DNA from: a virus
Virus record (IMG/VR): IMGVR_UViG_3300045988_177034
Strand: one strand, 5' to 3'
Length of the DNA: 64,000 nucleotides
In this document: positions 1 to 64,000 of the stretch, in pieces
How positions within the stretch are numbered: the first letter of the stretch is position 1
Layout: every line of letters begins with the position of its first letter
Made by a program: the position numbers and the translations under genes
Notes under the pieces: model-generated
Databases searched by the model: none
What the model was told of the DNA's origin: nothing
Seen by the model: the letters and a program-made list of their open reading frames with translations, nothing else

Positions 1-116
1 CCTCTTACGCTGCCACTGATGTGAATACACGGGTTGTTTTGGATGTACTTGGCGGATTTACCCGTTCGCTGCTCATATTCTTTGCGCGAACGATAATAAT
101 GCCCTGTCGCTTTCAT
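1..116 (-). CDS. hypothetical protein, N-terminal part only (gene runs off the window start)
   Basis: ATG at 116..114 preceded by AAAGGTG ribosome-binding site; frame MKATGHYYRSRKEYEQRTGK... stays open to position 1; too short for the ORF track. Confidence 0.3.
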   Translation of the reverse strand, partial: MKATGHYYRSRKEYEQRTGKSAKYIQNNPCIHISGSVR

Positions 117-126
117 GTTGCACCTT

Positions 127-891
127 TCAATCTACTAAGTAGCCATTTTTAGCGTATTGTTTAAACGCATCATCCAACTGCATATTGAAACGCTCGCCGA
201 TGTCAGCGTCCTTGAATTTACGGATTTTGGCGAGAGCCTTGGCGTAATTGATGTCATGTCCCTCTCCATAGTGCCACAAAGCAGGACTACTTCCAGCCCA
301 ATTCATAGAGCCGTTGTTGAAAGCTAAACAATCGTGCAAAGGAAAATCACGCGTATTATGCACGATATTAAAGCAGCTTAAATAACTGGTGCCATAGGAA
401 AAGCCGGTCGATTCGCGCATCGCAAAAGCACAACCACTCACTGGCACATAACACTTAACTGAGTTGTAGCCTCGTTCTCCGTCTCGATTCCAGGTTTCGA
501 TGGTAATAAGTACGCCGGAATTCAGATTCGCCCATACATCAAAGATATTGTCTTTGTCAATGTCTTCTTTGTATTCATGTGCAAAACCGAGCTCCTGTAA
601 AATACGAGTCAGTTCCTCATACGGAACAGCCTCTACTTCACCAGTTTTTTCGTTGTATTCCTCGTAGAAGTCATAAGAAACATTCTTCATCGTGGCGAGA
701 ATGCAGTTTTCTCTGTTTTCAAAGGAAACCACTTTGCCATATCCTACATGAAGGCTCTTCCAATTTTTGATGATAATAACCTTCCCGTACTCGTTATAGG
801 AAATGAGCTTACCATTCTTTTTGGACCTCCGGATACGGTAGACATTATCTGCGCTGATTCCGCTCAGGTCAATAGTATCGTTCATATTCAT
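127..891 (-). CDS. hypothetical protein (254 aa)
   Basis: ORF track; GAGG ribosome-binding site upstream of ATG at 891; same strand as neighbours; no recognisable motif. Confidence 0.6.
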   Translation of the reverse strand: MNMNDTIDLSGISADNVYRIRRSKKNGKLISYNEYGKVIIIKNWKSLHVGYGKVVSFENRENCILATMKNVSYDFYEEYNEKTGEVEAVPYEELTRILQELGFAHEYKEDIDKDNIFDVWANLNSGVLITIETWNRDGERGYNSVKCYVPVSGCAFAMRESTGFSYGTSYLSCFNIVHNTRDFPLHDCLAFNNGSMNWAGSSPALWHYGEGHDINYAKALAKIRKFKDADIGERFNMQLDDAFKQYAKNGYLVD

Positions 892-916
892 AAATCTTAC
901 CTCACTTCACTTTTTG

Positions 917-1225
917 TCAAGTTGTAGATACAACCGTTTGAATTTTCTCGGCAATCATAGTTGCCATACGCTTTGCCTCTTTTTCCGCACATGCGTCCCA
1001 GACCTCAAAATACTGGTAACCATAATAGCAACCATGAATTTCGGAATCACTCCCGCTTTGGTGGAACCAGATAGCTGAACCTTTTTTATCTTGCATTGCC
1101 TGCCGCACAGCGACCACAAAGTTCGTCGCATCAGCATCCCAGAATGGCCGCTCATAATTGAAGTCGATGCCCCAACCGTGGCAAGAATCTGGCTTGTGAA
1201 TTCTAATAGGAGAAATAGCTGTCAT
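917..1225 (-). CDS. hypothetical protein (~102 aa; start at internal Met MTAISPI...)
   Basis: ORF 917..1261; the first 12 codons overlap the leader hairpin, so I placed the start at ATG 1225, which has an AAAGGAA ribosome-binding site. Confidence 0.5.
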   Translation of the reverse strand: MTAISPIRIHKPDSCHGWGIDFNYERPFWDADATNFVVAVRQAMQDKKGSAIWFHQSGSDSEIHGCYYGYQYFEVWDACAEKEAKRMATMIAEKIQTVVSTT

Positions 1226-1242
1226 CTTCAATTCATTCCTTT

Positions 1243-1279
1243 CGCAAAAAATAGCGGCCATCTCTAACGAGATGGTCGC
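1243..1279 (-). terminator. intrinsic-terminator-like hairpin (CCATCTC-GTTA-GAGATGG stem plus T6) lying in the 5' leader between promoter and ribosome-binding site
   Basis: minus-strand read gcgaCCATCTCgttaGAGATGGccgcTATTTTTTgcg; sits downstream of promoter 1351-1378 and upstream of the start at 1225. Confidence 0.5.
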
Positions 1280-1350
1280 AATGTAACTTGATTTTAAATT
1301 AAGATAATAGTAGCTAACAAATAGCGCTTTTTATTTATCTTAGTGCTTTT

Positions 1351-1378
1351 ATTGTAGCTACTTTGCAGCAGTTTGCAA
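1351..1378 (-). promoter_or_regulatory. family-1 conserved promoter: TTGCAA - 16 nt (ACTGCTGCAAAGTAGC) - TACAAT
   Basis: -35 TTGCAA at 1373-1378 and -10 TACAAT at 1351-1356 (minus strand), exact 16-nt spacer; 7 near-identical copies in the window. Confidence 0.6.
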
Positions 1379-1391
1379 GAACTGTATCCTC

Positions 1392-2798
1392 TTAGACATG
1401 TTCAGGCAACCACTGCTGTGGGTAGGTTCGAAGTTTGTCCCGTGGCACGCAATCGTTCAGGGCGGAGTTTTCAGCAAGCGCCATGTCGATGATGTAATAA
1501 TCATCACCATTGCGCATCACATCAATACTCCACTGTCCTACCAGTTCGACAGCGGGAAGAATCTTCTTGATTTCATCCAAAATCATCCTAGCACTGTCAT
1601 CATATCGAGACTGCAGGATATCCTCGTGCATCTGATAGATGACATAGTCGTGGCGTTCCTGCGGTGTGCTTGCGTTTTTGAACTTACCCTTCATCACATC
1701 GGCTCGCCAATAAGGACTGATACCAAGCACCTCATCAGCGTCGAAATCGACGAATACGCGGTACTCAGTATGCAGCGGCAAACCGTTGTAGATGGTCGGG
1801 TTGTGTTCCTTGTCCTTGATATATTCCCTGAGCACCCACTCGTTTGTTGTATTAGCACCATAGAAGCAGGCATTATTCAACGGCGAAGCCATAGAACAGG
1901 TCAGATGATTCAGGAACAGGAAATACTCGCCCATCTCATTGATTTCCTTTGGGTCATGGATATGAGCGTTGCGAAACTCATACTTGGAAGAATAAGTTCC
2001 GGTCTTGATGAAGTAATCCTCGTGCTCATCCAGCTTGAATATCCGCTTGCAATAACGGTTCACGATTTCCTTGGTTACGGGATTCAGGGTTTCAAAACCA
2101 AGGCGAGTGAGCTGCAGCATCGGCAGCGGAACACGCAAAATCTTGGTATCAGGAATCCTGAAGAATTTGTTCCCGTACAACGCTTTTGCCAGCGGCGGAA
2201 GCCAGAATCCCATCGTGTTGGGATTCATTTCGAGCATCTGGTAGGTGAAGTCGTCGAGGTCAAGAATATCAAGACCCTGACGGAACTGGTTGTAGTAGAA
2301 CTTTTTCGTGCGGTCATCGCGTGCATCCTTGTACTCGGCGTAATTCTGAAGCAGAATCTTATACGACGGCTCCGAAATATCGACCTTCACGAGATTTCCT
2401 GTCAGCTGAGGTCTGAGCTCTTCCGGGTATTTTTTCAGGTCATCGTTCGTTACCGTTACAGCGTATCGAGATGCCGCATAGTTCACATAGTATCCGCCGC
2501 GTTTTTCGTTGTAGATGTACAGGCGAGTACCATCTGTTAACTCACCTACGATACGGTCGATAAGCGCTTCGAGGTCCCGTGTAAACGGCACCCTCTTGTC
2601 GAGCATAGCCTTGACAGTAGCGGTATCCCACTGTAAAAAGTTCTCGGATAATGCTCCGCTTTCCAGAACCTGTTTTTTATAGGCGTCCTCAAACGCTTTG
2701 AGGGCGTCAGGGCTGGTTTTCAGCATTGCGGCAAGTTCTTCGTAGGAAAACGATTTATCTTCCTTTTTGGTCATCATTTTACCGATTTTGGCAATCAT
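1392..2798 (-). CDS. putative ATP-grasp-fold enzyme (468 aa)
   Basis: AGGAGG ribosome-binding site 10 nt upstream; motifs EYRVFVDFD and YYIIDMALAENS (E-x-N) resemble the ATP-grasp C-terminal half; assignment is tentative. Confidence 0.55.
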   Translation of the reverse strand: MIAKIGKMMTKKEDKSFSYEELAAMLKTSPDALKAFEDAYKKQVLESGALSENFLQWDTATVKAMLDKRVPFTRDLEALIDRIVGELTDGTRLYIYNEKRGGYYVNYAASRYAVTVTNDDLKKYPEELRPQLTGNLVKVDISEPSYKILLQNYAEYKDARDDRTKKFYYNQFRQGLDILDLDDFTYQMLEMNPNTMGFWLPPLAKALYGNKFFRIPDTKILRVPLPMLQLTRLGFETLNPVTKEIVNRYCKRIFKLDEHEDYFIKTGTYSSKYEFRNAHIHDPKEINEMGEYFLFLNHLTCSMASPLNNACFYGANTTNEWVLREYIKDKEHNPTIYNGLPLHTEYRVFVDFDADEVLGISPYWRADVMKGKFKNASTPQERHDYVIYQMHEDILQSRYDDSARMILDEIKKILPAVELVGQWSIDVMRNGDDYYIIDMALAENSALNDCVPRDKLRTYPQQWLPEHV

Positions 2799-2824
2799 AT
2801 TTTAGATTTCCTCCTTTTTGGGAA

Positions 2825-3850
2825 TCAGGTGTTTTCAAAATCCGGATTCTTCCAAATCAACTTATTCCCGTAATAGACTTCGGGAATGTACTTGATGGGA
2901 ATTCTGCGATTGTCTTCGAGTTGCGAATCGTTGTTCGCGATAAACTCCTCGATGCGATTTTCTTCACTGCGCGGGGTGATGTTGCAAGTCGAGAAACCTC
3001 CACCGTACAGGATATCACTGTTCATCATACCTTTGACCGGATACTTTACTTCGGTCGTTTTACCGTTGATGTTCAGGACAAGGCGAACGGTTTTGTATTG
3101 CTTAGCAAGTTCCACAAGAAGCTTGAACATGATTTCCTGAGTGTTCGGACTATTGTACTTTCTCATATACTCTTCCGTCAACTCTTCCACCACAGCCAAT
3201 GTAATCCCGTATAGGCGTCCAGACCGCCCGGAATTTGCCTTTTTGATTTTCTCCATCGTCCGTTCAGCCCAGCCGGTTGGATTAGCAAGATAATCCACTA
3301 CCAGTTCATCGGCATTTGTGGATGTCAGGCCAAAGCAAGACCCATTTCCAATCTCATCGACAATGCTGTCAATAGGGCTGCGATAATTCTTATGCTCATT
3401 TATTATGCGACAGAAAGCGTTCTGTCGTGCTATCTTGTCGTAATAACCGCCCTTGAGAATTTTCTTCTTGTCTTCTTCCGTCACATTCTCTCGGAACATA
3501 TCGAACAGCTTCTGTGCCATTTCCTCTGTGACAGAATCCGAGGTAAAAGAAGAACGGCAGAAAATCGTTTTGAAGTCCTGTGTTTCATTGACGGTTTTGG
3601 CATTGTCGACAACGAGGCAAAGGAAGCGTATCTCCTGATTGAATGTTACGGGTTTCTTTTCCAAGGTTCCATAAAACCGCTGCCCGTACAAGGCATCTAC
3701 CTTGTGCTCGCCATTGGCGAGCGGCACACGAATGAAACGGTAGTAGCGCCCGGACGGTTTTCCGGTATCGGGAATTGTGTTGCCTTCGAACACGGATGCG
3801 CCGGATTTGATAGCCTGCTCAAAATCCTCACGAGTTAAATTGATAGTCAT
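2825..3850 (-). CDS. hypothetical protein (341 aa; start MTINLTRE)
   Basis: ORF 2825..3901 trimmed to the ATG at 3850, which has an AAGGAAG ribosome-binding site; 30-nt gap to the upstream gene. Confidence 0.6.
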   Translation of the reverse strand: MTINLTREDFEQAIKSGASVFEGNTIPDTGKPSGRYYRFIRVPLANGEHKVDALYGQRFYGTLEKKPVTFNQEIRFLCLVVDNAKTVNETQDFKTIFCRSSFTSDSVTEEMAQKLFDMFRENVTEEDKKKILKGGYYDKIARQNAFCRIINEHKNYRSPIDSIVDEIGNGSCFGLTSTNADELVVDYLANPTGWAERTMEKIKKANSGRSGRLYGITLAVVEELTEEYMRKYNSPNTQEIMFKLLVELAKQYKTVRLVLNINGKTTEVKYPVKGMMNSDILYGGGFSTCNITPRSEENRIEEFIANNDSQLEDNRRIPIKYIPEVYYGNKLIWKNPDFENT

Positions 3851-3879
3851 AATTTCTTCCTTTCTGTTTTTATTATTTT

Positions 3880-4665
3880 TTAGCTGTTTTCTTCGATGCA
3901 CAATTTGCTGCTACGAATGTTTTCCAACCATTTTTCATCCATAACATTGCCAATACGATACTTCCTCTGGGATTCATAGGACCAGTCACAACCGACGACA
4001 ACATCACCGATGGCATTCAGATACAGTTCTCCATCAGTGATATTGATTCCGGCTTCATTTCTCGGTTTACAATCTCTCTCATATTCAATCACAAGTTCCG
4101 AAACTATAGGTTCTCTCTTTAGAATCTGATTTGCGTTGATAGTTTTGGCACGACCCTCGTTAATGAGATATTGCTTGCGAAAATCCGTTACTTTATCATT
4201 ACGATTATATCTCAAACCGCTAAGAATACTCGCACTTTCGCGGGGAATTTCTTCATGAAAATCATCGCTGCTGATACAAAGACCACACGAATAGTCATCC
4301 TTGTCATCGCAATAATTCCACCATTCGAGGCTCGCCAAAGCGAGTTCTACCATCTTATCGACGGCTTTCCCGTTGGTTACCATATAAAAACTCCCAACGG
4401 AAATGTTTCGCTCTCTTACGGCGTTCAAAGTATAGCGGATAGCAGGAATATTCAAAGAAATTTCTCCACCCGTAAAGGTCAAGGAACTGATGTATCCTGC
4501 ATTAGCAAAACTGTCAAGAAACGCATCGATATATCTTTCCTGAATATCGACCGCCTCCGCATCACCACGCAAACAATGCGCACAGCACATATTACAGCGA
4601 CGAGTAACCTCAATTACCACATCACACGCGCTCGAAATATACATTCTATTTACTCCTTTCATCAA
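3880..4665 (-). CDS. radical SAM enzyme (MoaA/viperin-like core, 261 aa)
   Basis: CX3CX2C motif (RRCNMCCAHC) near the N-terminus, GGE motif (TFTGGEIS), TNG motif, ISSDDFHEE (resembles ISxDSxxEE of the MoaA/viperin clade), extra Cys C119/C127/C130/C233; start codon overlaps the upstream stop (ATGA). Confidence 0.8.
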   Translation of the reverse strand: MMKGVNRMYISSACDVVIEVTRRCNMCCAHCLRGDAEAVDIQERYIDAFLDSFANAGYISSLTFTGGEISLNIPAIRYTLNAVRERNISVGSFYMVTNGKAVDKMVELALASLEWWNYCDDKDDYSCGLCISSDDFHEEIPRESASILSGLRYNRNDKVTDFRKQYLINEGRAKTINANQILKREPIVSELVIEYERDCKPRNEAGINITDGELYLNAIGDVVVGCDWSYESQRKYRIGNVMDEKWLENIRSSKLCIEENS

Positions 4666-4970
4666 TTCTCGTCCGCAAAGCTCTCATTGCGGTCAACGAT
4701 GATATCCACATCCAGTGGTGTAATTTTACCCAGACCGTAATTCAAGAAGAACGAGCCGGGAATGTCATCGACATCGCCCCAGTTCCAGCAACCACAGTTG
4801 ATTTCAAGCTGTCGTTTGCCTTCGTCCGTCTTGAGATAATCTTTGATTGCGCCGCGCAGGACGCTTTCCGGGTCATTGATTTGCTCCGGATTATAGCTAA
4901 ACTGAATCAGTGTGCATTCCACTGCACGGTCAACAATCTCATTAGCAACAATTGTAAAAACCTTTGTCAT
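4662..4970 (-). CDS. small hypothetical protein (102 aa, MTKVFTIVANEIV...), translationally coupled to the radical SAM gene
   Basis: GGAGG ribosome-binding site 6 nt upstream of ATG 4970; stop overlaps the radical SAM start; contains CGCWNWGD. Confidence 0.55.
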   Translation of the reverse strand: MTKVFTIVANEIVDRAVECTLIQFSYNPEQINDPESVLRGAIKDYLKTDEGKRQLEINCGCWNWGDVDDIPGSFFLNYGLGKITPLDVDIIVDRNESFADEN

Positions 4971-4992
4971 AGTAATCCTCCTCAATAAACAG

Positions 4993-5448
4993 TCAGGCAC
5001 AACGAACGCGAATGACATTATCATCATTCGACAAGCAAACAATCACGTCCACATCCGGTCCCTCTTTCTCAAGAGCACCTTCAAGGATTGGCTTGATTTT
5101 GTGCCATTGATTTTCTGTGATTTTACAGCCGGGGCTCATAAGCAGAATATTTGCTTCGGCCAGCTTTGCTTTCATGACCACTTGTAGGAAACAACCGTAT
5201 AAGTATCCGTAATTCACCTTGTTATTTTCAAGACAAATCATATCTGCTATTACGGTCCTTTTATTACCATAGCAGTTCACAACATGTCCCAAGTGATGTT
5301 CAGATTTGTCATACCGTACCTTGGCATCCGGAAACATGCTTTCAATAGATTCGTTTTTGAAAACACCACTGCTATCACAAAAAACACAAACGATATTTTT
5401 GCCGGGAAACTCCTGACTTGATAAACAGCTTTTTGTCTTTTTTATCAA
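4993..5448 (-). CDS. hypothetical protein (151 aa; apparent TTG start, first ATG is at residue 37)
   Basis: ORF track; the frame begins TTG ATA AAA at 5448 with AAGGA 13 nt upstream; start codon uncertain. Confidence 0.45.
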   Translation of the reverse strand: MIKKTKSCLSSQEFPGKNIVCVFCDSSGVFKNESIESMFPDAKVRYDKSEHHLGHVVNCYGNKRTVIADMICLENNKVNYGYLYGCFLQVVMKAKLAEANILLMSPGCKITENQWHKIKPILEGALEKEGPDVDVIVCLSNDDNVIRVRCA

Positions 5449-5474
5449 TTTTTCTTCATCATCCTTTCGGCGAT

Positions 5475-5512
5475 AACAAAAAATACCGCCACCTCTTACG
5501 AGATAGCGGTAT
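5475..5512 (-). terminator. intrinsic-terminator-like hairpin plus T6 in the 5' leader (CTATCTCGTAAGAGGTGG core, related to the 1243-1279 hairpin)
   Basis: minus-strand read aTACCGCtatctcgtaagaggtgGCGGTAttttttgtt; downstream of promoter 5557-5584. Confidence 0.5.
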
Positions 5513-5556
5513 GTTGATTTTGAATTGTAATTGTATTTTATCTATCGAATATACTT

Positions 5557-5584
5557 AGTATATCGATTTTGCAGCAATTTGCAA
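5557..5584 (-). promoter_or_regulatory. family-1 conserved promoter: TTGCAA - 16 nt - TATACT
   Basis: minus-strand read gcgcTTGCAAattgctgcaaaatcgaTATACTaagtatattcgATAGATAAAAT. Confidence 0.55.
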
Positions 5585-5641
5585 GCGCAGCTATTTAGTG
5601 GCGCTTCAACTTTTTTCGGGGGTTTTATTTTTTCGCTTTAC

Positions 5642-6439
5642 TTACAGCAAACTCATCTCTGCACGATATGCATCGGCATCGTAGCCCCAGATATTACAAG
5701 CAAAATCGATTGCTGCGTTACCTTCGCTGGGATAACCGTCGTCAACAAAATCTCCTTTGCAAAGCGCATACCAGCCACAATTACTTCCGATATCCTCATC
5801 CGCATATTTTACACGAATATTGGCGTGTGGAAATTTACGGCTCAGTTCGACAATGGCGCATGTAGGCGTATTCCAAGGAGTCTTAAAGTTAACAGTGATT
5901 TCCGTATCATTTGTTCTACGGATACTCACATCGAAAACATCCCACTTTACGCCCCAGTTTGCGACACGCCAATAATACCACGAGGCATATCCATAGCTTA
6001 CGGCGTTTTCCAATGTACGTTCCGCCACAGCGTCGAACTCCTCGATATTATAGGGGATACGTTTCAGGTTGATGAGTTTGCTATCTTTCACATGTTCCAG
6101 TTTGGAGCGAGCTTCCGCAGCTTCTTTGCAAACACCAACCATATCTGATGCAGTAAGTTTTTCCTTCCTGTGCAGGAGAAAAGTTTCTCTGCAAATAGCC
6201 TTTCTTACGTTTTCCGGATACTTCTCCGGGTCAATTCCGTATTTATTTACGGCCGCCCATGCGAGCATCCTGTCACATGGCGATACGATTTGCAGTGATT
6301 CCGGCATAGGAACAACAGACTGAAGCGAAAAATCTTTTTCGCCATCATCGTCTTTTCCCTTGACACGATTCAGAAAATCCTCCAACTCTGCCTGAGAATT
6401 GAAAGAAACGGACATGATATTCATGATATTGTTTGCCAT
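5642..6439 (-). CDS. Api92/YubB-like protein (DUF1281 ferredoxin-like domain), 265 aa
   Basis: AAGGAG ribosome-binding site 7 nt upstream; motif WRVANWGVKWDV resembles the NWGTKWN signature of DUF1281 proteins found in plasmid leading regions; assignment tentative. Confidence 0.5.
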   Translation of the reverse strand: MANNIMNIMSVSFNSQAELEDFLNRVKGKDDDGEKDFSLQSVVPMPESLQIVSPCDRMLAWAAVNKYGIDPEKYPENVRKAICRETFLLHRKEKLTASDMVGVCKEAAEARSKLEHVKDSKLINLKRIPYNIEEFDAVAERTLENAVSYGYASWYYWRVANWGVKWDVFDVSIRRTNDTEITVNFKTPWNTPTCAIVELSRKFPHANIRVKYADEDIGSNCGWYALCKGDFVDDGYPSEGNAAIDFACNIWGYDADAYRAEMSLL

Positions 6440-6456
6440 TTATTTTCTCCTTTGTC

Positions 6457-6645
6457 TTACGCAGGTATGCGTACGCAAGAATAGTGGCAAGCTCCACAAT
6501 TCAGGAACTTTGCCCGCTTCATCGCCTCATCCAAGCTGAACCGCGTCGCTTCGTTAATGTTGGCAGTATCACTCTTACACTCTACGTAAAAACGCACATC
6601 TCCAAAAAACGGGTCTTTACGGCTTAGCGCATACATATTTTCCAA
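6457..6645 (-). CDS. small hypothetical protein (62 aa), TTG start
   Basis: GAGGAGG ribosome-binding site 7 nt upstream of TTG at 6645; its N-terminal region is duplicated as a degenerate copy at 7161-7230. Confidence 0.4.
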   Translation of the reverse strand: MENMYALSRKDPFFGDVRFYVECKSDTANINEATRFSLDEAMKRAKFLNCGACHYSCVRIPA

Positions 6646-6752
6646 AATAAGTCCTCCTCAAATATACTTCTCTCAGAACTTCTCGAATTCCTCGCTCGGC
6701 ATCTGTACTTTCGCTTCATCCAGCAGTCTTTTGTAGGAATCGCTGGAAACAT
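6553..6752. repeat. direct repeat copy B (200 bp), partner of 7161-7326
   Basis: aligned by eye: cgttaatgttggcagtatcactcttac...ggaatcgctggaaacat against copy A; copy A lacks 35 bp present in B. Confidence 0.7.
6646..6752 (-). pseudogene. remnant of the 3' end of a gene homologous to 7232..7972 (encodes ...VSSDSYKRLLDEAKVQMPSEEFEKF*, no start codon)
   Basis: about 88% identical to 7232-7326; an in-frame TAG lies immediately upstream, so the fragment cannot be translated from a start. Confidence 0.5.
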
Positions 6753-6772
6753 TTCCTTTCTATTTATTTTCA

Positions 6773-7114
6773 TCAAATGATAACGGCTTCCAATGCTACA
6801 GCACCAGACCCAATTTCATCAGCAACTTTTGATGCTGTTGCAAAATCGTTGTGAGCATACGGTCCTTGCGAATCCATATAAGTGACTCGGTAGGCATAAT
6901 CTGGCTCAAATGATGGGCTTACAATAATGTAAATACCAGTGTTTAACTGATATGTGATGGCATCAGCTTTTTCGATTTGAGCGATGATTTCCTTTCGACG
7001 CTTAGCTTCCGACTGCAAGTATTCAGATGCTGCTTCTTTAATAGGGTCACAAAGGAAAATATCGTCTGGATTACCCGTAATCGGGGGTAGGTCACCCGGA
7101 TAATAGGATATCAT
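6773..7114 (-). CDS. hypothetical protein (113 aa), flanked by the direct repeats
   Basis: AAGGAG ribosome-binding site upstream of ATG 7114. Confidence 0.6.
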   Translation of the reverse strand: MISYYPGDLPPITGNPDDIFLCDPIKEAASEYLQSEAKRRKEIIAQIEKADAITYQLNTGIYIIVSPSFEPDYAYRVTYMDSQGPYAHNDFATASKVADEIGSGAVALEAVII

Positions 7115-7160
7115 GCTTTCATCTCCTTCTTTTTGTCTTCAGCGATGACTTTTTGGAACA

Positions 7161-7326
7161 CGTTAATGTTGGTGGTATCGCTCTTACGCTTTACGGCTCA
7201 ACACATACATATTTTCCAAAATAAGTCCTCCTCAAATGTATCTCTCCCAGAACTTTTCGAATTCCTCGCTCGGCATCTGTGCTTCCGTTTCATCCAACAG
7301 TCTTTCGTAAGAATCACTGGAAACAT
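7161..7326. repeat. direct repeat copy A (166 bp), partner of 6553-6752
   Basis: spans the 3' end of gene 7232..7972, the intergenic ribosome-binding site and a truncated start (MYVLSRKA*) of a copy of the 62-aa gene. Confidence 0.7.
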
Positions 7327-7972
7327 CGGTGCCAATAAAATCAGCAACGGCATCATGACCGCGCTGCATCAAGGCGTCTTTCAGAATCGCCCAACGACAT
7401 TCGTGAATGGCATCATCCAGCGTTTTGTTGCCATCAGGCTGCCAATACTCGCCTGTCTGCTGAATTCTATAAAACTCATCCAGCGCATCATCAACATTGT
7501 TTTCGAGAAGAATATCGTCAATAAAATTGACAGGATAATCCTTGCCGTTGATTGTCACTTCTGCATAACTGAAACAGTCGTCGTCACACGGCATTGCTGC
7601 ACAGGTGACATCGAAAATTTCGTGCGTTTTCTTGTTTACCTTGCAAGGCAACTGGAATGTTGCTCCGGACTCGAAGTAAGAAAAGACAACCGCTTCCTCA
7701 ACATCGTTGTCGGGACATTTCGCAGACTGGATGAATTCCGGCATAGACAGCACATCAATACTCTCTCTTCGGTCGCCCATGGCAGGATAAACCTTCATGA
7801 TTGTATAACCATCATGCTGCAGCTTTCGGATAGCACGGCACAGGTCGAGATGCATTTCATGAAGGCTGATGCCACTACCTCGTCCGTCTTTTTTGGTATA
7901 GATTTCGACAACTACATCTTCAGAGGTGGTCTGAACAACATAATAAGTCTTATCATTACAAATCTTAAACAT
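7232..7972 (-). CDS. hypothetical protein (246 aa; start MFKICNDK)
   Basis: ORF 7232..7993 trimmed to the ATG at 7972, which has a GGGAG ribosome-binding site 9 nt upstream. Confidence 0.6.
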   Translation of the reverse strand: MFKICNDKTYYVVQTTSEDVVVEIYTKKDGRGSGISLHEMHLDLCRAIRKLQHDGYTIMKVYPAMGDRRESIDVLSMPEFIQSAKCPDNDVEEAVVFSYFESGATFQLPCKVNKKTHEIFDVTCAAMPCDDDCFSYAEVTINGKDYPVNFIDDILLENNVDDALDEFYRIQQTGEYWQPDGNKTLDDAIHECRWAILKDALMQRGHDAVADFIGTDVSSDSYERLLDETEAQMPSEEFEKFWERYI

Positions 7973-7993
7973 AGCACTTATCTCCCTTCTCAA

Positions 7994-8191
7994 TCAAACA
8001 AAAGCCAGAAAATCGTTGGCCGGAATCTGTCGCTGGGCATCGTAAGCGGTGCCGTAGACATCATCACCCCAACTGATTTGCACATCCTTCGTCCACAGAG
8101 CAAGCTCAGACATTTTTGCTGCCACGGCTTTTGCGGAGCTGCAGATATACTTCTTGACGGCGTTGTTTTCTTTTACGTTAATTGTAAACAT
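7994..8191 (-). CDS. small hypothetical protein (65 aa; start MFTINVKEN)
   Basis: ORF 7994..8275 trimmed to the ATG at 8191 with a GGAGG ribosome-binding site 8 nt upstream; the larger ORF would overlap the leader hairpin. Confidence 0.45.
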   Translation of the reverse strand: MFTINVKENNAVKKYICSSAKAVAAKMSELALWTKDVQISWGDDVYGTAYDAQRQIPANDFLAFV

Positions 8192-8210
8192 TTCAATTTC
8201 CTCCTTAACA

Positions 8211-8243
8211 CAACAAAAAACAGCCATCTCGATTGAGATGGCT
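8211..8243 (-). terminator. intrinsic-terminator-like hairpin (CAGCCATCTC-aatc-GAGATGGCTG plus T6) in the 5' leader
   Basis: minus-strand read gtgCAGCCATCTCaatcGAGATGGCTGttttttgttgtgtt, followed by the AAGGAGG ribosome-binding site and ATG 8191. Confidence 0.5.
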
Positions 8244-8308
8244 GCACGAACAGATTTTGAACTAAAACAAGTCAAGGAATTGATACTTTGATTTATCTTA
8301 GTTCCTTA

Positions 8309-8336
8309 ATTATATCTACTTTGCAGCAATTGACAA
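8309..8336 (-). promoter_or_regulatory. family-1 conserved promoter: TTGTCA - 16 nt - TATAAT
   Basis: minus-strand read ctatcTTGTCAattgctgcaaagtagaTATAATtaaggaactAAGATAAAT. Confidence 0.65.
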
Positions 8337-8366
8337 GATAGCCACAACAGGAATACGGCATCGTAT

Positions 8367-8588
8367 TCACGGTACTTTTTCAACGGCATCTTCACCATAA
8401 ACCACGAACAGACCAGAACCGTTATCCCAGCGAACCATGATACTGCCGGTATCGTCTATACCTGAAACTGTGCCGAGTGTTCCAATAGGCGGAGCCTGAA
8501 TATCATCCATTTTCAGCAGTTTCACGCGTGTTCCGGCTGGATATTCGGCACGGAGCGCAGCAACGATTTCTCGATTTGGAAAAATCAT
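8367..8588 (-). CDS. DUF4314-like small protein (73 aa)
   Basis: GAGGTG ribosome-binding site; motif IMVRWDNGSGLFVVYGED resembles the DUF4314 proteins common on Firmicutes mobile elements; tentative. Confidence 0.5.
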   Translation of the reverse strand: MIFPNREIVAALRAEYPAGTRVKLLKMDDIQAPPIGTLGTVSGIDDTGSIMVRWDNGSGLFVVYGEDAVEKVP

Positions 8589-8604
8589 AAATACACCTCG
8601 CCTC

Positions 8605-9153
8605 TTAGTATGTCACGGTGTCAAAGAACTCCTGACATTCCTCATCGTTCAACACAACACCAAAGTAGGCAACACGCTCGACGGTGGTTTCCCACACCTT
8701 AACGGTACGCGTCATAGGCTGAACGACCCACGAATGCTGTCGCCAAAGGCCATCTTCACTCAGGGCATATCCGGTCGCAATCTGACATCTGCCACGATTT
8801 GCATCCCACAGATAAGCAGCGTTCTGATGGCAACGACAATCTTCGCCCTTCTTCATGTACCTGGAGTTATAAAAAAACTGTCCTCGTTCCAGCACTTTCT
8901 CCGCATCTTCGTCACGAGTATTGAGCAAAACCTCATCGCCACCGAAAGTTAAAATTCTGTCACGCAGAGCACGCAAAGTCTTTTTCATTTCGTTTGTGAG
9001 CCAAGGCGCGGTAGCGTCCTCGTTGTACAGCTGCATCGCCTCTACTCGTTTTTTCCAGTCCTCACTCATCGGATTCCACTTGATAGGGTTTGCAACCATA
9101 TCAGGAGAGGTCATGGGTGTTTTGGCATTCCAACTGAATTTCTTATTTGCCAT
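8605..9153 (-). CDS. hypothetical protein (182 aa)
   Basis: AAAGGAG ribosome-binding site; a 60-bp degenerate copy of an internal segment recurs at about 9384-9442. Confidence 0.65.
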   Translation of the reverse strand: MANKKFSWNAKTPMTSPDMVANPIKWNPMSEDWKKRVEAMQLYNEDATAPWLTNEMKKTLRALRDRILTFGGDEVLLNTRDEDAEKVLERGQFFYNSRYMKKGEDCRCHQNAAYLWDANRGRCQIATGYALSEDGLWRQHSWVVQPMTRTVKVWETTVERVAYFGVVLNDEECQEFFDTVTY

Positions 9154-9167
9154 CGTAATACTCCTTT

Positions 9168-9202
9168 CGAAAAACCCGCTTACCAGTAGAGGTAAGCGGG
9201 TT
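9168..9202 (-). terminator. intrinsic terminator (AACCCGCTTACC-tctact-GGTAAGCGGGTT plus T5) immediately upstream of the ribosome-binding site of gene 8605..9153
   Basis: perfect 12-bp stem followed by TTTTTCG on the minus strand. Confidence 0.6.
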
Positions 9203-9254
9203 ATATTTTATTTATGCGAGCATGGGATATATTTCTTTTTTGCCACCCACATAT

Positions 9255-9289
9255 TTCAATCTAACGCAACCCATGAGGGTTGCAACAGC
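9255..9289. repeat. 35-bp repeat copy 1, TTCAATCTAACGCAACCCATGAGGGTTGCAACAGC, with internal palindrome GCAACCC-N4-GGGTTGC
   Basis: direct repeat of 9445-9479 with about 5 mismatches. Confidence 0.6.
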
Positions 9290-9444
9290 CCCTTCTTAAA
9301 AACTCATTCACTTCTATTTGTACAAGATAGAAACGACCTTTCATCGCACGGTTTAAACCGTGGGTTCTCTTAGTCTGCCTTTATAAGCAGTGTTCTGATA
9401 ACAACGGCAACTTTCGCCATTCTTCATGTATTTGGAGCCGTAAT

Positions 9445-9479
9445 TTCAATCAAACGCAACCCGCATGGGTTGCAACAGC
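9445..9479. repeat. 35-bp repeat copy 2, TTCAATCAAACGCAACCCGCATGGGTTGCAACAGC
   Basis: direct repeat of 9255-9289; lies in the 340-bp non-coding region 9203-9542. Confidence 0.6.
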
Positions 9480-9542
9480 AAACTTGCACAAACGAAGCGA
9501 CAAGTTGTCATACATTTTGTACAATGTTTGTCTGCTTTTATT

Positions 9543-9839
9543 TCATCCCCACACTTCAGTGACTTTTCTGGGGATTCCGTGCTTGTCGATTTGCCGTCGA
9601 TAAATCGTGAACTTGCTCTTGGGATGAGCATTCACGTAATCGTTTCTTGCGACATCGGTGTTCGCAATCAGCAGATTTTTATCAGCAATAAGAACGCTTT
9701 CCCATCCAGAATCGAGAAGCGTACTGGCAACATCCTTGAAAGATACGTCTGCAGGCGTATCGCACTTACAAACCCCTCGTGCGATAGGATGCGCAGTGGC
9801 AATGATTTTTGCTGCCGTCATCACAGTCTCGTAACTCAT
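9543..9839 (-). CDS. hypothetical protein (98 aa)
   Basis: GGAGG ribosome-binding site upstream of ATG 9839. Confidence 0.55.
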   Translation of the reverse strand: MSYETVMTAAKIIATAHPIARGVCKCDTPADVSFKDVASTLLDSGWESVLIADKNLLIANTDVARNDYVNAHPKSKFTIYRRQIDKHGIPRKVTEVWG

Positions 9840-9851
9840 AGTGTCCTCCTA

Positions 9852-10103
9852 TCACGCCACCTCGAAATACTTTTCGACATCGCTGTTGATAGAACGCGCA
9901 GGAACACCCTTGGTCTTCTCACTGTAGTAGCCACGCTTTTTCAGCGTGTTCTTAACAATAGAAATGCTCTTGTCGCTGCGCATGGTACGCTTTCTCTTTT
10001 CGATGCGTGCAGAACGAATGCGCTTTTCGTACTTCTGCATACGAACAGCGTCCATAATGATAGGAGCAGTAGTCTCCGCGACATACTCATTAAAAGTTTT
10101 CAT
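9852..10103 (-). CDS. hypothetical basic protein (83 aa; start MKTFNEY)
   Basis: GGAGGA ribosome-binding site 9 nt upstream of ATG 10103. Confidence 0.5.
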   Translation of the reverse strand: MKTFNEYVAETTAPIIMDAVRMQKYEKRIRSARIEKRKRTMRSDKSISIVKNTLKKRGYYSEKTKGVPARSINSDVEKYFEVA

Positions 10104-10135
10104 ATTCACATATCCTCCGTAATATATTATTTTTC

Positions 10136-10174
10136 TAAATAAAAAAGGCAGCTATTTTCTCAAAAATAGCTACC
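10136..10174 (-). terminator. intrinsic-terminator-like hairpin plus T6 in the 5' leader of gene 9852..10103
   Basis: minus-strand read GGTAGCTATTTTtgagAAAATAGCTGCCttttttattt; lies between promoter 10267-10294 and the ribosome-binding site. Confidence 0.5.
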
Positions 10175-10266
10175 TTTAGTACATTGTGATTGGCGATAAT
10201 TCAATCATGCACGCCCATAAAACTCTGGTGCGATGCATTGTGTGATTTTATTTATCGGATAACTAT

Positions 10267-10294
10267 ATATTATTAACTTTGCAGCAATTTGCAA
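10267..10294 (-). promoter_or_regulatory. family-1 conserved promoter: TTGCAA - 16 nt - TAATAT
   Basis: minus-strand read tgtaCTTGCAAattgctgcaaagttaaTAATATatagttatccGATAAAT. Confidence 0.6.
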
Positions 10295-10306
10295 GTACAG
10301 GATACA

Positions 10307-10340
10307 ATAAAAAGCGCCTCCCGTATTACGGGGAAGCGCC
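10307..10340 (-). terminator. strong intrinsic terminator (GGCGCTTCCCCG-tatta-CGGGGAGGCGC plus T5) after gene 10351..10950
   Basis: 11-bp GC-rich stem followed by TTTTTATTG on the minus strand, between the stop at 10351 and the -35 at 10294. Confidence 0.7.
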
Positions 10341-10350
10341 TTAGTGTTAT

Positions 10351-10950
10351 TTATTCTTTGTTATCCGAAGGAATTTTCGGAGACTTCTTCTTCTCAACGA
10401 AAGCATCAATCGTTCGGCCGAAACGATTAAGAAGCATTGCGCCAAGATAAAGAATGATGCCGCTAATCATGATACCAACATCAAGCGTCTCAAATCCTGC
10501 GAAACTCTTGCAATAAATAGAACTGACTGCGAGAGCGCCAAGCGTTGGCAGAGAAGCAATCGTTACCGTGAGTGCCGCATACACAACACTATTCAGAACA
10601 GTACCAATGCTTGCAATGATGCCGCGCTTTTTAAAAGTGCGCTGCTTATCGTAGGACATCTGATAAGCCCCGATAAGACTTGGTTCACGAATAATGTCGC
10701 GCAGATGCAGCAGGCACCACGCCAAAACAGCACACCCGATGCCGCAGCCGACCTTATAGGCACTCATGCGAGAACCCCACAGGTCATTTGCGTTGGCGGG
10801 AACGACGAACGCCAGAATGTTGAACAGGACGGCAAACAAGACGAACATTGCCATGTGGGGATTCTTGGCAGTGTTGCGAGCCTCGTTCTTTGCCTTACTT
10901 GTGATTTCCTCGGTCTGATTGTGAATTTTCACATTGAGAATCTTTTCCAT
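10351..10950 (-). CDS. integral membrane protein (199 aa, about 4 predicted transmembrane helices)
   Basis: AAAGGAAAGG ribosome-binding site; long hydrophobic segments; no motif recognised. Confidence 0.6.
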   Translation of the reverse strand: MEKILNVKIHNQTEEITSKAKNEARNTAKNPHMAMFVLFAVLFNILAFVVPANANDLWGSRMSAYKVGCGIGCAVLAWCLLHLRDIIREPSLIGAYQMSYDKQRTFKKRGIIASIGTVLNSVVYAALTVTIASLPTLGALAVSSIYCKSFAGFETLDVGIMISGIILYLGAMLLNRFGRTIDAFVEKKKSPKIPSDNKE

Positions 10951-11071
10951 TTTTACCTTTCCTTTCTTGCGAACGATTTAGTTATAAATCGTTTTTTAGT
11001 CGTGATAGTGATGCGAAATACCGTATATGATTGCGAGCGCTAATGCAATGTAGATATAAAGATATCCCTTT

Positions 11072-11182
11072 TCAATCAGCCTCAATGATTCCGTTCCAGT
11101 CGAGAGCGGCGATGAAGCTGACTCCCATGGTGAAAATCCACAAAAACGCGGCAACGAGAACGATACTGTCAAGCACATTCAT
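11072..11182 (-). CDS. small hydrophobic peptide (36 aa, MNVLDSIVLVAAFLWIFTMGVSFIAALDWNGIIEAD)
   Basis: GGAGG ribosome-binding site 8 nt upstream of ATG 11182; I prefer this to the overlapping 60-aa ORF 10996..11178, which has no ribosome-binding site. Confidence 0.35.
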   Translation of the reverse strand: MNVLDSIVLVAAFLWIFTMGVSFIAALDWNGIIEAD

Positions 11183-11233
11183 AGTAAATACCTCCATAGT
11201 TTAAAGAGTTGTAAATATCGGACATCTATATAA

Positions 11234-11271
11234 ACAGCAAAAAGCCGCCAATGGGACAATCCACTGGCGGC
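11234..11271 (-). terminator. intrinsic-terminator-like hairpin (GCCGCCAGTGG-attgtc-CCATTGGCGGC plus T5); also the likely terminator of the sec-sortase operon
   Basis: lies downstream of sortase gene and promoter 11326-11353 and upstream of the small peptide gene. Confidence 0.55.
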
Positions 11272-11325
11272 TCAGTTGCCGATTGCAATAATACAGTTAA
11301 ATCATTTGATTTATGTTATGTCTTA

Positions 11326-11353
11326 ATTATATTAACTTCGCAGCATAATGCAA
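11326..11353 (-). promoter_or_regulatory. family-1 conserved promoter: TTGCAT - 16 nt - TATAAT
   Basis: minus-strand read acacTTGCATtatgctgcgaagttaaTATAATtaagacataacATAAAT. Confidence 0.6.
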
Positions 11354-11360
11354 GTGTTTT

Positions 11361-12332
11361 TTAGAAAATCTGGTCAAGCTTTGCGCATACAATAAAACGA
11401 GTATCGTAATTATCACTGCCGGAACAGGTGGACAAAATCAAGACCTTATCATTCAATCCAACTTCTGTGGCGTACTGATTGTAAGAGTAAGCTTTCATAC
11501 TTGCAATCTCTGTCAGGAAATACGAATCATCCGGATTCGCAATGGTATAACTTGGGTCAATAGGATAATCGGCAACAGCAAAGATTTTCCATCGTGTCTG
11601 CTGTTCACCCAAGGTAAGATAAATATACCGATGTTCCTTTGCAAAGTTGACATCGCGAAAGTATTTCAAAACACTGAATTTCTTGTGCATACTATTTCCG
11701 TTGCTATGTCCAAAAATAACAGTTACTCTGTACATATCGTCAACATTGCTGACATTCCATTCGGAGGGAACAAAATAAGCGCCCCAGATGCTTTCCCTAT
11801 CGAACTCATTGTGAGTCAGGTAATAATCATCGTCTGTGGGATGCTGCAAAATGGGCTCATCTGTAACATCAACGCCGGGAACGGTTAAGTAACCAACGGT
11901 GTTTTTGGAATACGCTGGCTTTGGTGTCGGTTCCGGTTCTGAATCACTCTCACTTGAATTAGAAGACGGGATAAGAATCGAGGGAGTAGAAACAGGTTCT
12001 TCTACATCATCGGAGATGTTTCCTGTCTCATATGCAGGGATATGATAGTAATCATACGCTTTCCATCCAATATAGCCAATCATGGCAATAAGAACGATGC
12101 AGATTACGACCAACAAAACTGTCCAGATGGAAAATCGCCGTTTCTCTTTGTCCTCTGACGCGTCCATCGCATCCATCGATTCATTGTCATCCTCGTCATG
12201 ACTTGCCTTTTGATGAGGGAAGTTTTCACCAGTTCCATCATCCTCATCATTTGGAATGTAATTGTACGCACCAAGTTCCTGCTCGAAATGTTCTTCTTCA
12301 GGCAGCGGTGGAATAATAGGTGTTTTTGCCAT
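11361..12332 (-). CDS. sortase-family transpeptidase (class B-like), 323 aa, with N-terminal membrane anchor
   Basis: catalytic motifs VIFGHS (His), LILSTCS (TLxTC-type Cys) and downstream Arg (YDTRFIV); one N-terminal transmembrane helix after an acidic cytoplasmic stretch; AAGGTGA ribosome-binding site; 12 nt after the upstream gene. Confidence 0.8.
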   Translation of the reverse strand: MAKTPIIPPLPEEEHFEQELGAYNYIPNDEDDGTGENFPHQKASHDEDDNESMDAMDASEDKEKRRFSIWTVLLVVICIVLIAMIGYIGWKAYDYYHIPAYETGNISDDVEEPVSTPSILIPSSNSSESDSEPEPTPKPAYSKNTVGYLTVPGVDVTDEPILQHPTDDDYYLTHNEFDRESIWGAYFVPSEWNVSNVDDMYRVTVIFGHSNGNSMHKKFSVLKYFRDVNFAKEHRYIYLTLGEQQTRWKIFAVADYPIDPSYTIANPDDSYFLTEIASMKAYSYNQYATEVGLNDKVLILSTCSGSDNYDTRFIVCAKLDQIF

Positions 12333-12343
12333 AATACATCACC

Positions 12344-13507
12344 TTATTCAGCTGCGGCAGACCGCTCGTACACATCAATGCAGTAGTTGCCCATAATCTT
12401 GTTGTACATGCACTCCTGTGCCAAAGGACCTGCCCCATAGGTATCAACGGCGTTATCGTAGTTACTGCCAATATAAGCTTTCACTTCATCGACAGACGGT
12501 TTATAGTCCTGTTCCTCTGCCAGATACTGCGCAACAAGGCTCAGTAAAACATTTTCTTCCGTCTGACTACGAAGACTTTCTGAATACTCCTCCGAGGTCT
12601 TATAATTGCTGTATGTCTGAACGAATGTCTCCAAGTCCATATTGTAGGCAGTTGCTTCGTTTTCGACATACTTCAAGTTGGTTTCAAGACTCAGGTTGAC
12701 AAGGTCTGTCGTATCCTTTTTGAGTTTTACATTATCAATGAAATACTGTTCAATCTCATTCTGAATCTTATTCATCCGAAGATTCTCTTCAACATATTCA
12801 CGAAGCAGAGCTACTGTGGTTACAGCAGTGCCGTCTTGCAGCTTGTAGCCACTCATGATACCGGCGACATCAGCATCTGTCATGCTATATTGAGAAATTT
12901 TATTAAGCGTTACATGGAAAACAGCTTCCTTGTTGGCGAGTTCGATAGTCTGCTCTCCTGTAGTTCTATCTGTTGTACTGCTATATCCATCAGGGAATGT
13001 TACCGTAACATCAAACGAATCCCCCGTGTTATGCCCGACGATTTGCTCTTCAAATCCGTCAATAAAGGTATTGGAACCGAGTTCCAAATCGTAGTCTTCT
13101 GTTGCTCCACCGGTAAAAGCAACACCATCAACCGTACCCTCATAGTCAATGTTCACAACATCGCCTTCCTGTGCGGCGCGGTCTGTTACCTCTGTCGTCA
13201 GCTTGTAATTGGACTGAAAATAATCCAACTCGCTTTGAATCTCCTCGTCTGTAACGGCGTATACATCTTTGCTGACCGTATACTTCTTATAATCCTTGGG
13301 CATCTTTATGTATTTGGACGCAGTCACATCACGAAAATACCCATCATCATCAAGACCGAGGTCATACTCAACAGCGGAAGCTGTTTCGGAGGTGGCTGTT
13401 TCCGCAGTCTCAGATGCACTTGTATCGGCCATATCTTTACTGCACGCGGTCAATGCAATACATGCAGCACTGATGACTGCCAAAATCACTTTTCCATTTT
13501 TTTTCAT
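12344..13507 (-). CDS. lipoprotein with trigger-factor/FKBP-type peptidyl-prolyl isomerase domain (387 aa)
   Basis: lipoprotein signal peptide MKKNGKVILAVISAACIALTAC; segment DVVNIDYEGTVDGVAFTGGATEDYDLELGSNTFIDGFEEQIVG matches the trigger-factor prolyl isomerase consensus; AAGGAG ribosome-binding site. Confidence 0.7.
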   Translation of the reverse strand: MKKNGKVILAVISAACIALTACSKDMADTSASETAETATSETASAVEYDLGLDDDGYFRDVTASKYIKMPKDYKKYTVSKDVYAVTDEEIQSELDYFQSNYKLTTEVTDRAAQEGDVVNIDYEGTVDGVAFTGGATEDYDLELGSNTFIDGFEEQIVGHNTGDSFDVTVTFPDGYSSTTDRTTGEQTIELANKEAVFHVTLNKISQYSMTDADVAGIMSGYKLQDGTAVTTVALLREYVEENLRMNKIQNEIEQYFIDNVKLKKDTTDLVNLSLETNLKYVENEATAYNMDLETFVQTYSNYKTSEEYSESLRSQTEENVLLSLVAQYLAEEQDYKPSVDEVKAYIGSNYDNAVDTYGAGPLAQECMYNKIMGNYCIDVYERSAAAE

Positions 13508-13565
13508 GAAAGAAACTCCTTTATAAAAAGACCCCGGCAGACAGGTTGCCTACCGGGGCAGTATT

Positions 13566-13817
13566 TTAAACGAACAGGAACGGAACGTGAAGTAACAGAG
13601 CGTATGCCGCATCCATAATGCCAATAATAACGGCGGATACAGCACTCACAGCAAGAACTGCTCCGGTTCGACGGAGCGTGTTGTGCATACTCGGCCAAGT
13701 CACATTTTTGGGTGCAACCAAATTGTGCAGCTTCTTAGGCGTGCTCTTGACGAAAGAAGGAATTGCCTTCACGAAATTCGCAATAGCCGTTCCTACCTTT
13801 TTCAGTTTATCTTTCAT
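13566..13817 (-). CDS. secE: SecE-like protein (83 aa; start MKDKLKK)
   Basis: segment KNVTWPSMHNTLRRTGAVLAVSAVSAVIIGIMDAAY fits the SecE core (K-V-x-WP ... transmembrane helix ... D); GGAGG ribosome-binding site; ATGA overlap with the upstream gene. Confidence 0.5.
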   Translation of the reverse strand: MKDKLKKVGTAIANFVKAIPSFVKSTPKKLHNLVAPKNVTWPSMHNTLRRTGAVLAVSAVSAVIIGIMDAAYALLLHVPFLFV

Positions 13818-14068
13818 GCCGCACCTCCTACTCCGGTTACTACGAACATGATGATTGCGATAACAAGCAGAATAGCTGTACATACAGCAACCAGTTTATT
13901 TGCGGACGTTTTCGTGCTGTCTTTAGCACTCGAGCGCATTGTATCACTGATTCCGGTGATAACACTAAGACTGTTCTTGTCAGCCTTATCCATGGAAAGC
14001 GTAACCGCACAAACCAGAACAGAAACCAGCAGAATCAAGATGCACAGAATGATTTCATAAATTGCCAT
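13814..14068 (-). CDS. secG: SecG-like small membrane protein (84 aa; two transmembrane helices flanking a polar loop)
   Basis: topology and size match SecG/Asp5-like proteins; loop LSVITGISD loosely resembles the SecG glycine loop; assigned mainly because it sits between SecY and SecE. Confidence 0.4.
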   Translation of the reverse strand: MAIYEIILCILILLVSVLVCAVTLSMDKADKNSLSVITGISDTMRSSAKDSTKTSANKLVAVCTAILLVIAIIMFVVTGVGGAA

Positions 14069-14083
14069 TGTGTTGCCCTCCCG

Positions 14084-15424
14084 TCAATTCAAGAAACCCT
14101 TGTGATGGCGAACCACCAAATGGCTGTTAAGAGAATCGATAACTTCAAGCGTAACACCTGTGACAATCAACAGACTGGTACCGCCAAAGTGCATGTTCAG
14201 ACCTGTAACCGCAGTTGCCAAGATAGGCACACATGCAATAACCGAAAGAACAAATGCTCCCGAACCGGCGAGAGAATGGCAAGCATTGCGCAGATAATCA
14301 CTGGTAGCTTTGCCTGCTCGAATACCGGGGATACTGCCGCCGTTCTTGCGCAGGTTGTTTGCCATTTCGATGGGGTCGAATGTGATGTCGATGTAGAATA
14401 AGTTGAATGCGAAAATCAGGGCTACATACGCAACATCATAAATCCAATTCCGCGAATTCCAAGATGCCAGCGCCATATACAGGCTGGGGTGCTTGTTGTA
14501 ATCGAGGAACATCGTCACGAGAGACGGCATACTGCAAATGGTGGACGAGAAAATAATAGGCATAACACCCGACATAATCAGTTTGATGGGGATATAACTG
14601 GACTGACCAGTGGATGCTTTGTTCCCTACATTTTTACCGGCATACTGAACAGGAACGCGGCGCTCTGCATCGCTTGCGAAAACGACATAGAAGGTGGCCG
14701 CCAAAACAAAGAGGATGACGCCGGGAATCATCAGATAATACCACCATCCATTTTCTTTGCCCATTGCAATAGAGTTCTGGAACAACGAGATGACAGCATC
14801 CCATCTGGAAATGATACCGGTAAAGATGATAAGGGAAATACCGTTGCCAATACCTTTTTCGTCAATCAGCCATCCAAGCCAGATGACGATTTGAGAACCA
14901 GCAGTCAGAATGGCAATAACAGTAATGGCTTCCACGACCTGCGAAATGCCGGAAGTGTATTTCATCGCACCGTAGTTCTTCATAATAAAGAAGTACCCGA
15001 TAGCTGTTACGACCGCCAAACCACAACCAACATACTGCGTGATTTTATTGATTTGCTTCTGCCCGCCGATGTCCTTGCTGATTTCTTCCAGTTTCGGAAT
15101 CGCAACAGTCAAAAGCTGGATGATGATGCTTGCGTTGATGTATGCAGATACGCCAATCGCAAATACCGCACACTGAGAAAGTGCGCCACCGGAAACCAGA
15201 TTGTAATAATCCAGTACAGAGGTGCTTCCGAACATAGTCTGAAGCGCAGCGGTGTTTACGAACGGAATCGTAATACCGCAACCCAGACGATAAATCAGAA
15301 GACAAAGGATGGTGAAGAGAATCTTGTTGCGAACATCATCCACCATCAGCTTCTGAAAGATGGTGCTGTTCGAATAAGACTTTTTGAGTTTCGGCTTTTT
15401 CGCCGGATTTTTAATGTTGTCCAA
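14084..15424 (-). CDS. secY: SecY-family translocon subunit, accessory or second copy (446 aa; TTG start)
   Basis: strong SecY motifs: GGALSQ, GIGNGISLIIF, RVPVQYAGK, YIPIKL, IPGIRAGK, GGTSLLIVTGVTLEVIDSLNSHLVVRHHKGF; not in a ribosomal-protein operon context; AAGGAG ribosome-binding site 6 nt before TTG. Confidence 0.9.
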   Translation of the reverse strand: MDNIKNPAKKPKLKKSYSNSTIFQKLMVDDVRNKILFTILCLLIYRLGCGITIPFVNTAALQTMFGSTSVLDYYNLVSGGALSQCAVFAIGVSAYINASIIIQLLTVAIPKLEEISKDIGGQKQINKITQYVGCGLAVVTAIGYFFIMKNYGAMKYTSGISQVVEAITVIAILTAGSQIVIWLGWLIDEKGIGNGISLIIFTGIISRWDAVISLFQNSIAMGKENGWWYYLMIPGVILFVLAATFYVVFASDAERRVPVQYAGKNVGNKASTGQSSYIPIKLIMSGVMPIIFSSTICSMPSLVTMFLDYNKHPSLYMALASWNSRNWIYDVAYVALIFAFNLFYIDITFDPIEMANNLRKNGGSIPGIRAGKATSDYLRNACHSLAGSGAFVLSVIACVPILATAVTGLNMHFGGTSLLIVTGVTLEVIDSLNSHLVVRHHKGFLN

Positions 15425-15448
15425 TGCTTACTCCTTCCGCGACTGAGA

Positions 15449-15724
15449 TTATCGAGCAAAGAAAGCAACGATGATTCGCATCAGAAAGGCTACAACGGCC
15501 AACTTCGTTGCAAGCCACATGAACCAATCGAGTTTGTCGATACCTTCGTCGAATACATTTGTTGCGGCAGCATCTTTTTTGTTGCTGTCGCAATCCCCGT
15601 CAACATGGTTTTTCTTGATTTTGTTGCGATTAAGCACAAACAAAGTTCGAAACAAAGCCCATGTTGCAATACAGAATCCGTATACGATTAGAAGCTCAAT
15701 ACAGAAACTGTGCAAAGACGACAT
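15449..15724 (-). CDS. small membrane protein (91 aa, 2 transmembrane helices)
   Basis: ORF track; start overlaps the stop of the upstream gene (TAATG). Confidence 0.5.
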   Translation of the reverse strand: MSSLHSFCIELLIVYGFCIATWALFRTLFVLNRNKIKKNHVDGDCDSNKKDAAATNVFDEGIDKLDWFMWLATKLAVVAFLMRIIVAFFAR

Positions 15725-16401
15725 TAAGCGGATGCGCCGTTGGCGTCAGGAGTCGTATTGGAGGCGGTCTCGGCAGCGGCCTCTACCGGAGTTTCCGTGA
15801 CAGTCTCTGCGGGAGAAGTAATATCCCCGGTGATTGCGGGGACATTGGCATCTTCTGCGACCGACTCATTGACGGGCGCTTCAATAACCGCATCCTTGAC
15901 TCCATCAGCAGTCACTTTCTTTGCTGCGATTTTTGCGAAGTGCTCATTGCGCTTTTCACGGCAAGCCTTGCAGCGGGTGGGGAGCTTGTAGTCATGGACG
16001 ACATACCAGTACAGCTCGCGGTTGGTAAACTGCAGCTTCTGACCGCAATCTGCGCAGGTGTCTTCCAGACCGATGTTATCCAGCCCGCGTTTCACGAAGT
16101 CGCGATGAATCTTGCGGCATTCCGGGCAGCGGTTCGGCAGAGAATAACCGTGACTCTCGAAGAAATCGCGGTCACGATTGGTGATGTCGAATTCATGACC
16201 GCAGTCAACGCACTTGCGGGTCTCAAACACCTCATTGCTCTTTGCATCAGCTTCCTTGCGAGCTTCATCCTCTGCGCGGCGCTTTGCGAAATCGTCACGC
16301 ATACGACACTCGCGGCACAGCACCTCGCTCTCATTGGCGGTGCTGAACGGCTTGTTGCACTTCTCACAGGTCTTGCGGAACTTCTTTGCTGCATCTTTCA
16401 T
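15724..16401 (-). CDS. protein with three tandem Cys4 zinc-ribbon modules and an acidic tail (225 aa)
   Basis: repeated CxxC-(17-20)-CxxC modules (KCVDCGHEF...CPECRKIHR x3). Confidence 0.6.
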   Translation of the reverse strand: MKDAAKKFRKTCEKCNKPFSTANESEVLCRECRMRDDFAKRRAEDEARKEADAKSNEVFETRKCVDCGHEFDITNRDRDFFESHGYSLPNRCPECRKIHRDFVKRGLDNIGLEDTCADCGQKLQFTNRELYWYVVHDYKLPTRCKACREKRNEHFAKIAAKKVTADGVKDAVIEAPVNESVAEDANVPAITGDITSPAETVTETPVEAAAETASNTTPDANGASA

Positions 16402-16444
16402 GGTTAAGTCTCCTTTATGGTAAAAAAATTAAAATAATGATTGA

Positions 16445-16960
16445 TTAGGCGTTGGGACCAGAAAAAGAATCGATAATTTCATCGATGTGGACGTCCAAGT
16501 CGGACTTGTCATCCTCTTTCTTGGCAGGCTGTTTTACAGGAACAACGATATCAGGCTCATTCTTCTTTTCCTCCGCCGCCTTTTCTTCAACAGGCTTCTC
16601 TGCGGATTCATCCTTGGCCTCAGTGACCTCGGACGCGCTATCGGAATCCACCTTGCCGGATTCATCCTTATCGGCATCAGGATTCGCCTCGGTTGCCTTA
16701 TCAGCATCCTTTTTCGGCTCATCATGCTTGCGCTCTACGCGGATGACATGAACGGCAGCCACGGGCGCATGATGAATATCATCGATGCAATCATCACAAC
16801 CGCAGCACTCATCACAGTCATCACAATCGTCGTCATCATAAAGATAACCGTCATCCTCCAACTCTTTGATGACCTCGTTCTTCACATACTTGGTCGTGAG
16901 TTTCAGGGCAACGGCTGCAACGGTGGCGGCACCAATAACGGACAGAATGTTCTTCTTCAT
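16445..16960 (-). CDS. N-terminally membrane-anchored acidic Cys/Asp-rich protein (171 aa)
   Basis: AGGAG ribosome-binding site; N-terminal transmembrane helix; CDDCDECCGCDDCIDD cluster; first gene after the family-2 promoter at 17008-17036. Confidence 0.6.
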   Translation of the reverse strand: MKKNILSVIGAATVAAVALKLTTKYVKNEVIKELEDDGYLYDDDDCDDCDECCGCDDCIDDIHHAPVAAVHVIRVERKHDEPKKDADKATEANPDADKDESGKVDSDSASEVTEAKDESAEKPVEEKAAEEKKNEPDIVVPVKQPAKKEDDKSDLDVHIDEIIDSFSGPNA

Positions 16961-17007
16961 AAATTTCTCCTTTGACTAAAAAGCAATGTTTCGCTTGGAA
17001 TATTTAT

Positions 17008-17036
17008 ATTATACCACATAAATATAATGTGGTCAA
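17008..17036 (-). promoter_or_regulatory. family-2 conserved promoter: TTGACC - 17 nt ending TGTGG - TATAAT (extended -10, core TGTGGTATAATATA)
   Basis: minus-strand read gtaTTGACCacattatatttatgtggTATAATataaat; likely drives the operon 16960 to 11361 (three unknown genes, then secY, secG, secE, prolyl isomerase, sortase). Confidence 0.65.
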
Positions 17037-17051
17037 TACAAATTGCGAATA

Positions 17052-17079
17052 AAAAAATGCCCCGCCAAAGCAGGGCATG
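17052..17079 (-). terminator. intrinsic terminator (ATGCCCTGC-tttg-GCGGGGCAT plus T7)
   Basis: follows the stop of gene 17098..17751; canonical terminator-then-promoter order here. Confidence 0.65.
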
Positions 17080-17097
17080 TAAAATATCATAAGTGTC

Positions 17098-17751
17098 TTA
17101 TCGAATACCGTATCCCATATCTTGTCGTACAAGTTTTATTTCTGAAGTGCTTTTCAGACTATCGGGGAACATCTCTTTAGCGTAATCCTGATAGCGTTTC
17201 GTAACATACTTTACGCCGAGTTCTTCCGGTTTGATATCTGCTGCGGTCTTTCTGATACGTTGATTCGATGCGCGAGAAGAACATTTCTTGCATAAGCAAA
17301 GCGCGACATTAGAAATGCCTTCATTCCCGCAGACGGCGCATTTTGCATGCGTCTTATCTCTATCCCATTCCTTTATTTCTTTTCCGTTTTCCGGGTCTAT
17401 TACAAGGCGGTTGCGCTTACAGCGGCGCACATAGAACACGCTTTGGCAGCAGGCAACGCATAAGCCTAAATCTTTGCGGTAGTGAGAAGAGAGACCATCT
17501 GTGACTTCACCGCACAAAAGGCATTTATTTTGAGAAACAATATTCTTGTACTTATTAGCCTTGTTCTCTAATAGCTTTTTTATGATTTCACCGGTCTTAT
17601 CTGGTTCAGGAGGATACGCATCCCATCCGTTTACAGGAAAAAAGCTGGAAAAGTCGTTCCATTCATCATCAGAAAACGAACAGCCGACAGGTTTGAGTAT
17701 CTTAGGGAGTTTATTGGACCATACTTTTTCTGCATTAGACTTCTTCGGCAT
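17098..17751 (-). CDS. Cys-rich hypothetical protein (217 aa; start MPKKSNAEK)
   Basis: ORF 17098..17808 trimmed to the ATG at 17751 with a GGAGG ribosome-binding site; several CxxC pairs. Confidence 0.6.
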   Translation of the reverse strand: MPKKSNAEKVWSNKLPKILKPVGCSFSDDEWNDFSSFFPVNGWDAYPPEPDKTGEIIKKLLENKANKYKNIVSQNKCLLCGEVTDGLSSHYRKDLGLCVACCQSVFYVRRCKRNRLVIDPENGKEIKEWDRDKTHAKCAVCGNEGISNVALCLCKKCSSRASNQRIRKTAADIKPEELGVKYVTKRYQDYAKEMFPDSLKSTSEIKLVRQDMGYGIR

Positions 17752-17782
17752 ACAGGCTCCTCCTTTGGAAGGAGTGACAGAA

Positions 17783-19207
17783 TCAATATTCTGCCACGAT
17801 GTTATCATCGGGTTTCTTCTTTATCAAAGAGTCCCCGAATCGATTTACATGTTCTTTCGGCGGTTCAATGACCTCGATATCGGTATCCTCCACCTTTTCG
17901 ATTTCGTCAGAGGAATCGTCATCTTTTTCGTTCTGAACCTTATCCGATGGATTGGTGATTTGTGCATCCTCTTTTGCAACATCTGAAAGCAAATCAAATG
18001 TCAACTGAGAATTTGAGGACGCTGGTTTCTTTTCTCTTTTCTTGGTTGTTTGGCGTTTTTTGGAAGTTCTTTTTGACTTTACAGGTTCATTGGAACCACC
18101 ATCGCTTGTTTTTGCACTTGCTGTATTTGAATCAGCAACCGCATCCGCTGAAGCCTTATCCTTGTTTGTTTCTGTGACGGGTTCCTGAACCTTTTTGTTT
18201 TTTGATAAATCATCTTTGTCGGATTGTTTTGATTCCAAAGCAGAAGACTCTTGTGCGTTTGAGCCTTGCTCTTCTTGCACTACAGATTCTTCCTTTACTG
18301 GAACCTTGGCAGTTCCCTTCTGCAAAAGGCCATCGATTGCTACAACGGCCTCAGACTTCTTTTCTTCGGACTCCGCCTTCTGTACTGCACGGCGAATCGC
18401 CTCGGTTTTTTCTTTCTTTTCTTTTTCTGCTGATGCGGTATTTTCGTTTTCCTTTATCTCAGCAGGCACATTCATGTCAGATTTCGAATTCCACCACTTT
18501 TCAATAGTAGTAATCGTTCTTTCTACTAATATTATACCACAAAATTTGTGGTTTGACAACTTGCGGCTCGGTACAAAGCATACAATGCCGCACAGAGAAA
18601 CAACCAGTAAAACAATAGCAAGTCCTGCATCAAAAATAAAACAGATAAACGACACCGGAATCAGCAGCTCGCAGATACCGCGCATGATAAATACTGTTTT
18701 ATCTCCTTGGTCTTTTCGGTTTTGCATAAAACTGTCTCTCCCCTTCTGCGGGTGATAAGACAAACCACTTGACAAGCCGTTTGTTGCCCAATCACAAGGT
18801 ATCTCGTAAGTCTTTTCTCCTAAGCTGTCTGTGTACTGAATTACAGCAATATCAAAATACTCACCATTCTTCTGTGATGCCAAGAATGCACGTAAGAATT
18901 CATTTCCAACAGACCGCGCAGGAACAATAATCGTTTCGATGCCGTCAGAATCTTTTGCGGCGATATCTACTACATAGGTATCATCTTCACCGCGCCATAC
19001 GTTCTGCACAATACCGCGCACCAATATACCGCGCTTATGAACACGCCTTCCCATAAAAGTAAAGGAGTTTTCAGAATACCACGTGTTTACCATGCAATAC
19101 GCAGCAATAATAAGCAATGTAAGGTACTTAACATTTATGGTGATAATGCTTAAAGAAAAAATATACGGAACGAGCATCAGCAAGACGAATGATACAAAGC
19201 TATTCAC
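17783..19207 (-). CDS. membrane protein (474 aa): transmembrane helix - soluble domain - transmembrane helix, then a long K/E/S-rich tail
   Basis: ORF track; hydrophobic segments at residues 5-40 and 175-215; contains an in-frame copy of the family-2 promoter at 18531-18559. Confidence 0.6.
18531..18559 (-). promoter_or_regulatory. family-2 promoter copy embedded inside the coding sequence of ORF 17783..19207
   Basis: minus-strand read gTTGTCAaaccacaaattttgtggTATAATattagt with the full TGTGGTATAATAT core; an in-frame ATG (MNVPAEIK) follows at 18475. Confidence 0.4.
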
Positions 19208-19887
19208 TTTGAATCACCGCCTTCGCCAAATCCGTCCAAAAAGACAAGATTTTCTTTTGTGTGTTTCTTTTTTTGTTCAATAACTTCTTTTTCAGCTTCT
19301 TGTTTGACTTTATCGTACGCTTCCAACGGACTCATAGAAGGTACTGATTTCTGCGTATCAGCAGGGACGATAGTATCATCGTTTTTGACGGCTGTCGTTA
19401 CACGACTGCAGGTTACGAGATTTCTGTCATTAAACGCAGTTACGCCATCCTCATTTGATTTAAAAATAAAGTCATACATAGCACCAACGAAGAAAGAGTT
19501 TTTAACGTTTTTCTTTGATTCGTTGACGCTGAGGAAAAAATCGTATTTTCCGTTTTTGTCGATAAACTCTCCATCCTCATTGACAGGGATGATTCGATAG
19601 GTTGAAATCTGCTGGCGAATCATATTTTTGCTGGACTCATCGGATACAACAATTCCCTTAACAGTCTTATACCGTTCATTTTTTTCATCATTATGAATCT
19701 CATAAATTTGAAAAATAAAATAAGCGGCGCACATCAAGCCGATGAGAAGAATCTTCCACTCCTGCATTACAACAACACCGAAAATAGAAGCAATCAAGAA
19801 CAGAATAGCGATAAGCCCATTCTTCACATACATAGATGTGATAAGAGATTTGCAATCCGGATGATAAATCTTAGACATTTTATTCAC
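19204..19887 (-). CDS. membrane protein (227 aa; 2 N-terminal transmembrane helices plus a soluble domain)
   Basis: ORF track; overlaps neighbours by 4-8 nt, suggesting coupling. Confidence 0.6.
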
Positions 19888-20866
19888 CGCCTTCTACGTT
19901 AGAATCTTTATCTGCGCTGTTTGTCGTACTGGCAGACTGTAAAATGCTTGCACCCTGCTCATTCAAAACATCCTCGATTGTCTTGTCGCGTAGTTTGATG
20001 CTGGACAAAACGACATCGTAAGACTCCCCAGACGAAGTAGTTACCCGTGCGATATATTGAATGGTCGTATCCCCCGCAAGCAATGCGCCATCTATTGTTT
20101 GCTTCTGACGATTTCCATCCTTATCTTCGGTCTCAACCACATACATATCCTGTGACGCTTTTTGTGCAGATACAGAAGACGTCATAACAATATCTCCGGC
20201 CTTCATATCAGAGGTCGCGAACTTGTTTACGATGGAACCTGTTCTATCCACAAAGAACACGGGGGTATCCTGCTGCATCTTCCCGTCGCCATCTACAAAA
20301 TGCGAACCGCATAAGGATTCGTATTCGTTGACACTCAAAGTCTTATAGCTGAGTTCTGAATCCTCAATGGTATCCCCGGAAGGAATATCCACATTTACGA
20401 CAGCAACTTTATATTCTCCGGTAAGCTGTCCACTGATTTGGACCCAGTTTGTGTATACGAAGAAGCCAATAGCGATGGCGACAACGGCAACAATGAACAT
20501 TGCGATACCGATATTACGCTTGTTATTGTTTTTGATGATTTGTGCCTGTTCTAGGATTTCCTTACTGGCATGCTTAGTATCTTTAAGCGTCTGGTTTGCT
20601 TCATCCAGTGTATCGCTTGTCTTTGTAAGCACTTCGTAAGCTTTGGTCTCTCTATGGCCGACATTCACATTCAGCCCTTTTGCGCCATTGTTATTGGCAG
20701 ACTTTGCGTTGTTGTATTCGGCGCGAAGCGTTTCCACAACGGAATCGTCAAGCGTCATCTGTTCCCCGTTGGGCAGAATTACCGTACCATCATCATAGAC
20801 ATCGAAAACACGTTCCTTGCCTTCATACATGGCGCGTACCTGACCGATAACATAATGTTCGTTCAT
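19880..20866 (-). CDS. single-pass membrane protein (328 aa; start MNEHYVIG)
   Basis: ORF 19880..20941 trimmed to the ATG at 20866 (AAGGGGTG ribosome-binding site), which removes the overlap with gene 20881..21375. Confidence 0.55.
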   Translation of the reverse strand: MNEHYVIGQVRAMYEGKERVFDVYDDGTVILPNGEQMTLDDSVVETLRAEYNNAKSANNNGAKGLNVNVGHRETKAYEVLTKTSDTLDEANQTLKDTKHASKEILEQAQIIKNNNKRNIGIAMFIVAVVAIAIGFFVYTNWVQISGQLTGEYKVAVVNVDIPSGDTIEDSELSYKTLSVNEYESLCGSHFVDGDGKMQQDTPVFFVDRTGSIVNKFATSDMKAGDIVMTSSVSAQKASQDMYVVETEDKDGNRQKQTIDGALLAGDTTIQYIARVTTSSGESYDVVLSSIKLRDKTIEDVLNEQGASILQSASTTNSADKDSNVEGGE

Positions 20867-20880
20867 GTTTATCACACCCC

Positions 20881-21375
20881 TTATCTCTTGTACTTTTCGA
20901 ACACCTTGCGCGAAGGAGCTCTCGGGCCGCACATCTTGCACTTTTTACTCTGCTCAACATAATCAATGAGCATCTGACGTTCCCATTCAAGGTATTCGTC
21001 CATATTTTTTTCTTTCCATGAATCGAATTTGCCGTATGAAACACCGAGATAACTGGCGAATATGCTGACAGCATTCAGCATATAATCATTCGGGATTACA
21101 ACCCTTTTCCCGTCCAGATTGTAAGCATGTCCCGTAGTGATTTTGTTTCTTGTCTGTCCTATCTTCATTCGCCTCGTTTCTGTGTTCTTCTTTACCTGAG
21201 TTTCTCTTCTTAGGGTACTGCAGGACTTACAATATTGAGTGTTTTTGGCGGTAGAATAAAAAATCCTGCCGCATTCCTTGCATTTGCGTTCGTACGTTAT
21301 GGTTTTAGGAGTTGTACTTTGTTTTTGGGTTTCTGTATGGTTGCTGTTTTCAGAAGTACAATGATTCCGAGCCAT
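20881..21375 (-). CDS. zinc-ribbon-containing hypothetical protein (164 aa)
   Basis: CKECGRIF...CKSC and CKMCG motifs. Confidence 0.55.
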   Translation of the reverse strand: MARNHCTSENSNHTETQKQSTTPKTITYERKCKECGRIFYSTAKNTQYCKSCSTLRRETQVKKNTETRRMKIGQTRNKITTGHAYNLDGKRVVIPNDYMLNAVSIFASYLGVSYGKFDSWKEKNMDEYLEWERQMLIDYVEQSKKCKMCGPRAPSRKVFEKYKR

Positions 21376-21391
21376 AATCTGTACCTCTTAT

Positions 21392-22453
21392 TTAAACGCG
21401 AGCGTCAATCAGGCAATTCAGCAGCCCGTTCGCGTCACAGCCAAACAATAAGCATCCGAACACACCAATGGCATGCCCTTTTCTGGTAGAGAATGTTCCT
21501 GCCGTAACACCAAGATGCCCGGCAATCTGCTCATCTGTCCAGTTGTACTTTTTCCCCTCAATCATTGCAAGGATAACGTCATAATAACGTTGACCAAGCG
21601 GAAACTGTTTCATGATTTCGACAGCCCCTCGTATGAGTTTCACATACTCCACAATGAGATAGGCATCGCTTCTGTTTTTATCAGAAACTTTGATTTTACT
21701 CAAATCTTCGTACGAAGAAGACCCAAGCAGTTTCATGGCGGGGTCCTTTGACCGTGAGGCACGATACAGAATACGCGTGTATTCCGTAAGAAGCAGCGGA
21801 ACATTATGATAAAGGCTTGCTTCTTCTACCCCGTCCACATCACTGCTTGTCATCAGGATTTTATAATATTCCTTGATAACACTACCTGCTGTATTGTAAA
21901 CGGATTCAATGCACCGCTCGCAATACTTCATGATTTTGATGCGTCCATTCTTCGGAAGAACAGCGGGATTCAAAAAGCAATCAAACACCTCCCGCATGCT
22001 GGAACAATAATCGACTTCGTACAAGAGTTCTAACCGCGACTCCTCAATGGCGTCAAGAAGCATCTGACAACTTTCGAAGTATTCTTTGCGTTTCCTGAAA
22101 TGCAAAGACTCTTCCTCAATGTTCGGAGCCAGCCAGCTCTGAATACGGCGCAGACGGGAAATGGCTTCGACATCGCACATCTCATCGTCGTGAACGTTTT
22201 CACAGTTCTGCATCATGACATCAAGGTCTTGTGCCTGCATCATCCATTTGAGTGCCGGATACAATATCATCAGAACAGCCGCTTCTTTCAGTTCCGGCCT
22301 CTCTTCCACAACACGGTTTACGCACTTTGTCAGCACATAAGAATTGGGAATGTCTCCGCCAAAACTTCTACGCAGAACAATGTTGTCCTGCATAATAGCA
22401 TCGAGCAATGCGTAAAGCTGCTGCTCTTGGGCTTTATTCAATGCTTCGGACAA
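21392..22453 (-). CDS. putative transcription regulator with a sigma-70 region-4-like C-terminal helix-turn-helix (353 aa; TTG start)
   Basis: C-terminal segment NWTDEQIAGHLGVTAGTFSTRKGHAI resembles the sigma-70 region-4 helix-turn-helix; GGAGGGAAGG ribosome-binding site before TTG 22453. Confidence 0.5.
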   Translation of the reverse strand: MSEALNKAQEQQLYALLDAIMQDNIVLRRSFGGDIPNSYVLTKCVNRVVEERPELKEAAVLMILYPALKWMMQAQDLDVMMQNCENVHDDEMCDVEAISRLRRIQSWLAPNIEEESLHFRKRKEYFESCQMLLDAIEESRLELLYEVDYCSSMREVFDCFLNPAVLPKNGRIKIMKYCERCIESVYNTAGSVIKEYYKILMTSSDVDGVEEASLYHNVPLLLTEYTRILYRASRSKDPAMKLLGSSSYEDLSKIKVSDKNRSDAYLIVEYVKLIRGAVEIMKQFPLGQRYYDVILAMIEGKKYNWTDEQIAGHLGVTAGTFSTRKGHAIGVFGCLLFGCDANGLLNCLIDARV

Positions 22454-22893
22454 TTTGCCTTCCCTCCTTTCGCAAGATTCGTTTCAATATGAATATGCGT
22501 GTTATCATGTACGGTTTCGGACAAAAGGCCACTATAATGGAACATAACCTTGTACTTCTTTGCGCTACAGGCATATTTGAGTCGAGCCCAAAGGTCTTTG
22601 TTATGACTGGGCTCAGTATCGCCGTCCTCTACGCCAAAAGAAGCACCAGTACGCGCAATCGCATTATCGCTGCTGAATACGACAATCTGAGACCCTGTCG
22701 GCAAACCGATGTTCTCGATAATGCGGCAGAGCTCTGCCAATTTCAGCCTTGTATAACCAATTGGAGTAGCCATAAAATAAGTATCCTTCTGTCTATCCGA
22801 CTTGGCGGAAGGATTTACGACAAAACTGTGAACGCACACCTCCCCATTCAGTTCCGGCGTTTTGACGATATCAAGATAAATAATAGCGGCCAT
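22438..22893 (-). CDS. hypothetical protein (151 aa), possibly RNase H-like fold
   Basis: ORF track; weak resemblance only. Confidence 0.5.
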   Translation of the reverse strand: MAAIIYLDIVKTPELNGEVCVHSFVVNPSAKSDRQKDTYFMATPIGYTRLKLAELCRIIENIGLPTGSQIVVFSSDNAIARTGASFGVEDGDTEPSHNKDLWARLKYACSAKKYKVMFHYSGLLSETVHDNTHIHIETNLAKGGKANCPKH

Positions 22894-22919
22894 AAATCGC
22901 TCCCCCTAATGTACAGTAA

Positions 22920-22948
22920 TTGACTTTTTCGCGTTTTTGTGGTATTAT
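22920..22948 (+). promoter_or_regulatory. family-2-type promoter on the plus strand: TTGACT - 17 nt ending TGTGG - TATTAT
   Basis: plus-strand read aaTTGACTttttcgcgtttttgtggTATTATataag, 100 nt upstream of the only sizeable plus-strand gene (23048). Confidence 0.55.
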
Positions 22949-23047
22949 ATAAGTGCAGTAAAGGTATAATTTATATTACCGGTTACAAAGATTGTTGTTT
23001 TCGGTAATTATATAAACTTGTCTGTTAAACCAAGCAGGAGGGAAATT

Positions 23048-23710
23048 ATGAGTAACAATATCAACAACAACCACGAATCGGTAGAGAATATCTTCAATGC
23101 TTTCTTGATGGGAGGCAAAATGAACACTGCTTCCAAGCAAGAACGGGCAAAAATTGTAGATACCTTTATGGAACAGGCAAAATCTTGCTTTGTTGACACG
23201 GAGAATACCGTGAAATATCTGAATGTTCTGATGGAACGGACGAGACTCCGTTATGGGTTTACCGCTGATGAATTTGCAGCAATGTTGGGATACAGCAGCA
23301 CTGCCGCTTACAACAAGACATTCATGCAACCAAATGCAAATTTTGGAACTGTAGTATTTCCTTATGTGGTTCAGTTTTGCTATCTGTTTGGCTATAATCT
23401 GTCAATTCCTGATTCCGTGTCTGCTCCGCAAACAGTGGCAGACCTATACTCTTTGGAACTGGCTTCTTTTCTGATTTCTCTTGGCCCCGATGCAATGGAT
23501 GATATTTCAAGAACATTGGTCGGTGCCGAATATCTTGACCCGAATTTAAGAAAAACAAGTTCTCAAATACTTTCAAAGGCAAAGAAATACTTCTATGGTA
23601 ATGATGGTGAAGCGTTACCCAATGAAGTTCAGTACCGCAACAGATTAGATAACGCTGAGAATAAGATTAAGCGTCTCGATAAAATAGAGAAAGCCAATCA
23701 CGACAAATGA
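23048..23710 (+). CDS. putative DNA-binding regulator (220 aa) with helix-turn-helix-like segment
   Basis: AGGAGGG ribosome-binding site 6 nt upstream of ATG 23048; GFTADEFAAMLGYSSTAAYNK resembles a helix-turn-helix; transcribed divergently from the main gene direction. Confidence 0.65.
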   Translation: MSNNINNNHESVENIFNAFLMGGKMNTASKQERAKIVDTFMEQAKSCFVDTENTVKYLNVLMERTRLRYGFTADEFAAMLGYSSTAAYNKTFMQPNANFGTVVFPYVVQFCYLFGYNLSIPDSVSAPQTVADLYSLELASFLISLGPDAMDDISRTLVGAEYLDPNLRKTSSQILSKAKKYFYGNDGEALPNEVQYRNRLDNAENKIKRLDKIEKANHDK

Positions 23711-24175
23711 TTAGCCGCCAAACATATCGGCTAACTGTAATGCAAGCATCGCTTCTTCTGAAATAGGAGGCGGTGCTTCTTCTGTTTTGGGAGTTGTGTT
23801 GATGGTTTGTGTGTCTGTAATGTTTTGGGGGGAGTCATTTGAAGCTGGCGCAGCTACCGCAATCCCGTTTTTCTGAATGCTGCTTGTCACTGCATCTACA
23901 ATCTGAGGAATACAGCTTCTGATTTCTTCTGCTATTGTGTTTTGCAGTTCCTCTTTTAAGACGGACTGCGCTTCTTGCATCTCATGTTGTTTTGTAGCCT
24001 TGTCGATTATAGCATTTACAACCGCATCAGTTTTTCCGCCGCGTTGCAAACTGTTCAGATAATCATATACAAGTACATGATTGTCTTTGCTTAAATCAAA
24101 AACAAGTGTGGTTCGTACCGTCGTGCCAACGGTTTCTTTTTCTGCTTCATTCTTTTTGGGACGTCCACGCGGCAT
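23711..24175 (-). CDS. ParR-like DNA-binding adaptor with AT-hook (PRGRPKK), 154 aa
   Basis: lies immediately downstream of the ParM-like gene; N-terminal AT-hook; partition-adaptor role inferred from position. Confidence 0.5.
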   Translation of the reverse strand: MPRGRPKKNEAEKETVGTTVRTTLVFDLSKDNHVLVYDYLNSLQRGGKTDAVVNAIIDKATKQHEMQEAQSVLKEELQNTIAEEIRSCIPQIVDAVTSSIQKNGIAVAAPASNDSPQNITDTQTINTTPKTEEAPPPISEEAMLALQLADMFGG

Positions 24176-24208
24176 TCAGTGCTCACCACGCTTTCAAAAA
24201 CGGTGCTC

Positions 24209-25168
24209 TTAAATTTCACCGCTCATGGTCAGCTTTGCACGAGCCATGATTTCATATCCTTTTGCATTTGCGGTTACATCCGTCAAGAAGAAAAGGTTCT
24301 TGGTGTCAATGGCTCGCTCGATGCTTTCGCGCATCATAGCAGAACCACCGCCCATAAAGATGAAATAGGATGTTTTGAAGTCGTCCTTGATTTTTTCGGA
24401 AATCGTACGAATCAATGCTGTTGCATAATTGTCTGCGGTTTCCTTGGCAATTTTCACGGCGTTTTCATCGACCAGCATGTTGTTGTTCCCTGCAAGGATT
24501 GCCTCAGCCATGTAGTCATCGACCGACAAGGAACAATGGACACGCAGCTCGCTCTCGACAGTGCTCAGGAGTTCAATGACTCCACGGTCATAGCTTTCGC
24601 AGAAAGAAAGGTCCGGAGCATAAGTGTTGCCACGACCAGAGAAACGAATCACATCCGTTGTATACCCGCCGATGTCTACAACATAAGAACGGGGATAGCG
24701 CTTGATTTCCTTCTGAATCTCGCCTGCTGCCGTAATAGAAAAGCCCTGAGGATAGACAAAGACATGCTTGACAGTAATCTCGAACGGGATATCTTTGTAC
24801 ATGAAATTGATGAGTTTCCCGTTTTTGCCGAAATACTCATCATACTTCGCTTTCAGGGACATATGCTGCGGGGGCAAGCCCATCGCGAGGCATACATCGT
24901 ATTTGTAGAATTTCTGATTGGGATACTTCTTTATGAGGTTCTTTGCTACGGCAATCAGCGTCAGCAAAAAGTAAGTGTCATCCTTCGTCTTATCCTGCTG
25001 ATAAGGCGTACGGCTGTCATTGAGGGAATAATACTTCCCCATGTAGCACATCGTCTCTCCCTTGATAGCCGGTTCAGTCGTACCATGACGAACAAGACCA
25101 GTGGGAAACGGCTCACAGCCAGGCGTCTTCATTGCCTTGTTTCCGGTATCTACTCCAATAATCTCCAT
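24209..25168 (-). CDS. parM: ParM/StbA-family actin-like segregation ATPase (319 aa; start MEIIGVDTGN)
   Basis: actin-fold phosphate motifs IGVDTGN and VVDIGGYTTDV, adenosine motif FMGGGSAMM; GGAGG ribosome-binding site 7 nt upstream of ATG 25168. Confidence 0.8.
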   Translation of the reverse strand: MEIIGVDTGNKAMKTPGCEPFPTGLVRHGTTEPAIKGETMCYMGKYYSLNDSRTPYQQDKTKDDTYFLLTLIAVAKNLIKKYPNQKFYKYDVCLAMGLPPQHMSLKAKYDEYFGKNGKLINFMYKDIPFEITVKHVFVYPQGFSITAAGEIQKEIKRYPRSYVVDIGGYTTDVIRFSGRGNTYAPDLSFCESYDRGVIELLSTVESELRVHCSLSVDDYMAEAILAGNNNMLVDENAVKIAKETADNYATALIRTISEKIKDDFKTSYFIFMGGGSAMMRESIERAIDTKNLFFLTDVTANAKGYEIMARAKLTMSGEI

Positions 25169-25333
25169 AAAAAATCCTCCGAACGAGTCGCAATATAGTT
25201 GAAAGTACGAATTTTGGGATACTCTGCGTGATAAAATATAAGTGTCTACCAGATAACAATGGGACTCACTGACTGATGTATAGCGGTTGTTAAAACGGAA
25301 AGAACAACTAATATACAACTATCTGTTGTTATC

Positions 25334-25362
25334 ATGATACCACACATGCAGTTGTCCAGCAA
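25334..25362 (-). promoter_or_regulatory. candidate parM promoter (family-2-like variant: TTGCTG - 17 nt ending TGTGTGG - TATCAT); ACAAC/GTTGT iterons downstream
   Basis: minus-strand read cgTTGCTGgacaactgcatgtgtggTATCATgataACAACagataGTTGTatattaGTTGTTc. Confidence 0.35.
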
Positions 25363-25406
25363 CGAACTTTTGTTCGCATAGACAACAAAAAAGAAAGGAG
25401 TTATTT

Positions 25407-25637
25407 ATGCCATCCACCTTTGATACCATGGTAGGAAAGCGAATCAAAAAGCAACGAATGGAAATCAATTACAGCCAAGAACAGTTGGCGGCAAGCACGA
25501 ATTGTTCCTATCGCTGCATCCAAAAATGGGAGTCAGGAAAGACGATGCCGCGAGCGCAGATGCTATGTAATTTAGCAAAAGCCTTACATGTTTCGTCTGA
25601 CTGGCTGCTGGGTATTTCCAATGACAGGAACGGTTAA
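25407..25637 (+). CDS. XRE-family helix-turn-helix transcriptional regulator (76 aa)
   Basis: AAGGAG ribosome-binding site; classic XRE helix-turn-helix (YSQEQLAASTNCSYRCIQKWESGKTMP); inverted repeat TTGTT-N8-AACAA at about 25370-25388 upstream, a likely operator. Confidence 0.85.
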   Translation: MPSTFDTMVGKRIKKQRMEINYSQEQLAASTNCSYRCIQKWESGKTMPRAQMLCNLAKALHVSSDWLLGISNDRNG

Positions 25638-26983
25638 TCGTTTACCGGGAAAACCAGCGTCTTAGCGATTGTCTCGGCAAGGTCCTGAAACTCGCTCTCA
25701 ACGTGCTCCGGGATAAAACCGATAGCAGCTTCCCTCTTCAAAACGTCGATAGCCTTCGTAAACTGAGAACGGGTGTACGAATACCCCCAACGAAGACCAT
25801 CGGCGTTTTGCTGTAGAATTTCGCAAAGCGGGTCCAGCACAACAAACATGATTTCCTTCACGTTGTTTTCCGTGCAGATACGCATAGCCTCGATAGCTCC
25901 GGCAAAGCCGTACTCCCATTCATCGCTCGTGTGTCCACACATACCGTGGATGATTCGCTTATCTCCCATATCTACCACGATACCGTAAGCGCCTTCACGC
26001 GTCTCGTCGTTGTAAACGCAAGTGAGGAATACATTCGTACGGAATGCATTCGAAGCCTTCATGGCGGAATCATATTTTGAACCACGGTCGCTCTTCATCG
26101 GAACAATGCCGGTAATAGAAAGCTTGTCTGTCTTAGGCTTCTCCATCTGCATACCGGACTGTCCACGAGCCATGATTGCACTATTCCCTTTCTGAGGAGA
26201 TTCTGTGCGCTGTGCAGGCTGTGAAACAGGCTTCTGAACGGGTTTCGCCTCTGACTTCATTTCCGGCGCAGAAACCGTCTTATCCGTCACGGGCTTTTTA
26301 TCCTTAACCGGAATGACAGGAGGCTTGGGCTGTTCCGAAATCTGTTCGGAAACAGAAGGCTTTGCAATCACCGGAGCAACCTTCTTCTGTTCCGGTTCGG
26401 CATCTTTCGGCCCTTGTTCGTTTTCTTCCGTTTTGTTCAGAACCGTTTCAAAAACATGGAGCGCTTCCTTCGTTTTAGACTCGGTAGCCTCATTCTTGGA
26501 TTCGTCCTTTACAGGAAGAGATTCTTCTTTTACGGGTTCATCCTTTGTTGCAGGCTTGACGACGGGATTTGATTGCGGTTTCGGCTCTTTCTTAGCGGTG
26601 ACACCGAAAAGATTTGCGAGACGTTCTTCCTCTTTCTTCTTCCTTTCAGCTTCCTGCTTCTTGCGTTCTTCCGCAAGCTTACGTTCCTGCTCTGCCTTTT
26701 CGGCTTCTTCCTTTTCAATTTGCTTGCGCATCTTTGCGCGGCGAGCCTCCTCAATGCGCTTTGCTTCTTCTTCTTCTTTCTTTTTCTTTTCGAGATACTC
26801 AGAGTGAATCGGACGAGATGTCGTGGGAGCTGCCTGCAGAGGCTTCTTTGCTTCCACCTGTTCCCCCTTATTCTCCTCCTTCTTGAGTTTTTCCTTTTCT
26901 GCGGCATCAACTTTGCGCTGTGTCATATTGTTGAACAGCTTATTCAACGCCTCAGACTCGGCGATATAAGACTCCTTACTCAT
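25634..26983 (-). CDS. protein with a long K/E/A-rich low-complexity N-terminal region and an RNase H-like C-terminal domain (449 aa)
   Basis: C-terminal segment VFLTCVYNDETREGAYGIVVD...DEWEYGFAGAIEAMRI...VVLDPL...EHVESEFQDLAETIA fits an RNase H-like D-E-D pattern. Confidence 0.65.
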   Translation of the reverse strand: MSKESYIAESEALNKLFNNMTQRKVDAAEKEKLKKEENKGEQVEAKKPLQAAPTTSRPIHSEYLEKKKKEEEEAKRIEEARRAKMRKQIEKEEAEKAEQERKLAEERKKQEAERKKKEEERLANLFGVTAKKEPKPQSNPVVKPATKDEPVKEESLPVKDESKNEATESKTKEALHVFETVLNKTEENEQGPKDAEPEQKKVAPVIAKPSVSEQISEQPKPPVIPVKDKKPVTDKTVSAPEMKSEAKPVQKPVSQPAQRTESPQKGNSAIMARGQSGMQMEKPKTDKLSITGIVPMKSDRGSKYDSAMKASNAFRTNVFLTCVYNDETREGAYGIVVDMGDKRIIHGMCGHTSDEWEYGFAGAIEAMRICTENNVKEIMFVVLDPLCEILQQNADGLRWGYSYTRSQFTKAIDVLKREAAIGFIPEHVESEFQDLAETIAKTLVFPVND

Positions 26984-28646
26984 TACCGGTTGCCTCCTTT
27001 TTCGTGATGAGTGTATAGATTAACTCCTCTGTAAGAGGAATAGATGTAACATTGGGCAGATGCTCGAATCGAATACCACGAGCCTTACAAATCTGCTTCG
27101 CCTTTCCGTACAAAGAATGACTCATCTGTGTAACACGGAAAATAACAATGTCACTGTTTGCGATAAGCGCATCGCAGGTAGCCAGATTACACTGGTCAAC
27201 ATACGAGATGTCCGGCTGTGCATTACGAAGCATGTTGACAAAGTTCTGCTGTCCACCGCAGAAAACAATTTTCTTGTTCTTTGCCATCTGATTCAGCTCT
27301 TTATGATAGTCTATGACTTCTGTTTCCTGTTCACAGATACCTGCATCGGAATCATCAAAGTCATCAAACTCGGAAGTTTCTGGCCGAAGCTGAATGAGCT
27401 TTCGCTCTGCGTTCGCCAACAGCTTTTCCAGTTCATGGATTCTACTCTCGGCATCATCGTTCTTTTTGCGCAAAGCCGTTTCTCGTTTCATGGATGTGGC
27501 CTTGAAATCGTAAAGTTCTTTTTTGACCTTTTCCAGTTTGGCGTTTGTGCTTGCCTCAGCCACTTCCTTTTTGACTTCGGAAGCTTTTTGCTTTAGCTGC
27601 TCCTCGTATTTTTTGTTTTCGAGTTCGCGTTTTCTCAGCTTTCTCTGGTTATAGATTGTAGTGCTCTTTTCGAGAATCGCATTCTTTTGCTGCTTTTCTC
27701 CAAAAGAAGAAACAACATATTGCCAGACAAGAGCAATATAAGCATCACGAATTCCTCTGTCGATAGACGCTCTATGTACCATCTTTCTCGGGTCTACTGT
27801 GCAGCTCATTGCCATAATTGCGCAAATTCGCTCTTTCATTTTCTCCGTGATAGGGAACTTATAAAGCGAATGATGATTGACACCGATACTGGTGGAAATC
27901 CGGAAAGAGCTCATACACATATCGATACGCGGACGACTGGACATATTTAACGGAGGCGCTGGAGCAACGCCATTCTTGACGGCTTGCGTAAAGAAATCAG
28001 CCATTTCCGGCATATCCCAGCTGTTACAGTCACTGTCGTATCGCAGCGCATAAATCATATCGCCGAGTGTGGCGACATCCCAGATATCGGACACTGCTTC
28101 TTTCACAAAGGCCATCATCGCTTCCGTGCCGCTGTCAGAGAAGGAGTTATCGAAATCTTTGACGATTTTCCTGATACTGTCTCCGTCCTTCACGGATGCT
28201 GCCTGAAAAATGTCCAATGCAGCCTTAAATCCACGCGTAATGGTTCTCTTACTCAAATCATTCTCGTGGAACATCTTTTCGAATAGCTTATCCGATTCGC
28301 CGTCGATTTTCTTTACAATCTGGTACAGCGTGGGATTCGTCTTATCGGCTTTGATGACCAGATACGAAAGAATATCAAGTGCCGTATCTGTCAATCCATC
28401 ATTCCCTGCAAGAATGATGGTAAGGTCATTTTCGCCTTTAAGGATTTTCCTTTTCATCTTCTGGCAATCGTTGTCTGACTGAGCCAGTTCAATGATTTCC
28501 TTCCTCAAAGGGAAGCACTCGATTAGAAAAGCAATCCGCTGATACACAAAATCAACGGTGCTGATTTTAAATTCTCGCGGGAAATCCCTGATTTCAGCAA
28601 TATCATCAGGAATCACAAAGCCGTTAATCACATTCTGTGTAACCAA
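26976..28646 (-). CDS. hypothetical protein (556 aa) with a central coiled coil
   Basis: ORF track; 8-nt overlap with the downstream gene; no confident motif. Confidence 0.65.
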   Translation of the reverse strand: MVTQNVINGFVIPDDIAEIRDFPREFKISTVDFVYQRIAFLIECFPLRKEIIELAQSDNDCQKMKRKILKGENDLTIILAGNDGLTDTALDILSYLVIKADKTNPTLYQIVKKIDGESDKLFEKMFHENDLSKRTITRGFKAALDIFQAASVKDGDSIRKIVKDFDNSFSDSGTEAMMAFVKEAVSDIWDVATLGDMIYALRYDSDCNSWDMPEMADFFTQAVKNGVAPAPPLNMSSRPRIDMCMSSFRISTSIGVNHHSLYKFPITEKMKERICAIMAMSCTVDPRKMVHRASIDRGIRDAYIALVWQYVVSSFGEKQQKNAILEKSTTIYNQRKLRKRELENKKYEEQLKQKASEVKKEVAEASTNAKLEKVKKELYDFKATSMKRETALRKKNDDAESRIHELEKLLANAERKLIQLRPETSEFDDFDDSDAGICEQETEVIDYHKELNQMAKNKKIVFCGGQQNFVNMLRNAQPDISYVDQCNLATCDALIANSDIVIFRVTQMSHSLYGKAKQICKARGIRFEHLPNVTSIPLTEELIYTLITKKEATGNE

Positions 28647-28670
28647 GTTATCAACTCCTTCACCGGCAGT

Positions 28671-28952
28671 TTAAGTTCGATGAACTTTGTTTTTCATACA
28701 ACAAGGAAGGCAACAGACGCCGTATGTGTTATTGCCCCACTCGCAGTGCGCCCGACTGCAAATAACACCGTGTTGGGCTTTGACGGTTTTCTTCTCTTCT
28801 TTCTTCTTTTCGATTTCGCCTTCCCGAAGAATGGTCTTTACTTCCTTTGTTGTGATGCCATACTTTCTGGCAATCTGAACGACCGTTTTTCCTCCGTTGA
28901 ATTCCTCTACAGTCTGTTCATGTGTTACGCCACAGCCAAATTTTCCGTACAT
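28671..28952 (-). CDS. small helix-turn-helix protein with a Cys-rich C-terminus (93 aa)
   Basis: TVVQIARKYGITTKEVKTIL helix-turn-helix-like segment; C-terminal CxxxHCxW...CCLPCC. Confidence 0.5.
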   Translation of the reverse strand: MYGKFGCGVTHEQTVEEFNGGKTVVQIARKYGITTKEVKTILREGEIEKKKEEKKTVKAQHGVICSRAHCEWGNNTYGVCCLPCCMKNKVHRT

Positions 28953-28976
28953 GATTTAACCCTCACTCTAAATACG

Positions 28977-29024
28977 GCAAAAAGGCCATGCGCTCTATTT
29001 CCTATAAGAAATGGCGGTATGGCC
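28977..29024 (-). terminator. intrinsic terminator after the dam gene (AGGCCAT ... ATGGCCT extended hairpin plus T5)
   Basis: minus-strand read cAGGCCATaccgccatttcttataggaaatagagcgcATGGCCTttttgcc. Confidence 0.5.
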
Positions 29025-29036
29025 TGTTTGCCTCGC

Positions 29037-29555
29037 TTAAATAATCGAGAACTTACGCTTTTTGTTTGTGAATTCAACAATCATAGAAGGACGACGACTG
29101 CCGATAGTCTCTTTCCGATTCTCAGAGTCAATGAACAGATAAGGGTTCGTCATCTTGATTCTGGCAGGTAGAAACTTTACCCTTACTCCCTGCTGTCCAT
29201 AAATGTATCTCTGGAACCAGTCAGAGTCCGTAGAAACGGGTAAAAGCATGACGACCGTGGTATTCTTTTTCCTTGACTCCTCGTACGCCTTGCGCACCCA
29301 CAACTTAAAGGACTTGTGCCCTGTCGGGGGATTGCAAAATACTGTTTCACCTTTCCAGTCCTGCAAGAGACCATCGACACGCTCCGTGTAATATTTCTTG
29401 CATTTGTGATTCTTGTCCGATGCAGCCGCATCCAGAGTGAAACCGTATTCCTTGTTCAGGTCATCGAAAAGCCCCTGAGGCGTCTCCCATTCCTGTTTGT
29501 GAGTATTCTTGACTGCATAAGTCTTATCCGTTGTTTTTGTTTCTACGCTGTTCAT
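29037..29555 (-). CDS. dam: phage-type DNA N6-adenine methyltransferase (Dam family, 172 aa)
   Basis: WETPQGLFDDLNKEYGFTLDAAAS...YYTERVDGLLQDWKGETVFCNPPTG matches the phage Dam family; motif IV reads NPPTG rather than NPPY. Confidence 0.8.
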   Translation of the reverse strand: MNSVETKTTDKTYAVKNTHKQEWETPQGLFDDLNKEYGFTLDAAASDKNHKCKKYYTERVDGLLQDWKGETVFCNPPTGHKSFKLWVRKAYEESRKKNTTVVMLLPVSTDSDWFQRYIYGQQGVRVKFLPARIKMTNPYLFIDSENRKETIGSRRPSMIVEFTNKKRKFSII

Positions 29556-29584
29556 GGCAATCTTCCCCTTACGATTGATGATGT

Positions 29585-30223
29585 TTATTTCGTGGTCTTT
29601 GGACCTTTTAAAAGCCCCTTGGTTCTGAGAATGTTCCGCACATATGCAAGGCGTCTTCTGCCAAAGCCATGTGCATTCTGCTTACTTTTATTTTCGGCAT
29701 AAGCCATATCAGAATACTTGATGCCGTCTTTGTAATGCTTCAAGAGATAATCCGTAACAGTCGTATCTCTGATTGAAAGAATAGCATCGACAATTTTCGC
29801 TTCTTCTTTTTTCGAATAAGGATAATCGTCGATGTTATACCTGACCCCGTCCAGCCCGCAAATGATATTCACGGGCCAACCCTTACGGAAGGCAATGTTT
29901 GCTTCGCGGATATTCCGTTCTGTCATGACATCGCCGGTCTTATCTCTTCTGTGCCTGTACAATGTTCGCTGCGCACAGGCTTTGCATACACCACGCGCAT
30001 ATATGATAGAAAGCCTATTGCAAATAGGGCATTCTTCGATTCGGACATGCTTTCCAGACTTAACGGTTTGATAATCCAATCCGTTGATGTAAGTCTTGTT
30101 GTTAAAAGTGATTGTTTCCGCACCCTTGTATTCAGGGAACTCATCTCCCGTATAAGTTCCCTTCATCTCTGCGGGAAGGGTATCTGCGTCGCTTTGAAGT
30201 ACGTAGAATTTCTTTTTGCTCAT
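29585..30223 (-). CDS. hypothetical protein (212 aa) with a CPICN...CKAC zinc-binding motif
   Basis: ORF track. Confidence 0.6.
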   Translation of the reverse strand: MSKKKFYVLQSDADTLPAEMKGTYTGDEFPEYKGAETITFNNKTYINGLDYQTVKSGKHVRIEECPICNRLSIIYARGVCKACAQRTLYRHRRDKTGDVMTERNIREANIAFRKGWPVNIICGLDGVRYNIDDYPYSKKEEAKIVDAILSIRDTTVTDYLLKHYKDGIKYSDMAYAENKSKQNAHGFGRRRLAYVRNILRTKGLLKGPKTTK

Positions 30224-30242
30224 GGTCTACCACCGTTTCTGC

Positions 30243-30962
30243 TTATCCTGCGATGCTGCTTTCAGCAACCTCGAATGGCTTTACATCAACAAGCCTTACA
30301 GAAACAATGGTAGCAAGCAGGTCTTTGGTGCTATTGAAGATGATGTTCTTCTTCTCGCCAAAGGTATCATAGAACTGAGCAGAGCAGCGATTCGGATTGT
30401 CATCGGTATCCAGCATTTTGAATCCGCTCTCTCCTCTGCACAGCATCGTGGTAATATAACTACCCATGTTGCAGAAGAAATCGGTTGTAGTGAACCGGAA
30501 TACCGGAGGCGTTTTCTTACGGATGGTGATGTACCGTTCGTAAAGTTCTCCGTTGATTTCCGTAACCATCAGAAGTTCAAAGGTACAGATGAACTGCCCT
30601 GCTGTCGGTGACGGAATTCCGTGTGTAGGAGTTCCCTTGTGCTGTGCCGCACTCTCCGCCTCGTACATAATTCCGTACTGTGTAACGTTGACGGTGCCGA
30701 GATTGTCAATCTTCTTGACAGTCTGATGTTTGACGAGATAGCCGTCGTACATAAGACGGTCAATAATTCTCTCGCCCTTGGCTTTCAGATTGTCGCCCTC
30801 AATCGTTGAAACGACTTCGTCAGAACCCTCGTACTGATAGCCAACGACACGACCAAAACATGCAGGCGCATCGTTTTCACTTTCTACTTTCAGGGACATA
30901 ACTGACCCGAAAGGGCAATACTCCGGAATTCTTTTCTTTGCTACATAACGTTTTTCTACCAT
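30243..30962 (-). CDS. hypothetical protein (239 aa)
   Basis: ORF track; preceded by a 260-nt leader that carries the family-2 promoter. Confidence 0.6.
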   Translation of the reverse strand: MVEKRYVAKKRIPEYCPFGSVMSLKVESENDAPACFGRVVGYQYEGSDEVVSTIEGDNLKAKGERIIDRLMYDGYLVKHQTVKKIDNLGTVNVTQYGIMYEAESAAQHKGTPTHGIPSPTAGQFICTFELLMVTEINGELYERYITIRKKTPPVFRFTTTDFFCNMGSYITTMLCRGESGFKMLDTDDNPNRCSAQFYDTFGEKKNIIFNSTKDLLATIVSVRLVDVKPFEVAESSIAG

Positions 30963-31126
30963 TGAATCTGTCCCCCGTGTTTGCTTGTTGATTCGTATGA
31001 TATTGCCTATTTATTCTAATATAGTCAACATCAAAAAACTGCGTAAAAAATCGCACAGATGTTCTTCTGCGCTGTTCCACCATAGAAATATCACCGATAT
31101 TCCCTGTTCATCTTGAACATATCTAT

Positions 31127-31155
31127 ATTATACCACATTAAAACAAGGTAGTCAA
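31127..31155 (-). promoter_or_regulatory. family-2 conserved promoter: TTGACT - 17 nt - TATAAT
   Basis: minus-strand read gtcgTTGACTaccttgttttaatgtggTATAATatagat. Confidence 0.6.
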
Positions 31156-31159
31156 CGAC

Positions 31160-31200
31160 AAAAACCGTCGCAAATGTTAGTTTTCGCATTTACGACGGCT
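31160..31200 (-). terminator. intrinsic terminator after the flotillin gene (GCCGTCGTAAATGCG ... CATTTGCGACGG plus T5)
   Basis: 12-bp stem with 1 mismatch, followed by TTTTTG; terminator-then-promoter order. Confidence 0.6.
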
Positions 31201-31223
31201 GAAGTTATATTTTTTTGAGCAAA

Positions 31224-32759
31224 TTATTTTATGTCGCTTGCGCTTTCGTCAGGTTCGATGTGTGCATTGTCATCAGCCTTCTCGATTGCAGGCAAACCGT
31301 GAATGTTGATATTGCGGTCGGTCTTAGCATTGATACTGTTCGCGCGAACGATATCGGCCATATCAATACCGGTAGCTTCCTTGACAGTCTGCATGGTCTG
31401 TGCCATCAGCACGGGGACATTCCCAGACACGCCGGACACGCCAGATGCATCGCCGCCGATGATAGATACCTTATCGATTGCGGACAAGGGCTGAGCCACA
31501 TTCTTAGCAATATCAGGCAGGACCTTGATAAGCATTTCGGCGACAGCGGCATCGTTGTACTGCTTGTAAGCCTCCGCCTTTTGCTTCATAGCTTCGGCTT
31601 CAGCAATACCCTTCTGACGGATAGCCTCAGCTTCTGCCTTACCTACAAGGGCAATACCTTCGGCTTCCTGCTGCTTTGCAAATTTCTGAGCCTCAGCAGC
31701 GCGTTCGGCTTCGTATTTTTTTGCTTCTGCTTCTTTTTGGCGTTTATACAATTCGGCATCCGCAGCTTTGCGAACCTCTGCATCCAGTTTTCTCTGCTGA
31801 ACCTCGGCTTCCTGCGCAGCAAGGTCGACCATCTTCTTCTGCTTTGCGATTTCCGCATCGGCTTCGGCTTCCTTGATTTCCTTGGCACGAAGATTTGTCT
31901 GAATCTGTCCTGCAGCATTGGCATCAGCAGCAGCCTTGTCAGCCTCGGCCTTCAATTTGGCCTTTGCCAGCTGCAATTCATTGTTGCGCTGTGCAATAGC
32001 AGTCTGGGCTTCAACTTCCTTTTCATTGGCTGCCATTTCAGCGTCAGCCTTTGCGCGAGCAATATCACGAGCGGCTTCGGCACGAGCAATCTCTGCACGT
32101 TTCTTAACGGCTTCTTCCTGCTCAATACCAATAGCCTCAATGACACCGTGATTGTGACCTTGCGCATCGACGGCGTCTTTTACATCCTGCACATTGAAGG
32201 TTACAACTTCGAGGCCCATCTTTGCAAGGTCAGGACGGGCATTTTCGATTACTGACAGCGCCATTTGTTTACGATTTGTGAGAATCTGGTCAACCGTCAT
32301 ATCCGAAACGATTTCGCGCAGGTTGCCTTGCAAGACATCATTTACTTTGTCATTGATGCCTTTTTCGTCCATGCCAAGGAAGTTCGAAATAGCCGACTGC
32401 TGACGACCCGTAATATATTCCTTGACATCCTTTGCACCAGATGCCTGAACCTCAGAGTCGAGAACAGTAGAATTATCGCTGTATACCTGAATCGTTACAA
32501 CAGAATCAATCCAGAGCGATACACCTTCTTTTGTCTTGACACCCGTCTCAGGGGTTTTGACATCAATTTTCAGAAGACGCATATTCAGCTTATCTGCACG
32601 CTGCAGCACAGGGATGACAAATGTACCCTTTCCGCAAACGACTTTGGGCTTTTTCAAACCAAATCCAGTCACAACGATGGCTGCTGTAGGAGGCGCTTTT
32701 TTGTAGCATGTGAATGCGAACAAAACAAACAATACGACAATAATGATTCCTAAAAACAT
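31224..32759 (-). CDS. flotillin-like SPFH (band-7) domain protein (511 aa)
   Basis: N-terminal transmembrane helix, SPFH-like core, then a long A/E/K-rich coiled coil (EAEAKKYEAERAAEAQKFAKQQEAEG...), as in FloT/YqiK. Confidence 0.8.
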   Translation of the reverse strand: MFLGIIIVVLFVLFAFTCYKKAPPTAAIVVTGFGLKKPKVVCGKGTFVIPVLQRADKLNMRLLKIDVKTPETGVKTKEGVSLWIDSVVTIQVYSDNSTVLDSEVQASGAKDVKEYITGRQQSAISNFLGMDEKGINDKVNDVLQGNLREIVSDMTVDQILTNRKQMALSVIENARPDLAKMGLEVVTFNVQDVKDAVDAQGHNHGVIEAIGIEQEEAVKKRAEIARAEAARDIARAKADAEMAANEKEVEAQTAIAQRNNELQLAKAKLKAEADKAAADANAAGQIQTNLRAKEIKEAEADAEIAKQKKMVDLAAQEAEVQQRKLDAEVRKAADAELYKRQKEAEAKKYEAERAAEAQKFAKQQEAEGIALVGKAEAEAIRQKGIAEAEAMKQKAEAYKQYNDAAVAEMLIKVLPDIAKNVAQPLSAIDKVSIIGGDASGVSGVSGNVPVLMAQTMQTVKEATGIDMADIVRANSINAKTDRNINIHGLPAIEKADDNAHIEPDESASDIK

Positions 32760-32774
32760 GGTATACTCCTTTTC

Positions 32775-33005
32775 TTATCTGCAATGGGATTTGCAATACT
32801 TTGACACTTTGCTGGCGACCTCTTTCTTGAATGCATATTCGTCACATTGTGCCAAACGCATTTTATATATCTCCTGCTGTTTGGCAACACGAGCCGAATA
32901 GCCTTCGCATACGGAATGACATCCAGCTTTGCGATGTGGGCATTGATAACAGGTTCTAAAAATGTCGTGTTCGCTCGCACTTCCAGTATTGCTGTTCGAT
33001 GTCAT
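32775..33005 (-). CDS. small Cys-rich protein (76 aa)
   Basis: ORF track; CxxC-type pairs; preceded by promoter 33044-33072. Confidence 0.45.
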   Translation of the reverse strand: MTSNSNTGSASEHDIFRTCYQCPHRKAGCHSVCEGYSARVAKQQEIYKMRLAQCDEYAFKKEVASKVSKYCKSHCR

Positions 33006-33043
33006 AAATGGAATTCCCCCTGTCTTTCCAATCGATATATTAT

Positions 33044-33072
33044 ATTATACCACAAATAAGCAAACGAATCAA
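33044..33072 (-). promoter_or_regulatory. family-2 conserved promoter: TTGATT - 17 nt - TATAAT
   Basis: minus-strand read gaTTGATTcgtttgcttatttgtggTATAATataata. Confidence 0.55.
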
Positions 33073-33123
33073 TCAAAAAGACGAGCAAGATACTTCTCAC
33101 TCGCCTTCTGCTTTTTTGTGTTG

Positions 33124-34212
33124 TTAGGCTTCTTCGCTGTCTTCGCTATCTTCTTCTTTGCGACTATCCTTAGAGAACCCGACAAAACCGCATGCGCCTG
33201 CAGAAATTCCAAAGATTACTGCCATGATGGGCATGATGAGTCTGTTTCGATATACAGCGCCTACAATGAAATTGGCGTTAGCTACCTGCTCCAATACATA
33301 GTGTGCAATCGCGCAAATTGTAAGTTCAGAAGCGTTACCGAACGATTCATCAAGACCGATGCTGAGCAGCGACATGGAATAGGTTGCGCTGGCTACATAC
33401 TTGATTTCGATAGGTGCAGCGGTTTCGTATACAGCTACATAACTCTTGCCGGTATTCTTTTGACCGTAGATAGACAGTGTGCGGTAGAATCCGCCTTCTG
33501 CCCTTGCTACTGGGTCGCTTGTCCACTTACCGCCTGTGATTTTATAGGAATCACTGTTCAGACCGATGGCAGACATCAAATCGCTCTTATAACCATCCCA
33601 AAGCGGTGTGGCGGGATTGTATGTGTGGACTTTTCCGAGATAGACATATGCGGTAGCACCTTCCGGAATTACGACTTGTCCATCAATCGTGAAATCGACC
33701 CATGTATCGGTGTCTTCGACTTCATTGACCTCTTTCAGAACGCCTTCAATTTCCGTACCATCATCAAGAGTGAAGGTCTTGTTTTGCGGGGCGTTCGGTT
33801 TCTTGTCTTCGCCCTTGTACTCCACTGTCATTTCTGTGGGAATATCGGCTTGCTCTTCCGTGTACTGAACATCTTCGAGCGGCAATTCATACTGTTCTCC
33901 GCCCAGCGTTACAGTATAAGTCTGAGGAACTTCTTTTACAGTCAAATCCGTATATTCTACGGTTTCTTGATACTTGGTATTGAGTTCCCTTTGCTGATAA
34001 TCTACGCTGTCTTCGTCGAGGACATAGGTATTACCGTTCTCCTCAATTTCCTTCGGAAGAGGATTGGCATCGGCTTCTTCTTGGTCCTTGTAATTGAACT
34101 CACGAGTGATATCAATATCAATATCACCAAGAGAAGTCAACGCTTGTGTAGAAATACATCCTACACAAAGCAGCGCACTTACAAAAGCAAGCACTCTCAT
34201 TACATTTTTCAT
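33124..34212 (-). CDS. secreted or surface protein with signal peptide and C-terminal hydrophobic anchor plus acidic tail (362 aa; start MKNVMRV)
   Basis: ORF 33124..34467 trimmed to 34212 because the longer version would run through the terminator and promoter at 34277-34336; N-terminal signal LAFVSALLCVGC; C-terminal transmembrane helix plus SKDSRKEEDSEDSEEA. Confidence 0.6.
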   Translation of the reverse strand: MKNVMRVLAFVSALLCVGCISTQALTSLGDIDIDITREFNYKDQEEADANPLPKEIEENGNTYVLDEDSVDYQQRELNTKYQETVEYTDLTVKEVPQTYTVTLGGEQYELPLEDVQYTEEQADIPTEMTVEYKGEDKKPNAPQNKTFTLDDGTEIEGVLKEVNEVEDTDTWVDFTIDGQVVIPEGATAYVYLGKVHTYNPATPLWDGYKSDLMSAIGLNSDSYKITGGKWTSDPVARAEGGFYRTLSIYGQKNTGKSYVAVYETAAPIEIKYVASATYSMSLLSIGLDESFGNASELTICAIAHYVLEQVANANFIVGAVYRNRLIMPIMAVIFGISAGACGFVGFSKDSRKEEDSEDSEEA

Positions 34213-34276
34213 AGCTTTTTTGGGCGTCTTAGCAGCTTGTCTGCCTGTACGCCGCCTCCTTTCGAATTCTCCTTTT

Positions 34277-34304
34277 ATTGTATCTACTTTGCAGCAAATA
34301 GCAA
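34277..34304 (-). promoter_or_regulatory. family-1-type promoter variant: TTGCTA - 16 nt (TTTGCTGCAAAGTAGA) - TACAAT
   Basis: same ATTGCTGCAAAGTAGA spacer core as the other family-1 copies. Confidence 0.5.
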
Positions 34305-34336
34305 AGAAAAAAGCCGAGCGGCTTATCACCGCTCGG
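34305..34336 (-). terminator. intrinsic terminator (GCCGAGCGG-tgataa-GCCGCTCGGC plus T6)
   Basis: perfect 9-bp GC stem followed by TTTTTTC; immediately upstream of promoter 34277-34304. Confidence 0.7.
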
Positions 34337-34351
34337 CGTCCCCATCTTATT

Positions 34352-34903
34352 TCAATTTTCGTTTGAATCTTCATCGAAGCTTGTGCTGACCCGTTCCTCT
34401 TTCGGAATGTACTTGGGTGTGGGTTTACAGCGACATTTAAGTACATACTCACTGTCTCCAAATGCAAGCTCCATCAATGCTAACGGGTAGGCAAAAAATA
34501 GTTTCTTAGCAAACGCTTCATCTTTATCAAATGCTCTGGCAAGCTTCTTGTAAAAAAACCAGCAATAAATCGCCAATGCAATGGTACAGACTACATAATC
34601 GCAATCCAAAATCGTAAAGCGTGGATGTTGAACTCTATCCATAAAGAACGCAATCCAAAAGAACGATGGAATGCATGGGGCAATAGAACCGACACCGTAT
34701 ACTATGGGATATACACCGTAAGAGCCGTATGCGAAAATTAACGGCGATGCGCCTTTCTTGTACGCTTTATAAGACATTTTCATAACGCATACAAAAACAG
34801 TTATGAGCACGGCGTAAATCGGGAGCATGGCAATAACATGGAAAATACCGAGCTCTCTTGTAAAGGTGTACAAAAGTGTGCTTAAAAATAAAATAACTGG
34901 CAT
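34352..34903 (-). CDS. polytopic membrane protein (183 aa)
   Basis: GAGGAGG ribosome-binding site; 5-6 hydrophobic helices. Confidence 0.6.
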   Translation of the reverse strand: MPVILFLSTLLYTFTRELGIFHVIAMLPIYAVLITVFVCVMKMSYKAYKKGASPLIFAYGSYGVYPIVYGVGSIAPCIPSFFWIAFFMDRVQHPRFTILDCDYVVCTIALAIYCWFFYKKLARAFDKDEAFAKKLFFAYPLALMELAFGDSEYVLKCRCKPTPKYIPKEERVSTSFDEDSNEN

Positions 34904-34925
34904 TCTTATTCCTCCTCTTTTTTAT

Positions 34926-34954
34926 ATTATACCACATTTTGTTTTAATGGTCAA
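34926..34954 (-). promoter_or_regulatory. family-2 conserved promoter: TTGACC - 17 nt - TATAAT
   Basis: minus-strand read agTTGACCattaaaacaaaatgtggTATAATataaaaaagAGGAGG. Confidence 0.6.
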
Positions 34955-34965
34955 CTTGTATAATA

Positions 34966-35001
34966 CAAAAAAGATAGCCACCCATTTCTGAGCGGCTATC
35001 T
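34966..35001 (-). terminator. intrinsic terminator (AGATAGCCGCTC-agaaatgggt-GGCTATCT plus T6) after the lipoprotein gene
   Basis: hairpin followed by TTTTTTG on the minus strand. Confidence 0.6.
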
Positions 35002-35151
35002 GAAGATTTGAGGTTCGCATTCAGTGCCTAAACACTGTTTTGCTTCCCTGATGACTGGTTTTATCGTTGCTCGCCAACCGCAGGTCTATACATCCTGCAT
35101 CGCACTTTGAGAAAATAATCGAGTTTATGTGCCAGCCTCACAAGGCGTCTT

Positions 35152-35811
35152 TTAGCCTACTGCAGTTTCGTCAGCAGGGGCCTCGGACTCAGCAGCAGAA
35201 TCAGCCTCGGCAGTATCCTCAGAGGAAGCCTCCTCAGTGGATTCGGCGGCATCGCCATCAGTCTCGGCGCTTTCAGCCTCGCTGTCGGAAGCCTCACTGT
35301 CAGCAGCTTCAGATTCAGCAGTGCTCTCAGCCTCGGATGCGGCCGCTTCCTCAGCAGGCACGGAGGTAGCCACCAGCAGATTGCCCTCGGCATCAGCCTG
35401 ACCACAGTTGTACAGATATGCGAACGCGGCGCTCAGATTGTCGAACTTGGACAGGTCAGGAACCTCAACAGTAGAACCGTCATCAGCGGTCTTGGTACCG
35501 TCGAAATGAACGCTGCCATCCTCGTCATAGCGAACGGTGACGGTATAGCCATCGCTTGCCAGAGCCTCGGTCATATAAGCGGCATAAGCGTTCATGGTGG
35601 TCTTCATCTGGTCCTCACTCAGAGAAACACCATCGGGCATCTCAGTCAGCTTGCTGTTATCCAGAACCTCAACTGCGGACTCACTGGTCGCGCCGCTTGC
35701 ACTGGCAGCATCATCCTTCTTGCCACAACCAACAAATGCAGTGCAGGCCATTGCCATAGCAAGACACAGCGCAGCACCCTTCTTTACAGAACTCTTGTTA
35801 ACCTTCTGCAT
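35152..35811 (-). CDS. lipoprotein with acidic Ser/Glu/Ala-rich C-terminus (219 aa; start MQKVNKSS)
   Basis: AAGGAG ribosome-binding site 9 nt upstream of ATG 35811; lipobox LAMAMACTAFVGC. Confidence 0.65.
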   Translation of the reverse strand: MQKVNKSSVKKGAALCLAMAMACTAFVGCGKKDDAASASGATSESAVEVLDNSKLTEMPDGVSLSEDQMKTTMNAYAAYMTEALASDGYTVTVRYDEDGSVHFDGTKTADDGSTVEVPDLSKFDNLSAAFAYLYNCGQADAEGNLLVATSVPAEEAAASEAESTAESEAADSEASDSEAESAETDGDAAESTEEASSEDTAEADSAAESEAPADETAVG

Positions 35812-35878
35812 GAGTAACTTCTCCTTTTTCATGTGTGTTTGTTTGATGTGCATAAACAAGCTTCATGCACTATGCTTA

Positions 35879-35907
35879 TATTATACCACCAAAAACATAA
35901 ATAGTCA
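35879..35907 (-). promoter_or_regulatory. family-2 conserved promoter: TTGACT - 17 nt - TATAAT
   Basis: minus-strand read tgTTGACTatttatgtttttggtggTATAATataagc. Confidence 0.6.
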
Positions 35908-35987
35908 ACAAAGAATAGCGCCCCACAGATTTACCTGCGGAGCGCTATATGTTATCTCTTACGCGGAGTAGAGATTATTTCAGTTGG

Positions 35988-38900
35988 TTACTGCTTCTTT
36001 TCCTCGGTTTTATCTTCGGTCTTTTCAGCAGCTTTTTCTTCGCTATCGCCCTTCTTCTTCTTAACGATGACAAATGCGCCAACGCCAATCAGAGCAACAA
36101 CAACGATAACAGGAACGATGATGTCTGCGCCAAAACCAACGCCAGTCTTGTAGTTAACTACAACAGGTGCCGGAGTGGGAGCAGGTTCATTCTTGACTAC
36201 AGGAGTCGGAGTCGGTCTGCTTTCTTCCGGAGGATTCTCCAGCTTAACGCTTGCTACCCGGACATCGCCGTAGTTGCCTGCCTTATCAACTGTACGGGTC
36301 ACAATGTAACCAGTCCAATCGGGGCTCAGCTTGAAGGTAACGTAACCGTTGTCCTTATCAATGTTTGTAACATTGACAGTCTCGAACTTGGTTTCGTCGA
36401 AGGTGTAATCGCCATCAGCACTCTTGGCAATAGCAGAACCATTGACCTTGTAATACTGAATCTTAGCGACACCGGAGTTGTATTCGCCATCAAGAGCGGA
36501 GATAGCAGGAACGGAATCCTTGACCTTTACAACAGGCACGAAGTCGGGGTCTTCGGTATCATCCTTGCCACCGTTTTCGTCGGGAGTAGCAACGACATCG
36601 TTACCGTTTTCATCACCGGTCTCGTCGCCGGTTGTGAAGAGAGCGGGCTTACCATGAGCAATACGAAGCGTAGTGGCTTCGGTCTTGTCATCGGTTGTTT
36701 CGGTCTTCTCGGACTCGCTGGGAACTTTCTCCTCGGTACCGGATTCGGTTTCATCCTTCTTGTCGGAATCTTCCTTCTTATCGGTATCGTCCTTCTTGTC
36801 GTCTTCCTTCTCAGGTGCCTTGCCGGTCTCTTCACCAGTAATGAACACATTGATGGTGCTCTCGAACTTGACGAACTTCTCGTTCAGCAAATCGGTCTTA
36901 TTGGTGGAATCAACCTTATCGGCAGCGAAAGCAGAAGCAACGACAGGAGCTTCGGTATCAACAGATGTGGTGATAGTTCCCATCTCGGTAATGGCACCTG
37001 TCTTCAGGTCAATCAGGTAATAGGTAGAAGTAACCTTCTCACTATTAGCGGAAATGACCATCTTCTCGGCCCACTCAGCATCGGTCAGGGAATCGCTGGT
37101 TCCGATTGCGTAACCCTTAGGAGCGATAACTTCAACCTTAGAGTTGAAGTACAGGCCACTCAGGTCATCAGTCGTCTTCTTGGTAACCTCAACAGGCTTA
37201 CCGGTCTTTTCGTCAGCCACAGTACCAACGATAGTTGCGGGCTCTACATCGGCAAGATGCAGACGCTGAACTTCGAGGTCTCCGGTGGTAGGCAGGTAAT
37301 TGTAGTTGTCGTAAGCGCCGCCAACATACTTGAAAGCGTCCTTCGTCAAGCCAACATTACCGAAGATACCATCGATGCTGGAAGCAACAATGAGTTCGAA
37401 GGAAGGCAGCTTAACGGTTTCAGCAGTCTCGTCGAAAGCGTAACCACTGGTCTTGATTTCGGGAATTTCCGTCTTGGTGCCATACAGCTTGACGACGGGG
37501 TTCGGGTCGAGAGTAACCGTCAGGTCTTTGCGAGCGATAACGAACTGACCATCGGCTTGGTTCTTATCGGCATCAACGACATTGATTGTTACTGCGTAAT
37601 TCTGCTCAACAGCAGCATCGTAATCAGAGGTAACGGTGTAGGTGTAAGTACCAGCGTTCTTGACATTCTCAGTCTTGAACTGGCTGTCGCTCTCCACGCC
37701 GTCATCGCCGCTTGCGATGTCAGGAGTCAGAGTCGCCTTTGCATCAGCAGTCAAGGGAGCAGTCTGTGCATTGTCGGTGGTCTTGTCATTCTCGAAAGGA
37801 GTATAAACAAGTGCCATCTTCAGGCCCAGAGAATCAGGTTTGACAGCTGCACCGTGTGTACCGTCGCCATTGGTGGCAACAGCATTTACGGTGAAGTCGG
37901 GGTTAGTGGTATCGCCATAGACGATATCCTTGGGCTCGGTGACAGTGACTTCGACCAGACGTTCGCCAATGGTATAAACGCCATTAACAATCGTAATCAG
38001 GTAATCGTCATTGTCGTAAGAACCGACCATGTCGTATGCACCGTAATTCTTGACAGATTCGGGCACGCTCTCCGCAACCAGAGAAGCAGCACCGTCAGCA
38101 GACTTCATGGAAATCTCTTCGGCAACCGCATTCTCAACATCCTTCTGAGTGATGCTGATAATAGCTTTCAGGTCATCGCCATTTACGATGGTCTTCTTAT
38201 CGGCATCGCCAGTATAGGTAAGAGTATTGCTCAGTTCAGCCATTTTATTGCCGTAGACAGAACCAACAGTGCCGATGGTCCAAGTCAGAGGACGCTGAGT
38301 GACCGTGTAAGTGCCGTTCATAGCAGTTACCAGATAATCCTGATAAGAAGCCTGACCGACGCGGTGAGCCAGACCGGAGAAGGAAGGAACAATGTCATAG
38401 CCTCCGACATGGCTTGCAGAAGTGACGAGGCACAGGTTCGTGCCTTCCAGAATATCACCATTGACCAGAGCTGCTTTGGCAGTGTCACCAGTGTATTCCA
38501 GAACGTTCACGGTACCGTAATCAGACCAATCTTCAACAGCAACATCGTCGCCATAGATAGAAGTCTGGGGTTTAGCGGTGACAGTGATGGGACGCTTGTC
38601 GATAACAAAATCAACGGGAGCGTAAACAAAGGTGTAGTTGTTTGCTGCGGCATTCTCAACATTTGCAGGAACGACCTTGCCGGTACCAGCGTGAGAAGCT
38701 ACCGTTGCGGGAGCTCCCTCAGCATCGGTAAAGTTGAAGGTCAGGTTTGCAATGCCCAGGACACCAGCATCATCGGGAGTGGTGTTGCCCTTGACGGGTT
38801 TCACAACGAATCCATCGAAAATCAGGTCGTCGCCGGAGAGAACAGGGTTCTCATCGCCGTAAATCTTGCTCTGAGCTGCCAGAGTGACATTCAGAGTAGC

Positions 38901-41900
38901 AGGAGTGATTTCGAAGGTGTTGTTTACGCGGGTGATGTTGAAGTTGACATCGTCGCCCTCGATAATCATCGGGTGCTTGCCGACATCCTCACCAGCATCG
39001 GTGCCAGCGTCAGGACGAACAACCTTCAGGTTTGCAAGGTCACCTGCATCTTCGCTTACATAGTAAGCGCCGTCGCCAGTTGCAGTCCAAGTCAGTTCGG
39101 GGTCAGCCTCGCCGTAGACCTTCTTCTGGCCTTCGTCAACAACCACGATTACATCGCGCTTATCGACATGCAGAGAACCATCAACAAAGACGATGGGGTC
39201 ATAGTTCTTTGCGCCCTTGTTTTCCAGACCGCTCATGGTGATGACATAATCGCCAGCAGCAGGACGAGCAGGAATCTCGGACAGAGAACCGTCAGCATTC
39301 TTGATGTTGTAGACAACCGAGCCAGTGAATGCGGAAGCAACGGTGTCATTGTTCTTCAGGCCAGTAACGGTGTAGCTGAACGTGGGAACGGTGCCGCCAT
39401 AAATCATGGAGTAACCGCCAGCCACGGTAAAGGTGACCTTAACGGGCTTGATGGTCAGAGTAGCAACTTCCATAGCTTCGGGCTCGGTGGTGGAAGAACC
39501 AACGTCGACGGAAGTGCCGGAGCCAGTCACGATGGTGATGGTGTAGTTACCGTACTTGTTGTACAGAGTAGAGCTGATGGGGTATTCACCGACATCCTCA
39601 CCGGCTTTGCGAGTAACAGAGCCGCTCAGAGCACCAGTAGTCAGTTCCAGCGTATTCTTCTTCAGACCATCGTTGGAAATGTTGCCGGAAATCTCGCTGT
39701 AAGAGAATGCGGGGTCTGCATCGCCGTAATCCTTCTCGTAGTTGGAGAAAGTCAGGGTGATGGGACGAGGAGTGATGGTGAGGGTAGAATCAATCACCGT
39801 CAGGTCGTAGTTGGCAGGCTGTGCGTAGATAGCTTTCAGAGCATAAGTGCCAACGCTTGCGGAAGCAGAAGTTGCACCGGAAGTCAGGGTAATGCCCTTA
39901 AGAATCTTTTCGGCTTCTGCTGCCTGAACATCAGTAGTAGTCAGCAGACCAGTGCCGCCCTTGATGTAATCCTTCACGTTCATAGAAGTGAGGGTCTCAC
40001 CATAGGTCTTTTCGGTTTCGAGCAGGTTGATAACGGCAGTACGCTTATTGATGGTGAAGCGAACATCATTGGTGAAGCTGATACGATAGTTCTTTGCCAT
40101 CGTCTGCTCATAGATGTTACCGCTGTAAATCGGATAAGTGCCAGCGTTCTCGCCTGCTTCACGGCTCAGACGAGCCTGTGCGAAGTCGGCCTTGGGTTCT
40201 GCGAAGCTGGTGGTGTTGTAGTCGAAGATGACATAAGTATCATTGACTGCAAAGCTGGGGTCAGTCTCGCCGTAAGTCTTGGACAGGCCATAGCGAGGAG
40301 TGATGGTCAGGGGCATCTGATGAACAATCAGCATGTTCTTGCCATCGGGCTCAGACAGCTTAACGCTGTTTGCAGGCTGGTTATCCAGACGGAAGGTCAG
40401 GTTGTAAGAACCTGCATCGTACAGACCAGAAGCGTTCGCAGTAGCCTCAACGGCGATACGAACAACGCCCAGAGAAACATCCTTGCCGTCCATCTTGATG
40501 TTGACGGTTTCGCCATCGTGGTAAATCTGAGTGCCATCGGAGGTGTTCACATTGACGGAAACTTCCTTGGCGATGGTATCGGGCTTCTTCTCGCCGTAGG
40601 TAGTCTGCAGAGCGTTGAAGGTGACAGAGACATCAGCCTCGGTGACTTGGAACGTGGCCTGCGGAGCAATCGTTACGATGTAGTTGGGGTTCTCATCATA
40701 GGAGATGGTAGCCTCATAGTTGCCAACAACCGTGGTGGGGTCTTCCCACTTGGTCAGGTCGATGTGGATGTTCAGCGGGCTGCCCTGCGGGTCAACCACA
40801 TTGATAGCCTGAGAACCGGTCTCGTCATACAGCGCATAGCTGGGGGTGTTCTTACCGGCAACGCCGTACTTACGGACGCTGTTGGTAGTACCCTTGATGG
40901 TGACAGGCAGTGCATTGATAGTCAGTGTACCGCTTGTACCATCGCTGTAAGTACCGGTATAAACGATGTTGTAGTTGGGGTTGGTGTAACCGGAAACAAC
41001 GATAGGATAGGTACCGACACCAGTCAGCTTACCAACGGTATTATCAACGCCATACTTGATGGTGACAGTGCCGCCAAGAGAAGCGACGGTATCATGGATG
41101 CCGATTTCATCGTTGCTTGCAAAGTTCTTGTATTCCAGTGCGCCGGTAATGTCGGCATCGCTGGGATTTTCAGAACCATACAGACGCTCACGGTTCGGAA
41201 CGGTGATAGTCAGAGTACGCTTGGTGATAGTGTACTTATCGGGAGCATTGAAGGTGATGTCGTAGTTCTTGGCGATTTCAGCAGTCTGGAACTGTGCATC
41301 GCTGTAAGCGTAAGAACCAACGGTCTCGCCGACCTCACGGGTCACAACGCAGCCAGCAAAGTCGGAACCAACACGGCCGCCCTTGCCATTGACGGGGTCA
41401 AGAGTAAAGGCAACGCCGCCCTTGGCATCACTGTCGCCGTAAACCTTCGTTTGACCACCCATCACATTGATGGCGATAGGACGCTTGGTGACGGTCAGCT
41501 TGCTGTTGACAAAACGAACCAGATAGTTGTCGTAACGGTCGTAGTTCTTGCCATCGGCATTGGGGTCCCAGTCAGAAGACCAACGCTCCTGAGAAGCACC
41601 CTGCACAGATGCGCTGACGGTGTATTCGCCAACATTGGCAGTTGTAGGAGTGCCGCTGTTGCCAGCCGCATCCACCATGGTAAAGCCAAGCTTATCCTCG
41701 GTCAAACCGATGCTTGCCTGTGTATCGTTCAGCTTGAAACCTTCGATGGATTTAATCTTGCCGGAACGAGCAGCGCCATACATTGCGGACAGGTCATCGA
41801 GAGTGACAGTCAGCATTGCAGGATGGATGATGTACTTGCTGTTGATGACCTTAACGTCATAGTAAGCAGTGCATGCAGGGGGAACTTCGACAGTCATCGG

Positions 41901-43931
41901 ATATTCGCCAACATTCTTATTGTCGATATCCTGACGCTGTGTTGTCAGAACCATGCTGACCAGCTTGTTCACACCGTCATCAGCGGTGATGTCGGAACCG
42001 GCGACAATACGCTTATCGGAGGCCACTGCCTGAGCAGCACCGTTATAAGCAACAGCGTCGAAGGTAATGGTGGAAGACTTGCCCTTTTCAGCCTCACCAT
42101 AGATGGCATCAATCTGGTCGTTGGTGATGGTTACGTTACGCTTGGTAATTTCAAACGTTGCGGTAGCAAGGTTGATGTTATAACCATTGATAGGCGCATT
42201 CGTCTGGATATTGCCGATTGTAACAGTGTAGCCACCGGGAGCAGAGGTAATGCTGGGCAGAACAACGGTGGGTTCACCGCTCAGACCAAGCATCTCTTTC
42301 AGAGCAACTGCGTTGGACTTGTGCTCGTTGTTGGTCTTATACTCGAAATTCGTCTTATCGGTATCAGACCAGCCGGTAATCACGAAGTCAACCTGAGGAT
42401 TCTGCTGACCATACTGACGAGTGGCTTTGCTGCCGGTCGTCTGTACGCCATCATTGCCCTTGAAGACAAATACAGGAGTCAGGGTCAGAGTCTTTTCAGA
42501 AACGACAACATACACATCGCCGGTATTGGGCTGAATGTCGATGTTGTAGTTCGTGTTGCTCTTCGCGGAGGAACCTAAGATGATTTTGTAAGAACCGGTA
42601 GTGTCCTTATCAAAGTTCTCTGTGGTCAGAACATCCGCAGGAAGCAGGTCGCCGTCAACCAGACCACCATTGGTGTCCATGACTGTGTAGTTAATCTGGC
42701 TGATGGTATTGCCCTTCGTAACATAAGTAGTATGAGGGACAATGTAAATCTGACGCTTGTTGATAGTCACGCCCGTGTCATTGCGGATATTCTTAGAAGA
42801 ATCCAAGTTGGAACCGTCAATGATGGTGTAATTCAGACCATTCACAGTAACGCTTGTGGCACCTGTATCAACATAAGTCGGATAAGTACCGGCATTGCAA
42901 TGAATGTCTGTGGGATTCTGGCCGTCGCCGTCAGCCGGAGCATACATGATGAAGCTCAGACCGTCGATAGCTGCCTGAATATCCTTTTCGACTTCCTGAG
43001 AAGTACGGGAATCAGCAGTGCTGTATTCGATGGTCAGACCCTTAGACTTGAAGGAGTCACCGTAGGTGTAGGTAACAGTCTGAGGCAGAATGCGAATAAC
43101 ATTCTCCTGACCGCTAATCTTGGTATACTGAATACCAGTGCCTGCGGCAATCTGCTTACCAGTCTCAGCAGCGGTAATTGCCTGATAGTCCCCGATGACA
43201 GTCGTAGAACCGCCGCCATCAAACGCGCTGGCACCGCTGTTGTCTACGGGGTTTTCCTGACGGTCGCAAACCTGCAGATACAGGTCAGACATATCAAGGT
43301 ATGCATTCATGACGGGCTCGGCGACCTGCTCATCCTCGCTCAGAGAATAATACATGTCCTCAATGGGTTCCCAGTCATAAACTGCATCCAGTTCCTCAGT
43401 GCGACGCGTGACCATCGCATCAAGAACCGCATTTTCCTTGTCAGCCTGCCATGCCTTGCTTGCAAGACCGAAGTTGTTTGCAGCAGTCAGAATTTCATCT
43501 TTACGGCTTACAAGGGCGTTAGCCGCATCGATAAATGCCTGTGCTGCTTCACTGATGCTGCCAGTGGTAGAAGCTTCGCTGGAAGTGCTGGTGCTTGCAC
43601 CAGTATCAGAGGCAGCACTGTTTGCGTAGGCAGTGGTCGTTTCAGACCCCGCCTGACTTGTAGCCTCAGAAGAAACATCGCTCGTCACAGAAGTGTCGCT
43701 GGACGCGGAACTTGCTGTGTCGGTAACATCGCTTTTCGGCGCGGGAGTAGTAGCGGAAGAGTCGGAGTTTGTTGTCGTAGTGCTGAGTGCATCAGTTTCC
43801 TTCGGAGCTTCTTCACTCTGCGTGATTCCACTCGCGCTCTCTACTGCATAAGCAGTGACAGGAGCAAACTGAGACAGGCACATTGCTACGGCGACAATCG
43901 CACTCAAAAACCGCTTACGAGGTTTCTGCAT
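35988..43931 (-). CDS. giant cell-surface adhesin 1 (2647 aa): signal peptide, many MBG (YGD/E-type) repeats, Pro/Thr linker, C-terminal transmembrane anchor
   Basis: AGGAGGG ribosome-binding site 8 nt upstream of ATG 43931; signal peptide ending AYA; dozens of K(V/T)YG(D/E)xDP...T motifs; C-terminal VVNYKTGVGFG plus hydrophobic helix plus KKKK tail. Confidence 0.9.
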   Translation of the reverse strand: MQKPRKRFLSAIVAVAMCLSQFAPVTAYAVESASGITQSEEAPKETDALSTTTTNSDSSATTPAPKSDVTDTASSASSDTSVTSDVSSEATSQAGSETTTAYANSAASDTGASTSTSSEASTTGSISEAAQAFIDAANALVSRKDEILTAANNFGLASKAWQADKENAVLDAMVTRRTEELDAVYDWEPIEDMYYSLSEDEQVAEPVMNAYLDMSDLYLQVCDRQENPVDNSGASAFDGGGSTTVIGDYQAITAAETGKQIAAGTGIQYTKISGQENVIRILPQTVTYTYGDSFKSKGLTIEYSTADSRTSQEVEKDIQAAIDGLSFIMYAPADGDGQNPTDIHCNAGTYPTYVDTGATSVTVNGLNYTIIDGSNLDSSKNIRNDTGVTINKRQIYIVPHTTYVTKGNTISQINYTVMDTNGGLVDGDLLPADVLTTENFDKDTTGSYKIILGSSAKSNTNYNIDIQPNTGDVYVVVSEKTLTLTPVFVFKGNDGVQTTGSKATRQYGQQNPQVDFVITGWSDTDKTNFEYKTNNEHKSNAVALKEMLGLSGEPTVVLPSITSAPGGYTVTIGNIQTNAPINGYNINLATATFEITKRNVTITNDQIDAIYGEAEKGKSSTITFDAVAYNGAAQAVASDKRIVAGSDITADDGVNKLVSMVLTTQRQDIDNKNVGEYPMTVEVPPACTAYYDVKVINSKYIIHPAMLTVTLDDLSAMYGAARSGKIKSIEGFKLNDTQASIGLTEDKLGFTMVDAAGNSGTPTTANVGEYTVSASVQGASQERWSSDWDPNADGKNYDRYDNYLVRFVNSKLTVTKRPIAINVMGGQTKVYGDSDAKGGVAFTLDPVNGKGGRVGSDFAGCVVTREVGETVGSYAYSDAQFQTAEIAKNYDITFNAPDKYTITKRTLTITVPNRERLYGSENPSDADITGALEYKNFASNDEIGIHDTVASLGGTVTIKYGVDNTVGKLTGVGTYPIVVSGYTNPNYNIVYTGTYSDGTSGTLTINALPVTIKGTTNSVRKYGVAGKNTPSYALYDETGSQAINVVDPQGSPLNIHIDLTKWEDPTTVVGNYEATISYDENPNYIVTIAPQATFQVTEADVSVTFNALQTTYGEKKPDTIAKEVSVNVNTSDGTQIYHDGETVNIKMDGKDVSLGVVRIAVEATANASGLYDAGSYNLTFRLDNQPANSVKLSEPDGKNMLIVHQMPLTITPRYGLSKTYGETDPSFAVNDTYVIFDYNTTSFAEPKADFAQARLSREAGENAGTYPIYSGNIYEQTMAKNYRISFTNDVRFTINKRTAVINLLETEKTYGETLTSMNVKDYIKGGTGLLTTTDVQAAEAEKILKGITLTSGATSASASVGTYALKAIYAQPANYDLTVIDSTLTITPRPITLTFSNYEKDYGDADPAFSYSEISGNISNDGLKKNTLELTTGALSGSVTRKAGEDVGEYPISSTLYNKYGNYTITIVTGSGTSVDVGSSTTEPEAMEVATLTIKPVKVTFTVAGGYSMIYGGTVPTFSYTVTGLKNNDTVASAFTGSVVYNIKNADGSLSEIPARPAAGDYVITMSGLENKGAKNYDPIVFVDGSLHVDKRDVIVVVDEGQKKVYGEADPELTWTATGDGAYYVSEDAGDLANLKVVRPDAGTDAGEDVGKHPMIIEGDDVNFNITRVNNTFEITPATLNVTLAAQSKIYGDENPVLSGDDLIFDGFVVKPVKGNTTPDDAGVLGIANLTFNFTDAEGAPATVASHAGTGKVVPANVENAAANNYTFVYAPVDFVIDKRPITVTAKPQTSIYGDDVAVEDWSDYGTVNVLEYTGDTAKAALVNGDILEGTNLCLVTSASHVGGYDIVPSFSGLAHRVGQASYQDYLVTAMNGTYTVTQRPLTWTIGTVGSVYGNKMAELSNTLTYTGDADKKTIVNGDDLKAIISITQKDVENAVAEEISMKSADGAASLVAESVPESVKNYGAYDMVGSYDNDDYLITIVNGVYTIGERLVEVTVTEPKDIVYGDTTNPDFTVNAVATNGDGTHGAAVKPDSLGLKMALVYTPFENDKTTDNAQTAPLTADAKATLTPDIASGDDGVESDSQFKTENVKNAGTYTYTVTSDYDAAVEQNYAVTINVVDADKNQADGQFVIARKDLTVTLDPNPVVKLYGTKTEIPEIKTSGYAFDETAETVKLPSFELIVASSIDGIFGNVGLTKDAFKYVGGAYDNYNYLPTTGDLEVQRLHLADVEPATIVGTVADEKTGKPVEVTKKTTDDLSGLYFNSKVEVIAPKGYAIGTSDSLTDAEWAEKMVISANSEKVTSTYYLIDLKTGAITEMGTITTSVDTEAPVVASAFAADKVDSTNKTDLLNEKFVKFESTINVFITGEETGKAPEKEDDKKDDTDKKEDSDKKDETESGTEEKVPSESEKTETTDDKTEATTLRIAHGKPALFTTGDETGDENGNDVVATPDENGGKDDTEDPDFVPVVKVKDSVPAISALDGEYNSGVAKIQYYKVNGSAIAKSADGDYTFDETKFETVNVTNIDKDNGYVTFKLSPDWTGYIVTRTVDKAGNYGDVRVASVKLENPPEESRPTPTPVVKNEPAPTPAPVVVNYKTGVGFGADIIVPVIVVVALIGVGAFVIVKKKKGDSEEKAAEKTEDKTEEKKQ

Positions 43932-44075
43932 GTTAGTTGCCCTCCTAATAATGTGAGTATTCTGTGGTTTTACCACAGCCGGATTTATATACACCCTTAC
44001 CTACTCCCTAGTGTGCAGCCTCGATTGTAGATAAGAAAGTATATCAAAACACAAGCAATCAAATTGCATATTTAC

Positions 44076-44104
44076 AATATGCCACAAAAAGACAGAAAAG
44101 TCAA
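44076..44104 (-). promoter_or_regulatory. weak family-2-like promoter: TTGACT - 17 nt ending TGTGG - CATATT
   Basis: conserved -35 and spacer, degenerate -10. Confidence 0.3.
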
Positions 44105-44248
44105 TCAAAAAATTTGGCACAAAAATGCCACCCATGAACGCATTCTCATATTTCGTATGGACATGGATGGTTGAAACATTAACGCAAAACCTGCTTGACT
44201 ATGGCTATTATTTGTTCTGAGAAATTTGATGCTGTATTTATATCTATT

Positions 44249-44276
44249 ATATTACTTACTTTGCAGCAACGGTCAA
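44249..44276 (-). promoter_or_regulatory. family-1 conserved promoter: TTGACC - 16 nt (GTTGCTGCAAAGTAAG) - TAATAT
   Basis: minus-strand read ttaTTGACCgttgctgcaaagtaagTAATATaatagatATAAATA; upstream of giant adhesin 1. Confidence 0.55.
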
Positions 44277-44308
44277 TAATTATTCTGAAAATTAGAAGCT
44301 TTTTACGC

Positions 44309-44346
44309 AAAAAAAAAGAGCGGCGGCTCTTTCGAACCACCGCTCT
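44309..44346 (-). terminator. strong intrinsic terminator after giant gene 2 (AGAGCGGTGG-ttcgaa-AGAGCCGCCGCTCT plus T9)
   Basis: long GC-rich stem and 9 T residues on the minus strand, directly after the stop at 44360. Confidence 0.75.
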
Positions 44347-44359
44347 ATTGTTTTACCGC

Positions 44360-47300
44360 TTATTCAGCGGAATCATCCTTATGGTTATCTTTGTTGTCGT
44401 TTTCGTCCTTCTTGCGCTTGTGGTTTACTACCACCAGAGCAGCGACGCCAATGCCAACCATTGCTACCAGACCAACAATGCTCTGTGCAAATCCGATACC
44501 CGTCTTCTTGTTGCTCGTGAAGATAGAGAAGAGGGAGAAGGGTTTGCCGTCTACCTTGAAGATATCGAGCCAGCCAATCGGCGGGGTCTTGGGCTTCTCA
44601 GTAGGAACAGGGGTCGGAGTAGGCTTCGGGTTGTCAGGAGTCGGAGTCGGTTTAGGCTCGTCAGGCGTTGTGGGAGTAGAGGGTTTCACAACAGGGACTT
44701 TCACCTCGTTGGAAGGTTTCTCTACATCTTCATCAATCGGCTTAGACGGGTCCTTACCATGACCCGGATTTTCGGGGTCTTCGGGATTCTGACCCGGAGC
44801 CTTAGCGACAGCCACGTTAATGACATCGTGTCCGGCATCCGCGTCAACGGCAACATAAGAATAGGTCAGAGTGAAGGATTCGCCAACGGGGATACGAGCA
44901 ATAGTGAACGTTGTCGTTGCGCTATTGTAAGTATATCCATCACCGTTCTGGGCTTCAATATGGCTTGCGCCGTCATTGTTGTCCTTTACGGTTACATTGA
45001 CAAGGTCTACTTCACCGGTATTGGTTACTACCACACGATAATTGATGGTTTCACCGACATTGACTTTCGTCTTATCAGCACTCTTCACAATCGTGAGGCT
45101 CTTTTCGAGCGGGATGTCAGTTTCCGTGCCGGAACCCGGAACTTCCACATCGACCTTGTTGGACGGAATATCCGTATCAGGGTCAATCGGTTTCGTTGGG
45201 TCTTTACCCTGTCCGGGATTCTCCGGGTCTTCAGGGTTCGTACCGGGAACATGAATCGTCGCTACGTTTTCAAGAATGTGCGTGGTCACATCGGCGATAC
45301 CGACAGTATAAGCGTAGTGGACAACCACATCGCCGCCAGCAGGAATCGTGTCGATGGTGAATACACCATTCTCATAGTGATAACCAGCGCCATCCACTGC
45401 GAAAATGCTTCCGGAGAAGTTATTCTCATCAGTCAGAGCAGCATTCTGAATATCGTGGTCTTTGCCATTGTGTACCGTTACGGTATAGGTGACAGTCTCA
45501 CCCGGCTTTGCGACAGTCTTGTTTGCAGACTTCCAGATGGTGACAACGCCATCATCAGGCTTCTTCACATCGACTGTATTGGACGGGATATTATACTGCT
45601 CGCCATCGTGCGTGTACTTAATGGTTGCGGTATTTTCCATAACGCTCTCATCGGTCGTCTCTACCGTATAGGTATAAACGATATCAAGAGCCTCACCGGC
45701 ATCCAGATAACCGATAGTCCAAGTGCCGTCTCCGTTATAGGTATAGCGGTTAGAACTCTCAGCCGTAACATCACCCGCAAAGTTGTTATGGTCTGCGACA
45801 GTGATATCGTTTACGGTTTCATCTGTCGTGTTCTTCACCGTAATGGTGTAGGTCACAACATCCGTTACCTTAGCAATATACTTATCGGCATCCTTTTCAA
45901 CATCGATAGGCGGTGTCGGGTCTTTCACAACAGCAGCGTTCAGAACCTTAGGAGCATCAGCGGTAACTACCACATAGGTGAAGTTAAGCGTTACGCTCTC
46001 GCCAGCCTTTACAGTGCTGATGGTATAGGAGTTGTCGCCGTTATCCGCAACGCCATCCATGGACACAAAGTTGAGCGTTCCGTTGCCATCGAAGAAGTCT
46101 TCGACCACAACATTTTCCGCATCAGCCTTGCCTTTATTGGCGACAGTAACCGTATAGTTGAGCGTATCGCCAACCTTGGCCTCTGCCTTATCAACGGACT
46201 TGGTGATTTCGATTACAGGAATCTCTGTTTCGGTTTCAGAGCCGGGAACTTCCACATCAACCTTGTTGGACGGAATTTCCGTATCGGGGTCAATGGGTTT
46301 CTCGGGGTCTTTGCCGTGACCCGGATTATTCGGGTCTTCGGGATTCGTGCCGGGAACATGGATTGTTGCAATGTTTTCGAGAATCTGCGTGGGCACATCA
46401 GCAATTTCAACCGTATAGGTGTAGTGGATAACCACATCACCGCCTGCGGGAATCTTATTGATTGTGAATTCGCCGTTCTCGAAGGTGTAATCTGCACCGT
46501 CAACACTTACGATTTCGCCAGCAAAGTTGTTGGTGTCTGTCAGACGAGCGTTTTCGATGTCGTGATTCTTTTCGTTATGAACCGTGACGGTATAGGTTAC
46601 AACCTCGCCCGGCTCAGCCTTTGTCTTATCTGCAGCCTTGCGGATGGTGACAACACCATCATCGGGCTTCTCGACATCGACGGGATTGGAGGGGATATTG
46701 TAATCTGTGCCATCCTTGCTGTAAGTCACATTTGCAATGTTTTCGATGACGGTGGCATCCTCAGCCTGCATTGTATAGGTGTAGGTGATATGGATGGTCT
46801 CGCCAGCGGCAATAGTCGGAATAGTCCATGTCTTATTGCCATTGTAAGTGTACTTGTCAGCGTTTTCGGCCTTGATTTCGCCCTTGAAGTTGTTAGTATC
46901 GGTGACAGTTACATTGTCAACAGGCTCAGAAGTGGTGTTCTTCACGGAAATCGTGTAGATTACAACCTCATCTACCTTTGCAATGTGCTTGTCGGCTTCC
47001 TTCTCAACGTCAACAGGCGGTGTCGGGTCTTTGATTACTGCGGCGTTCAGTACGAGAGGTTCGTCTCCTTCAACTACAACATAGCTGAAACGAAGCTTTA
47101 CGCTCTCCCCTGCTTTGACCGTAGAAATAGTGTAGGTGTTGTCTCCGTTATCTGTCACGCCATCCATGGCCTTGAAGTTCAGCGTTCCGTTTCCGTCAAA
47201 GAAATCCTTAATCAGGATATTCTCAGCATCCGCGTTACCGCCGTTCTTGACAGTGACGGTGTAGTTTAGCGTATCACCAATCTTGGCAGTAGGCTTATCT

Positions 47301-50300
47301 ACAGACTTGGTAATAGAGATTTCCGGAATCTCGGTCTCAACTTCGGAACCGGGGACTTCCACTTCGACCTTATTGGACGGAATGTCCGTATCGGGGTCTT
47401 CCGGATTCGTGCCGGGCACATGTGCCGTGGCAACATTTTCCAGAATGTGAGTGGGTACATCTGCAATCTGCACCGTGTAGGTGTAGGTCAGAACAGCGTC
47501 TGCACCAGCAGCAACCTTATCGATTACAAAGTGTCCGTCAACGAACTTGTAGCCGACACCATTCGTGCCGGTAATCGTTCCAGCAAAGTTGTTGGAATCG
47601 CTTACGACCACATTGGTGATGTCATGCGCCTTGCCGTTGTGAATCGTAACCGTGTAGGTCACGACCTCACCGGGTTCTGCAATCTTCTTGTCACCGCTCT
47701 TGACAATCGTAACTTCGCCATCCTTCGGGACAACGACTTCAACGGGGTCTGCCTTGATGACATACTCGCCGTCATCGGTCGTGTAGCGAACATCAGCTTC
47801 GTTGACCAGCGTAGAGGGGTCGGTAGTCTTCACCGTATAGGTGTAGAGAATATCGATGCTCTCACCAGCCTTGATGCTGGGGATAGTCCAAGTATGGTTG
47901 CCATTGTAGGTGTACTTGGCGTTGTCTTTAGAGGTGATTGCGCCTGTAAAGTTGTTGGTGTCGCTGACCAGCAGGTCGGTAACGGTCTTATCAGTCGTGT
48001 TTTTCACCGTGATGGTATAGTTGACGACTTCATCGACCATCGCTACATGCTTGTCTGCGGTCTTCTCGATGTCAACGGGAGGCGTCGGGTCTTTCACAAC
48101 AGCAGCGTTCAGGACCATCGGCGCATCTCCGGCAACGACCGTGTAAGTGAAGCGGAGCGTAATGCTCTGACCCTTCTCCACATTCGCAACCGTGTAGGTG
48201 TAATCACCGTTATCCGTCACACCGTCCATCGGAACGAAGTTCAGGACACCGTTACCGTCAAAGAAATCCTTGACGACAGCGTTCTTGACTGCCTGTCCGC
48301 CAACATTCGTCAGCGTAATCGTGTAGTTCAGCGTATCGCCAACCTTGGCTTCCGTTTTGTCTACACTCTTAACGATTTCGAGCTTGCCTTCCGGCACATC
48401 AACGTGCGTGCCGTCACCGGGAACCTCAACATCGACCTTGTTGGAAGGAATCTCCTCGTCAGGGTCGCCGGGGGTCTTGCCGGGAACGTGAGCCGTTGCA
48501 ATGTTTTCAAGAATCTTGGTCGGAACATCGGCAATCTGGACTGTGTAGGTATAACGGACCACTGCGTCACCGCCAGCAGGAATCTTGTCAATGACAAATT
48601 CGCCGTTGGTGAACTTGTAGCCAGCGCCATCTACGCCTTCAATCTTGCCCGCGAAGTTGTTCGCGTCAGTCAGACGGACATTCTTGATGTCGTAATCCTT
48701 ACCGTTATGAATCGTAACCGTATAGGTAACGACCTCGTTCGGTTCAGCCTTGGTCTTGTCGGCAGTTTTAAAGATGGTAACGACACCATCGTTAGGCTTT
48801 TCGACTTCGACGGGGTTGGACGGAATATCGTAGTCAGTACCGTTGTGGCTATAACGCACATCGGCAGTGTTTTCAATAACAGTTTCATCGCTTGCCTGCA
48901 TCGTATAGGTGTAGGTAATGTCGATGGACTTGCCGGATTCGAGCGTTGCGATGGTCCAAGTCTTATCACCGTTGTAGGTGTAGCCCTTGCCATCCTTGGC
49001 TTCAATTTCGCCCTTGAAGTTGTTCATATCGCTTACCAGCAGATTCGTCAAGGTGTCCTTGGAATTGTTCTTCACCGTAATGGTGTAGGTAACAATCTCA
49101 TTAACCTTAGCGATATGCTTGTCTGCGCTCTTCACAATATCCGTGGGCGGTTCGGGAGTTGTGATGACTGCCGCGTTCAAAACCTCAGGTGCGTCTCCGT
49201 CAACTACCACATAGGTGAAGTTGAGCGTTACGCTTTCGCCAGCCTTGACACTTGCAATCGTGTAAGTGTCATCACCGTTATCGGTGACGCCATCCATAGC
49301 CACGAAGTTCAGTGTGCCCTTGCCGTCGAAGAAGTCCTTGACTGTGACATTCTCAGCATCGCCCTTGCCGTTGTTCTTGACAGTAATCGTGTAGTTCAGA
49401 GTATCACCGACAACGGCTTCATTCTTATCCACACTCTTTGTCAGAACAAGGTCAGGAATCTTGGTTTCAGTCTCGGAACCCGGAACCTCAACATCGACAG
49501 GATTCGAAGGAATCTTCTCATCGTTATCGATAGGCTTGTTCGGGTCTTTACCGTGACCGGGGTTGTTCGGGTCTTCGGGATTCGTACCGGGAACATCAGC
49601 CGTAGCGATGTTTTCCAGAATCTGAGTAGGCACATCACCAATTTCAACCGTGTAGGTGTAGGTCAGAGTGACCGAAGCGCCTGCGGCAATCTCAGCAATA
49701 TGGAACTCACCGTTCTCGAAGGTGTAGTCCGCGCCGTCAACACCAGTGATTTCACCAGCGAAGTTGTTGGCATCAGTTACTACAACATCGTGAACATCGA
49801 AGCCCTTGTTGTTGGTAACGGTGACATTGTAGGTGACGACCTCACCCGGCTTAGCCATCTTCTTGTCCGCTTCCTTGTGGATGGAGACAGTGCCCTTATC
49901 GGGTACGACCACATCGACAGTCGGCGTATCAAGTTTCACGGTATCGCCGTTCTCGGAATACGTCACATCAGCCTTGTTCTCGAGGAGCTTTTCATCATTG
50001 CTCTGTACCGTGTAGGTATAGGTAATGTCGATGGTCTCCCCTGCTCCGATTTCCGGAATCGTCCAAGTATTATCGCCGTTATAGGTGTACTTGTCTGTAT
50101 TGGCGGCATTGATGCTGCCAACAAAGTTATTGGTATCCTTGACAGTGACATTCGTCTTTGCCTTGGTATCGGGGTTATACACGCTGATGGTGTAAGTCAC
50201 GATTTCATCGACAAATGCGAACTTCTTGTCAGCCGTCTTGGTGGGTTCGAGCGGCGGGTCAACGGGCGGTGTCGTGACGACAGCGGCGTTCAGGACCTCA

Positions 50301-53300
50301 GGCTCATCGCCTTCCACGATAACATAGGTGAAGCGGAGCTCCATGAATGTACCGGCAGGCAGTTTGTTGATAGTGTAGGTGCCATCACCGTTCACTACAA
50401 CACCGACAGTCGGGATGTAGTTGAGCTTGCCGTGTCCATCGAAGAAGTCTTCGACCAGAATATTTTTCAGTTCGCCATCGCCAACATTAGACACCTTAAC
50501 GGTGTAATGCAGCATATCGCCAACAGAAGCACTCTTCTTGTCTACGAATTTCTCGACTTTCAACTTGCCCTCGGGCGGGTTGACAGGAACAGGTACATCA
50601 CTGCCGGGAACCTTGACGGTGACCTCGTTAGAAGGCTTCGTCTTTTCATTCTCAGGAGTCTGGTCTTCGTCAGCGAACCAGTAATGCAGCGTAGCCACAT
50701 TCTTCAATTCGTTGTAAGTATCCTGACCCTTACCGGCATCGGTGTTCAGCACAATGTAATCATATTCTACCGTGACAGTCTTGCCAGCCGGAATAGTGCC
50801 GACCTTGATGACTGCGGAACCGGCAGATGCAGATTCCAGAGTGCCGTTCTTGACATTCGTGATAACGCCGTTGAAGTTGTTCTTGTCGTGCAGCGCTGCA
50901 TTCACATAGTCAACAGTGTCATTGTTGTGCATGACGACGGTGTAATGCACCGTATCGCCGATGTTTGCAATGGCCTTGTCTGCCTGTTTTACAACGGTGG
51001 GTCCGACATGTTCCGGCGTGGGAGTTTCGGGGATGACAGGGATATCAACCTCATTGGAAGGAATCTTTACCTTGCCGGAATCCGTCACATATGTCATTTC
51101 GGCGTTATTGACAAGCATGGTATTGGGAGCATCTTCATTCATTACCGTGTAGGTGTAGACAATGTCTACGCTCTCACCAGCGCCGATAGAAGAAATATTC
51201 CAGACCTTGTCGCCAATATAGCTTACAACATCAGTGTTTTCGGCAGGCGTGATAACACCCGTGAAGTTGTTTGTATCCTTGACCTCAACATTCGTCTTGG
51301 TCTCGTTAGTCGTATTGGTAACGGTAATGGTGTAAGTCACCACCTCGCCAACCACTACGGTCTGTTTATCTGCCTTCTTCTCGATTTCGGGAACTTCCGG
51401 AATCTCAACAGCAGCATTGTTTACGGTGCCCTTGTCGCCTTCCTGTACGGTATAGGTGACAGGAATCTCAACGACCTCACCAGCCGCAATTTCTGCGATG
51501 GTGAAGGAATGAGTCGCTGCGTCATAGGTGTACTTGTCGGAACTTGCAGCATTGATTTCACCAATGCCGTCATTGAAGTCGCGCACAACTACATTCTGAG
51601 CAGTCATTGCACCGTTGTTCGTAACGGTAATGGTGTAGTGAATGGTATCGCCAATCATCACACTGGATTCAAGAGAAGTCTTCACAACGCGAATATCGCG
51701 GTCAGGCACTTCGCCTACATGGACAGTCTCAGTATCGGGGTCGCTCGTAACAGTCTTGTTGTCGGGGTTCTTGCCCTCAGCAACAGCCGTATTCACGATG
51801 TTACCGTTATCGAGGTTCATGTCCTCTGCCACAGCAGTGTAGATATAAGTGATTTCAACGGATTCGCCTGCGTTCAGCTCAGGAATCATCCACTTGCCGT
51901 TTCCGTCATACATCAAATCGCCGGTGTACTCGACAGTGCCATTGCCGTTGGATGTATCGGTAACGATAACATTCGTCAGCTTGGTATTGCCGCTGTTCTT
52001 AACGGTCAGAGTATAGGTTACGGTCGTGTCATTGCCGTTCATATCAACGAAGCCCTTGTCAGCGTTCTTTACGATGGTCAGTTCATCACGGAGCACATCA
52101 ACCTCAACAGGCTTAGAAGGCTCTTCGATGTCCTTGTCACCCGGAATCTCAGTATCGGGATTCTTGGGAGCGTGAGCAGTAGCTACGTTGATAATCGTTT
52201 CGGGGTCACCGTTCTGCACAATATACAGGTAATTCAGCGTAACGGAATCGCCGACATTCAGAGCAGGAATGGTGAACAGTCTGGTTTCGGGGTTATAGGT
52301 ATATCCGTCGCCGGTAGAGACGATAAACATACCCAGAGCATTGGTGTCATCGGAGACGGTAACATTCGTCATATCGACAGTGCCGTCGTTCGTGACAGTG
52401 ACCTGATACTTGACGACTTCGCCGGGATAAGCGTGGTCGCGGTCAGCAGACTTGACAATCGTCAGGTGCTTGTAGTACAGCGGCACGATTACTTCGTTGG
52501 AATCGACAGGTTTCTCAGGAATAGTCGGGTCTTCGCGAGCAGGAATCGTTGCGGTAGCAATGTTATCCAGCTTGCCGTTTGCGAGGTCATCTGCAACAAC
52601 CGTGTACTTATAGGTAATGGTTACGGACTTACCAACGCCAAGGCTGGTGATTGTCCATGTTCCATCATCGTTGACACGATAGCCGAAGTGGAGCTTCGTG
52701 TTCTCGACAGGCTCGCCCATGAAGTTGTTCGTATCCTTTACGACAACATTTTCAAGCTTCGTGTTGCCCGTATTGGTGACTTTCAGCGTGTAAGTGACGA
52801 CATCACCTACGCCAGCCTCAGTCTTATCAGCACTCTTTTCGATGGTCAGATTCTGACGGATGATTTCCACATCAACATCAGGAGTCTCAACCAACCAATC
52901 CTTGTTAGGCTCGGTATAGTTCGGAGTGGTGCTGCCATCAGGGTTCTCCGTATAGCTCTCGACTACCTTCATATCGGTAATCTTGGCGTTGTTTTCGAGG
53001 ATATCGTTGTTGTTGGTGCCGTGGTCGGTCGGGTCTACCGTGTAGGTATAGGTGAACGTTACGGCATTGTTATGGGTTTCATCGCGCAGATGGGAAATCT
53101 CTGCGATAACGAACTCGCCCTTCTCTGCATCATAGGTCACACCGTTTGCCTGAGACAGGACAGGAACACCAACGAAGTTGTTGGTATCTTTAACGATGAC
53201 GTTGTGCAGGTCATGACTGGTCGCATTCGTAACAGTAATCGTGTAGCGAATCACATCGTAATCCGTAGCGCGTTCACGGTCAGCAGATTTCTCGATAGAG

Positions 53301-56300
53301 ACAATTTCCTTATCGCGAACGGTCAGAGTACCATCCACATACTTGATGATGTAGTTGGCATTGCTGCCGCTGCCATCTTCTGTGTTGATGATAACTGCAT
53401 CGCTGGGAACGTTCTTGCTGGAACCCACTTCGGTCTGAGAACCGGTTACGGTCACAGAATCCATCTTATCGTGAATGCCAAGCAGGTCGTTATCTACGAG
53501 TTCTGGAGCGTAGGTATAGCCGGGTTCCGTCAACGGAGTGCCGTCATATACCTTTTCTGCGGAGTTTGCAGTAATGGTTACCTCACGCGGGTCAATGAAG
53601 AAATGTCCGGGAGTTACTGTGCCAATCTCAATGTTATCTACCTCAGTATAGGTAGGAACAATGGAATAGCCGGGGTTCTCAGTACGAACATTCTCACCCG
53701 GAACACGAGCTGCATCCAGATTCAGGGCACGGTCGATATAATCGCGCAGGTCCTTATCCGGAGTGTAAGGCTCATCTTTCTCGTTCGTGAGCGTATAGGA
53801 AACATTGAACTTATCGGGGTCGTTATCACCGTAGGTCTTGCGGTCGTCTTCTGCCTTGATGTTAATAATCAAGGGTTTAACGGTCAGCTTACCATCGATG
53901 TAAACGAAATCGTAGTTCGGGTTATGGAAAGTAGAATCCTTGGCAGATACAGGATATTCACCAACAGGGCTCCACTTCTCTGCATCAGTCTTGGTCTTGA
54001 GCGCATCTTTACCACCGATATCATCGATGGTGTCACCGCGCTTATAGCCGGTAATGGTTACGTTGGGTGTCGGGTTATCTTCGCCGAAATACTTTTCGTC
54101 GTCAATAACTGTAACAACGATGGTTGCAGGAACAATGGTCAGAGTTCCGGGAGTGGTAATGATTTCGTAGTTGCCGGACGGGTCAGTGCCATCAATGGTG
54201 ATGGGATACTTGCCTACCTGCTCACCGTCATCAGTATCAGCGCCGGGACGCTTTGTGGTGATATCGAAGAAGTCTTCGTCACCGGGATTGACCAGTTCTT
54301 CGGGGTCAGTAATCGTCCAAGTCAGCGGGTCGGGGTCTTTCTCTCCGTAAACCTTCTGCTGGTCATCTGCCTTCACATGGATAGGTTTCTTACCAATCGT
54401 CAGGTCACCGCCAACATAGATAAACTTGTAATTGCTGTTGTCAGCAACCAACTGCTGTCTATCGTAGTTGATGGGATAATTACCAACTTTCGTCTTATTC
54501 GTTACGGGATTGCCAGCGTTATCGTTGCAGTACATTGTAGCAGTGCCGGAAACCTTGGATTCATCGTCCTTGATACCGGTACCTGTTTCGTCCTTAACGT
54601 CACGACCGACAAAACCTGTGATGGAATAAGTGAATTCGGGAATCTCATCGCCGTAGGTGGTCTTGTATCCGCCATCGACCGTAACAGTGAGCGTTGCGGG
54701 GATGATTTTCAGAGAACCATCGTATACGGTAACGGCATAGTTCTTGTTGTTTGTATCGTACTTTGCGGAAATGAGGTAATCACCATCATAGAGGGTAGTT
54801 CCCCACTTATTGAGAGAATCTGCTGCAGTGACATCGCCGCGCACAACATTCTCACCCTTGGTGCGGTACAACTCAACATTCAGCGGGCTGTTTTCGGGGT
54901 CAATCAGGCCAATCACATTGCCAGCATTGTCTTCGTAATGGAAGGTAAATGCCGGGTCAGCAGTGCCGTAGGTCTTGACCTTATGGTCAATGCGAACAAT
55001 CAGTTCCTTCGGGTTGACAGTGATATCGCCATTGACATAGCGGATAACATAGTTCTTCTCGAAGTTTGTGTTGCTCTTGACTTCGAAAGTGGAGCCGATA
55101 TGCTCTTCACCGTCTTCCAGAACAACGCAATCCGGGTTCACCGCATCCTCGTTGTTGTTGCCAGCAGTTACGATGTACTTGCCAGCGTCAGACAGGTCGA
55201 AGCACAGAGTAGCGAAGCCAAGTTCACCGTTCAGAACGGTTTCCTTCGTGTCATCACGCTTGAAGCCGGTAATATCGGCATCAAATGCGGGATTCTCTTC
55301 GCCATAGGTCTTGGAATAGCCACCCTTTACGGTAACAACCAGCTCAGCCGGAGTAATCGTAAAGTTGCCATTCTCCATGGTAATAACGTAGTTGGTGATG
55401 CCATCCTTGCTGACAGGGCTGATATCGTTGGCGTTGATGGCGTAAGCCTTGCCGAACGAATGCTCGCCAGTCCAGACATCCTCACCGGGTTCACGAGTCA
55501 CGCCAGTACCTTCGAGGTCGCCGGGCTGGACAGGCACATCCGCGCCTTCCTTCTCGGTGAGAACGGGACCGTTTGCGTACTCAATGTAGTAGTTGCCATC
55601 TTCGCCACGGACACCGTCATGGAGCGTGTACTTCAATTCGGGGTCAGCGTCGCCGTAAACCTTGGTGTTATCCTCAGCAATAACGGAAACGGGGCGAGGA
55701 ATGATAGTCAGGTTGCCAGCGGTAATCGTGATGTCATCATCATCATAGATGGTGCTGTGGACACCGGACAGGCTAATGCAATCCTTGTAAGTGCCGCTGG
55801 AACTGGTCTGTGTATCCAGATGGGTAAATGTAAAGGAATTGGTGTTGATACCGGCTTCCTCTGCCGTGATTTCAACAGCCTCGCCGTTTTCTACCTTAAA
55901 CACATGATAGGTGTAATCGGTAGAACCATCGTAGAAGCGGTTGACACGGTCGCCGTAATAGCGAACCTTATCATCCACGGTAATCATCAGACCCTGACGC
56001 TTGACAATGAGGTCGTTTGCGTAACGGTACTCAAAGTCGTAGTTCGGGTTATCCAGCTCAAGCTGTTTCTGGTCGTTTGCTGCGAGGTTTCCAATCTGAC
56101 GGTCCTGCGGCGTGGAGTAGACGGGATAAGAACCGACTTCTTCACCCTCTGCACGAACCAGATTGAAGACGATGGGAACCTTATCGGGGTTCACAACAAC
56201 GCTTGCATCCGTGATACGGCTGCCTGCGCCGAGCTTCTGCTGACCATTTACGGAATTATGGGTAATCATATCGGTCAGGGTGAAATCCTGAACCTTATCA

Positions 56301-59300
56301 GCATCGCCCAGTTCCTTCTGCCAGCCAGTGACTTCCAGCAGCATCGGACGAGGTTTGATAGTCAGAACACCGGGTGTGTAGTTCGCAATCGTATAGTTAT
56401 AACCGCCATCTGCGTTTTCACGAGGTACGAGAATCGTATGCTCTTCGCAGTAACTCTTATCGCCATACAGGTAGTTGGAGCCAACATCGGTGTACTTATT
56501 GTAAGTCAGGTTGATGTAATCGCTCAGAGTATTCTTTGCGGTTTCAAGAACCTTTGCGGTTGCGCCATCGTTATTCTTCAAAGCAACATCAGCAGTATCG
56601 CCGTGCTTCAAGCCAACAACGGTCAGCGTGTAGTCGTTTTTGTTATCTTCGCCGTAGTAACGCTCCTGATTACTAAATACGATTGTCAGCGGGACAGGCG
56701 TAATGGTCATCTTGGCGTCGTTCGTTTCGACGATATAGTTGCTTGCTGTGCTCTTTTCGTAAGAGATACGGATGGTATAGCCTTCGTCACGGACATTCTC
56801 GCCGCTGTCACGAACTGCCTTGATGCCGAGCATTTCGCTGGTAGGCTTAATGATTTCGCCATCGACAGTCCACTTCAATGCGGGTTCCGTGCCGCCGTAT
56901 GCCTTCGTTGCATCGAGAGCCGCAATGCGAATCAGACGAGGATGTACTTTCAGAACATTGGACTCGTAAACGAGTTCGTAGTTGGAAACTACCTGTCCTT
57001 CACTGTTCGTGACGGTCTTGATGCCAAGAGTATTGCCGTAACCGGTGTTTTCGTTCACGGATACAGGATATCCGTTTACGGGAACATGGGTATGCGGATG
57101 GTCATCGTCATGATAATGCTCATGACCCTTGTGCATTTCGTTGTATTTCTCCAAGCAGTAAGCGCATTCTTCTTCAGGAACATCCGTCTGATAGATTACA
57201 TCACTGCTCTGTGTAGCGGTTGTCAGATAAGGCAGATTAGAAGTGCCGTTCTTGAATGCCAGAGCGGTGCGGGAAGCGCCGTTTACGACTTCAACCACAT
57301 TACCGATGGTATCATTACCAATCAGATGCATGTTGTTGTAATCAACGGTAGCGTCATCGCCCAGAACGGTCCAGTTGTTTTCGTCCGAAACATCCAGTTC
57401 ATTGCCTTGGTCATCTGTGCCAAGAACCTTGAATGTGGAGTTGAAGAACGGGTTCGTTGTACCGTAAATCTTCTGGCTTTCGTCAACGGAAATCATAATC
57501 TTGCGGGGCTTGACCTCGATAGAACCGGGGTCTTCCGTGACAACATAGTTCTTCAACACATCATAGTTGAATTCGTTCAGACCAATGTAAGATACGGGGT
57601 AAGAACCAGCATCTGTTGTCTCACTCGGTACTACATTGTAAACGAACTTGCTCTGATAGTTGTTTGTTTTCTTCGCTTTCAGGTCGAGTTTTTCATCGTC
57701 CTGTGCAGCAGTCTTATGGTCTTCGACCAGACCTTCCATGGTCAACCAGCTGTCAGAACCCTTATTCCAGTAGTAGACATCGTCTGCATACGGAAGCTTG
57801 ATGTTCTTGAAACCGTGTCCATAAGTGGTGCTTACGCTCTTGACCTGCGCACGCAGCGTCGTACGGTAAATACCACCGCTGAAAGTCTTGTCTGCGATAT
57901 AGTAGTCGTTGTAGTTGTTGTTCACAAGGTACATTTCGTTGTTCTGCTCAATGTCACGTACCAGTGCGTTCGTATCATCGATATCCTGTACAGTGTACTC
58001 AAATTCGATGTTTACGGTACCGCCGACCGGAATCGTGTCAATGTAGAACTCTGTGCCCTGCTGGTTCATACGAATGCCATTGGTGGATTTCAGAGTGATG
58101 GGGCCATTGCCTGCAAATCTGCTCTTGAGACGCAGGTTCTGGATAGCAACAGGAGCAACATAGTTATTCTGCGCGGCCAGACCATATCCGGTATCCTTGT
58201 TCGTAACTGCAATCGTAACAGTCATCTTCTGACCAACCTGCGGGGTGGTCGTGCTGTAGCTGTACTTTACAGAATACGGCAGATGGCGAATCGTATTCGT
58301 CGAAAGACCATTGTAACGGTCTTCCTTGATGACACCATTGTCGCCGTTTGCATCATACCCGGTCAGCTGTTCGCCAGCATTGCTGTCAGCATAAGAACCA
58401 ACATAGGTCTGAGCATTCAGTTCAACGGAATCGTAGTTGGTGATATTATCAATATAGATATTTCCCTGTCCTTCTTCACCGATATTGGCGTTGTAGTAGG
58501 AATCATATACCTTGATGTTGTTCGGATTCACTACCGTGTTCTGGTAGTTATCCTGTTCGGTCTTGGTATAGCGGGTAATATCGATGTTTTCCTGTTTACC
58601 AGCAAGAATCATTTCATATGCCTGCTCGATAGTCACATTCTGATTATCGTAGACAGTCGTGTCGGTCAGATACTTGCCGTTTCCGATATCATTGGAGTTA
58701 CCATCGTAGTTCCACTTGTATTTGTTCACATCATGATACTGACTGTGAACATACAGAGGACGAGGATTGATGGTACCAGTGAAATCTTCACTTGCAATAT
58801 AATAGTTGTCGAACGGGTTGTTAATCAGTTCAAGAATCGTAACGGTCTTAATACTGTGCAGACCCGTATGGATGGACTCTCTGAAACTCGTCTTTGCGAA
58901 GTCCTCAGGAGCATAGTTTTCGCAATAATAGCCGTAAGCCAGTGTGCTGTTCAGCGCGACAGTATCGCCGTGAACAATACCGGAATCAGCAGTTGCTGCT
59001 TTGATTTTAATATCAGATACCTTTGCGGTGCTGATATTGTCGTAAATCTTATTGTTGTCATAGCTGTAAAGATGCAGCGGGCGCGGATAAATATCGAAGT
59101 ATACGACATTACCGTTGCCGGATACATATTCATCAGGTGTAGTGCTTTCGCCACGGACTACATAAGTTTTGCCGGGCTTCGTGTTCTCCCAGCAGAAAGT
59201 AACTTCGTACTTGCCCGTGTAGGTTGCCGTAGCAGTGTAGGAACCGGTACGAACGAGAGGCTTCTTCTTGCTATCGGTAGTAGCGTTTGTAGGATATGTG

Positions 59301-62300
59301 ATGTTGGGAGATTCGTTGTTCGAATAGGTGATGTTTACGCCGCGCAGGATTTCCTGCTCATCGATACCTGCATCGGTATCGCCGTCCCATACAACGTGTG
59401 CGGTAACAGTCAACTGGTTGCCGTCGTACATCTTATTAGCAACAGTCAGCATGACCTTGGCACGAGTAGGAGTGCATTCGTTTGCATCCTCGAAGCCAAT
59501 ATCCATTGCGTTCTTGCCAACGCGACGATACAGACGCTTATTCAGGTCAACAACCTTGATTTTTGCACGACCAGCCTGGCCAATACCGGAACCGGCACCG
59601 TCATTCAGCTGGTTTGCACCAGTGACGTTTGCTTTAATGATGATGTTGCCGTTGTCAAGGTTTGTACCAACAGAAGCGGCATAAGAAGAACCACGCAATG
59701 CACCATCGGTAGAAGCAGACTGCCAACCAGAACCGCCGCCGTTTTCGTGCAGTGTGTTGTTGTAGCCTTCCTCGTCTTCTCGCTGCATTTTGATATCACT
59801 GCTGTGGGTGCCACTGTAAGTCCAGCCACAGATATCGCCATGATGGTATTCGTAGCCGTCGCTGAAGACCTTGTCTTCCTTTAATGCACAGTGATAACGC
59901 TGACCACTGTTGTTTGAACCGGAACCACCGACACCGCGCGTGGTGTATCCGTTGCCGGAAATTATCGCAGCACCGGAACCACCGCCAGCAACGCCGAACA
60001 TCGGCGAGCCGTCACCGTAGTTTTTCAGCTGTCCATCGCCGATAAGACCAAAAGCAACCGTGGTAGCGCCACCACCACCGCCAAAGCCTATGGGAGAATT
60101 GCTGTGGTAGCTGTGGTCAGGGTCGCCTCCCCCTTTATAGCAGTCATAGAACACTGCGCCGACACCACCGGAACCACCGCCGTTATAGCCACCGGAACCA
60201 CCGGAACCACTGCCGGTAGAACCGCCACCGGAACCACCACCGGAACCGCCACCGCCTGCACCGCCAGCGACAAAGTAGAGGGTCGTGCCTTCCTTAATGT
60301 CTGCTGTGATAATGGTGTGGCTGCCGGAGTTGCCGCTGATACCATCTGTCATACTTGCATTGCCGCCGCCAGCACCCCACAGGTCAATCTGATAGGTTGC
60401 ATCGAACGGAGCGGTCCAAGAAGAAGTGGGATTGTTTCCGTCATTGGCTTTGAACGACTTGTCGGCCGCACGAACATTCTTTTCATCGATGTAGAAGAAA
60501 ACCTGTTCGTTGGTGCCGTCAAACTCTTCCATGTCGTAGCAATGATACTGGATAGCATTGCGCCAGAACCATTGCCAGATTTCCTTCGGGTAAGAATAAT
60601 CGGACCATAATGCATAGCCGTGGTCCAGATAAGGCGCATAGTCCTCGTTGTTCTTGTCCAGATATCCGCGTTCATCGAGGGAAATGCCAAGTTCAGCCAT
60701 CGTCTTGCCCTGAACATCAATCTGAGAAGGATTGCCGTTCATGTCATAACGAGTAACGGTTGTCATTTGTCCACGATACTGAGTACCGAGATTGACGCTC
60801 AGATGGTCACTCTGGTTAAACACAGTACGAGAAGTGTCTCTGTGCTTGCCATACGGGAACTCATTCACAATCTGATAGCGGGACATAATGTACCGAAGTC
60901 CATTAGGCGCTTCAATTGTCAGTTCGGGATACATGAAAATAGAGTGCTTATCAACGCCGCAACTAACAAGATTGCGCTCGTTTGCATGGATACTGATATT
61001 GTAATCCAGCCACAACTCTGCACCAGTGTCTGTGTTATCTTCATCGATACCGCCGTTCACATAGTCAAAGTTATGAGCAAGGGTATTTGTGATTGTCTGA
61101 CTCTTCAGTTTCGTGCTGTTGTAGCCGCGAATGTATTCCAGATACGGCTTGCACTGGAAATAGAAGTGCTCAGTACCGAAGTCCATCGGGTTCGTTGCGG
61201 ATTCAATGTGCAGGCTTGTGGTAATGCTCCACTTAGCATATGCACTATTGATGTCAAACGGCTGACCATTCAACATCGTATCCTCAACAGGTTTGATATC
61301 ATCAATGGTGATGTAGGCGGTGAACTTGCCGAACGGAGAACCAGAGTGTTCAGTTTCGATTGCGTCCACGACCTGCTTCATCACAGAACTGTCATCTGTA
61401 TTGATGTCGTATCTGGTTTTGACGATATTTGCCCAGTCTTTGTAGTTTTCGGTAGTCAAACCGTTACCGTTGTTAGCGTACCCGTTGATATTGATGGGAG
61501 CAATGACGGGCTTGTACTCTGTGGATGTAGAATTCAAGTCGTCTTGGAAACCCCACTGCAATACAGGGATAAGGATACGGTTTCCGGATTCTGTCAATTT
61601 GCTGGGAGAGAATGTGATAGTCGTTGTATAAACGGCCACGTTCTTATCAGAAATCAACGGGTTATTGGAATCGCCTCTGCTGGCATTCCAGTTATCCACT
61701 TGGTCTTGCGTTGTCTCAACAGACCAGTAATTCTGACCAAAATCGCCAGTCGCATCGCCCTCGCTGTTATGCTCCTGCATCATCAATGCACGAGCTTCCA
61801 GCATGGTTGCGGAAACGAAAGGTGCATCGACCTGCAACAGGCCATAACGGGAAGTGTCGAATCCTGCGTTGTCAGCATCACCGATTGCGCTGTAGGAGTT
61901 CTCGACCTTGGTTCTCTTTTCGTTAAAGCGATAGCTTGCAACGATACGGAAATAATATCCGGACCAGTTGTAATCTGCCGCGTGCAGGGTAAGGGTGATA
62001 GTAGTGTGTTTCTGAGCACACTGCTGGTCAGTGAAACCATCAGGACGCCAGAAATCAGCAGGCAACCATTTGTTGTCATGAATCATACTTGCGGTCTCTT
62101 TCCCCTTTGCGAGGGTATCGACCGTATGTGCTTCAATGTCAACCTTGTTTACCTGACTATTATCTACGGTATTCAGTGTATAAGTACCGCCGAATGTAAC
62201 GGATGTGGCAAGAGTCTGCCAATCGTCATCATAGGGGTCTTTGTACTGAACATCGTAGCTGTAGCCCTTATCATCAAGGCCCTTCCAGTAATCTGTTTCA

Positions 62301-64000
62301 AATACAAAGGTTGCTTCGTCCTGAGTCATAACACGCTGATTCGGTGCCTGCGTCATGGACATGGGGCGCTCTTCGATTTGAATGATACCAGAAGCTTCCG
62401 GAGTGATTACGCCGGGGTCGATGGTGGAATAAGTTTTGCCCTCAACCTCGTAATCTGTACGAAGCTGAATAGCGTTTCCTGTATATGCCAGCATTTGCAG
62501 CTGTACATCCACGGAACTGTGCGGGTAATTGTATACACCATCATTGCCGTCGTGGAATACCGGCGTTTTGATGATACCTGTTACGGCACCGTCTTCGGTA
62601 GTGAACTGACCGTAATGACCAATCTTGACCCAGTCGCTCAGAGCATTACTGGTATTGCGCAGGTCAACCACGCGGTAATACCATGTTACGGATTCATTGC
62701 TGATGGGCTGATTGTAGATGATACCGGAACCTTCGAGAACCTTAGTGGTCTCGCCTTCCCAGTAACGGTAGTTCTCAATAGGTGTTGCTTCGATTGTCAG
62801 CAGTTCCAGAGGAACCGTTTCGCAGTCGTTCCAGAAATGAGGAGGAACCTTTGCAACGATAGGACCGTATTTGGTGACCTCATTGCCAGCCTTGTCATAT
62901 ACGCGGGCACGAAGAATCGTTTTGCCGCCTACGTAAATACAGGGAAGGTTAGAAATACAATACTGGTCTACGTTGTTGACTACGCAGCTGAAGTCGTCGC
63001 CTTCCTGCAGCAACGCAGTGTTGTCCTCGTACCGGATATGAACGGTATATCCCTCGTGAATCTGACCATCGTTGAACAACTTTGCGTCGCTCAGCTTGCC
63101 GTAGATACGAGCGATACCGGTGGTACGAACGGACGGAGAGCTGTTACCGCTGTCCTTAAAGACAGTGTCCCAGCCCTTGGACTTATCAGTGCCAAGGTTC
63201 CAGTCGTTGCCGTCTCCGGTACGATATGCACCCAAATCACCGGTGGTGTTATCGAACAGAGCACCGTCTTTGGGAACTTTTACATCGAAGTATTTGCTGT
63301 TCCAGTGACCTGTGAAGTTCTTGATGGGCTTCCAAGTCGTGGAATCAAAGCCCAGCTTCGTCAGGTCGAGGTCTTCCATCAGTTCGTAGCAATCGCTCAG
63401 AGGATACCAGTAGCTGCCGCCGTTGGCGAGAGCTGTCAGAATCTTCTTGGCGTTTGCTGCATTGACACGATGGACAAAGTGCGTCATCTGCTGGTCGGCT
63501 TGGTCAGCGGCACAGACTTCACACTGCTTGCGCTGAGAAATCCACATCAGGGTGTTGACGCAAAGCTGCATCTCCTCAGAAGAAGCGTGGTTGATTTGAC
63601 GACCACCTACTTCAATCGGCAAGTGACCAATCTGGTTCATAACAAAGTTGCCGGAACCAGCCAGATAGAAGTTATTAGTGCCGCTGCGTCCATCAACGGT
63701 GGGTTCATACAACTTGCCAAGTCCAGCATTTGTAAACACGCTAGAGCATCCATTGTATTGAACCCAGATGTCATCGAATGCGACCTGACCATTACTGTGC
63801 GTCAGAGCAGCAGGAATCGTCTGCCCTACACTGAACTTATAAGGCCAGTTGGTTGGTGTACGATGCTTGATGTCGGGGTTGACCATTGCCTCTTCGTATG
63901 TGAAACCGCCGTTAGAACGGATACGTAAGGAGGTGCTGCCGTATATAGTAGTCTTCAAGAACGGTCCATGGGAACCACCGGAAGACATGATAGCGGAAGG
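44360..64000 (-). CDS. giant cell-surface adhesin 2, 5'-truncated by the window edge (more than 6542 aa): beta-rich N-terminal region, Gly-rich segment, MBG repeats, long array of DUF11-type repeats, Pro/Thr linker, C-terminal transmembrane anchor
   Basis: frame open from 63988 to the window end with no ribosome-binding site, so the N-terminus lies outside; repeats of the form TIVKSADKT.A.PGEVVTYTVT.HN and MBG motifs KVYGDADPELKYT; C-terminal SNKKTGIGF plus hydrophobic helix plus HKRKK tail. Confidence 0.9.
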   Translation of the reverse strand, partial: PSAIMSSGGSHGPFLKTTIYGSTSLRIRSNGGFTYEEAMVNPDIKHRTPTNWPYKFSVGQTIPAALTHSNGQVAFDDIWVQYNGCSSVFTNAGLGKLYEPTVDGRSGTNNFYLAGSGNFVMNQIGHLPIEVGGRQINHASSEEMQLCVNTLMWISQRKQCEVCAADQADQQMTHFVHRVNAANAKKILTALANGGSYWYPLSDCYELMEDLDLTKLGFDSTTWKPIKNFTGHWNSKYFDVKVPKDGALFDNTTGDLGAYRTGDGNDWNLGTDKSKGWDTVFKDSGNSSPSVRTTGIARIYGKLSDAKLFNDGQIHEGYTVHIRYEDNTALLQEGDDFSCVVNNVDQYCISNLPCIYVGGKTILRARVYDKAGNEVTKYGPIVAKVPPHFWNDCETVPLELLTIEATPIENYRYWEGETTKVLEGSGIIYNQPISNESVTWYYRVVDLRNTSNALSDWVKIGHYGQFTTEDGAVTGIIKTPVFHDGNDGVYNYPHSSVDVQLQMLAYTGNAIQLRTDYEVEGKTYSTIDPGVITPEASGIIQIEERPMSMTQAPNQRVMTQDEATFVFETDYWKGLDDKGYSYDVQYKDPYDDDWQTLATSVTFGGTYTLNTVDNSQVNKVDIEAHTVDTLAKGKETASMIHDNKWLPADFWRPDGFTDQQCAQKHTTITLTLHAADYNWSGYYFRIVASYRFNEKRTKVENSYSAIGDADNAGFDTSRYGLLQVDAPFVSATMLEARALMMQEHNSEGDATGDFGQNYWSVETTQDQVDNWNASRGDSNNPLISDKNVAVYTTTITFSPSKLTESGNRILIPVLQWGFQDDLNSTSTEYKPVIAPININGYANNGNGLTTENYKDWANIVKTRYDINTDDSSVMKQVVDAIETEHSGSPFGKFTAYITIDDIKPVEDTMLNGQPFDINSAYAKWSITTSLHIESATNPMDFGTEHFYFQCKPYLEYIRGYNSTKLKSQTITNTLAHNFDYVNGGIDEDNTDTGAELWLDYNISIHANERNLVSCGVDKHSIFMYPELTIEAPNGLRYIMSRYQIVNEFPYGKHRDTSRTVFNQSDHLSVNLGTQYRGQMTTVTRYDMNGNPSQIDVQGKTMAELGISLDERGYLDKNNEDYAPYLDHGYALWSDYSYPKEIWQWFWRNAIQYHCYDMEEFDGTNEQVFFYIDEKNVRAADKSFKANDGNNPTSSWTAPFDATYQIDLWGAGGGNASMTDGISGNSGSHTIITADIKEGTTLYFVAGGAGGGGSGGGSGGGSTGSGSGGSGGYNGGGSGGVGAVFYDCYKGGGDPDHSYHSNSPIGFGGGGGATTVAFGLIGDGQLKNYGDGSPMFGVAGGGSGAAIISGNGYTTRGVGGSGSNNSGQRYHCALKEDKVFSDGYEYHHGDICGWTYSGTHSSDIKMQREDEEGYNNTLHENGGGSGWQSASTDGALRGSSYAASVGTNLDNGNIIIKANVTGANQLNDGAGSGIGQAGRAKIKVVDLNKRLYRRVGKNAMDIGFEDANECTPTRAKVMLTVANKMYDGNQLTVTAHVVWDGDTDAGIDEQEILRGVNITYSNNESPNITYPTNATTDSKKKPLVRTGSYTATATYTGKYEVTFCWENTKPGKTYVVRGESTTPDEYVSGNGNVVYFDIYPRPLHLYSYDNNKIYDNISTAKVSDIKIKAATADSGIVHGDTVALNSTLAYGYYCENYAPEDFAKTSFRESIHTGLHSIKTVTILELINNPFDNYYIASEDFTGTINPRPLYVHSQYHDVNKYKWNYDGNSNDIGNGKYLTDTTVYDNQNVTIEQAYEMILAGKQENIDITRYTKTEQDNYQNTVVNPNNIKVYDSYYNANIGEEGQGNIYIDNITNYDSVELNAQTYVGSYADSNAGEQLTGYDANGDNGVIKEDRYNGLSTNTIRHLPYSVKYSYSTTTPQVGQKMTVTIAVTNKDTGYGLAAQNNYVAPVAIQNLRLKSRFAGNGPITLKSTNGIRMNQQGTEFYIDTIPVGGTVNIEFEYTVQDIDDTNALVRDIEQNNEMYLVNNNYNDYYIADKTFSGGIYRTTLRAQVKSVSTTYGHGFKNIKLPYADDVYYWNKGSDSWLTMEGLVEDHKTAAQDDEKLDLKAKKTNNYQSKFVYNVVPSETTDAGSYPVSYIGLNEFNYDVLKNYVVTEDPGSIEVKPRKIMISVDESQKIYGTTNPFFNSTFKVLGTDDQGNELDVSDENNWTVLGDDATVDYNNMHLIGNDTIGNVVEVVNGASRTALAFKNGTSNLPYLTTATQSSDVIYQTDVPEEECAYCLEKYNEMHKGHEHYHDDDHPHTHVPVNGYPVSVNENTGYGNTLGIKTVTNSEGQVVSNYELVYESNVLKVHPRLIRIAALDATKAYGGTEPALKWTVDGEIIKPTSEMLGIKAVRDSGENVRDEGYTIRISYEKSTASNYIVETNDAKMTITPVPLTIVFSNQERYYGEDNKNDYTLTVVGLKHGDTADVALKNNDGATAKVLETAKNTLSDYINLTYNKYTDVGSNYLYGDKSYCEEHTILVPRENADGGYNYTIANYTPGVLTIKPRPMLLEVTGWQKELGDADKVQDFTLTDMITHNSVNGQQKLGAGSRITDASVVVNPDKVPIVFNLVRAEGEEVGSYPVYSTPQDRQIGNLAANDQKQLELDNPNYDFEYRYANDLIVKRQGLMITVDDKVRYYGDRVNRFYDGSTDYTYHVFKVENGEAVEITAEEAGINTNSFTFTHLDTQTSSSGTYKDCISLSGVHSTIYDDDDITITAGNLTIIPRPVSVIAEDNTKVYGDADPELKYTLHDGVRGEDGNYYIEYANGPVLTEKEGADVPVQPGDLEGTGVTREPGEDVWTGEHSFGKAYAINANDISPVSKDGITNYVITMENGNFTITPAELVVTVKGGYSKTYGEENPAFDADITGFKRDDTKETVLNGELGFATLCFDLSDAGKYIVTAGNNNEDAVNPDCVVLEDGEEHIGSTFEVKSNTNFEKNYVIRYVNGDITVNPKELIVRIDHKVKTYGTADPAFTFHYEDNAGNVIGLIDPENSPLNVELYRTKGENVVRGDVTAADSLNKWGTTLYDGDYLISAKYDTNNKNYAVTVYDGSLKIIPATLTVTVDGGYKTTYGDEIPEFTYSITGFVGRDVKDETGTGIKDDESKVSGTATMYCNDNAGNPVTNKTKVGNYPINYDRQQLVADNSNYKFIYVGGDLTIGKKPIHVKADDQQKVYGEKDPDPLTWTITDPEELVNPGDEDFFDITTKRPGADTDDGEQVGKYPITIDGTDPSGNYEIITTPGTLTIVPATIVVTVIDDEKYFGEDNPTPNVTITGYKRGDTIDDIGGKDALKTKTDAEKWSPVGEYPVSAKDSTFHNPNYDFVYIDGKLTVKPLIINIKAEDDRKTYGDNDPDKFNVSYTLTNEKDEPYTPDKDLRDYIDRALNLDAARVPGENVRTENPGYSIVPTYTEVDNIEIGTVTPGHFFIDPREVTITANSAEKVYDGTPLTEPGYTYAPELVDNDLLGIHDKMDSVTVTGSQTEVGSSKNVPSDAVIINTEDGSGSNANYIIKYVDGTLTVRDKEIVSIEKSADRERATDYDVIRYTITVTNATSHDLHNVIVKDTNNFVGVPVLSQANGVTYDAEKGEFVIAEISHLRDETHNNAVTFTYTYTVDPTDHGTNNNDILENNAKITDMKVVESYTENPDGSTTPNYTEPNKDWLVETPDVDVEIIRQNLTIEKSADKTEAGVGDVVTYTLKVTNTGNTKLENVVVKDTNNFMGEPVENTKLHFGYRVNDDGTWTITSLGVGKSVTITYKYTVVADDLANGKLDNIATATIPAREDPTIPEKPVDSNEVIVPLYYKHLTIVKSADRDHAYPGEVVKYQVTVTNDGTVDMTNVTVSDDTNALGMFIVSTGDGYTYNPETRLFTIPALNVGDSVTLNYLYIVQNGDPETIINVATAHAPKNPDTEIPGDKDIEEPSKPVEVDVLRDELTIVKNADKGFVDMNGNDTTVTYTLTVKNSGNTKLTNVIVTDTSNGNGTVEYTGDLMYDGNGKWMIPELNAGESVEITYIYTAVAEDMNLDNGNIVNTAVAEGKNPDNKTVTSDPDTETVHVGEVPDRDIRVVKTSLESSVMIGDTIHYTITVTNNGAMTAQNVVVRDFNDGIGEINAASSDKYTYDAATHSFTIAEIAAGEVVEIPVTYTVQEGDKGTVNNAAVEIPEVPEIEKKADKQTVVVGEVVTYTITVTNTTNETKTNVEVKDTNNFTGVITPAENTDVVSYIGDKVWNISSIGAGESVDIVYTYTVMNEDAPNTMLVNNAEMTYVTDSGKVKIPSNEVDIPVIPETPTPEHVGPTVVKQADKAIANIGDTVHYTVVMHNNDTVDYVNAALHDKNNFNGVITNVKNGTLESASAGSAVIKVGTIPAGKTVTVEYDYIVLNTDAGKGQDTYNELKNVATLHYWFADEDQTPENEKTKPSNEVTVKVPGSDVPVPVNPPEGKLKVEKFVDKKSASVGDMLHYTVKVSNVGDGELKNILVEDFFDGHGKLNYIPTVGVVVNGDGTYTINKLPAGTFMELRFTYVIVEGDEPEVLNAAVVTTPPVDPPLEPTKTADKKFAFVDEIVTYTISVYNPDTKAKTNVTVKDTNNFVGSINAANTDKYTYNGDNTWTIPEIGAGETIDITYTYTVQSNDEKLLENKADVTYSENGDTVKLDTPTVDVVVPDKGTVSIHKEADKKMAKPGEVVTYNVTVTNNKGFDVHDVVVTDANNFAGEITGVDGADYTFENGEFHIAEIAAGASVTLTYTYTVEIGDVPTQILENIATADVPGTNPEDPNNPGHGKDPNKPIDNDEKIPSNPVDVEVPGSETETKIPDLVLTKSVDKNEAVVGDTLNYTITVKNNGKGDAENVTVKDFFDGKGTLNFVAMDGVTDNGDDTYTIASVKAGESVTLNFTYVVVDGDAPEVLNAAVITTPEPPTDIVKSADKHIAKVNEIVTYTITVKNNSKDTLTNLLVSDMNNFKGEIEAKDGKGYTYNGDKTWTIATLESGKSIDITYTYTMQASDETVIENTADVRYSHNGTDYDIPSNPVEVEKPNDGVVTIFKTADKTKAEPNEVVTYTVTIHNGKDYDIKNVRLTDANNFAGKIEGVDGAGYKFTNGEFVIDKIPAGGDAVVRYTYTVQIADVPTKILENIATAHVPGKTPGDPDEEIPSNKVDVEVPGDGTHVDVPEGKLEIVKSVDKTEAKVGDTLNYTITLTNVGGQAVKNAVVKDFFDGNGVLNFVPMDGVTDNGDYTYTVANVEKGQSITLRFTYTVVAGDAPMVLNAAVVKDPTPPVDIEKTADKHVAMVDEVVNYTITVKNTTDKTVTDLLVSDTNNFTGAITSKDNAKYTYNGNHTWTIPSIKAGESIDILYTYTVKTTDPSTLVNEADVRYTTDDGEYVIKADPVEVVVPKDGEVTIVKSGDKKIAEPGEVVTYTVTIHNGKAHDITNVVVSDSNNFAGTITGTNGVGYKFVDGHFVIDKVAAGADAVLTYTYTVQIADVPTHILENVATAHVPGTNPEDPDTDIPSNKVEVEVPGSEVETEIPEISITKSVDKPTAKIGDTLNYTVTVKNGGNADAENILIKDFFDGNGTLNFKAMDGVTDNGDNTYTISTVKAGESVKLRFSYVVVEGDEPLVLNAAVIKDPTPPVDVEKEADKHIAKVDEVVIYTISVKNTTSEPVDNVTVTDTNNFKGEIKAENADKYTYNGNKTWTIPTIAAGETIHITYTYTMQAEDATVIENIANVTYSKDGTDYNIPSNPVDVEKPDDGVVTIRKAADKTKAEPGEVVTYTVTVHNEKNHDIENARLTDTNNFAGEIVSVDGADYTFENGEFTINKIPAGGDVVIHYTYTVEIADVPTQILENIATIHVPGTNPEDPNNPGHGKDPEKPIDPDTEIPSNKVDVEVPGSETETEIPVIEITKSVDKAEAKVGDTLNYTVTVANKGKADAENVVVEDFFDGNGTLNFVSMDGVADNGDNSYTISTVKAGESVTLNFTYVVVTADAPKVLNAAVVKDPTPPIDVEKDADKYIAKVTDVVTYTITVKNTTDETVNDITVADHNNFAGDVTAESSNRYTYNGDGTWTIGYLDAGEALDIVYTYTVETTDESVMENTATIKYTHDGEQYNIPSNTVDVKKPDDGVVTIWKSANKTVAKPGETVTYTVTVHNGKDHDIQNAALTDENNFSGSIFAVDGAGYHYENGVFTIDTIPAGGDVVVHYAYTVGIADVTTHILENVATIHVPGTNPEDPENPGQGKDPTKPIDPDTDIPSNKVDVEVPGSGTETDIPLEKSLTIVKSADKTKVNVGETINYRVVVTNTGEVDLVNVTVKDNNDGASHIEAQNGDGYTYNSATTTFTIARIPVGESFTLTYSYVAVDADAGHDVINVAVAKAPGQNPEDPENPGHGKDPSKPIDEDVEKPSNEVKVPVVKPSTPTTPDEPKPTPTPDNPKPTPTPVPTEKPKTPPIGWLDIFKVDGKPFSLFSIFTSNKKTGIGFAQSIVGLVAMVGIGVAALVVVNHKRKKDENDNKDNHKDDSAE
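45100..50550. repeat. tandem array of 5 or more units of about 1.07-1.1 kb inside giant gene 2, each encoding about 360 aa (three DUF11-like modules)
   Basis: a recurring nucleotide signature (ggaac(c/t)tc(a/c)aca/tcgac...ttggacggaat...ccgggaacatg...gttttc(a/c)agaat) appears at about 45135, 46240, 47345, 48415 and 49480; the protein units begin (V/I)KDPTPP(V/I)D(V/I)EK.ADK. Confidence 0.7.

Follow-up and report, generated by a model that had tools for sequence, protein, structure and literature searches.

In phage lambda, the promoter PR′ is followed shortly downstream by the intrinsic terminator tR′, which yields a short RNA, and the genes beyond need read-through. The T4 PeSL combines a conserved sigma-70-type promoter with a terminator stem-loop in repeated intergenic copies upstream of small ORFs of unknown function; its stem-loop lies between the −35 and −10 or overlaps the −10, so that transcripts of the promoter escape it (PMC2839356, PMC4122927). 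On Gram-positive conjugative plasmids of the pLS20 family, conAn processive antitermination and the zipper attenuator involve leader or intra-operon terminators that have to be read through; these are single systems heading one conjugation operon (PMC8191782, PMC13401043). HK022 put and Tn916 canT are leader elements of mobile elements that lie after the promoter and ahead of the terminator, and they require a folded RNA (PMC11658703). Internal terminators of Gram-positive conjugation operons have also been proposed to quench spurious transcription (PMC8955417).

A family of promoter–terminator cassettes on Hodor megaplasmids

Hodor is a human-gut plasmid of >300 kb that encodes SecY, a trigger factor, sortase B, CRISPR-Cas of type I-C and two giant MBG-repeat proteins of about 2642 aa and over 7300 aa (PMC12934698). 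The 64,000-nucleotide stretch of DNA analysed here (the window) matches these recently described conjugative megaplasmids of the human gut. Related contigs of 346–353 kb come from gut metagenomes, and the hallmarks present include SecY, an FKBP/trigger-factor-like gene, Cas8c, and ORFs with MBG and DUF11 repeats, 2647 aa and over 6542 aa long. Direct reading of the ORF 11361-12332, for which a Pfam search gave no match, showed a sortase-like TLxTC motif (ILSTC).

The original prediction described, on the minus strand at 1.3, 5.5, 8.3, 10.2 and 11.3 kb, the order promoter, leader, hairpin, ribosome-binding site (RBS) and start codon, and we recovered this order at all five loci. Each has a sigma-70-type promoter (family 1), an A start 7 nt past the −10, a leader of 74–123 nt, a hairpin with U-tract, an RBS and a start codon; the hairpins range from −15 to −32 kcal/mol and are directly followed by 5–6 U. 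With up to three mismatches allowed, the promoter 19-mer has five occurrences against 0.03 expected. The features are as follows:

1378-1351, minus strand: 1.3-kb family-1 promoter (TTGCAA, 16-nt spacer with TGCTGCAAAGT, TACAAT), with the A at 1344 as predicted +1
1344-1328, minus strand: conserved 17-nt start of the 1.3-kb transcript, ACTAAGATAAATAAAAA, doubling as 5′ arm of a 5′-terminal stem-loop at 1342-1300
1279-1245, minus strand: 1.3-kb leader terminator (hairpin 1279-1254), GCGACCATCTC-GTTA-GAGATGGCCGC, then UAUUUUUUG
917-1225, minus strand: gene with its start codon 20 nt beyond the 1.3-kb leader terminator
5584-5557, minus strand: 5.5-kb family-1 promoter; predicted +1 at 5550
5550-5534, minus strand: conserved start of the 5.5-kb transcript, ATTCGATAGATAAAATA
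5512-5477, minus strand: 5.5-kb leader terminator (hairpin 5512-5483), 13-bp stem ATACCGCTATCTC/GAGGTGGCGGTAT and U6, preceded by the linker motif TTCAAAATC
8336-8309, minus strand: 8.3-kb family-1 promoter; predicted +1 at 8302; 5′-terminal stem-loop 8303-8260
8245-8214, minus strand: 8.3-kb leader terminator (hairpin 8245-8220), GCAGCCATCTC-AATC-GAGATGGCTG and U6, followed by the start codon of gene 7994-8191
10342-10311, minus strand: ordinary terminator closing an operon, upstream of the 10.2-kb promoter
10294-10267, minus strand: 10.2-kb family-1 promoter; +1 predicted at 10260, with ATCCGATAAATAAAATC as the transcript start and a 5′ stem-loop at 10257-10194
10177-10135, minus strand: 10.2-kb leader terminator (hairpin 10177-10144), 15-bp A/U-rich stem and U-tract, with no sequence relation to the CCATCTC family
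11353-11326, minus strand: 11.3-kb family-1 promoter, diverged (TTGCATTATGCTGCGAAGT..TATAAT), beginning 8 nt past the stop codon of gene 11361-12332 (sortase-like), with +1 predicted at 11319
11273-11237, minus strand: 11.3-kb leader terminator (hairpin 11273-11242), 13-bp G+C-rich stem and U5, of unrelated sequence
11182 (start), minus strand: 36-aa ORF downstream of the 11.3-kb leader terminator
44276-44128, minus strand: sixth unit, family-1 promoter 44276-44249, then hairpin 44170-44128 and U5
34304-34277, minus strand: exceptional family-1 promoter lacking the conserved transcript start and a leader terminator, with an RBS directly after it
9202-9173, minus strand: intra-operon hairpin with U-tract, lacking its own promoter, just ahead of gene 8605-9153

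The sixth unit had been missed by the original prediction; downstream of this 44.2-kb unit, a separate promoter of a second family (family 2) serves the 2647-aa gene. At the five loci each hairpin does lie, as had been claimed, where transcripts from its own promoter must pass, and only at 10342-10311 does a terminator separate an upstream stop codon from the promoter; the other four loci have none between the two. The hairpins at 1.3, 5.5 and 8.3 kb do share a core, CYATCTC-N4-GAGRTGG. This likeness had been taken to suggest a recognised RNA element, a reading that we abandon: the three hairpins are paralogues, alike because entire cassettes were duplicated (homology extends over promoter, transcript start, linker and hairpin), and about half of the cassettes have hairpins of unrelated sequence.

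The five units are confirmed as real members of a family of ~50 units on a 350-kb conjugative megaplasmid. A 346-kb relative has 49 family-1 promoters, all on one strand, with a leader terminator at 46 of them. The promoter consensus is of the sigma-A/sigma-70 type, with TTGC, a spacer containing the near-invariant palindromic TTGCTGCAA(AGT), TATAMT and an A start 7 nt past the −10. The first ~17 transcribed nucleotides are near-invariant as well (consensus AUnAnAAAAAUAAAA, core GATA(A/G)ATAA). Family-wide, the hairpin starts 15–162 nt past the −10, and the predicted terminated leader RNAs measure 56–149 nt. At the five window loci the hairpin starts 38–83 nt past the predicted +1 and must therefore be transcribed; being downstream of the start and not within the promoter, it distinguishes these units from PeSL cassettes. 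Genes behind the cassettes include NrdD and ThyX and, elsewhere on the plasmid, CRISPR mini-arrays, and many cassettes precede small ORFs of unknown function.

Within the element family, a hairpin with U-tract precedes the start codon at ~45 of 47 distinct family-1 loci versus ~3 of 30 family-2 loci (Fisher p = 3e-15), and the leader terminator is thus specific to the family-1 promoter class. This specificity bears on whether the hairpins could simply be ordinary terminators of the upstream genes, the true promoters of the downstream genes lying elsewhere. Four window loci offer the upstream gene no other terminator, and trigger factor and sortase B have been described as a separate co-transcribed unit (PMC12934698), which fits a transcription end at 11273-11242. 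Against this, at least 16 of ~47 element loci have a second terminator upstream of the promoter, the predicted +1 A is conserved, and the 5′ stem-loops begin there. Moreover, the start codon follows the leader terminator at a median of 35 nt (≤45 nt in 24/43), leaving too little space for another promoter. Class specificity, second upstream terminators and lack of promoter room together argue that the hairpins are not merely displaced terminators of upstream genes, an explanation that we regard as very improbable.

Selection on the cassettes and predicted structure of the leader RNAs

Among related genomes, the polymorphic fraction is 0.061 both at codon position 3 and in terminator loops, against 0.022 in terminator stems, 0.017 in the promoter and 0.025 in the mid-leader: the stems of the terminators are under constraint, their loops are free of it. 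Conservation is highest at +1 to +17, with 0.004 polymorphic (3/680; p = 3.5e-13 versus codon position 3, Fisher). The covariation analysis suggested with the original prediction gave 94.9% of cells paired in the hairpin family and six pairs with compensatory change; U-A/U-G wobble in the stems occurs on the sense strand only. These comparisons support the view that the hairpins behave as selected sense-strand RNA hairpins, and they have the sequence features of predicted intrinsic (Rho-independent) terminators. Purifying selection is shown on the cassette parts, with the architecture conserved in both Hodor groups.

The second, divergent Hodor group has another spacer motif, TGCGAAC, and the same architecture and transcript-start core GATAGATAA. 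It retains GTACGATAGATAMCAT at the transcript start, a 5′ domain that shows covariation, ATTCAYAATYTG as its linker, and the terminator, which is found in 38/38 clusters with a TGCGAAC-type promoter spacer (among 50 pattern matches).

A 5′-terminal stem-loop, with the conserved start as its 5′ arm, is present in ~16 of the 46 leader types of the window's group, the other ~30 being without 5′ structure. Pairing of the 5′ arm of the terminator with the upstream leader gains −1.95 kcal/mol versus −2.0 for shuffled arms, and antiterminator pairing of ≤−6 kcal/mol occurs in only 4/44 leaders. This argues against an alternative-structure attenuator of the riboswitch, T-box or zipper type; the zipper attenuator acts via a competing antiterminator fold (PMC8191782, PMC13401043), which is absent from these leaders, and conAn2 of the same plasmid family is a large RNA element. 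As one of two explanations, the original prediction had proposed conditional read-through by an element-encoded antiterminator in a Q/put-like manner. The antiterminator part is retained below as the best-fitting reading, but a self-acting RNA of the put or canT type is unlikely, given that ~30/46 leader types show no structure ahead of the terminator.

Downstream of +17 the leaders vary widely. The linker motif TTCAAAATC (≤1 mismatch) is found in 22/46 leader types versus 1.1 in shuffles, and in 21 of these 22 the hairpin follows it within 10 nt, the extended stem in some cases overlapping the motif; the divergent group has a counterpart. The motif invites two other explanations. The leader RNAs of 56–149 nt could themselves be the product, as stable trans-acting small RNAs, with downstream expression a by-product of leak. 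They have the classic small-RNA layout of a 5′ stem-loop or A-rich 5′ end, a single-stranded UUCAAAAUC linker and a terminator hairpin; the linker motif is shared between the groups, the mid-leader is constrained relative to codon position 3, and the 44.2-kb unit has a separate promoter behind it. However, most downstream genes have no other promoter, half of the diverse leaders lack the linker motif, and no target was identified. Rfam 15 gave no match at gathering score in the window and 132 kb of related loci, and only chance-level matches at E≤5. We therefore consider this explanation improbable; likewise, a short ncRNA gene, as also proposed originally, is unlikely to be the sole function of a cassette that leaves no room for a promoter before the start codon.

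Alternatively, an RNA-binding protein might recognise the linker (UUCAAAAUC/AUUCAYAAUYUG) directly 5′ of the hairpin and block or promote hairpin formation, i.e. passive antitermination like that of LicT/RAT or PyrR and not a polymerase-modifying factor. The position of the motif next to the hairpin and its occurrence in both Hodor groups would suit such a protein, but the 24/46 leader types without the motif, including those of the 10.2- and 11.3-kb loci, keep the same architecture, and the universal elements are found only at the promoter and transcript start, which leaves this reading quite improbable.

Proposed read-through of the leader terminators

The only universal parts of the cassettes are the promoter and the transcript start, the terminators being distant and many of them of unrelated sequence, and no competing RNA fold is present; control is therefore more likely exerted at the start than at the hairpin, most likely by a factor that loads there, either at the promoter or in the initial transcribed region. 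Our preferred explanation, held tentatively, is a plasmid-wide attenuation regulon in which read-through would depend on such a factor, as with lambda Q. By default, RNA polymerase starting at a cassette would make a 56–149-nt RNA and then stop, and the downstream genes and CRISPR mini-arrays would be transcribed only by polymerases that pass the leader terminator. Polymerase would take up the factor while at the promoter or in the first transcribed stretch and would thereby become terminator-resistant, as it does with lambda Q at PR′-tR′. From the sequence we infer that the promoters are active and that transcripts end in vivo at the terminators, and likewise that a factor exists and what its nature is.

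The likeness to PR′-tR′ may extend to two further features. One is a conserved element within the spacer of the promoter, where the near-invariant TGCTGCAAAGT of the window's group and TGCGAAC of the divergent group are candidate factor sites; the other is a −10-like hexamer at the transcript start, a putative sigma-dependent pause element. In lambda PR′ this hexamer, AACGAT at +1, was read directly in the sequence; the Hodor candidate is TACGAT or TAAGAT at +2/+3. TACGAT is at +2 in 37/38 cassettes of the divergent group, the hexamer being part of the search pattern, and in the window's group a −10-like hexamer occurs, in two registers, in 70% of transcript starts versus 57% of composition-matched shuffles, which makes it an ambiguous pause element there. 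The two systems differ in that lambda has one such promoter and a Hodor replicon ~50, and in that Hodor is a conjugative megaplasmid with Bacillota-like signals and not a lambdoid phage.

The search for an antiterminator gene on the element, recommended with the original prediction, identified none with Pfam, PHROGs or phmmer. Neither Pfam nor PHROGs gave a sigma, NusG or Q family for the proteins of the window, nor did Pfam on 112 further ORFs among the matches listed (25 of 42 families). With E. coli NusG, RfaH and RpoD and lambda Q and N as queries, phmmer found nothing at E≤1 among ~13,000 ORFs, which cover the plasmids partly. Known Q families are mutually unrelated in sequence; with this and the partial coverage, the miss with lambda Q is weak negative evidence.

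The failure to find an antiterminator would also suit constitutive attenuator and insulator cassettes, in which a strong promoter, possibly kept in check by a global repressor bound to the palindrome of the spacer, is combined with a leader terminator passing a fixed small fraction of transcription. Such cassettes would damp expression, reduce leaky transcription and isolate the units, and their repeats would provide homology for gene shuffling, as proposed for the T4 PeSL (PMC2839356, PMC4122927). The PeSL precedent, the repeated composite units ahead of many small ORFs, the palindrome TTGCTGCAA, which is typical of an operator, and the quenching role proposed for conjugation-operon terminators (PMC8955417) all fit, as does a variant genome with an extra 138-aa gene whose right junction falls inside the −35/spacer of the promoter. 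However, leader terminators match operon-end terminators in stability (median −19.8 vs −18.6 kcal/mol) and have equal U content, so that the NrdD, ThyX and CRISPR-array units would be largely silenced; a weaker promoter would damp equally, and the extreme conservation of +1 to +17, seen among paralogues, among related genomes and in both Hodor groups, would be left unexplained. We thus view constitutive attenuation as rather unlikely.

Two further points weigh against the start-loaded factor. A processive factor would leave redundant, during induction, the many operon-end terminators that directly precede the next promoter, and the conserved A-rich start could serve a simpler role, e.g. in promoter escape or 5′-end stability. 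If the start-loaded factor is nevertheless the correct explanation, the ~50 units would constitute one regulon, and the analysis suggests that one shared switch decides whether transcription runs on into the genes.

Promoter-terminator cassettes in the window

The same order of parts recurs on the minus strand in five intergenic regions of the window, where a promoter of family 1 (TTGC-N4-TTGCTGCAAAGT-N3-TAtAmT) is followed by a leader, a stable hairpin with 5-6 U, a ribosome-binding site and the start codon. The original prediction had placed these five loci correctly. Its single terminator upstream of a promoter (10342-10311, at the 10.2 kb locus) and its hairpin core common to three loci (CYATCTC-N4-GAGRTGG) are also present, and it had overlooked a sixth unit at 44 kb. 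With up to three mismatches allowed, the promoter 19-mer occurs five times in the window against 0.03 expected.

Family-1 cassettes and family-2 promoters of the window (+1, predicted transcription start, the A 7 nt after the -10)
1378-1351 promoter, 1344 predicted +1, 1279-1254 hairpin; minus strand; 1.3 kb cassette
5584-5557 promoter, 5550 predicted +1, 5512-5483 hairpin; minus strand; 5.5 kb cassette
8336-8309 promoter, 8302 predicted +1, 8245-8220 hairpin; minus strand; 8.3 kb cassette
10294-10267 promoter, 10260 predicted +1, 10177-10144 hairpin; minus strand; 10.2 kb cassette
11353-11326 promoter, 11319 predicted +1, 11273-11242 hairpin; minus strand; 11.3 kb cassette
44276-44249 promoter, 44170-44128 hairpin; minus strand; sixth unit
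17.0, 31.15, 33.05, 34.95 and 35.9 kb; minus strand; family-2 promoters
25.3 and 44.1 kb; minus strand; diverged copies of the family-2 promoter

The exception is the family-1 promoter at 34304-34277, which leads directly into a ribosome-binding site without a leader terminator. Promoters of family 2 (TTGACY-N14-TGTGGTATAATATA) show the normal order in the window, the terminator preceding the promoter, and serve secretion, ParM-like, flotillin and giant-protein genes with short 5' untranslated regions. At about 31150-31000 (minus strand), a hairpin with a U-tract (GCGCAGAAGAACATCTGTGCG-ATTTTTT) lies about 45 nt after a family-2 promoter and is followed by another promoter-like site, an arrangement that is possibly a short RNA unit.

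The element matches the Hodor megaplasmids

The promoter and hairpin motifs were found again both in IMG/VR contigs (up to 346 kb) and in assemblies from the human gut (up to 353 kb). The window encodes SecY, a FKBP/trigger-factor-like protein, a ParM/Alp7-like actin, Dam, flotillin and a sortase-like protein; the last was recognised from a directly read TLxTC-type motif (ILSTC), since Pfam gave no match there. Two giant ORFs (35988-43931, 2647 aa; 44360-63988, more than 6542 aa and extending past the window end) contain MBG, DUF11, DUF7507 and CARDB repeats and correspond to the pair of giant surface proteins described from Hodor plasmids. Related loci encode NrdD, a NAD-dependent ligase, a topoisomerase, RecD2- and RecG-like helicases and Cas8c (type I-C). 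By these features, the element corresponds to the conjugative 'Hodor' megaplasmids known from the human gut, G2 being the group nearest to the window (PMC12934698). A jumbo phage, suggested by the IMG/VR matches, was rejected and a Hodor megaplasmid preferred.

No match to collections of phages and plasmids was obtained with megablast. The cassette was absent from representative bacterial genomes, in which a promoter-motif scan (one genome per species) returned chance matches only; a Verrucomicrobia contig with two promoter-motif matches proved to be coding sequence, and we attribute these to chance. Every credible gene of the window (1-64000) lies on the minus strand, and G+C is about 44% over 1-36 kb and about 50% over 36-64 kb, where the giant genes lie.

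Leader terminators accompany one promoter class across the element family

A degenerate promoter pattern recovered about 47 distinct family-1 loci from the element family, and in about 45 of them the leader contains a hairpin with a U-tract (-11 to -32 kcal/mol) before the start codon, versus about 3 of 30 family-2 loci (Fisher p=3e-15). On one 346-kb contig, 49 family-1 promoters lie on a single strand between 23 and 301 kb, 46 of them with a leader terminator. The median 5' untranslated region measures 130 nt in family 1 versus 35 nt in family 2. In stability, leader terminators match those at operon ends (-19.8 vs -18.6 kcal/mol), and the two have equal U content, although leader terminators have stems of greater length and higher A/U content.

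In addition, at least 16 of the approximately 47 loci have an operon-end terminator directly next to the -35, and the leader terminator precedes the start codon by a median of 35 nt. Therefore, the hairpins are not merely displaced terminators of the upstream gene, and most downstream genes would be accessible by read-through only. The predicted terminated RNAs have a median length of 94 nt (range 56-149 nt); according to one rival explanation, these leader RNAs are themselves functional small RNAs. The cassettes matched no Rfam family, and no ATG with a ribosome-binding site that could indicate a leader peptide was found in the leaders.

Conservation centres on the promoter and the transcript start

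In an ungapped, promoter-anchored alignment of the approximately 47 paralogues, information is retained in the TTGC, the spacer TTGCTGCAAAGT with its internal palindrome TTGCTGCAA, the -10, the A 7 nt downstream and an A-rich block from +4 to +16 with the core GATA(A/G)ATAA or AAAAAATAAAA. The +1 to +17 segment is also the least polymorphic part of the cassette among related genomes.

Polymorphic fraction among related genomes
Codon position 3: 0.061
Terminator loops: 0.061
Middle of leader: 0.025
Terminator stems: 0.022
Promoter: 0.017 (downward bias, as this was the search pattern)
+1 to +17: 0.004 (3/680; Fisher p=3.5e-13 versus position 3)

The hairpin family of the 1.3, 5.5 and 8.3 kb loci comprises at least 18 paralogues, with 94.9% of cells paired. 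Six compensatory pairs in its lower stem, together with wobble changes only in the upper stem, indicate that selection acts on the structure of the sense RNA. The original prediction had read the shared hairpin sequence as a sign of a recognised RNA element. However, copies of this family are homologous over the entire cassette and about half of all cassettes, including those at 10.2 and 11.3 kb, have hairpins of unrelated sequence; the sequence conservation therefore reflects paralogy of whole cassettes and gives no evidence of special recognition.

Two further elements occur in subsets of the leaders. About 16 of 46 leader types have a 5'-terminal stem-loop that begins at the predicted +1 and shows compensatory and G.U changes, and 22 of 46 have a linker motif, TTCAAAATC, immediately 5' of the hairpin (1.1 in shuffles). 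A passive antiterminator that binds this linker is another rival explanation for control of the cassettes.

The divergent Hodor group retains the cassette

Contigs of a divergent Hodor group (47-48% G+C, one of 389 kb) have a promoter with another spacer (TTGMMA..TGCGAAC..TAgAAT) in an unchanged cassette architecture. The transcript start, GTACGATAGATAMCAT, is followed by a 5' domain in which a GUACG/CGUAC closing stem surrounds a variable hairpin with compensatory changes, then by the linker ATTCAYAATYTG, a G+C-rich terminator, a ribosome-binding site and the start codon. The pattern scan recovered at least 120 loci in this group; among the matches listed, 38 of 50 had the TGCGAAC-type promoter spacer, and all 38 of these clusters carried the terminator. 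The core GATAGATAA and the linker are common to both groups. Judged by these sequences, the cassette is therefore old and maintained, its spacer motif having diverged.

Candidate mechanisms of read-through

Pairing of the terminator 5' arm with the upstream leader would gain -1.95 kcal/mol, no more than shuffled arms do (-2.0), while the terminator fold is worth -19.4 kcal/mol; no alternative fold competing with the terminator was found. This excludes attenuation of the riboswitch, T-box or zipper type (PMC13401043). A self-acting RNA like put or canT is unlikely because most leaders of the window's group are unstructured.

The universally conserved elements are the promoter and the transcript start, and their distance to the diverse terminators varies. 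This confinement points to control by a factor acting on the polymerase at or near initiation. The control logic would resemble that of Q at lambda PR', where AACGAT at +1, read directly, resembles the Hodor TACGAT or TAAGAT at +2/+3. The binding element of Q lies in the promoter spacer. In the window's group, however, hexamers resembling a -10 occur at 70% of the transcript starts, only slightly above the 57% of shuffles, and in two registers. Searches with Pfam and PHROGs of the window proteins, and with Pfam of 112 further ORFs, gave no regulator candidate, nor did PDB sequence searches with four candidate small or zinc-ribbon proteins or phmmer with NusG, RfaH, RpoD, lambda Q and lambda N; relatives of sigma, NusG, RfaH, Q and N were thus not found in the sequence available. 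A factor loaded at initiation is the reading that we favour over its rivals, though it falls short of a probable one, because the start-site evidence and the likeness to PR' are set against ambiguous hexamers and the lack of a factor relative. A sigma-D-type promoter with CCGATAA as -10 was rejected, as by eye the spacing to a TAAA-like box is wrong.

The modular cassettes could alternatively provide constitutive attenuation and insulation, as in the T4 PeSL. In that precedent, however, the stem-loop sits within the promoter, whereas the Hodor hairpin lies between promoter and start codon.

On the opposite strand of a related locus (L109:19643-19999), where ORFs are very few, a 118-aa ORF with a weak Penicillinase_R/BlaI-like match lies between two near-identical family-1 cassettes and beside a CRISPR repeat; it could encode a repressor or be a spurious ORF.

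CRISPR-like repeats and local variation

Two type I-C-like CRISPR repeats (GTTGCAACCC-N4-GGGTTGCGTTAGATTGAAAT) lie 190 nt apart on the minus strand (9253-9289 and 9443-9479). Related genomes contain numerous mini-arrays (loci L095, L100, L106, L115, L116 and others) in which 2-5 repeats follow one another at intervals of about 69 nt; several of these arrays are preceded, at a distance of about 290 nt, by a family-1 promoter and leader terminator, and the element encodes Cas8c. At about 9365-9300 (minus strand) lies a conserved element containing a pair of small hairpins (CACGGTTTAAACCGTG; TTCTAT..ATAGAA), which is found again behind a different family-1 cassette on a related contig (L017).

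The region is polymorphic for presence or absence (window 9154-9542 versus L110:1359-2012). Other variants have a PIN7-domain gene at this site; in the window and L109, only the 3' end of this gene is present, and the two CRISPR-like repeats together with further sequence occupy its place. A decayed cassette at 9.2 kb was rejected, the upstream sequence being this 3' remnant. Between the repeats, 55 nt (9383-9437) are 84% identical to 8812-8866, which is part of the next gene downstream (8605-9153). Because the differences show no adenine specificity, 9383-9437 is no obvious template of a diversity-generating retroelement. Direct duplications of 86-89% identity (6615-6752 versus 7189-7326; 6552-6586 versus 7161-7195) flank a 113-aa gene (6773-7114), and a related contig is about 570 bp shorter between the 8.3 and 5.5 kb cassettes.

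Implications for Hodor megaplasmids

Hodor megaplasmids are reported from thousands of human-gut samples. The paper that defines them nowhere mentions promoters or terminators (PMC12934698), and their regulation, including the cassette arrangement, is undescribed. Both antitermination at promoter-proximal terminators and composite promoter-terminator cassettes are already known in kind. The novelty lies in combining the two as a rule for a whole replicon, with a common transcribed start and individual leader terminators at about 50 promoters, some of them before CRISPR mini-arrays. To our knowledge, the antitermination described so far mostly concerns one promoter or one long operon at a time.

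We tentatively propose a previously unrecognised global antitermination regulon, a reading that we hold with some reserve. One factor, plasmid-encoded or host-derived, acting at the promoter/transcript-start module, would license about 50 promoters of a 350-kb megaplasmid, including type I-C CRISPR mini-array units, with the leader family conserved in both of the deeply diverged Hodor groups. The cassette gives exact predictions of 5' ends, 3' ends and short RNAs, which can be checked in existing paired metatranscriptomes, and it provides a compact promoter/terminator toolkit and a marker motif to detect Hodor plasmids. If the proposal is true, these megaplasmids would have a new way of placing dozens of operons under one elongation-level switch.

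What the first reader, a model, noticed from the sequence alone, without database searches (positions are those of the whole stretch)
1351..44276. Family-1 promoter cassette repeated 7 times: TTGCAA - ATTGCTGCAAAGTAGA - TATAAT - (N9) - GATAAAT
Seven minus-strand sites (1351-1378, 5557-5584, 8309-8336, 10267-10294, 11326-11353, 34277-34304, 44249-44276) share much more than -35 and -10 hexamers. The 16-nt spacer is almost invariant, and five of the seven carry a conserved (A)GATAAAT block about 10 nt downstream of the -10. The spacer TTGCAaattgcTGCAA contains a 5-bp dyad (TTGCA / TGCAA) overlapping the -35, which looks like an operator for a dimeric regulator. Such near-identical cassettes are typical of a co-regulated phage or plasmid regulon with a single repressor or activator. 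Six of the seven copies lie in the 1-11 kb block of small genes.
Basis: seen in the sequence. Interest (0 to 1): 0.7.

Follow-up and report, generated by a model that had tools for sequence, protein, structure and literature searches.

The report
Signature promoter cassette of Hodor megaplasmids
The seven repeats are real copies of a private promoter type, used dozens of times by a recently described giant gut-bacterial plasmid ("Hodor") and usually followed by a short leader and a terminator, which suggests that one still-unidentified regulator controls the plasmid's cargo genes.

Summary
All seven minus-strand sites exist at the stated coordinates. They score 34-42 bits with their own matrix; nothing else in the window exceeds 8 bits.

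The window is part of a "Hodor" conjugative megaplasmid of human-gut Bacillota (preprint PMC12934698), which does not mention promoters.

- **Copy number:** four more copies lie just left of the window. A 346-kb relative shows 31 strict matches, all on one strand.
- **Promoter:** a sigma-A-like core, TTGCnn, 16 nt, TAtAcT. The spacer holds a near-invariant, fixed-position box, TTGCTGCAAAGT (-27 to -16).
- **Dyad:** the proposed TTGCA/TGCAA dyad is present in only 16 of 51 distinct copies.
- **Sister lineages:** they keep the same layout with a different box (nTGCGAA). Shared gene blocks lose homology at cassette borders.
- **Second promoter class:** a canonical extended -10 class (TGTGGTATAAT) drives core genes in the same window.

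I infer one regulon read by a dedicated box-binding factor, with the leader terminator as a second checkpoint. The factor and the direction of its effect are unidentified. No transcription start was mapped.

The parts
1351..1378 (-). Family-1 promoter, site 1: TTGCAA-ACTGCTGCAAAGTAGC-TACAAT
   Evidence: intergenic between genes 1392-2798 and 917-1225
1327..1339 (-). Leader box A of site 1 (GATAAATAAAAAG), 11 nt after the -10
1290..1298 (-). Leader box B of site 1 (TTTAAAATC)
   Evidence: the same block (TTCAAAATC) sits before the terminator in most copies
1246..1279 (-). Leader intrinsic terminator of site 1 (GCGACCATCTC-GTTA-GAGATGGCCGC + T-run), upstream of the ribosome-binding site and the ATG at 1225
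5557..5584 (-). Family-1 promoter, site 2 (box variant TTGCTGCAAAAT; -10 TATACT)
5533..5546 (-). Leader box A of site 2 (GATAGATAAAATAC)
5516..5525 (-). Leader box B of site 2 (ATTCAAAATC)
5478..5512 (-). Leader intrinsic terminator of site 2 (13-bp stem + T6)
8309..8336 (-). Family-1 promoter, site 3 (TTGTCA ... TATAAT)
8286..8297 (-). Leader box A of site 3 (GATAAATCAAAG)
8253..8262 (-). Leader box B of site 3 (GTTCAAAATC)
8215..8245 (-). Leader intrinsic terminator of site 3 (GCAGCCATCTC-AATC-GAGATGGCTGT + T6), followed by AAGGAGG and the ATG at 8191
10267..10294 (-). Family-1 promoter, site 4; a separate terminator of the upstream gene lies at 10311-10342
10244..10256 (-). Leader box A of site 4 (GATAAATAAAATC)
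10182..10191 (-). Leader box B-like block of site 4 (AATCACAATG), resembling the sister-lineage block TTCACAATTTCG
10141..10177 (-). Leader intrinsic terminator of site 4 (15-bp stem + T6), before GGAGG and the start codon
11326..11353 (-). Family-1 promoter, site 5 (box variant ATGCTGCGAAGT, with the G typical of sister lineages), immediately after the sortase-like gene
11303..11315 (-). Leader box A of site 5 (CATAAATCAAATG)
11239..11273 (-). Leader intrinsic terminator of site 5 (13-bp stem)
34277..34304 (-). Family-1 promoter, site 6: no box A and no leader terminator; runs directly into the ribosome-binding site of a lipoprotein-like gene (probable start near 34210)
44249..44276 (-). Family-1 promoter, site 7, between the 6542-aa and 2668-aa surface-protein genes
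44121..44170 (-). Weak terminator-like hairpin with a long loop downstream of site 7, followed by a canonical-type promoter (TTGACT...TGTGGCATATTGT)

Best explanation
**What it is.** The seven sites are copies of the signature promoter of one lineage of Hodor conjugative megaplasmids, which live in human-gut Bacillota.

**Shown from sequence**
- Each site has a sigma-A-type core: TTGCnn, a 16-nt spacer, then TAtAcT or TAnAAT.
- The spacer carries a near-invariant box at a fixed position, TTGCTGCAAAGT (-27 to -16).
- A whole plasmid carries about 30 or more copies, all pointing the same way as the genes.
- About 90% of copies are the front end of a roughly 100-150-bp cassette. The order is promoter, A-rich leader box (GATAAAT or AAAAATAAAA, about +3 to +16), second box (TTCAAAATC), strong intrinsic terminator, ribosome-binding site, gene.

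**Inferred**
- Host sigma-A RNA polymerase starts transcription at these promoters.
- One dedicated sequence-specific factor reads the box. The box can also be written TTGC-N6-CTGCAAAGT, two (T)TGC units 10 bp apart that overlap the -35 and fill the spacer.
- The factor therefore makes all cargo modules, and part of the surface-protein locus, one regulon.
- I rate a positive specificity factor (an activator or a helper of sigma) as somewhat more likely than a repressor.
- The leader terminator acts as a second checkpoint. Transcripts end as RNAs of roughly 60-140 nt unless the terminator is read through, either by constitutive attenuation or by regulated antitermination.
- The conserved cassettes also mark the borders at which gene modules are exchanged between plasmids.
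For: **Reality and scale**
- establish the seven sites and the wider family.
- An unbiased check anchored on leader box B found the promoter box with at most 1 mismatch upstream of 41 of 42 distinct leaders.
- The N5 and N3 positions beside the box vary freely while the box does not. This points to selection on the box rather than recent copying.

**Element identity**
- The window has SecY, an FKBP/trigger-factor-like protein, a sortase-like gene, a ParM-like actin, a Dam methylase and surface proteins of 6542 and 2668 aa. These match the Hodor description in PMC12934698.
- An identical protein occurs in sample ERR3451245, the Hodor10 sample.

**Leader terminators**
- Five of the seven window sites have a strong hairpin plus T-run before the ribosome-binding site.
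- A crude detector found a terminator in 45 of 68 distinct contexts. Most of the apparent misses had visibly mismatched stems or were chance hits from unrelated contigs.
- The terminator stem covaries in sister lineages: 8 of 13 pairs show compensatory changes.
- Copies without box A (site 6, L241 18583) also lack the terminator.

**Lineage-specific box**
- Sister lineages use TTGC-N6-nTGCGAA-N5-TAnAAT. This holds when anchored only on their leader (32 distinct copies). It includes the closest backbone relative, with SecY 90% identical.
- L241 and L248 share gene blocks at 76-96% nucleotide identity, but the homology stops at cassette borders.

**Not the host default**
- The same window has 7-8 canonical promoters, TTGAC-N14-TGTGGTATAATATA, without the box. 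They sit in front of core genes.

**Activator-like features**
- The -35 is non-consensus (C at position 4 in 38 of 51).
- The spacer is 16 nt, there is no TG extension, and the -10 is mostly TATACT (26 of 51).
- The box keeps a strictly fixed position relative to both hexamers in all lineages.
- The same box sits on promoters of integrase, Rep and XRE-like genes of small integrative elements that share no detectable regulator with Hodor. This recalls islands that sense a helper plasmid.
Against: - No transcription start, RNA end or binding datum was available. Promoter function is inferred from sequence only.
- No candidate protein could be tied to the box. The 353-aa protein that looked sigma-like by eye has no Pfam, PDB or fold support.
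- The box contains a 9-bp palindrome (TTGCTGCAA), and 38 of 51 copies have TTGC-N8-GCAA. That geometry suits a dimeric repressor. Plasmid-wide regulons known from my own knowledge (IncP KorA/KorB, Inc18 omega) are mostly repressive.
- Both box types occur in tandem on some relatives (L546, L472, and one copy). The two boxes might therefore serve two factors in one cell rather than lineage-specific versions of one factor.
- The factor could be host-encoded. No host chromosome could be scanned, because the single genome-collection scan used a wrong pattern.
Confidence: 0.55

Rival explanations
1. The box is the operator of a plasmid-encoded dimeric repressor that sits between the -35 and the -10 and blocks RNA polymerase. 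The whole cargo regulon stays silent in established cells and fires briefly after conjugative entry into a cell that has no repressor yet.
For: - The box has partial dyads: TTGC-N8-GCAA in 38 of 51 copies, and an inner 9-bp palindrome TTGCTGCAA.
- Some sister-lineage boxes are palindromic, for example ATTCG-TG-CGAAT.
- A site in the spacer is the classic place for steric repression.
- From my own knowledge, IncP-1 KorA/KorB, Inc18 omega and the IncW R388 network are plasmid-wide repressor regulons.
- Two conserved regulator-like genes on the opposite strand exist in the core: an XRE-type gene at 25407-25637 and a 220-aa protein at 23048-23710.
Against:
- The strictly fixed position and the systematically sub-consensus core (TTGC, 16-nt spacer, TATACT, no TG) are more typical of factor-dependent promoters. 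The same plasmid does use perfect consensus promoters elsewhere.
- Under a repressor model, the integrative elements carrying the box on their integrase and Rep promoters would be switched on whenever Hodor is absent.
- The model does not explain the leader terminators.
Confidence: 0.25
2. This is promoter-loaded processive antitermination, like lambda Q at PR'. A factor binds the spacer box, transfers to RNA polymerase early in the leader, and makes it resistant to the leader terminator and to later terminators. Without the factor, only short leader RNAs are made.
For: - The layout parallels PR'-QBE-tR': a constitutive-looking promoter, a conserved element in the spacer, a conserved block in the first 15 transcribed nucleotides, and a terminator 45-142 nt after the -10 and before the gene.
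- Fourteen of the 68 distinct contexts, including site 4, have a T-run immediately upstream of the -35, consistent with a separate terminator of the upstream gene. The leader terminator is then not simply the end of that gene.
Against: - The leader block is not -10-like. No hexamer in GATAAAT, AAAAATAAAA or CGATAGATAAC has both the A at position 2 and the T at position 6 that a sigma-dependent pause needs (read).
- The box also occurs on promoters with no leader terminator: site 6, L241 18583, and integrative-element promoters with 34-35-nt untranslated regions.
- No Q-like or NusG-like protein was detected among about 40 window proteins scanned.
Confidence: 0.12
3. There is no dedicated factor. 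The cassette is a self-contained promoter-plus-terminator punctuation unit that spread by duplication and is kept uniform by recombination. The box only tunes intrinsic promoter strength or serves as a recombination border.
For: - The copies share far more than the promoter, including the leader boxes and the terminator stem sequence CCATCTC/GAGATGG. They are therefore related by descent.
- Homology between plasmids breaks at cassette borders.
Against: - Positions directly flanking the box (N5, N3) and the leader interiors have diverged freely, while 11-12 bp stay invariant in more than 40 independent copies. Gene conversion would homogenise the neighbours as well.
- Each lineage keeps its own box across many diverged cassettes.
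- Unrelated integrative elements carry the box without the rest of the cassette.
Confidence: 0.12
4. The cassettes are genes for a multi-copy family of small RNAs of roughly 60-140 nt. Each has its own promoter and terminator, and the conserved 5' box A acts as a seed on plasmid or host messages.
For: - Each unit has its own promoter and terminator, conserved 5' and 3' blocks and a variable middle, with dozens of copies.
- The sister leaders appear, by my reading of the sequences, to have a variable inner hairpin closed by a TGTACG/CGTACA stem. The consensus fold did not recover that stem.
Against: - Every copy lies in sense orientation immediately upstream of a ribosome-binding site and gene. 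Usually no other promoter is visible between the upstream stop codon and that gene, so the gene depends on read-through.
- No Rfam family matched.
- Only the terminator stem showed covariation in the consensus fold.
Confidence: 0.08

Closest known systems
IncP-1 (RK2) KorA/KorB and Inc18 omega global plasmid regulons (from my own knowledge)
   Same: One short DNA motif recurs at many promoters around a conjugative plasmid and ties backbone or cargo expression into a single regulon.
   Different: Those operators are palindromes or heptad arrays at variable positions, number about 3-12 per plasmid, and are repressive. Here the box is asymmetric, sits at one fixed position inside the spacer, occurs about 30 or more times per plasmid, and is joined to a leader terminator. 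No homologue of those regulators was detected.
AcaCD activator regulon of IncC plasmids and SGI1-type islands (from my own knowledge)
   Same: A plasmid-wide set of promoters shares one box, and small integrative elements carry the same box on excision and replication genes. Here the box is found on integrase, Rep and XRE-like promoters of integrative elements.
   Different: AcaCD boxes lie upstream of or over the -35 in Proteobacteria. Here the box fills the spacer of a Bacillota-type promoter. No FlhDC-like protein was seen, and dependence on a helper plasmid is untested.
Lambda PR'-QBE-tR' late-gene module (from my own knowledge)
   Same: A factor-binding element lies between the -35 and the -10, a conserved early transcribed block follows, and a terminator gives a short RNA unless it is read through.
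   Different: Lambda has one copy per phage; here there are dozens. The early block is not -10-like, so the sigma-dependent pause element was tested and not met. No Q homologue was found, and some copies have no terminator.
Lambda CII / P22 C1 activator sites, TTGC-N6-TTGC (from my own knowledge)
   Same: The family-wide consensus can be written TTGC-N6-nTGC. This is a (T)TGC direct repeat at 10-bp spacing over the -35 region of a promoter with a sub-consensus -35.
   Different: The repeat lies about 4 bp closer to the -10 than at lambda PRE (from my own knowledge). The second unit is CTGC, GTGC or TTGC followed by conserved (A/G)AA. No CII-like protein was identified.
Phage T7 promoter plus RNase III-site punctuation, and T4 MotA-box middle promoters (from my own knowledge)
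   Same: A private, highly conserved promoter sequence is repeated in one orientation along a unidirectional genome and paired with a conserved hairpin (T7). A box replaces or adds to -35 recognition by the host polymerase (T4 MotA).
   Different: The core here looks like host sigma-A, not a phage polymerase promoter. The MotA box is centred near -30, while this box is centred near -21/-22. The hairpins here have T-runs typical of terminators.

Membership tests
Sigma-70/sigma-A type promoter | -35-like and -10-like hexamers separated by 16-18 nt | tested here: met
   TTG is invariant, C at position 4 in 38 of 51, 16-nt spacer, TA...T invariant, commonest -10 TATACT. TTG and TA...T were imposed by the search pattern in the large set. 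They emerge unforced in the leader-anchored sister set.
Sigma-70/sigma-A type promoter | Transcription starts 6-9 nt downstream of the -10 | not testable with these tools
   No RNA data were available. The A seven nt after the -10 is only predicted.
Operator of a dimeric (palindrome-binding) regulator | A dyad symmetry conserved across the copies | tested here: inconclusive
   The 5-bp arms TTGCA/TGCAA are present in 3 of 7 window copies and 16 of 51 distinct copies. The 4-bp arms TTGC-N8-GCAA are present in 38 of 51. The inner palindrome TTGCTGCAA is invariant, but so are the non-symmetric flanking bases AGT.
Lambda Q-type antitermination module | A sigma-dependent pause element (-10-like hexamer with A at position 2 and T at position 6) in the first ~25 transcribed nt | tested here: not met
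   No such hexamer exists in GATAAAT, AAAAATAAAA or CGATAGATAAC (sequences).
Lambda Q-type antitermination module | A terminator shortly downstream of the promoter | tested here: met
   Five of seven window copies, and most copies elsewhere, have one 45-142 nt after the -10.
Lambda Q-type antitermination module | A Q-family protein encoded by the element | tested here: not met
   No antiterminator family appeared in Pfam, PHROGs or NCBIfam scans of about 40 window proteins. The rest of the roughly 350-kb plasmid was not examined.
Intrinsic (factor-independent) terminator | G+C-rich hairpin directly followed by a T-run, with the stem maintained by compensatory changes | tested here: met
   Stems of 11-15 bp plus T5-T7. 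In 13 sister leaders, 8 of 13 stem pairs show changes on both sides.
Known RNA families (Rfam 15) | A match at gathering score to any leader, riboswitch or small-RNA model | tested here: not met
   No match at gathering score across the whole window. Only sub-threshold hits (E 0.3-3.6) appeared in 1-12 kb.
Hodor conjugative megaplasmids (PMC12934698) | Surface module: sortase next to hyp/SecY/SecG/SecE and trigger factor, plus two giant secreted proteins (>7300 aa and ~2642 aa), and ParM-type partition | tested here: met
   SecY at 14084-15424, FKBP/trigger-factor-like at 12344-13507, sortase-like at 11361-12332 (by eye; no Pfam hit), giant proteins of 6542 and 2668 aa, ParM-like at 24209-25168. 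An identical protein occurs in the Hodor10 sample ERR3451245. Rep_3, the type IV secretion system and the MOBH relaxase lie outside the window and were not checked.
   The 353-aa protein at 21392-22453 has no Pfam, NCBIfam or PDB sequence hit. Its AlphaFold model has pLDDT 59, and Foldseek found nothing at E <= 0.001. Sigma-28 appeared only at rank 27 with probability 0.35.
Generic host repeat (REP-like element or chromosome-wide terminator) | Presence across host chromosomes | tested here: inconclusive
   In the metagenome scan, 89 of 120 loci were Hodor DNA. The remainder were other mobile elements, plus one chromosomal promoter (pncB-like by eye) repeated from one organism, at a level chance can explain. 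The genome-collection scan used a wrong gap and is uninformative.

The most novel reading that the evidence does not exclude
Hodor megaplasmids use a private promoter grammar.
- A so-far unrecognised specificity factor docks on a fixed-position spacer box. It licenses host RNA polymerase both to initiate and to pass the terminator built into almost every cargo cassette.
- Plasmid lineages have switched the box in concert (CTGCAAAGT versus nTGCGAA).
- Unrelated small integrative elements carry the same box on their integrase and replication promoters, so they can sense the arrival of the megaplasmid.
Probability: 0.2. Interest if true: 0.8.

Novelty: new variant of a known kind. Interest (0 to 1): 0.55.

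Why it matters
Hodor plasmids are about 350 kb, are reported in thousands of human-gut and wastewater metagenomes, and were described only in 2026. That description says nothing about how they are transcribed.

- **Testable regulon:** a single 12-bp box present about 30 or more times per plasmid, coupled to a built-in terminator, gives a concrete model of how such a large plasmid keeps its cargo under one switch.
- **Annotation marker:** the box is a cheap sequence marker for recognising Hodor fragments and cargo-module borders in metagenomes.
- **Handle for the regulator:** it can be used for pull-down or DAP-seq, or by correlating box type with protein families across the 38 curated genomes.
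- **Cross-talk:** the same box on small integrative elements hints at regulatory links between mobile elements in gut Bacillota.

Tried and rejected
1. **Wrong-gap scans.** My first three collection scans used N4 instead of N3 between AAAGT and the -10. They returned only chance hits. The corrected pattern was used.
2. **Megablast.** Window bases 1-12000 found nothing in the phage or plasmid collections.
3. **Rfam.** No family matched at gathering score or at relaxed E-values.
4. **Sigma-factor idea.** The 353-aa protein at 21392-22453 has a C-terminal helix-turn-helix that looked like sigma region 4 by eye. It has only four Hodor-specific clusters of homologues. It has no domain hit and no PDB sequence hit. 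The model is of low confidence and gave no significant fold match. Rejected for lack of support.
5. **Alternative sigma readings, by eye.** A sigma-28/sigma-D reading (CAAAGT...CCGATAA) needs a spacer 3 nt too long. An ECF-like reading (TGCGAAC...CGATA) needs a 20-21-nt spacer. Matches to Spo0A, LexA, Rex, CodY and cre boxes were at most partial. All rejected.
6. **Long-range leader helix.** Pairing between the A-rich 5' leader and the U-tract plus downstream bases was only slightly better for cognate than for non-cognate partners (-8.1 versus -6.2 kcal/mol; 39% of non-cognate partners were as good or better). Not established.
7. **Inner stems of the sister leader.** TGTACG/CGTACA and a variable hairpin are visible by eye. 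The consensus fold did not recover them because the variable region misaligns.
8. **Shared regulator.** A search for a regulator common to Hodor DNA and the integrative elements found only a cargo lipoprotein-like match.
9. **Walking along the contig.** This was not possible, because only window-encoded proteins may be looked up.
10. **The 93-aa Mor-like protein.** The relative search for 28671-28952 returned only near-identical copies in the three Family-1-type contigs. It is uninformative about sister lineages.

Full report

Yes. The seven 28-nt sites are on the minus strand at exactly the stated coordinates. A weight matrix made from them scores the seven at 34-42 bits. Nothing else on either strand of the window exceeds 8 bits, and the best value in 20 shuffles was 18 bits. 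The matrix is self-trained, so those scores are optimistic.

An independent check agrees. The 12-mer TTGCTGCAAAGT with up to 2 mismatches occurs 17 times against 7.1 +/- 2.5 expected. Six of the seven matches with at most 1 mismatch are the claimed sites.

All seven sites are intergenic and lie on the coding strand of the next gene. The downstream block is GATAAAT at sites 1, 3 and 4, starting 10-11 nt after the -10. Site 2 has GATAGATAAAA, site 5 CATAAAT and site 7 TATAAAT. Site 6 has none.

- Five, not six, copies lie in the 1-11.4 kb block.
- The TTGCA/TGCAA dyad is complete at only three of the seven sites.

**2. What element is this?**

An exact-protein look-up places the window on a 161.7-kb contig of an ENA metagenome assembly whose record name carries METAG. 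Window position p corresponds to record position 51152+p. The same protein is found in sample ERR3451245.

The window encodes the following:
- a SecY homologue;
- an FKBP/trigger-factor-like protein;
- a sortase-like protein;
- a flotillin-like protein;
- a ParM/Alp7A-like actin;
- a Dam-type methylase;
- two giant secreted proteins of 6542 and 2668 aa.

This combination defines the "Hodor" conjugative megaplasmids of human-gut Bacillota, described in a 2026 preprint (PMC12934698). That paper detects Hodor10, a member of its G2 group, in ERR3451245. The words promoter, terminator, sigma and antitermination do not occur in the paper. A second literature search found no other paper on these plasmids.

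**3. The family is far larger than seven.**

The 8.6 kb left of the window holds four more copies. The corrected pattern TTGN5TGCTGCAAAGTN3TAN3T returned 114 stretches from IMG/VR. The 80 displayed rows give these counts:

| Contig size | Strict matches | Strand |
|---|---|---|
| 346 kb | 31 | all one strand |
| 240 kb | 23 | all one strand |
| 143 kb | 21 | all one strand |

These yield about 51-58 distinct genuine cassettes. The composite is:
- **-35:** TTGC in 38 of 51 copies, followed by variable bases.
- **Box:** TTGCTGCAAAGT at -27 to -16.
- **Before the -10:** three variable bases.
- **-10:** mostly TATACT (26 of 51).

The search pattern forced the box, so I made an unbiased check. I anchored on the leader block ATTCAAAATC and looked upstream. 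Of 42 distinct leaders, 41 have the box with at most one mismatch. The variable flanks next to an invariant 11-12 bp argue for selection on the box itself, not for recent copying.

**4. The promoter is the front end of a longer cassette.**

In the window, sites 1-5 are each followed by a strong hairpin plus T-run. The hairpin starts 44-89 nt after the -10. It lies before the ribosome-binding site of the next gene. Site 7 has a weak hairpin with a long loop. Site 6 runs directly into a ribosome-binding site.

Across the family:
- A crude detector found a terminator in 45 of 68 distinct contexts. Most apparent misses were stems with one mismatch or chance hits from unrelated contigs.
- The terminator ends 45-142 nt after the -10, with a median of 89 nt.
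It often reads CCAAAAAATAAAAGC.
- A second block, TTCAAAATC, lies a few to about ten nt before the hairpin.
- Many hairpins share the stem sequence CCATCTC/GAGATGG.
- Copies that lack the leader block also lack the terminator (site 6, L241 18583). The two therefore belong together.
- Fourteen of the 68 contexts, and site 4 in the window, have a T-run directly upstream of the -35. The upstream gene probably has its own terminator there, so the leader terminator is not simply the end of the previous gene.

**5. Relatives use the same layout with a different box.**

The 468-aa window protein has relatives on 57 IMG/VR loci. Loci of the window's own lineage carry Family-1 copies. Other lineages score only about 17 bits or less with the matrix.

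Those other lineages have TTGC-N6-nTGCGAA-N5-TAnAAT. It is followed by GTACGATAGATAAC, a variable hairpin, CGTACAATTCACAATTTCG and a terminator.

- Anchoring only on that leader recovers the promoter consensus tTGc..a..TgCGAA..g.atA.aAT from 32 distinct copies.
- With only TGCGAA-N5-TA...T imposed, TTGC emerges at 0.8-1.6 bits per position. TGCGAA is 2.7 times commoner on the gene strand.
- The terminator stem covaries: 8 of 13 pairs have compensatory changes.
- The backbone lineage closest to the window (SecY 90% identical, sortase 75%) uses the TGCGAA type, including back-to-back divergent promoters.
- L241 and L248 share gene blocks at 76-96% nucleotide identity, but the homology ends at the cassettes.
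- Site 5 of the window (CTGCGAAGT) is intermediate between the two types.

The family-wide core is therefore TGC(A/G)AA at about -23 to -18. It can also be written TTGC-N6-nTGC, a (T)TGC repeat with 10-bp spacing.

**6. It is not simply the host's default promoter.**

The same window has 7-8 promoters of a second class, TTGAC-N14-TGTGGTATAATATA. This is the canonical Bacillota sigma-A consensus with an extended -10. They lie in front of core genes between 17 and 36 kb, plus one on the plus strand at 22920. None carries the box.

In the metagenome scan, 89 of 120 loci were at least 50% covered by known Hodor DNA. The largest contigs in the displayed rows are about 300 kb.

The 30 uncovered loci fall into three groups:
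- One chromosomal promoter, upstream of genes that look like pncB/pncA by eye. It recurs in nine loci. A pattern with 18 specified bases can produce this by chance in a database of that size.
- Genuine copies on small integrative elements. These carry a tyrosine integrase, a Rep with Viral_Rep and helicase domains, and an XRE-like gene. One is inserted next to glf and a LytTR regulator gene.
- Another plasmid lineage with VirB4-like and ParM-like genes. There a Family-1 promoter stands in tandem with a TTGC-N6-TTGCGAA promoter.

No regulator shared between those elements and Hodor DNA was found. My only genome-collection scan used a wrong gap, so chromosome-wide absence is not proven.

**7. 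How it most likely works.**

Shown from sequence:
- a sigma-A-like core;
- an invariant box at a fixed position;
- co-orientation with genes;
- a leader and terminator before the gene;
- lineage-specific boxes;
- module borders at the cassettes.

Inferred:
- Host sigma-A polymerase initiates at these promoters.
- One dedicated factor reads the box and ties all cassettes into one regulon.
- The terminator is a second checkpoint.

I lean towards a positive specificity factor, for four reasons:
- The core is systematically sub-consensus (TTGC, 16-nt spacer, TATACT, no TG), although the same plasmid uses perfect promoters elsewhere.
- The position of the box relative to both hexamers never varies in more than 100 diverged cassettes.
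- Integrase and Rep promoters of unrelated integrative elements carry the box. This makes sense if they sense a helper plasmid.
- The (T)TGC repeat at 10-bp spacing resembles activator sites such as lambda CII. That comparison rests on my own knowledge, and the repeat here is about 4 bp closer to the -10.

A repressor remains a serious rival. The box contains partial dyads, and the plasmid precedents are repressive.

A lambda-Q-like mechanism fits the promoter-then-terminator order. However, the leader block is not -10-like, some box-bearing promoters have no terminator, and no Q-like protein was seen.

No candidate protein could be linked to the box. The sigma-like impression of the 353-aa protein found no support.

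**8. Novelty and limits.**

Plasmid-wide regulons and promoter-proximal terminators are both known kinds of feature. The following combination was not found described in the Hodor preprint or in the two literature searches run here:
- a fixed spacer box;
- about 30 or more copies per plasmid;
- a built-in leader terminator;
- box variants that differ by lineage;
- sharing with small integrative elements.

I rate it a new variant of a known kind, with moderate interest. The main weakness is that everything functional is inferred from sequence. No transcription start, RNA end or binding datum was available.

Noticed in passing
window minus strand 17000-17036, 18523-18559, 25326-25362, 31119-31155, 33036-33072, 34918-34954, 35872-35908; plus strand 22920-22956: A second near-identical promoter class, TTGAC-N14-TGTGGTATAATATA (canonical sigma-A with an extended -10). 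It sits in front of core genes and lacks the TGCTGCAAAGT box. The copy at 18523-18559 lies inside the 474-aa reading frame 17783-19207, so that frame may be mis-called or may hold an internal promoter.
   Followed up: partly
window 25363-25376: A perfect Bacillota-type LexA (Cheo) box, CGAAC-N4-GTTCG. It lies in the divergent region between the ParM-like gene and the XRE gene, just upstream of the ParM promoter. It is the only copy in the window (0.1 expected). This suggests an SOS input to partition or regulator genes.
   Followed up: partly
window 9263-9287 and 9453-9477 (minus strand), within the 389-nt gap 9154-9542: Two copies of a 25-nt hairpin element, TGTTGCAACCC-N4-GGGTTGCGTT, each followed by (T/A)GATTGAAAT. 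Between them lies CCACGGTTTAAACCGTGCGATGAAAGGTCGTTTCTATCTT. That block recurs downstream of a Family-1 cassette in L260. This may be an unannotated structured RNA; no Rfam match was found.
   Followed up: partly
L465 (motifs at 8579 and 12598), L498, L515, L524, L437: Small integrative elements carry exact Family-1 boxes on the promoters of their XRE-like, Rep-like and other genes. They encode a tyrosine integrase, a Rep with Viral_Rep plus helicase domains, and a 79-aa XRE-like protein. L465 is inserted next to glf and a LytTR response-regulator gene.
   Followed up: partly
L546 2662-2760 and L472 401-500; also one cassette (TTGCGCAGTGCTGCAAAGTAGGTATAAT ... TTGACACCACTTGCGAACCGCATATCAT): A Family-1 promoter and a TGCGAA-type promoter stand in tandem in front of the same gene. 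The two box types can therefore coexist on one replicon.
   Followed up: no
Leader terminators, e.g. window 1246-1279, and sister-lineage alignment A2 columns 85 and 108: Many terminator stems keep a conserved A-C mismatch a few pairs above the base (GCGAC.../...GCCGC in the window; GCGGAC.../...GGCCCGC in sister lineages), while the surrounding pairs covary.
   Followed up: no
window 44360-63988: The giant surface-protein reading frame is 6542 aa from its first ATG, and that ATG lies only 12 nt from the window edge. The Hodor paper reports 7309-7704 aa for this protein. The true start may lie beyond the window, or this copy may be shorter or interrupted.
   Followed up: no
L283 18603-18800 and L299 9286-9480: In sister lineages a TGCGAA-type promoter stands directly upstream of what looks like a tRNA gene. 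This promoter class therefore also drives RNA genes. tRNA detection was not run on these loci.
   Followed up: no
window 23271-23285: A near-copy of the box (TTGCTGCAAATT, 1 mismatch; it also reads TTGCAGCAATGT on the other strand). It lies inside the coding region of the plus-strand 220-aa XRE-like gene and has no promoter hexamers around it. It is probably a chance match.
   Followed up: no

Follow-up and report, generated by a model that had tools for sequence, protein, structure and literature searches.

The arrangement closest to the locus analysed here is the surface module of 'Hodor', a human-gut conjugative megaplasmid (Yuan et al., bioRxiv, Feb 2026, PMC12934698). Hodor genomes are circular, carry Rep_3, ParAB and a type IV secretion system, and fall into two deeply diverged groups (G1, 47.1% GC; G2, 44.6% GC); the preprint argues for their transfer across distant Bacillota. 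[quoted passage not shown] The few genes common to both groups include the SecYEG trio, the foldase, the sortase and the two giants, and the Hodor metatranscriptome shows that the module is transcribed as two co-transcribed sets (SecYGE; trigger factor plus sortase). A dedicated role in the export, folding and anchoring of the plasmid's own giants is proposed in the preprint, whose main text makes no mention of SecA.

Our window, the whole 64,000-nucleotide stretch analysed (IMG/VR record IMGVR_UViG_3300045988_177034), holds the same module gene for gene; an earlier sequence-only reading of this DNA, which had taken the arrangement to be undescribed, no longer holds on that point. We put at about 0.62 the joint probability that the window is a piece of Hodor, with the gene set as its conserved surface module, and that the module exports, folds and anchors as outlined below. 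A very common human-gut megaplasmid bears its own export channel, folding helper and anchoring enzyme near two giants. Our analysis adds several points to the main text of the preprint (PMC12934698): the foldase is predicted to be a lipoprotein without a ribosome-binding domain, a conserved terminator-like hairpin follows secE, the giants carry an N-x-K-T-G sorting motif, and SecYEG trios occur in further element lineages. In addition, the conserved gene upstream of secY is predicted to encode a protein with three zinc ribbons that occurs on these elements alone, and this gene may be the 'hyp' of the preprint (PMC12934698).

Extrachromosomal context and megaplasmid identity

A SecY identical to that of the window appears in 3628 listed blocks of public assemblies, spanning thousands of assemblies. 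Contigs read with this protein come from human-gut samples (200–354 kb), and the largest reach 354 kb in public assemblies, 389,222 bp in IMG/VR and 399 kb in a RefSeq-linked listing. The IMG/VR contig equals the top of the size range in the preprint (PMC12934698), which supports the Hodor identity. The GC content around the module is 43.8%, compared with 48.6–49% in the other plasmid group, and the window probably belongs to the lower-GC group, G2. At the DNA level, the two plasmid groups align only over secY–secE and part of a giant gene.

SecY relatives at 90% down to 54% identity lie in element contexts, while SecYs at ≤50% identity come from 57%-GC genomes and lie in their L15-SecY-Adk-Map ribosomal operon; no close relative was found among GTDB species genomes. 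The neighbourhood of the module includes genes for a ParM/Alp7A-like protein and a Dam methylase as well as genes without assigned function. These observations support an extrachromosomal location of the gene set and a SecY distinct from the housekeeping SecY of the host. The mobile, non-chromosomal setting suspected from the sequence is thus borne out, with contigs of 200–399 kb and no ribosomal neighbours. Similar trios are present in further element lineages: within 10 kb of one (L008) there is no gene for a foldase, a sortase or a giant, another (L009) is paired with an FKBP protein, and that of a distant relative (L010) occurs alongside a sortase and a giant protein of the SpaA type.

The SecYEG channel

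Profile matches confirmed the SecY/SecG/SecE–foldase–sortase gene set of the sequence-only reading, with every module gene on the minus strand and at the coordinates given there. The SecY paralogue (14084–15424; 446 aa) has a TTG start with the ribosome-binding site GGAAGGAG 6 nt upstream, aligns over its full length with solved SecYs, and scored 292 bits with PF00344 and 330 bits with TIGR00967 (cut-off 253.6). With SecY2 models it reached 147 and 146 bits (cut-offs 249.6 and 353). It retains an intact pore ring and the Arg that corresponds to E. coli R357, and its plug glycines and SecA/ribosome-binding loop are canonical; inspection of pore, plug and SecA-binding loop found no specialisation that would mark dedication to a substrate.

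SecE (13566–13817; 83 aa) passed the cut-offs of both PF00584 (32.2 bits; cut-off 22.7) and TIGR00964 (32.2 bits; cut-off 27.55), and its VTWP motif is invariant among homologues except in the most distant, L010 (VTWK). The SecG-like protein (13814–14068; 84 aa, two hydrophobic segments) was by itself below threshold for PF03840 (18.4 bits; cut-off 29.2) and TIGR00810 (20.3 bits; cut-off 30.85), though all five of its five syntenic homologues matched PF03840 (best E 7.7e-7). Of the ATGA overlaps ascribed to this gene series, only the 4-nt one between secG and secE was found, as secY and secG are 15 nt apart. Between the plasmid groups, where synonymous sites approach saturation, dN/dS was 0.045 (SecY), 0.09 (SecE) and 0.12 (SecG). 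Purifying selection and intact pore residues suggest that the SecYEG genes are functional and maintained.

A predicted extracytoplasmic foldase and a sortase

The trigger-factor-like FKBP prolyl isomerase (12344–13507, minus strand; 387 aa) carries a predicted lipobox (LTAC, residues 19–22). It matched FKBP_C (60.9 bits) and Trigger_C (21.8 bits), as had been expected, and TIGR00115 (E 3.8e-50) over profile positions 108–371 only, with a score below the cut-off; the N-terminal ribosome-binding domain of trigger factor is missing. The best fold matches of its AF2 model (pLDDT 84.9) were the trigger factors of E. coli, Vibrio and Thermotoga. All homologues inspected have a lipobox or an N-terminal membrane anchor, and Cys22 is nearly invariant in the family. 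The lipobox and the missing ribosome-binding domain support the view that this trigger-factor homologue would be extracytoplasmic.

The sortase gene (11361–12332, minus strand) follows after 11 nt, one fewer than first counted, and encodes a class-B-like protein (323 aa) with a membrane helix and, on the cytoplasmic side, an acidic N-terminus of 66 aa. The Pfam Sortase profile was not matched, and TIGR03064 was matched across the whole profile (E 5.9e-22) at 78 bits, below its cut-off of 153.75. The best PDB matches were all sortase B, and the catalytic triad aligned to sortase B comprises His (GHS), Cys (STC) and Arg (DTRF).

Upstream genes and transcription signals

A terminator-like hairpin (17057–17078, minus strand; 9-bp stem with 6 G-C pairs, then TTTTTTTATT) ends the preceding transcription unit. 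It is followed by the promoter-like site proposed earlier (17036–17008, minus strand; TTGACC, 17-nt spacer, TG-n-TATAAT), which proved to be the best within 10900–17300, with 11/12 consensus matches and an extended -10. The other group has a counterpart of this site, TTGACT-17-TATAAT, ahead of its zinc-ribbon gene (L007, 9066–9094).

Three minus-strand genes separate this site from secY, as noted before, and only the zinc-ribbon gene among them is conserved in other lineages. It encodes a protein of 225 aa (15724–16401) with three treble-clef CxxC...CxxC ribbons (zf_Tbcl; PF13451, E 2.6e-10) for which fold comparison gave no significant match. The gene lies upstream of secY in both groups, is syntenic in L007 and L009, and has a dN/dS of 0.16; its family comprises 20 proteins only, all from these elements. 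The other two genes are group-specific. One encodes 171 aa (16445–16960), with a membrane helix at the N-terminus and an acidic tail rich in Cys and Asp; it matched no family in profile searches and shows no similarity to its positional counterpart in the other plasmid group. The second encodes 91 aa (15449–15724) with two hydrophobic segments read by eye. Its ORF was also called in L001–L006 and is absent from L007, where the zinc-ribbon gene is only 85 nt from secY.

An intrinsic-terminator-like hairpin (13559–13531, minus strand; 13-bp stem then CUUUUUAU; -24.6 kcal/mol, z-score -3.9) occupies the gap between secE and the foldase gene, with an equivalent in the other group at about L007 11868–11900. 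A further one lies 3' of the sortase gene (11242–11273, minus strand; 13-bp stem with 8 G-C pairs, then TTTGCTGTTT). Because the hairpin after secE is strong and conserved, the module is not the simple single operon that had been assumed but comprises two transcription units, and the promoter and terminator sites agree with the two co-transcribed sets in the metatranscriptome of the preprint (PMC12934698).

Giant surface proteins

About 20 kb from the Sec genes and on the same strand, in accordance with the earlier reading, are two giant genes that are candidates for substrates. The first (35988–43931, minus strand) encodes 2647 aa with a signal peptide ending ...VTAYA|VES, five MBG_2 domains, and a C-terminus consisting of NYKTG, a hydrophobic stretch and KKKK. 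The second (44360 to beyond 64000, minus strand) encodes >6542 aa in a frame open to the window end, with its 5' end outside the window; it contains MBG_2, 22 DUF11 stretches, DUF7507 and CARDB, and ends with NKKTG, a hydrophobic stretch and HKRKK. The two giants have the only sorting-signal-like C-termini in the window, which holds one sortase, and both are probably substrates of the module. The orthologous giant of the other group (~2625 aa) has A-P-T-G where N-x-K-T-G is expected, so the sorting motif is loosely defined.

Proposed mechanism and alternative explanations

The most economical reading is that the element brings a dedicated line by which its giant adhesins are exported, folded and anchored. 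The strong promoter at 17036–17008 would drive expression of a complete SecY/SecG/SecE channel together with the zinc-ribbon protein and the two small proteins specific to this group, and the hairpin after secE would attenuate transcription, with read-through yielding the lipid-anchored FKBP foldase and the class-B-like sortase. Because no SecA was found in the 64-kb window or in one motif scan of IMG/VR contigs of the element, the plasmid channel would probably pair with host SecA. It would export the two giant repeat proteins (about 2650 aa and >7300 aa) through their Sec signal peptides; the foldase, at the outer face of the membrane, would hold the emerging chain and isomerise prolines during repeat-domain folding, and the sortase would cut the C-terminal N-x-K-T-G signal and link the giant to the cell wall. 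Gene identities, motifs, synteny among diverged lineages, purifying selection and the extrachromosomal setting are shown here; that channel, foldase, sortase and giants work together is in each case inferred.

Several findings speak against a dedicated line. In this group, the giants lie 20 kb away from the Sec genes and belong to other transcription units; SecY lacks a substrate-specialised pore, plug or SecA-binding loop; the giant of the other group has the A-P-T-G variant; the sortase and the SecG-like protein are under curated family cut-offs; and in some relatives (L008) neither a foldase nor a sortase gene adjoins the trio. Anchoring of the giants could also fall to the class A sortase of the plasmid instead (PMC12934698). 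It is therefore possible, though clearly the less likely explanation, that the trio is a general-purpose translocon which raises host Sec capacity or secures a compatible channel in diverse hosts, and which would serve all plasmid envelope proteins (type IV secretion parts, lipoproteins, membrane proteins) and not the giants specifically. The canonical SecY, its scoring as an ordinary SecY and not SecY2, the distance and separate transcription of the giants, the isolated trio of L008, and the argued transfer among distant Bacillota (PMC12934698) would all suit such a role. Against it, trio, foldase, sortase and giants are jointly retained by both groups (PMC12934698), and trios are again coupled with a sortase and a giant protein of the SpaA type in L010 and with an FKBP protein in L009.

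The resemblance to an accessory Sec system (SecA2/SecY2-type), with the SecG- and SecE-like proteins as Asp4/Asp5 and a motor elsewhere on the element, turned out to be superficial, as it amounts to an additional SecY accompanied by two small membrane proteins and by large adhesins anchored to the cell wall. We regard this possibility as largely refuted, given SecY2 scores far below cut-offs beside a housekeeping SecY score above its own, small proteins that match SecE and SecG models and not Asp families, and candidate substrates that are MBG/DUF11 repeat proteins and not serine-rich-repeat glycoproteins. Consistent with the sequence-only reading, no SecA, SecA2, Asp1-3 or glycosyltransferase was found among the about 43 ORFs of the 64-kb window scanned with profiles; likewise, one motif scan of seven IMG/VR contigs of the element found no SecA Walker-A motif, and SecA goes unmentioned in the preprint's main text (PMC12934698). 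Even less probable is that a chromosome or a small cellular genome, with its housekeeping SecYEG, was misread as a mobile element. An identical protein is labelled SecY of Phocaeicola plebeius in RefSeq, and many SecY matches in plasmid and phage databases are chromosomal fragments, but here ribosomal protein, adk and map neighbours are absent, the flanking genes are those of the ParM/Alp7A-like and Dam methylase neighbourhood, contigs reach only near 400 kb, Hodor genomes are circular with Rep_3, ParAB and type IV secretion (PMC12934698), verified housekeeping SecYs in ribosomal operons are ≤50% identical, and a lipobox and sortase misfit a Bacteroidota host. A decaying, non-functional remnant of host-captured genes, which the sub-threshold SecG-like protein and sortase might suggest, is just as improbable and already refuted by the selection signal (dN/dS 0.045–0.16, synonymous sites near saturation); moreover, every reading frame is intact, catalytic and pore residues are retained, the identical protein recurs across thousands of assemblies, and transcripts were detected in the preprint (PMC12934698).

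Comparison with known systems

Like housekeeping SecYEG, the element trio has a full-length SecY of ten-helix architecture with a hydrophobic pore ring and IPGIR(A/P)G loop, a SecE with the usual single helix and motif, and a SecG-like protein with two hydrophobic segments. It differs in being plasmid-encoded by three adjacent genes outside the ribosomal-protein operon, and its SecY is ≤50% identical to the nearest verified housekeeping one (Gemmiger type), has a 17-residue basic N-terminal extension and, throughout its clade, departs from four otherwise conserved columns (E. coli P84, Q131, E176, T374). The accessory Sec of streptococci and staphylococci (SecA2/SecY2, Asp1-5, GtfA/B) likewise combines a second SecY-type channel with very large wall-anchored adhesins, whereas the partners here are SecE/SecG homologues, and the window lacks SecA2, Asp1-3 and glycosyltransferases.

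The foldase shares its FKBP PPIase and C-terminal domain with cytoplasmic trigger factor (Tig) but has a signal peptide and lipobox in place of a ribosome-binding domain and, unlike Tig, would not be able to serve ribosome-bound nascent chains in the cytoplasm. Its proposed role is that of PrsA-type lipoproteins and the Streptomyces lividans FKBP-like lipoprotein (PMC6833217), which are lipid-anchored outer-face prolyl isomerases/chaperones for translocated Sec substrates; however, its catalytic domain is FKBP-type in a trigger-factor scaffold (PPIase plus C-terminal arm) and not parvulin as in the PrsA type, and its gene is plasmid-borne and adjoins a sortase gene. Among solved structures, the sequences closest to the sortase are S. 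aureus SrtB, C. difficile SrtB, C. perfringens SrtB and Listeria Lmo2181. The His-Cys-Arg triad aligns with class B sortases, whose NP(Q/K)T(N/G)-kind motif, without the Leu-Pro of LPXTG, resembles that of the giants; in contrast, the element sortase is divergent with its 66-residue acidic extension, the giants' motif (NYKTG, NKKTG) lacks proline, and there is no tie to haem uptake.

With Hodor (PMC12934698), the window has in common the gene set and its order, two giant MBG-domain proteins that carry both signal peptides and sorting signals, two transcription sets, a ParM-type partition gene, contig sizes and the human-gut habitat; nothing essential differs, as would befit a member.

A previously described megaplasmid surface module

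The arrangement around the window secY is already described, because the window agrees in every feature that could be tested with the Hodors, two groups of conjugative human-gut megaplasmids of 211–389 kb (Yuan et al., bioRxiv, February 2026; PMC12934698). [quoted passage not shown] Hodor giants measure 7309–7704 aa and ~2642 aa and combine MBG (YGX) domains with a signal peptide and, at the C-terminus, a sorting signal (PMC12934698). The two giants of the window, at 35988–43931 (2647 aa) and 44360–64000 (>6542 aa, truncated where the window stops), fit this pair and both carry MBG_2 domains. A ParM/Alp7A-like actin gene, assigned by family match (24209–25318), is the only Hodor marker gene within the 64-kb window. 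GC content was 43.8% around the module and 44.5% outside the giants, and the published values are 44.6% for group G2 and 47.1% for group G1 (PMC12934698). Judged only by GC, the window would fit G2, and the contigs carrying a 90%-identical SecY (48.6–49% GC) would fit G1.

Public assemblies list the exact SecY protein in 3628 blocks. Those contigs that we read came from human-gut samples, were 200–354 kb long, had the gene order of the window and were 98–99% identical to it across the module. In IMG/VR, the exact SecY occurred on contigs of up to 389,222 bp. The longest contig among the matches listed for this protein was 398,729 bp. Searching the module DNA against plasmid and phage collections returned zero nucleotide matches, and a SecY scan of GTDB species genomes found a close relative in none. 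Protein matches to SecY in the plasmid and phage collections were discarded as chromosomal SecYs of ≤45% identity. The identical SecY is also deposited as RefSeq WP_304220506.1 under the label 'Phocaeicola plebeius'; a sortase and a lipobox make a Gram-negative host implausible, and the deposited protein probably comes from a plasmid contig that was mis-binned or a contaminant.

The preprint proposes that the giants leave through the plasmid Sec pore, that the trigger factor chaperones them and that sortases position them (PMC12934698). A sequence-only reading of the window had arrived at the same functional idea and had considered the arrangement apparently undescribed, which the published module contradicts. 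The observation itself was confirmed and its interpretation is reasonable; credit for the discovery belongs to the 2026 Hodor preprint, to which we add an independent confirmation and a few mechanistic refinements. Apart from the Hodor preprint, our literature search for other element-borne SecYEG sets or extracytoplasmic trigger-factor lipoproteins returned only analogues of the PrsA/FKBP type.

An element-borne SecY, SecG-like protein and SecE

All module genes that had been called between 11361 and 17036 proved to be real ORFs on the minus strand, and their coordinates held. The predicted product of 14084–15424 (446 aa) is unambiguously a full-length SecY. It scored 292 bits with Pfam PF00344 and 330.2 bits with NCBIfam TIGR00967 (cut-off 253.6; profile positions 1–410 of 414), and it aligned end to end with the solved SecYs of Aquifex, Thermotoga, Geobacillus and E. 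coli. The gene starts with TTG, and GGAAGGAG lies upstream at the right spacing. SecE (83 aa) passed the thresholds of both PF00584 (32.2 bits; cut-off 22.7) and TIGR00964 (32.2 bits; cut-off 27.55). The 84-aa protein, on the other hand, was sub-threshold when scored alone (18.4 vs. 29.2 bits in Pfam and 20.3 vs. 30.85 bits for TIGR00810), with the full profile matched. We compared it with the proteins at the same position beside four diverged element SecYs, and all five syntenic proteins matched the SecG model PF03840 (best E-value 7.7e-7); a profile of this family gave no significant match among PDB sequences. We accept the protein as SecG-like by its family, its position and its two predicted hydrophobic segments, not by its own score. 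The proposed SecE held in full, and the proposed SecG is a candidate supported by its relatives. ATGA overlaps had been said to link the genes, which is true of secG and secE and of no other pair.

Because no ribosomal genes lie near it, unlike the verified chromosomal copies, the window SecY is a paralogue or xenologue and not the housekeeping gene, as the sequence-only reading had maintained. Relatives at 90%, 71%, 59% and 54% identity sit in element-like contexts, and SecG-like and SecE genes always follow them. Those at ≤50% identity (housekeeping loci L011 and L012) are the last genes of a ribosomal-protein operon, with adk and map after them, and the surrounding DNA has 57% GC; the nearest housekeeping relatives by name are Gemmiger and Subdoligranulum. 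A neighbour-joining tree of 150 SecYs (100 bootstraps) grouped the element SecYs of ≥59% identity in one clade at 48/100, with SecYs of 52–55% identity adjacent to it and one protein of 66% identity (P0084) placed apart. The tree set the element SecYs apart from the verified housekeeping clade, with modest support and with P0084 misplaced. We claim from these sequences a separation of the element SecYs from verified housekeeping copies, and neither their monophyly nor a resolved origin. Between the Hodor groups, dN/dS was 0.045 for SecY, 0.09 for SecE, 0.12 for SecG and 0.16 for a zinc-ribbon gene upstream of secY, with synonymous sites near saturation; these values indicate that the four genes are maintained by selection. 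Gene context and dN/dS together led us to reject chromosomal and pseudogene readings.

Accessory Sec and dedication of the channel

The module had been likened to an accessory Sec system (SecA2/SecY2), and we reject this resemblance. The SecY2 models stayed far below their cut-offs (TIGR02920, 147.1 vs. 249.6 bits; NF009082, 146.2 vs. 353 bits). As the earlier reading had also noted, none of the usual partners was present: SecA/SecA2, Asp1-3 and the GtfA/B glycosyltransferases were found in none of about 43 scanned ORFs of the 64-kb window. Beyond the window, an exact-motif scan of IMG/VR for the SecA Walker-A motif gave at least 60 listed matches, none of them on the element's seven contigs, although this is a weak test. 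The presumed substrates differ as well, since the repeats of the giants are MBG_2, DUF11, DUF7507 and CARDB and the giants are not serine-rich-repeat glycoproteins.

Rather than serving the giants in particular, the plasmid channel could provide general export capacity or portability. Specialisation was looked for in the pore, the plug and the SecA-binding loop of SecY, and all were canonical. The six pore-ring positions, mapped on E. coli SecY, read V/I/I/I/I/I, the Gly-Gly of the plug is intact, and the IPGIR(A/P)G loop keeps the Arg equivalent to E. coli R357. At only four conserved columns does the clade have residues of its own: A for E. coli P84, T for Q131, W for E176 and A for T374 (window SecY residues 94, 140, 185 and 386). 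These columns are conserved in 70–96% of other SecYs and changed clade-wide. The N-terminus of the window SecY bears a basic extension of ~17 residues. As nothing in this sequence appears to mark the channel as substrate-dedicated, the explanation by general capacity or portability stays alive beside that of an export route for the giants.

Two predicted transcription units

The module had been read as one operon from a promoter at 17008–17036. The promoter-like site (17036–17008, minus strand; TTGACC, 17 nt, TG-n-TATAAT) is indeed the site closest to consensus in the region, and a terminator-like hairpin (17078–17057, minus strand) lies just before it. The single operon did not hold. Directly 3' of the secE stop codon, on the minus strand, we found a G+C-rich hairpin of 13 bp followed by CUUUUUAU (-24.6 kcal/mol, z-score -3.9), whose U-tract reaches into the foldase gene's ribosome-binding site. 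The other plasmid group has an equivalent hairpin in the same place, and a third terminator (11273–11242, minus strand) follows the sortase gene. Because terminator-like hairpins follow both secE and the sortase gene, the module would comprise two transcription units, one with the 171-aa, zinc-ribbon, 91-aa, SecY, SecG and SecE genes and one with the foldase and sortase genes. This agrees with the published metatranscriptome, in which SecY-SecG-SecE and trigger factor-sortase are two co-transcribed sets (PMC12934698). We saw no convincing promoter of its own for the foldase-sortase unit, which is probably fed by read-through. The gap between foldase and sortase genes measured 11 nt, against the 12 nt reported earlier.

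Among the upstream genes, those of 171 and 91 aa are specific to the plasmid group of the window. The zinc-ribbon gene is the sole one whose place before secY is kept both by the other Hodor group and by the relative with 59% SecY identity. Its product has three treble-clef CxxC...CxxC units (PF13451) and belongs to a family of 20 proteins, all from these elements; its AlphaFold2 model (pLDDT 73) had no PDB fold match at an E-value below 0.01. Guesses at its role would be regulation or the targeting of proteins in the cytoplasm.

Sortase, giants and sorting signals

The 323-aa sortase was supported as a relative of class B with its catalytic positions in place, and fell short of the class B cut-off and of the Pfam sortase model. 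With TIGR03064 it scored 78.1 bits (cut-off 153.75; E-value 5.9e-22; profile positions 9–235 of 235), and Pfam PF04203 gave nothing at E-values up to 1. Nine of nine PDB matches were sortase B (5b23 at 5e-12; also Lmo2181 and those of C. difficile and S. aureus), and the alignment placed the catalytic His in GHS, Cys in LSTC and Arg in DTRF. Residues 1–66, before the membrane helix, form an unusually long and strongly acidic cytoplasmic N-terminus.

This is the one sortase of the window, and the two giants are the only window proteins with sorting-signal-like C-termini. The 2647-aa giant has a signal peptide (...VTAYA|VES) and ends in NYKTG, a hydrophobic stretch and KKKK; the giant of >6542 aa ends in NKKTG, a hydrophobic stretch and HKRKK. 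Sortase-B motifs are of the NP(Q/K)T(N/G) type, such as NPKTG and NPQTN, and the putative motifs of the giants are of a similar kind but lack the proline. Since the orthologue in the other group reads QAPTG in place of N-x-K-T-G, only T-G would appear to be fixed.

Neighbourhood and strain variation

Family matches elsewhere in the window were to a radical SAM protein (3880–4665), an Api92-like (DUF1281_C) protein (5642–6439), a Dam-type N6-adenine methylase (29037–29555) and a flotillin/SPFH (Band 7) protein (31224–32759); for most other ORFs, the family scans found no assignment. Flotillins are organisers of membrane microdomains. Situated between the Sec module and the genes of the giants, the flotillin-like gene may be part of the surface module.

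Strains also differed around the module. In some, an IS605-type TnpB insertion of 1.4 kb (about 6933–8322 in contigs L005, L006 and L016) sits immediately ahead of the terminator and promoter with which the Sec unit starts; it is missing at the corresponding point of the window, about 17102. Directly downstream of the sortase terminator, a variable cassette of ~600 bp occurs in contig L001 (14246–14846) and not in the window (11078–11180). It holds two genes of ~104 aa in L001, L002, L005 and L006, all contigs with the window-type module.

SecYEG trios beyond the Hodor groups

SecY is normally single-copy, essential and vertically inherited, and it is unusual for the central components of this universal export channel to be borne by a mobile element. 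Outside the two Hodor groups, we found SecY-SecG-SecE trios in at least four lineages at 54–73% SecY identity, two of which (L008 and L009) were verified by gene context. These trios suggest that mobile elements equipped with an export line of their own for oversized surface proteins form a wider class.

The loci vary in what accompanies the trio. At 71% identity (L008, 10001–11834), the trio stands alone, and a PHROGs scan did not distinguish phage from plasmid. At the 59% locus (L009, 9277–12517), ParM synteny and the element-specific zinc-ribbon gene recur, together with an FKBP protein of 212 aa (P0172) that looks like a shortened gene call, as it matches the 384-aa protein P0140 to about residue 205. 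At 54% (L010, 1–12296), the trio is accompanied by a sortase, a bactofilin and another giant, presumably sortase-anchored, which has a SpaA domain and the motif NLKTG.

If the plasmid channel, foldase and sortase do work as an assembly line reserved for proteins of 2,600 and 7,300 residues, they would show a way for a plasmid to remodel the surface of its host without clogging or needing the host translocon, and the module would be a natural system for the translocation and folding of very long substrates. Given that thousands of human-gut metagenomes contain the element, its surface proteins may have a part in colonisation or conjugation.

A trigger-factor-like foldase predicted to lie outside the membrane

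The 387-aa foldase matched FKBP_C at 60.9 bits and Trigger_C at 21.8 bits, just below the cut-off of 22.7. With TIGR00115 (E-value 3.8e-50; 170.9 bits vs. a cut-off of 180.2), it covers only profile positions 108–371, so that the ribosome-binding N-domain is missing and the protein cannot work as a chaperone on the ribosome. Residues 1–22 form a lipoprotein signal ending in the lipobox L-T-A-C, and residues 23–45 are a low-confidence linker in the AlphaFold2 model (pLDDT 84.9), whose eight best PDB matches were all trigger factors (E-values 2e-11 to 5e-9). Each homologue inspected has either a lipobox or a membrane anchor at its N-terminus, and the lipobox Cys is nearly invariant in an alignment of 30 sequences; for these reasons the protein should act outside the membrane. 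The word "lipoprotein" appears nowhere in the main text of the preprint (PMC12934698).

Proteins of this type adjoin sortases in the window, in L007 (the relative with 90% SecY identity) and in L023. The last is a separate mobile element, where the gene (10001–12170) adjoins a Pfam-recognisable sortase and there is no SecY. Another locus, L022 (8001–9152), has a membrane-anchored trigger-factor-like FKBP gene on a chromosome, between the malic enzyme gene and pgsA and about 2.5 kb from recX-recA. We propose tentatively, at slightly less than even odds (about 0.45) for the two points together, that gut Clostridia have an uncharacterised family of trigger-factor paralogues tethered to the membrane on its extracytoplasmic side, and that SecYEG trios extend beyond the Hodor groups. 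Such paralogues would serve as a holdase or foldase at the outer end of the Sec channel.

Compared with known systems, the foldase has the FKBP and C-terminal arm domains in common with the cytoplasmic trigger factor (Tig), but neither its ribosome-binding domain nor its cytoplasmic location. With PrsA-type foldases it has the lipoprotein anchor in common, but not the parvulin PPIase domain; the family search found no rotamase/parvulin domain in it, and its PPIase domain is FKBP. By analogy, the protein may be seen as a functional counterpart of PrsA built on a trigger-factor scaffold.
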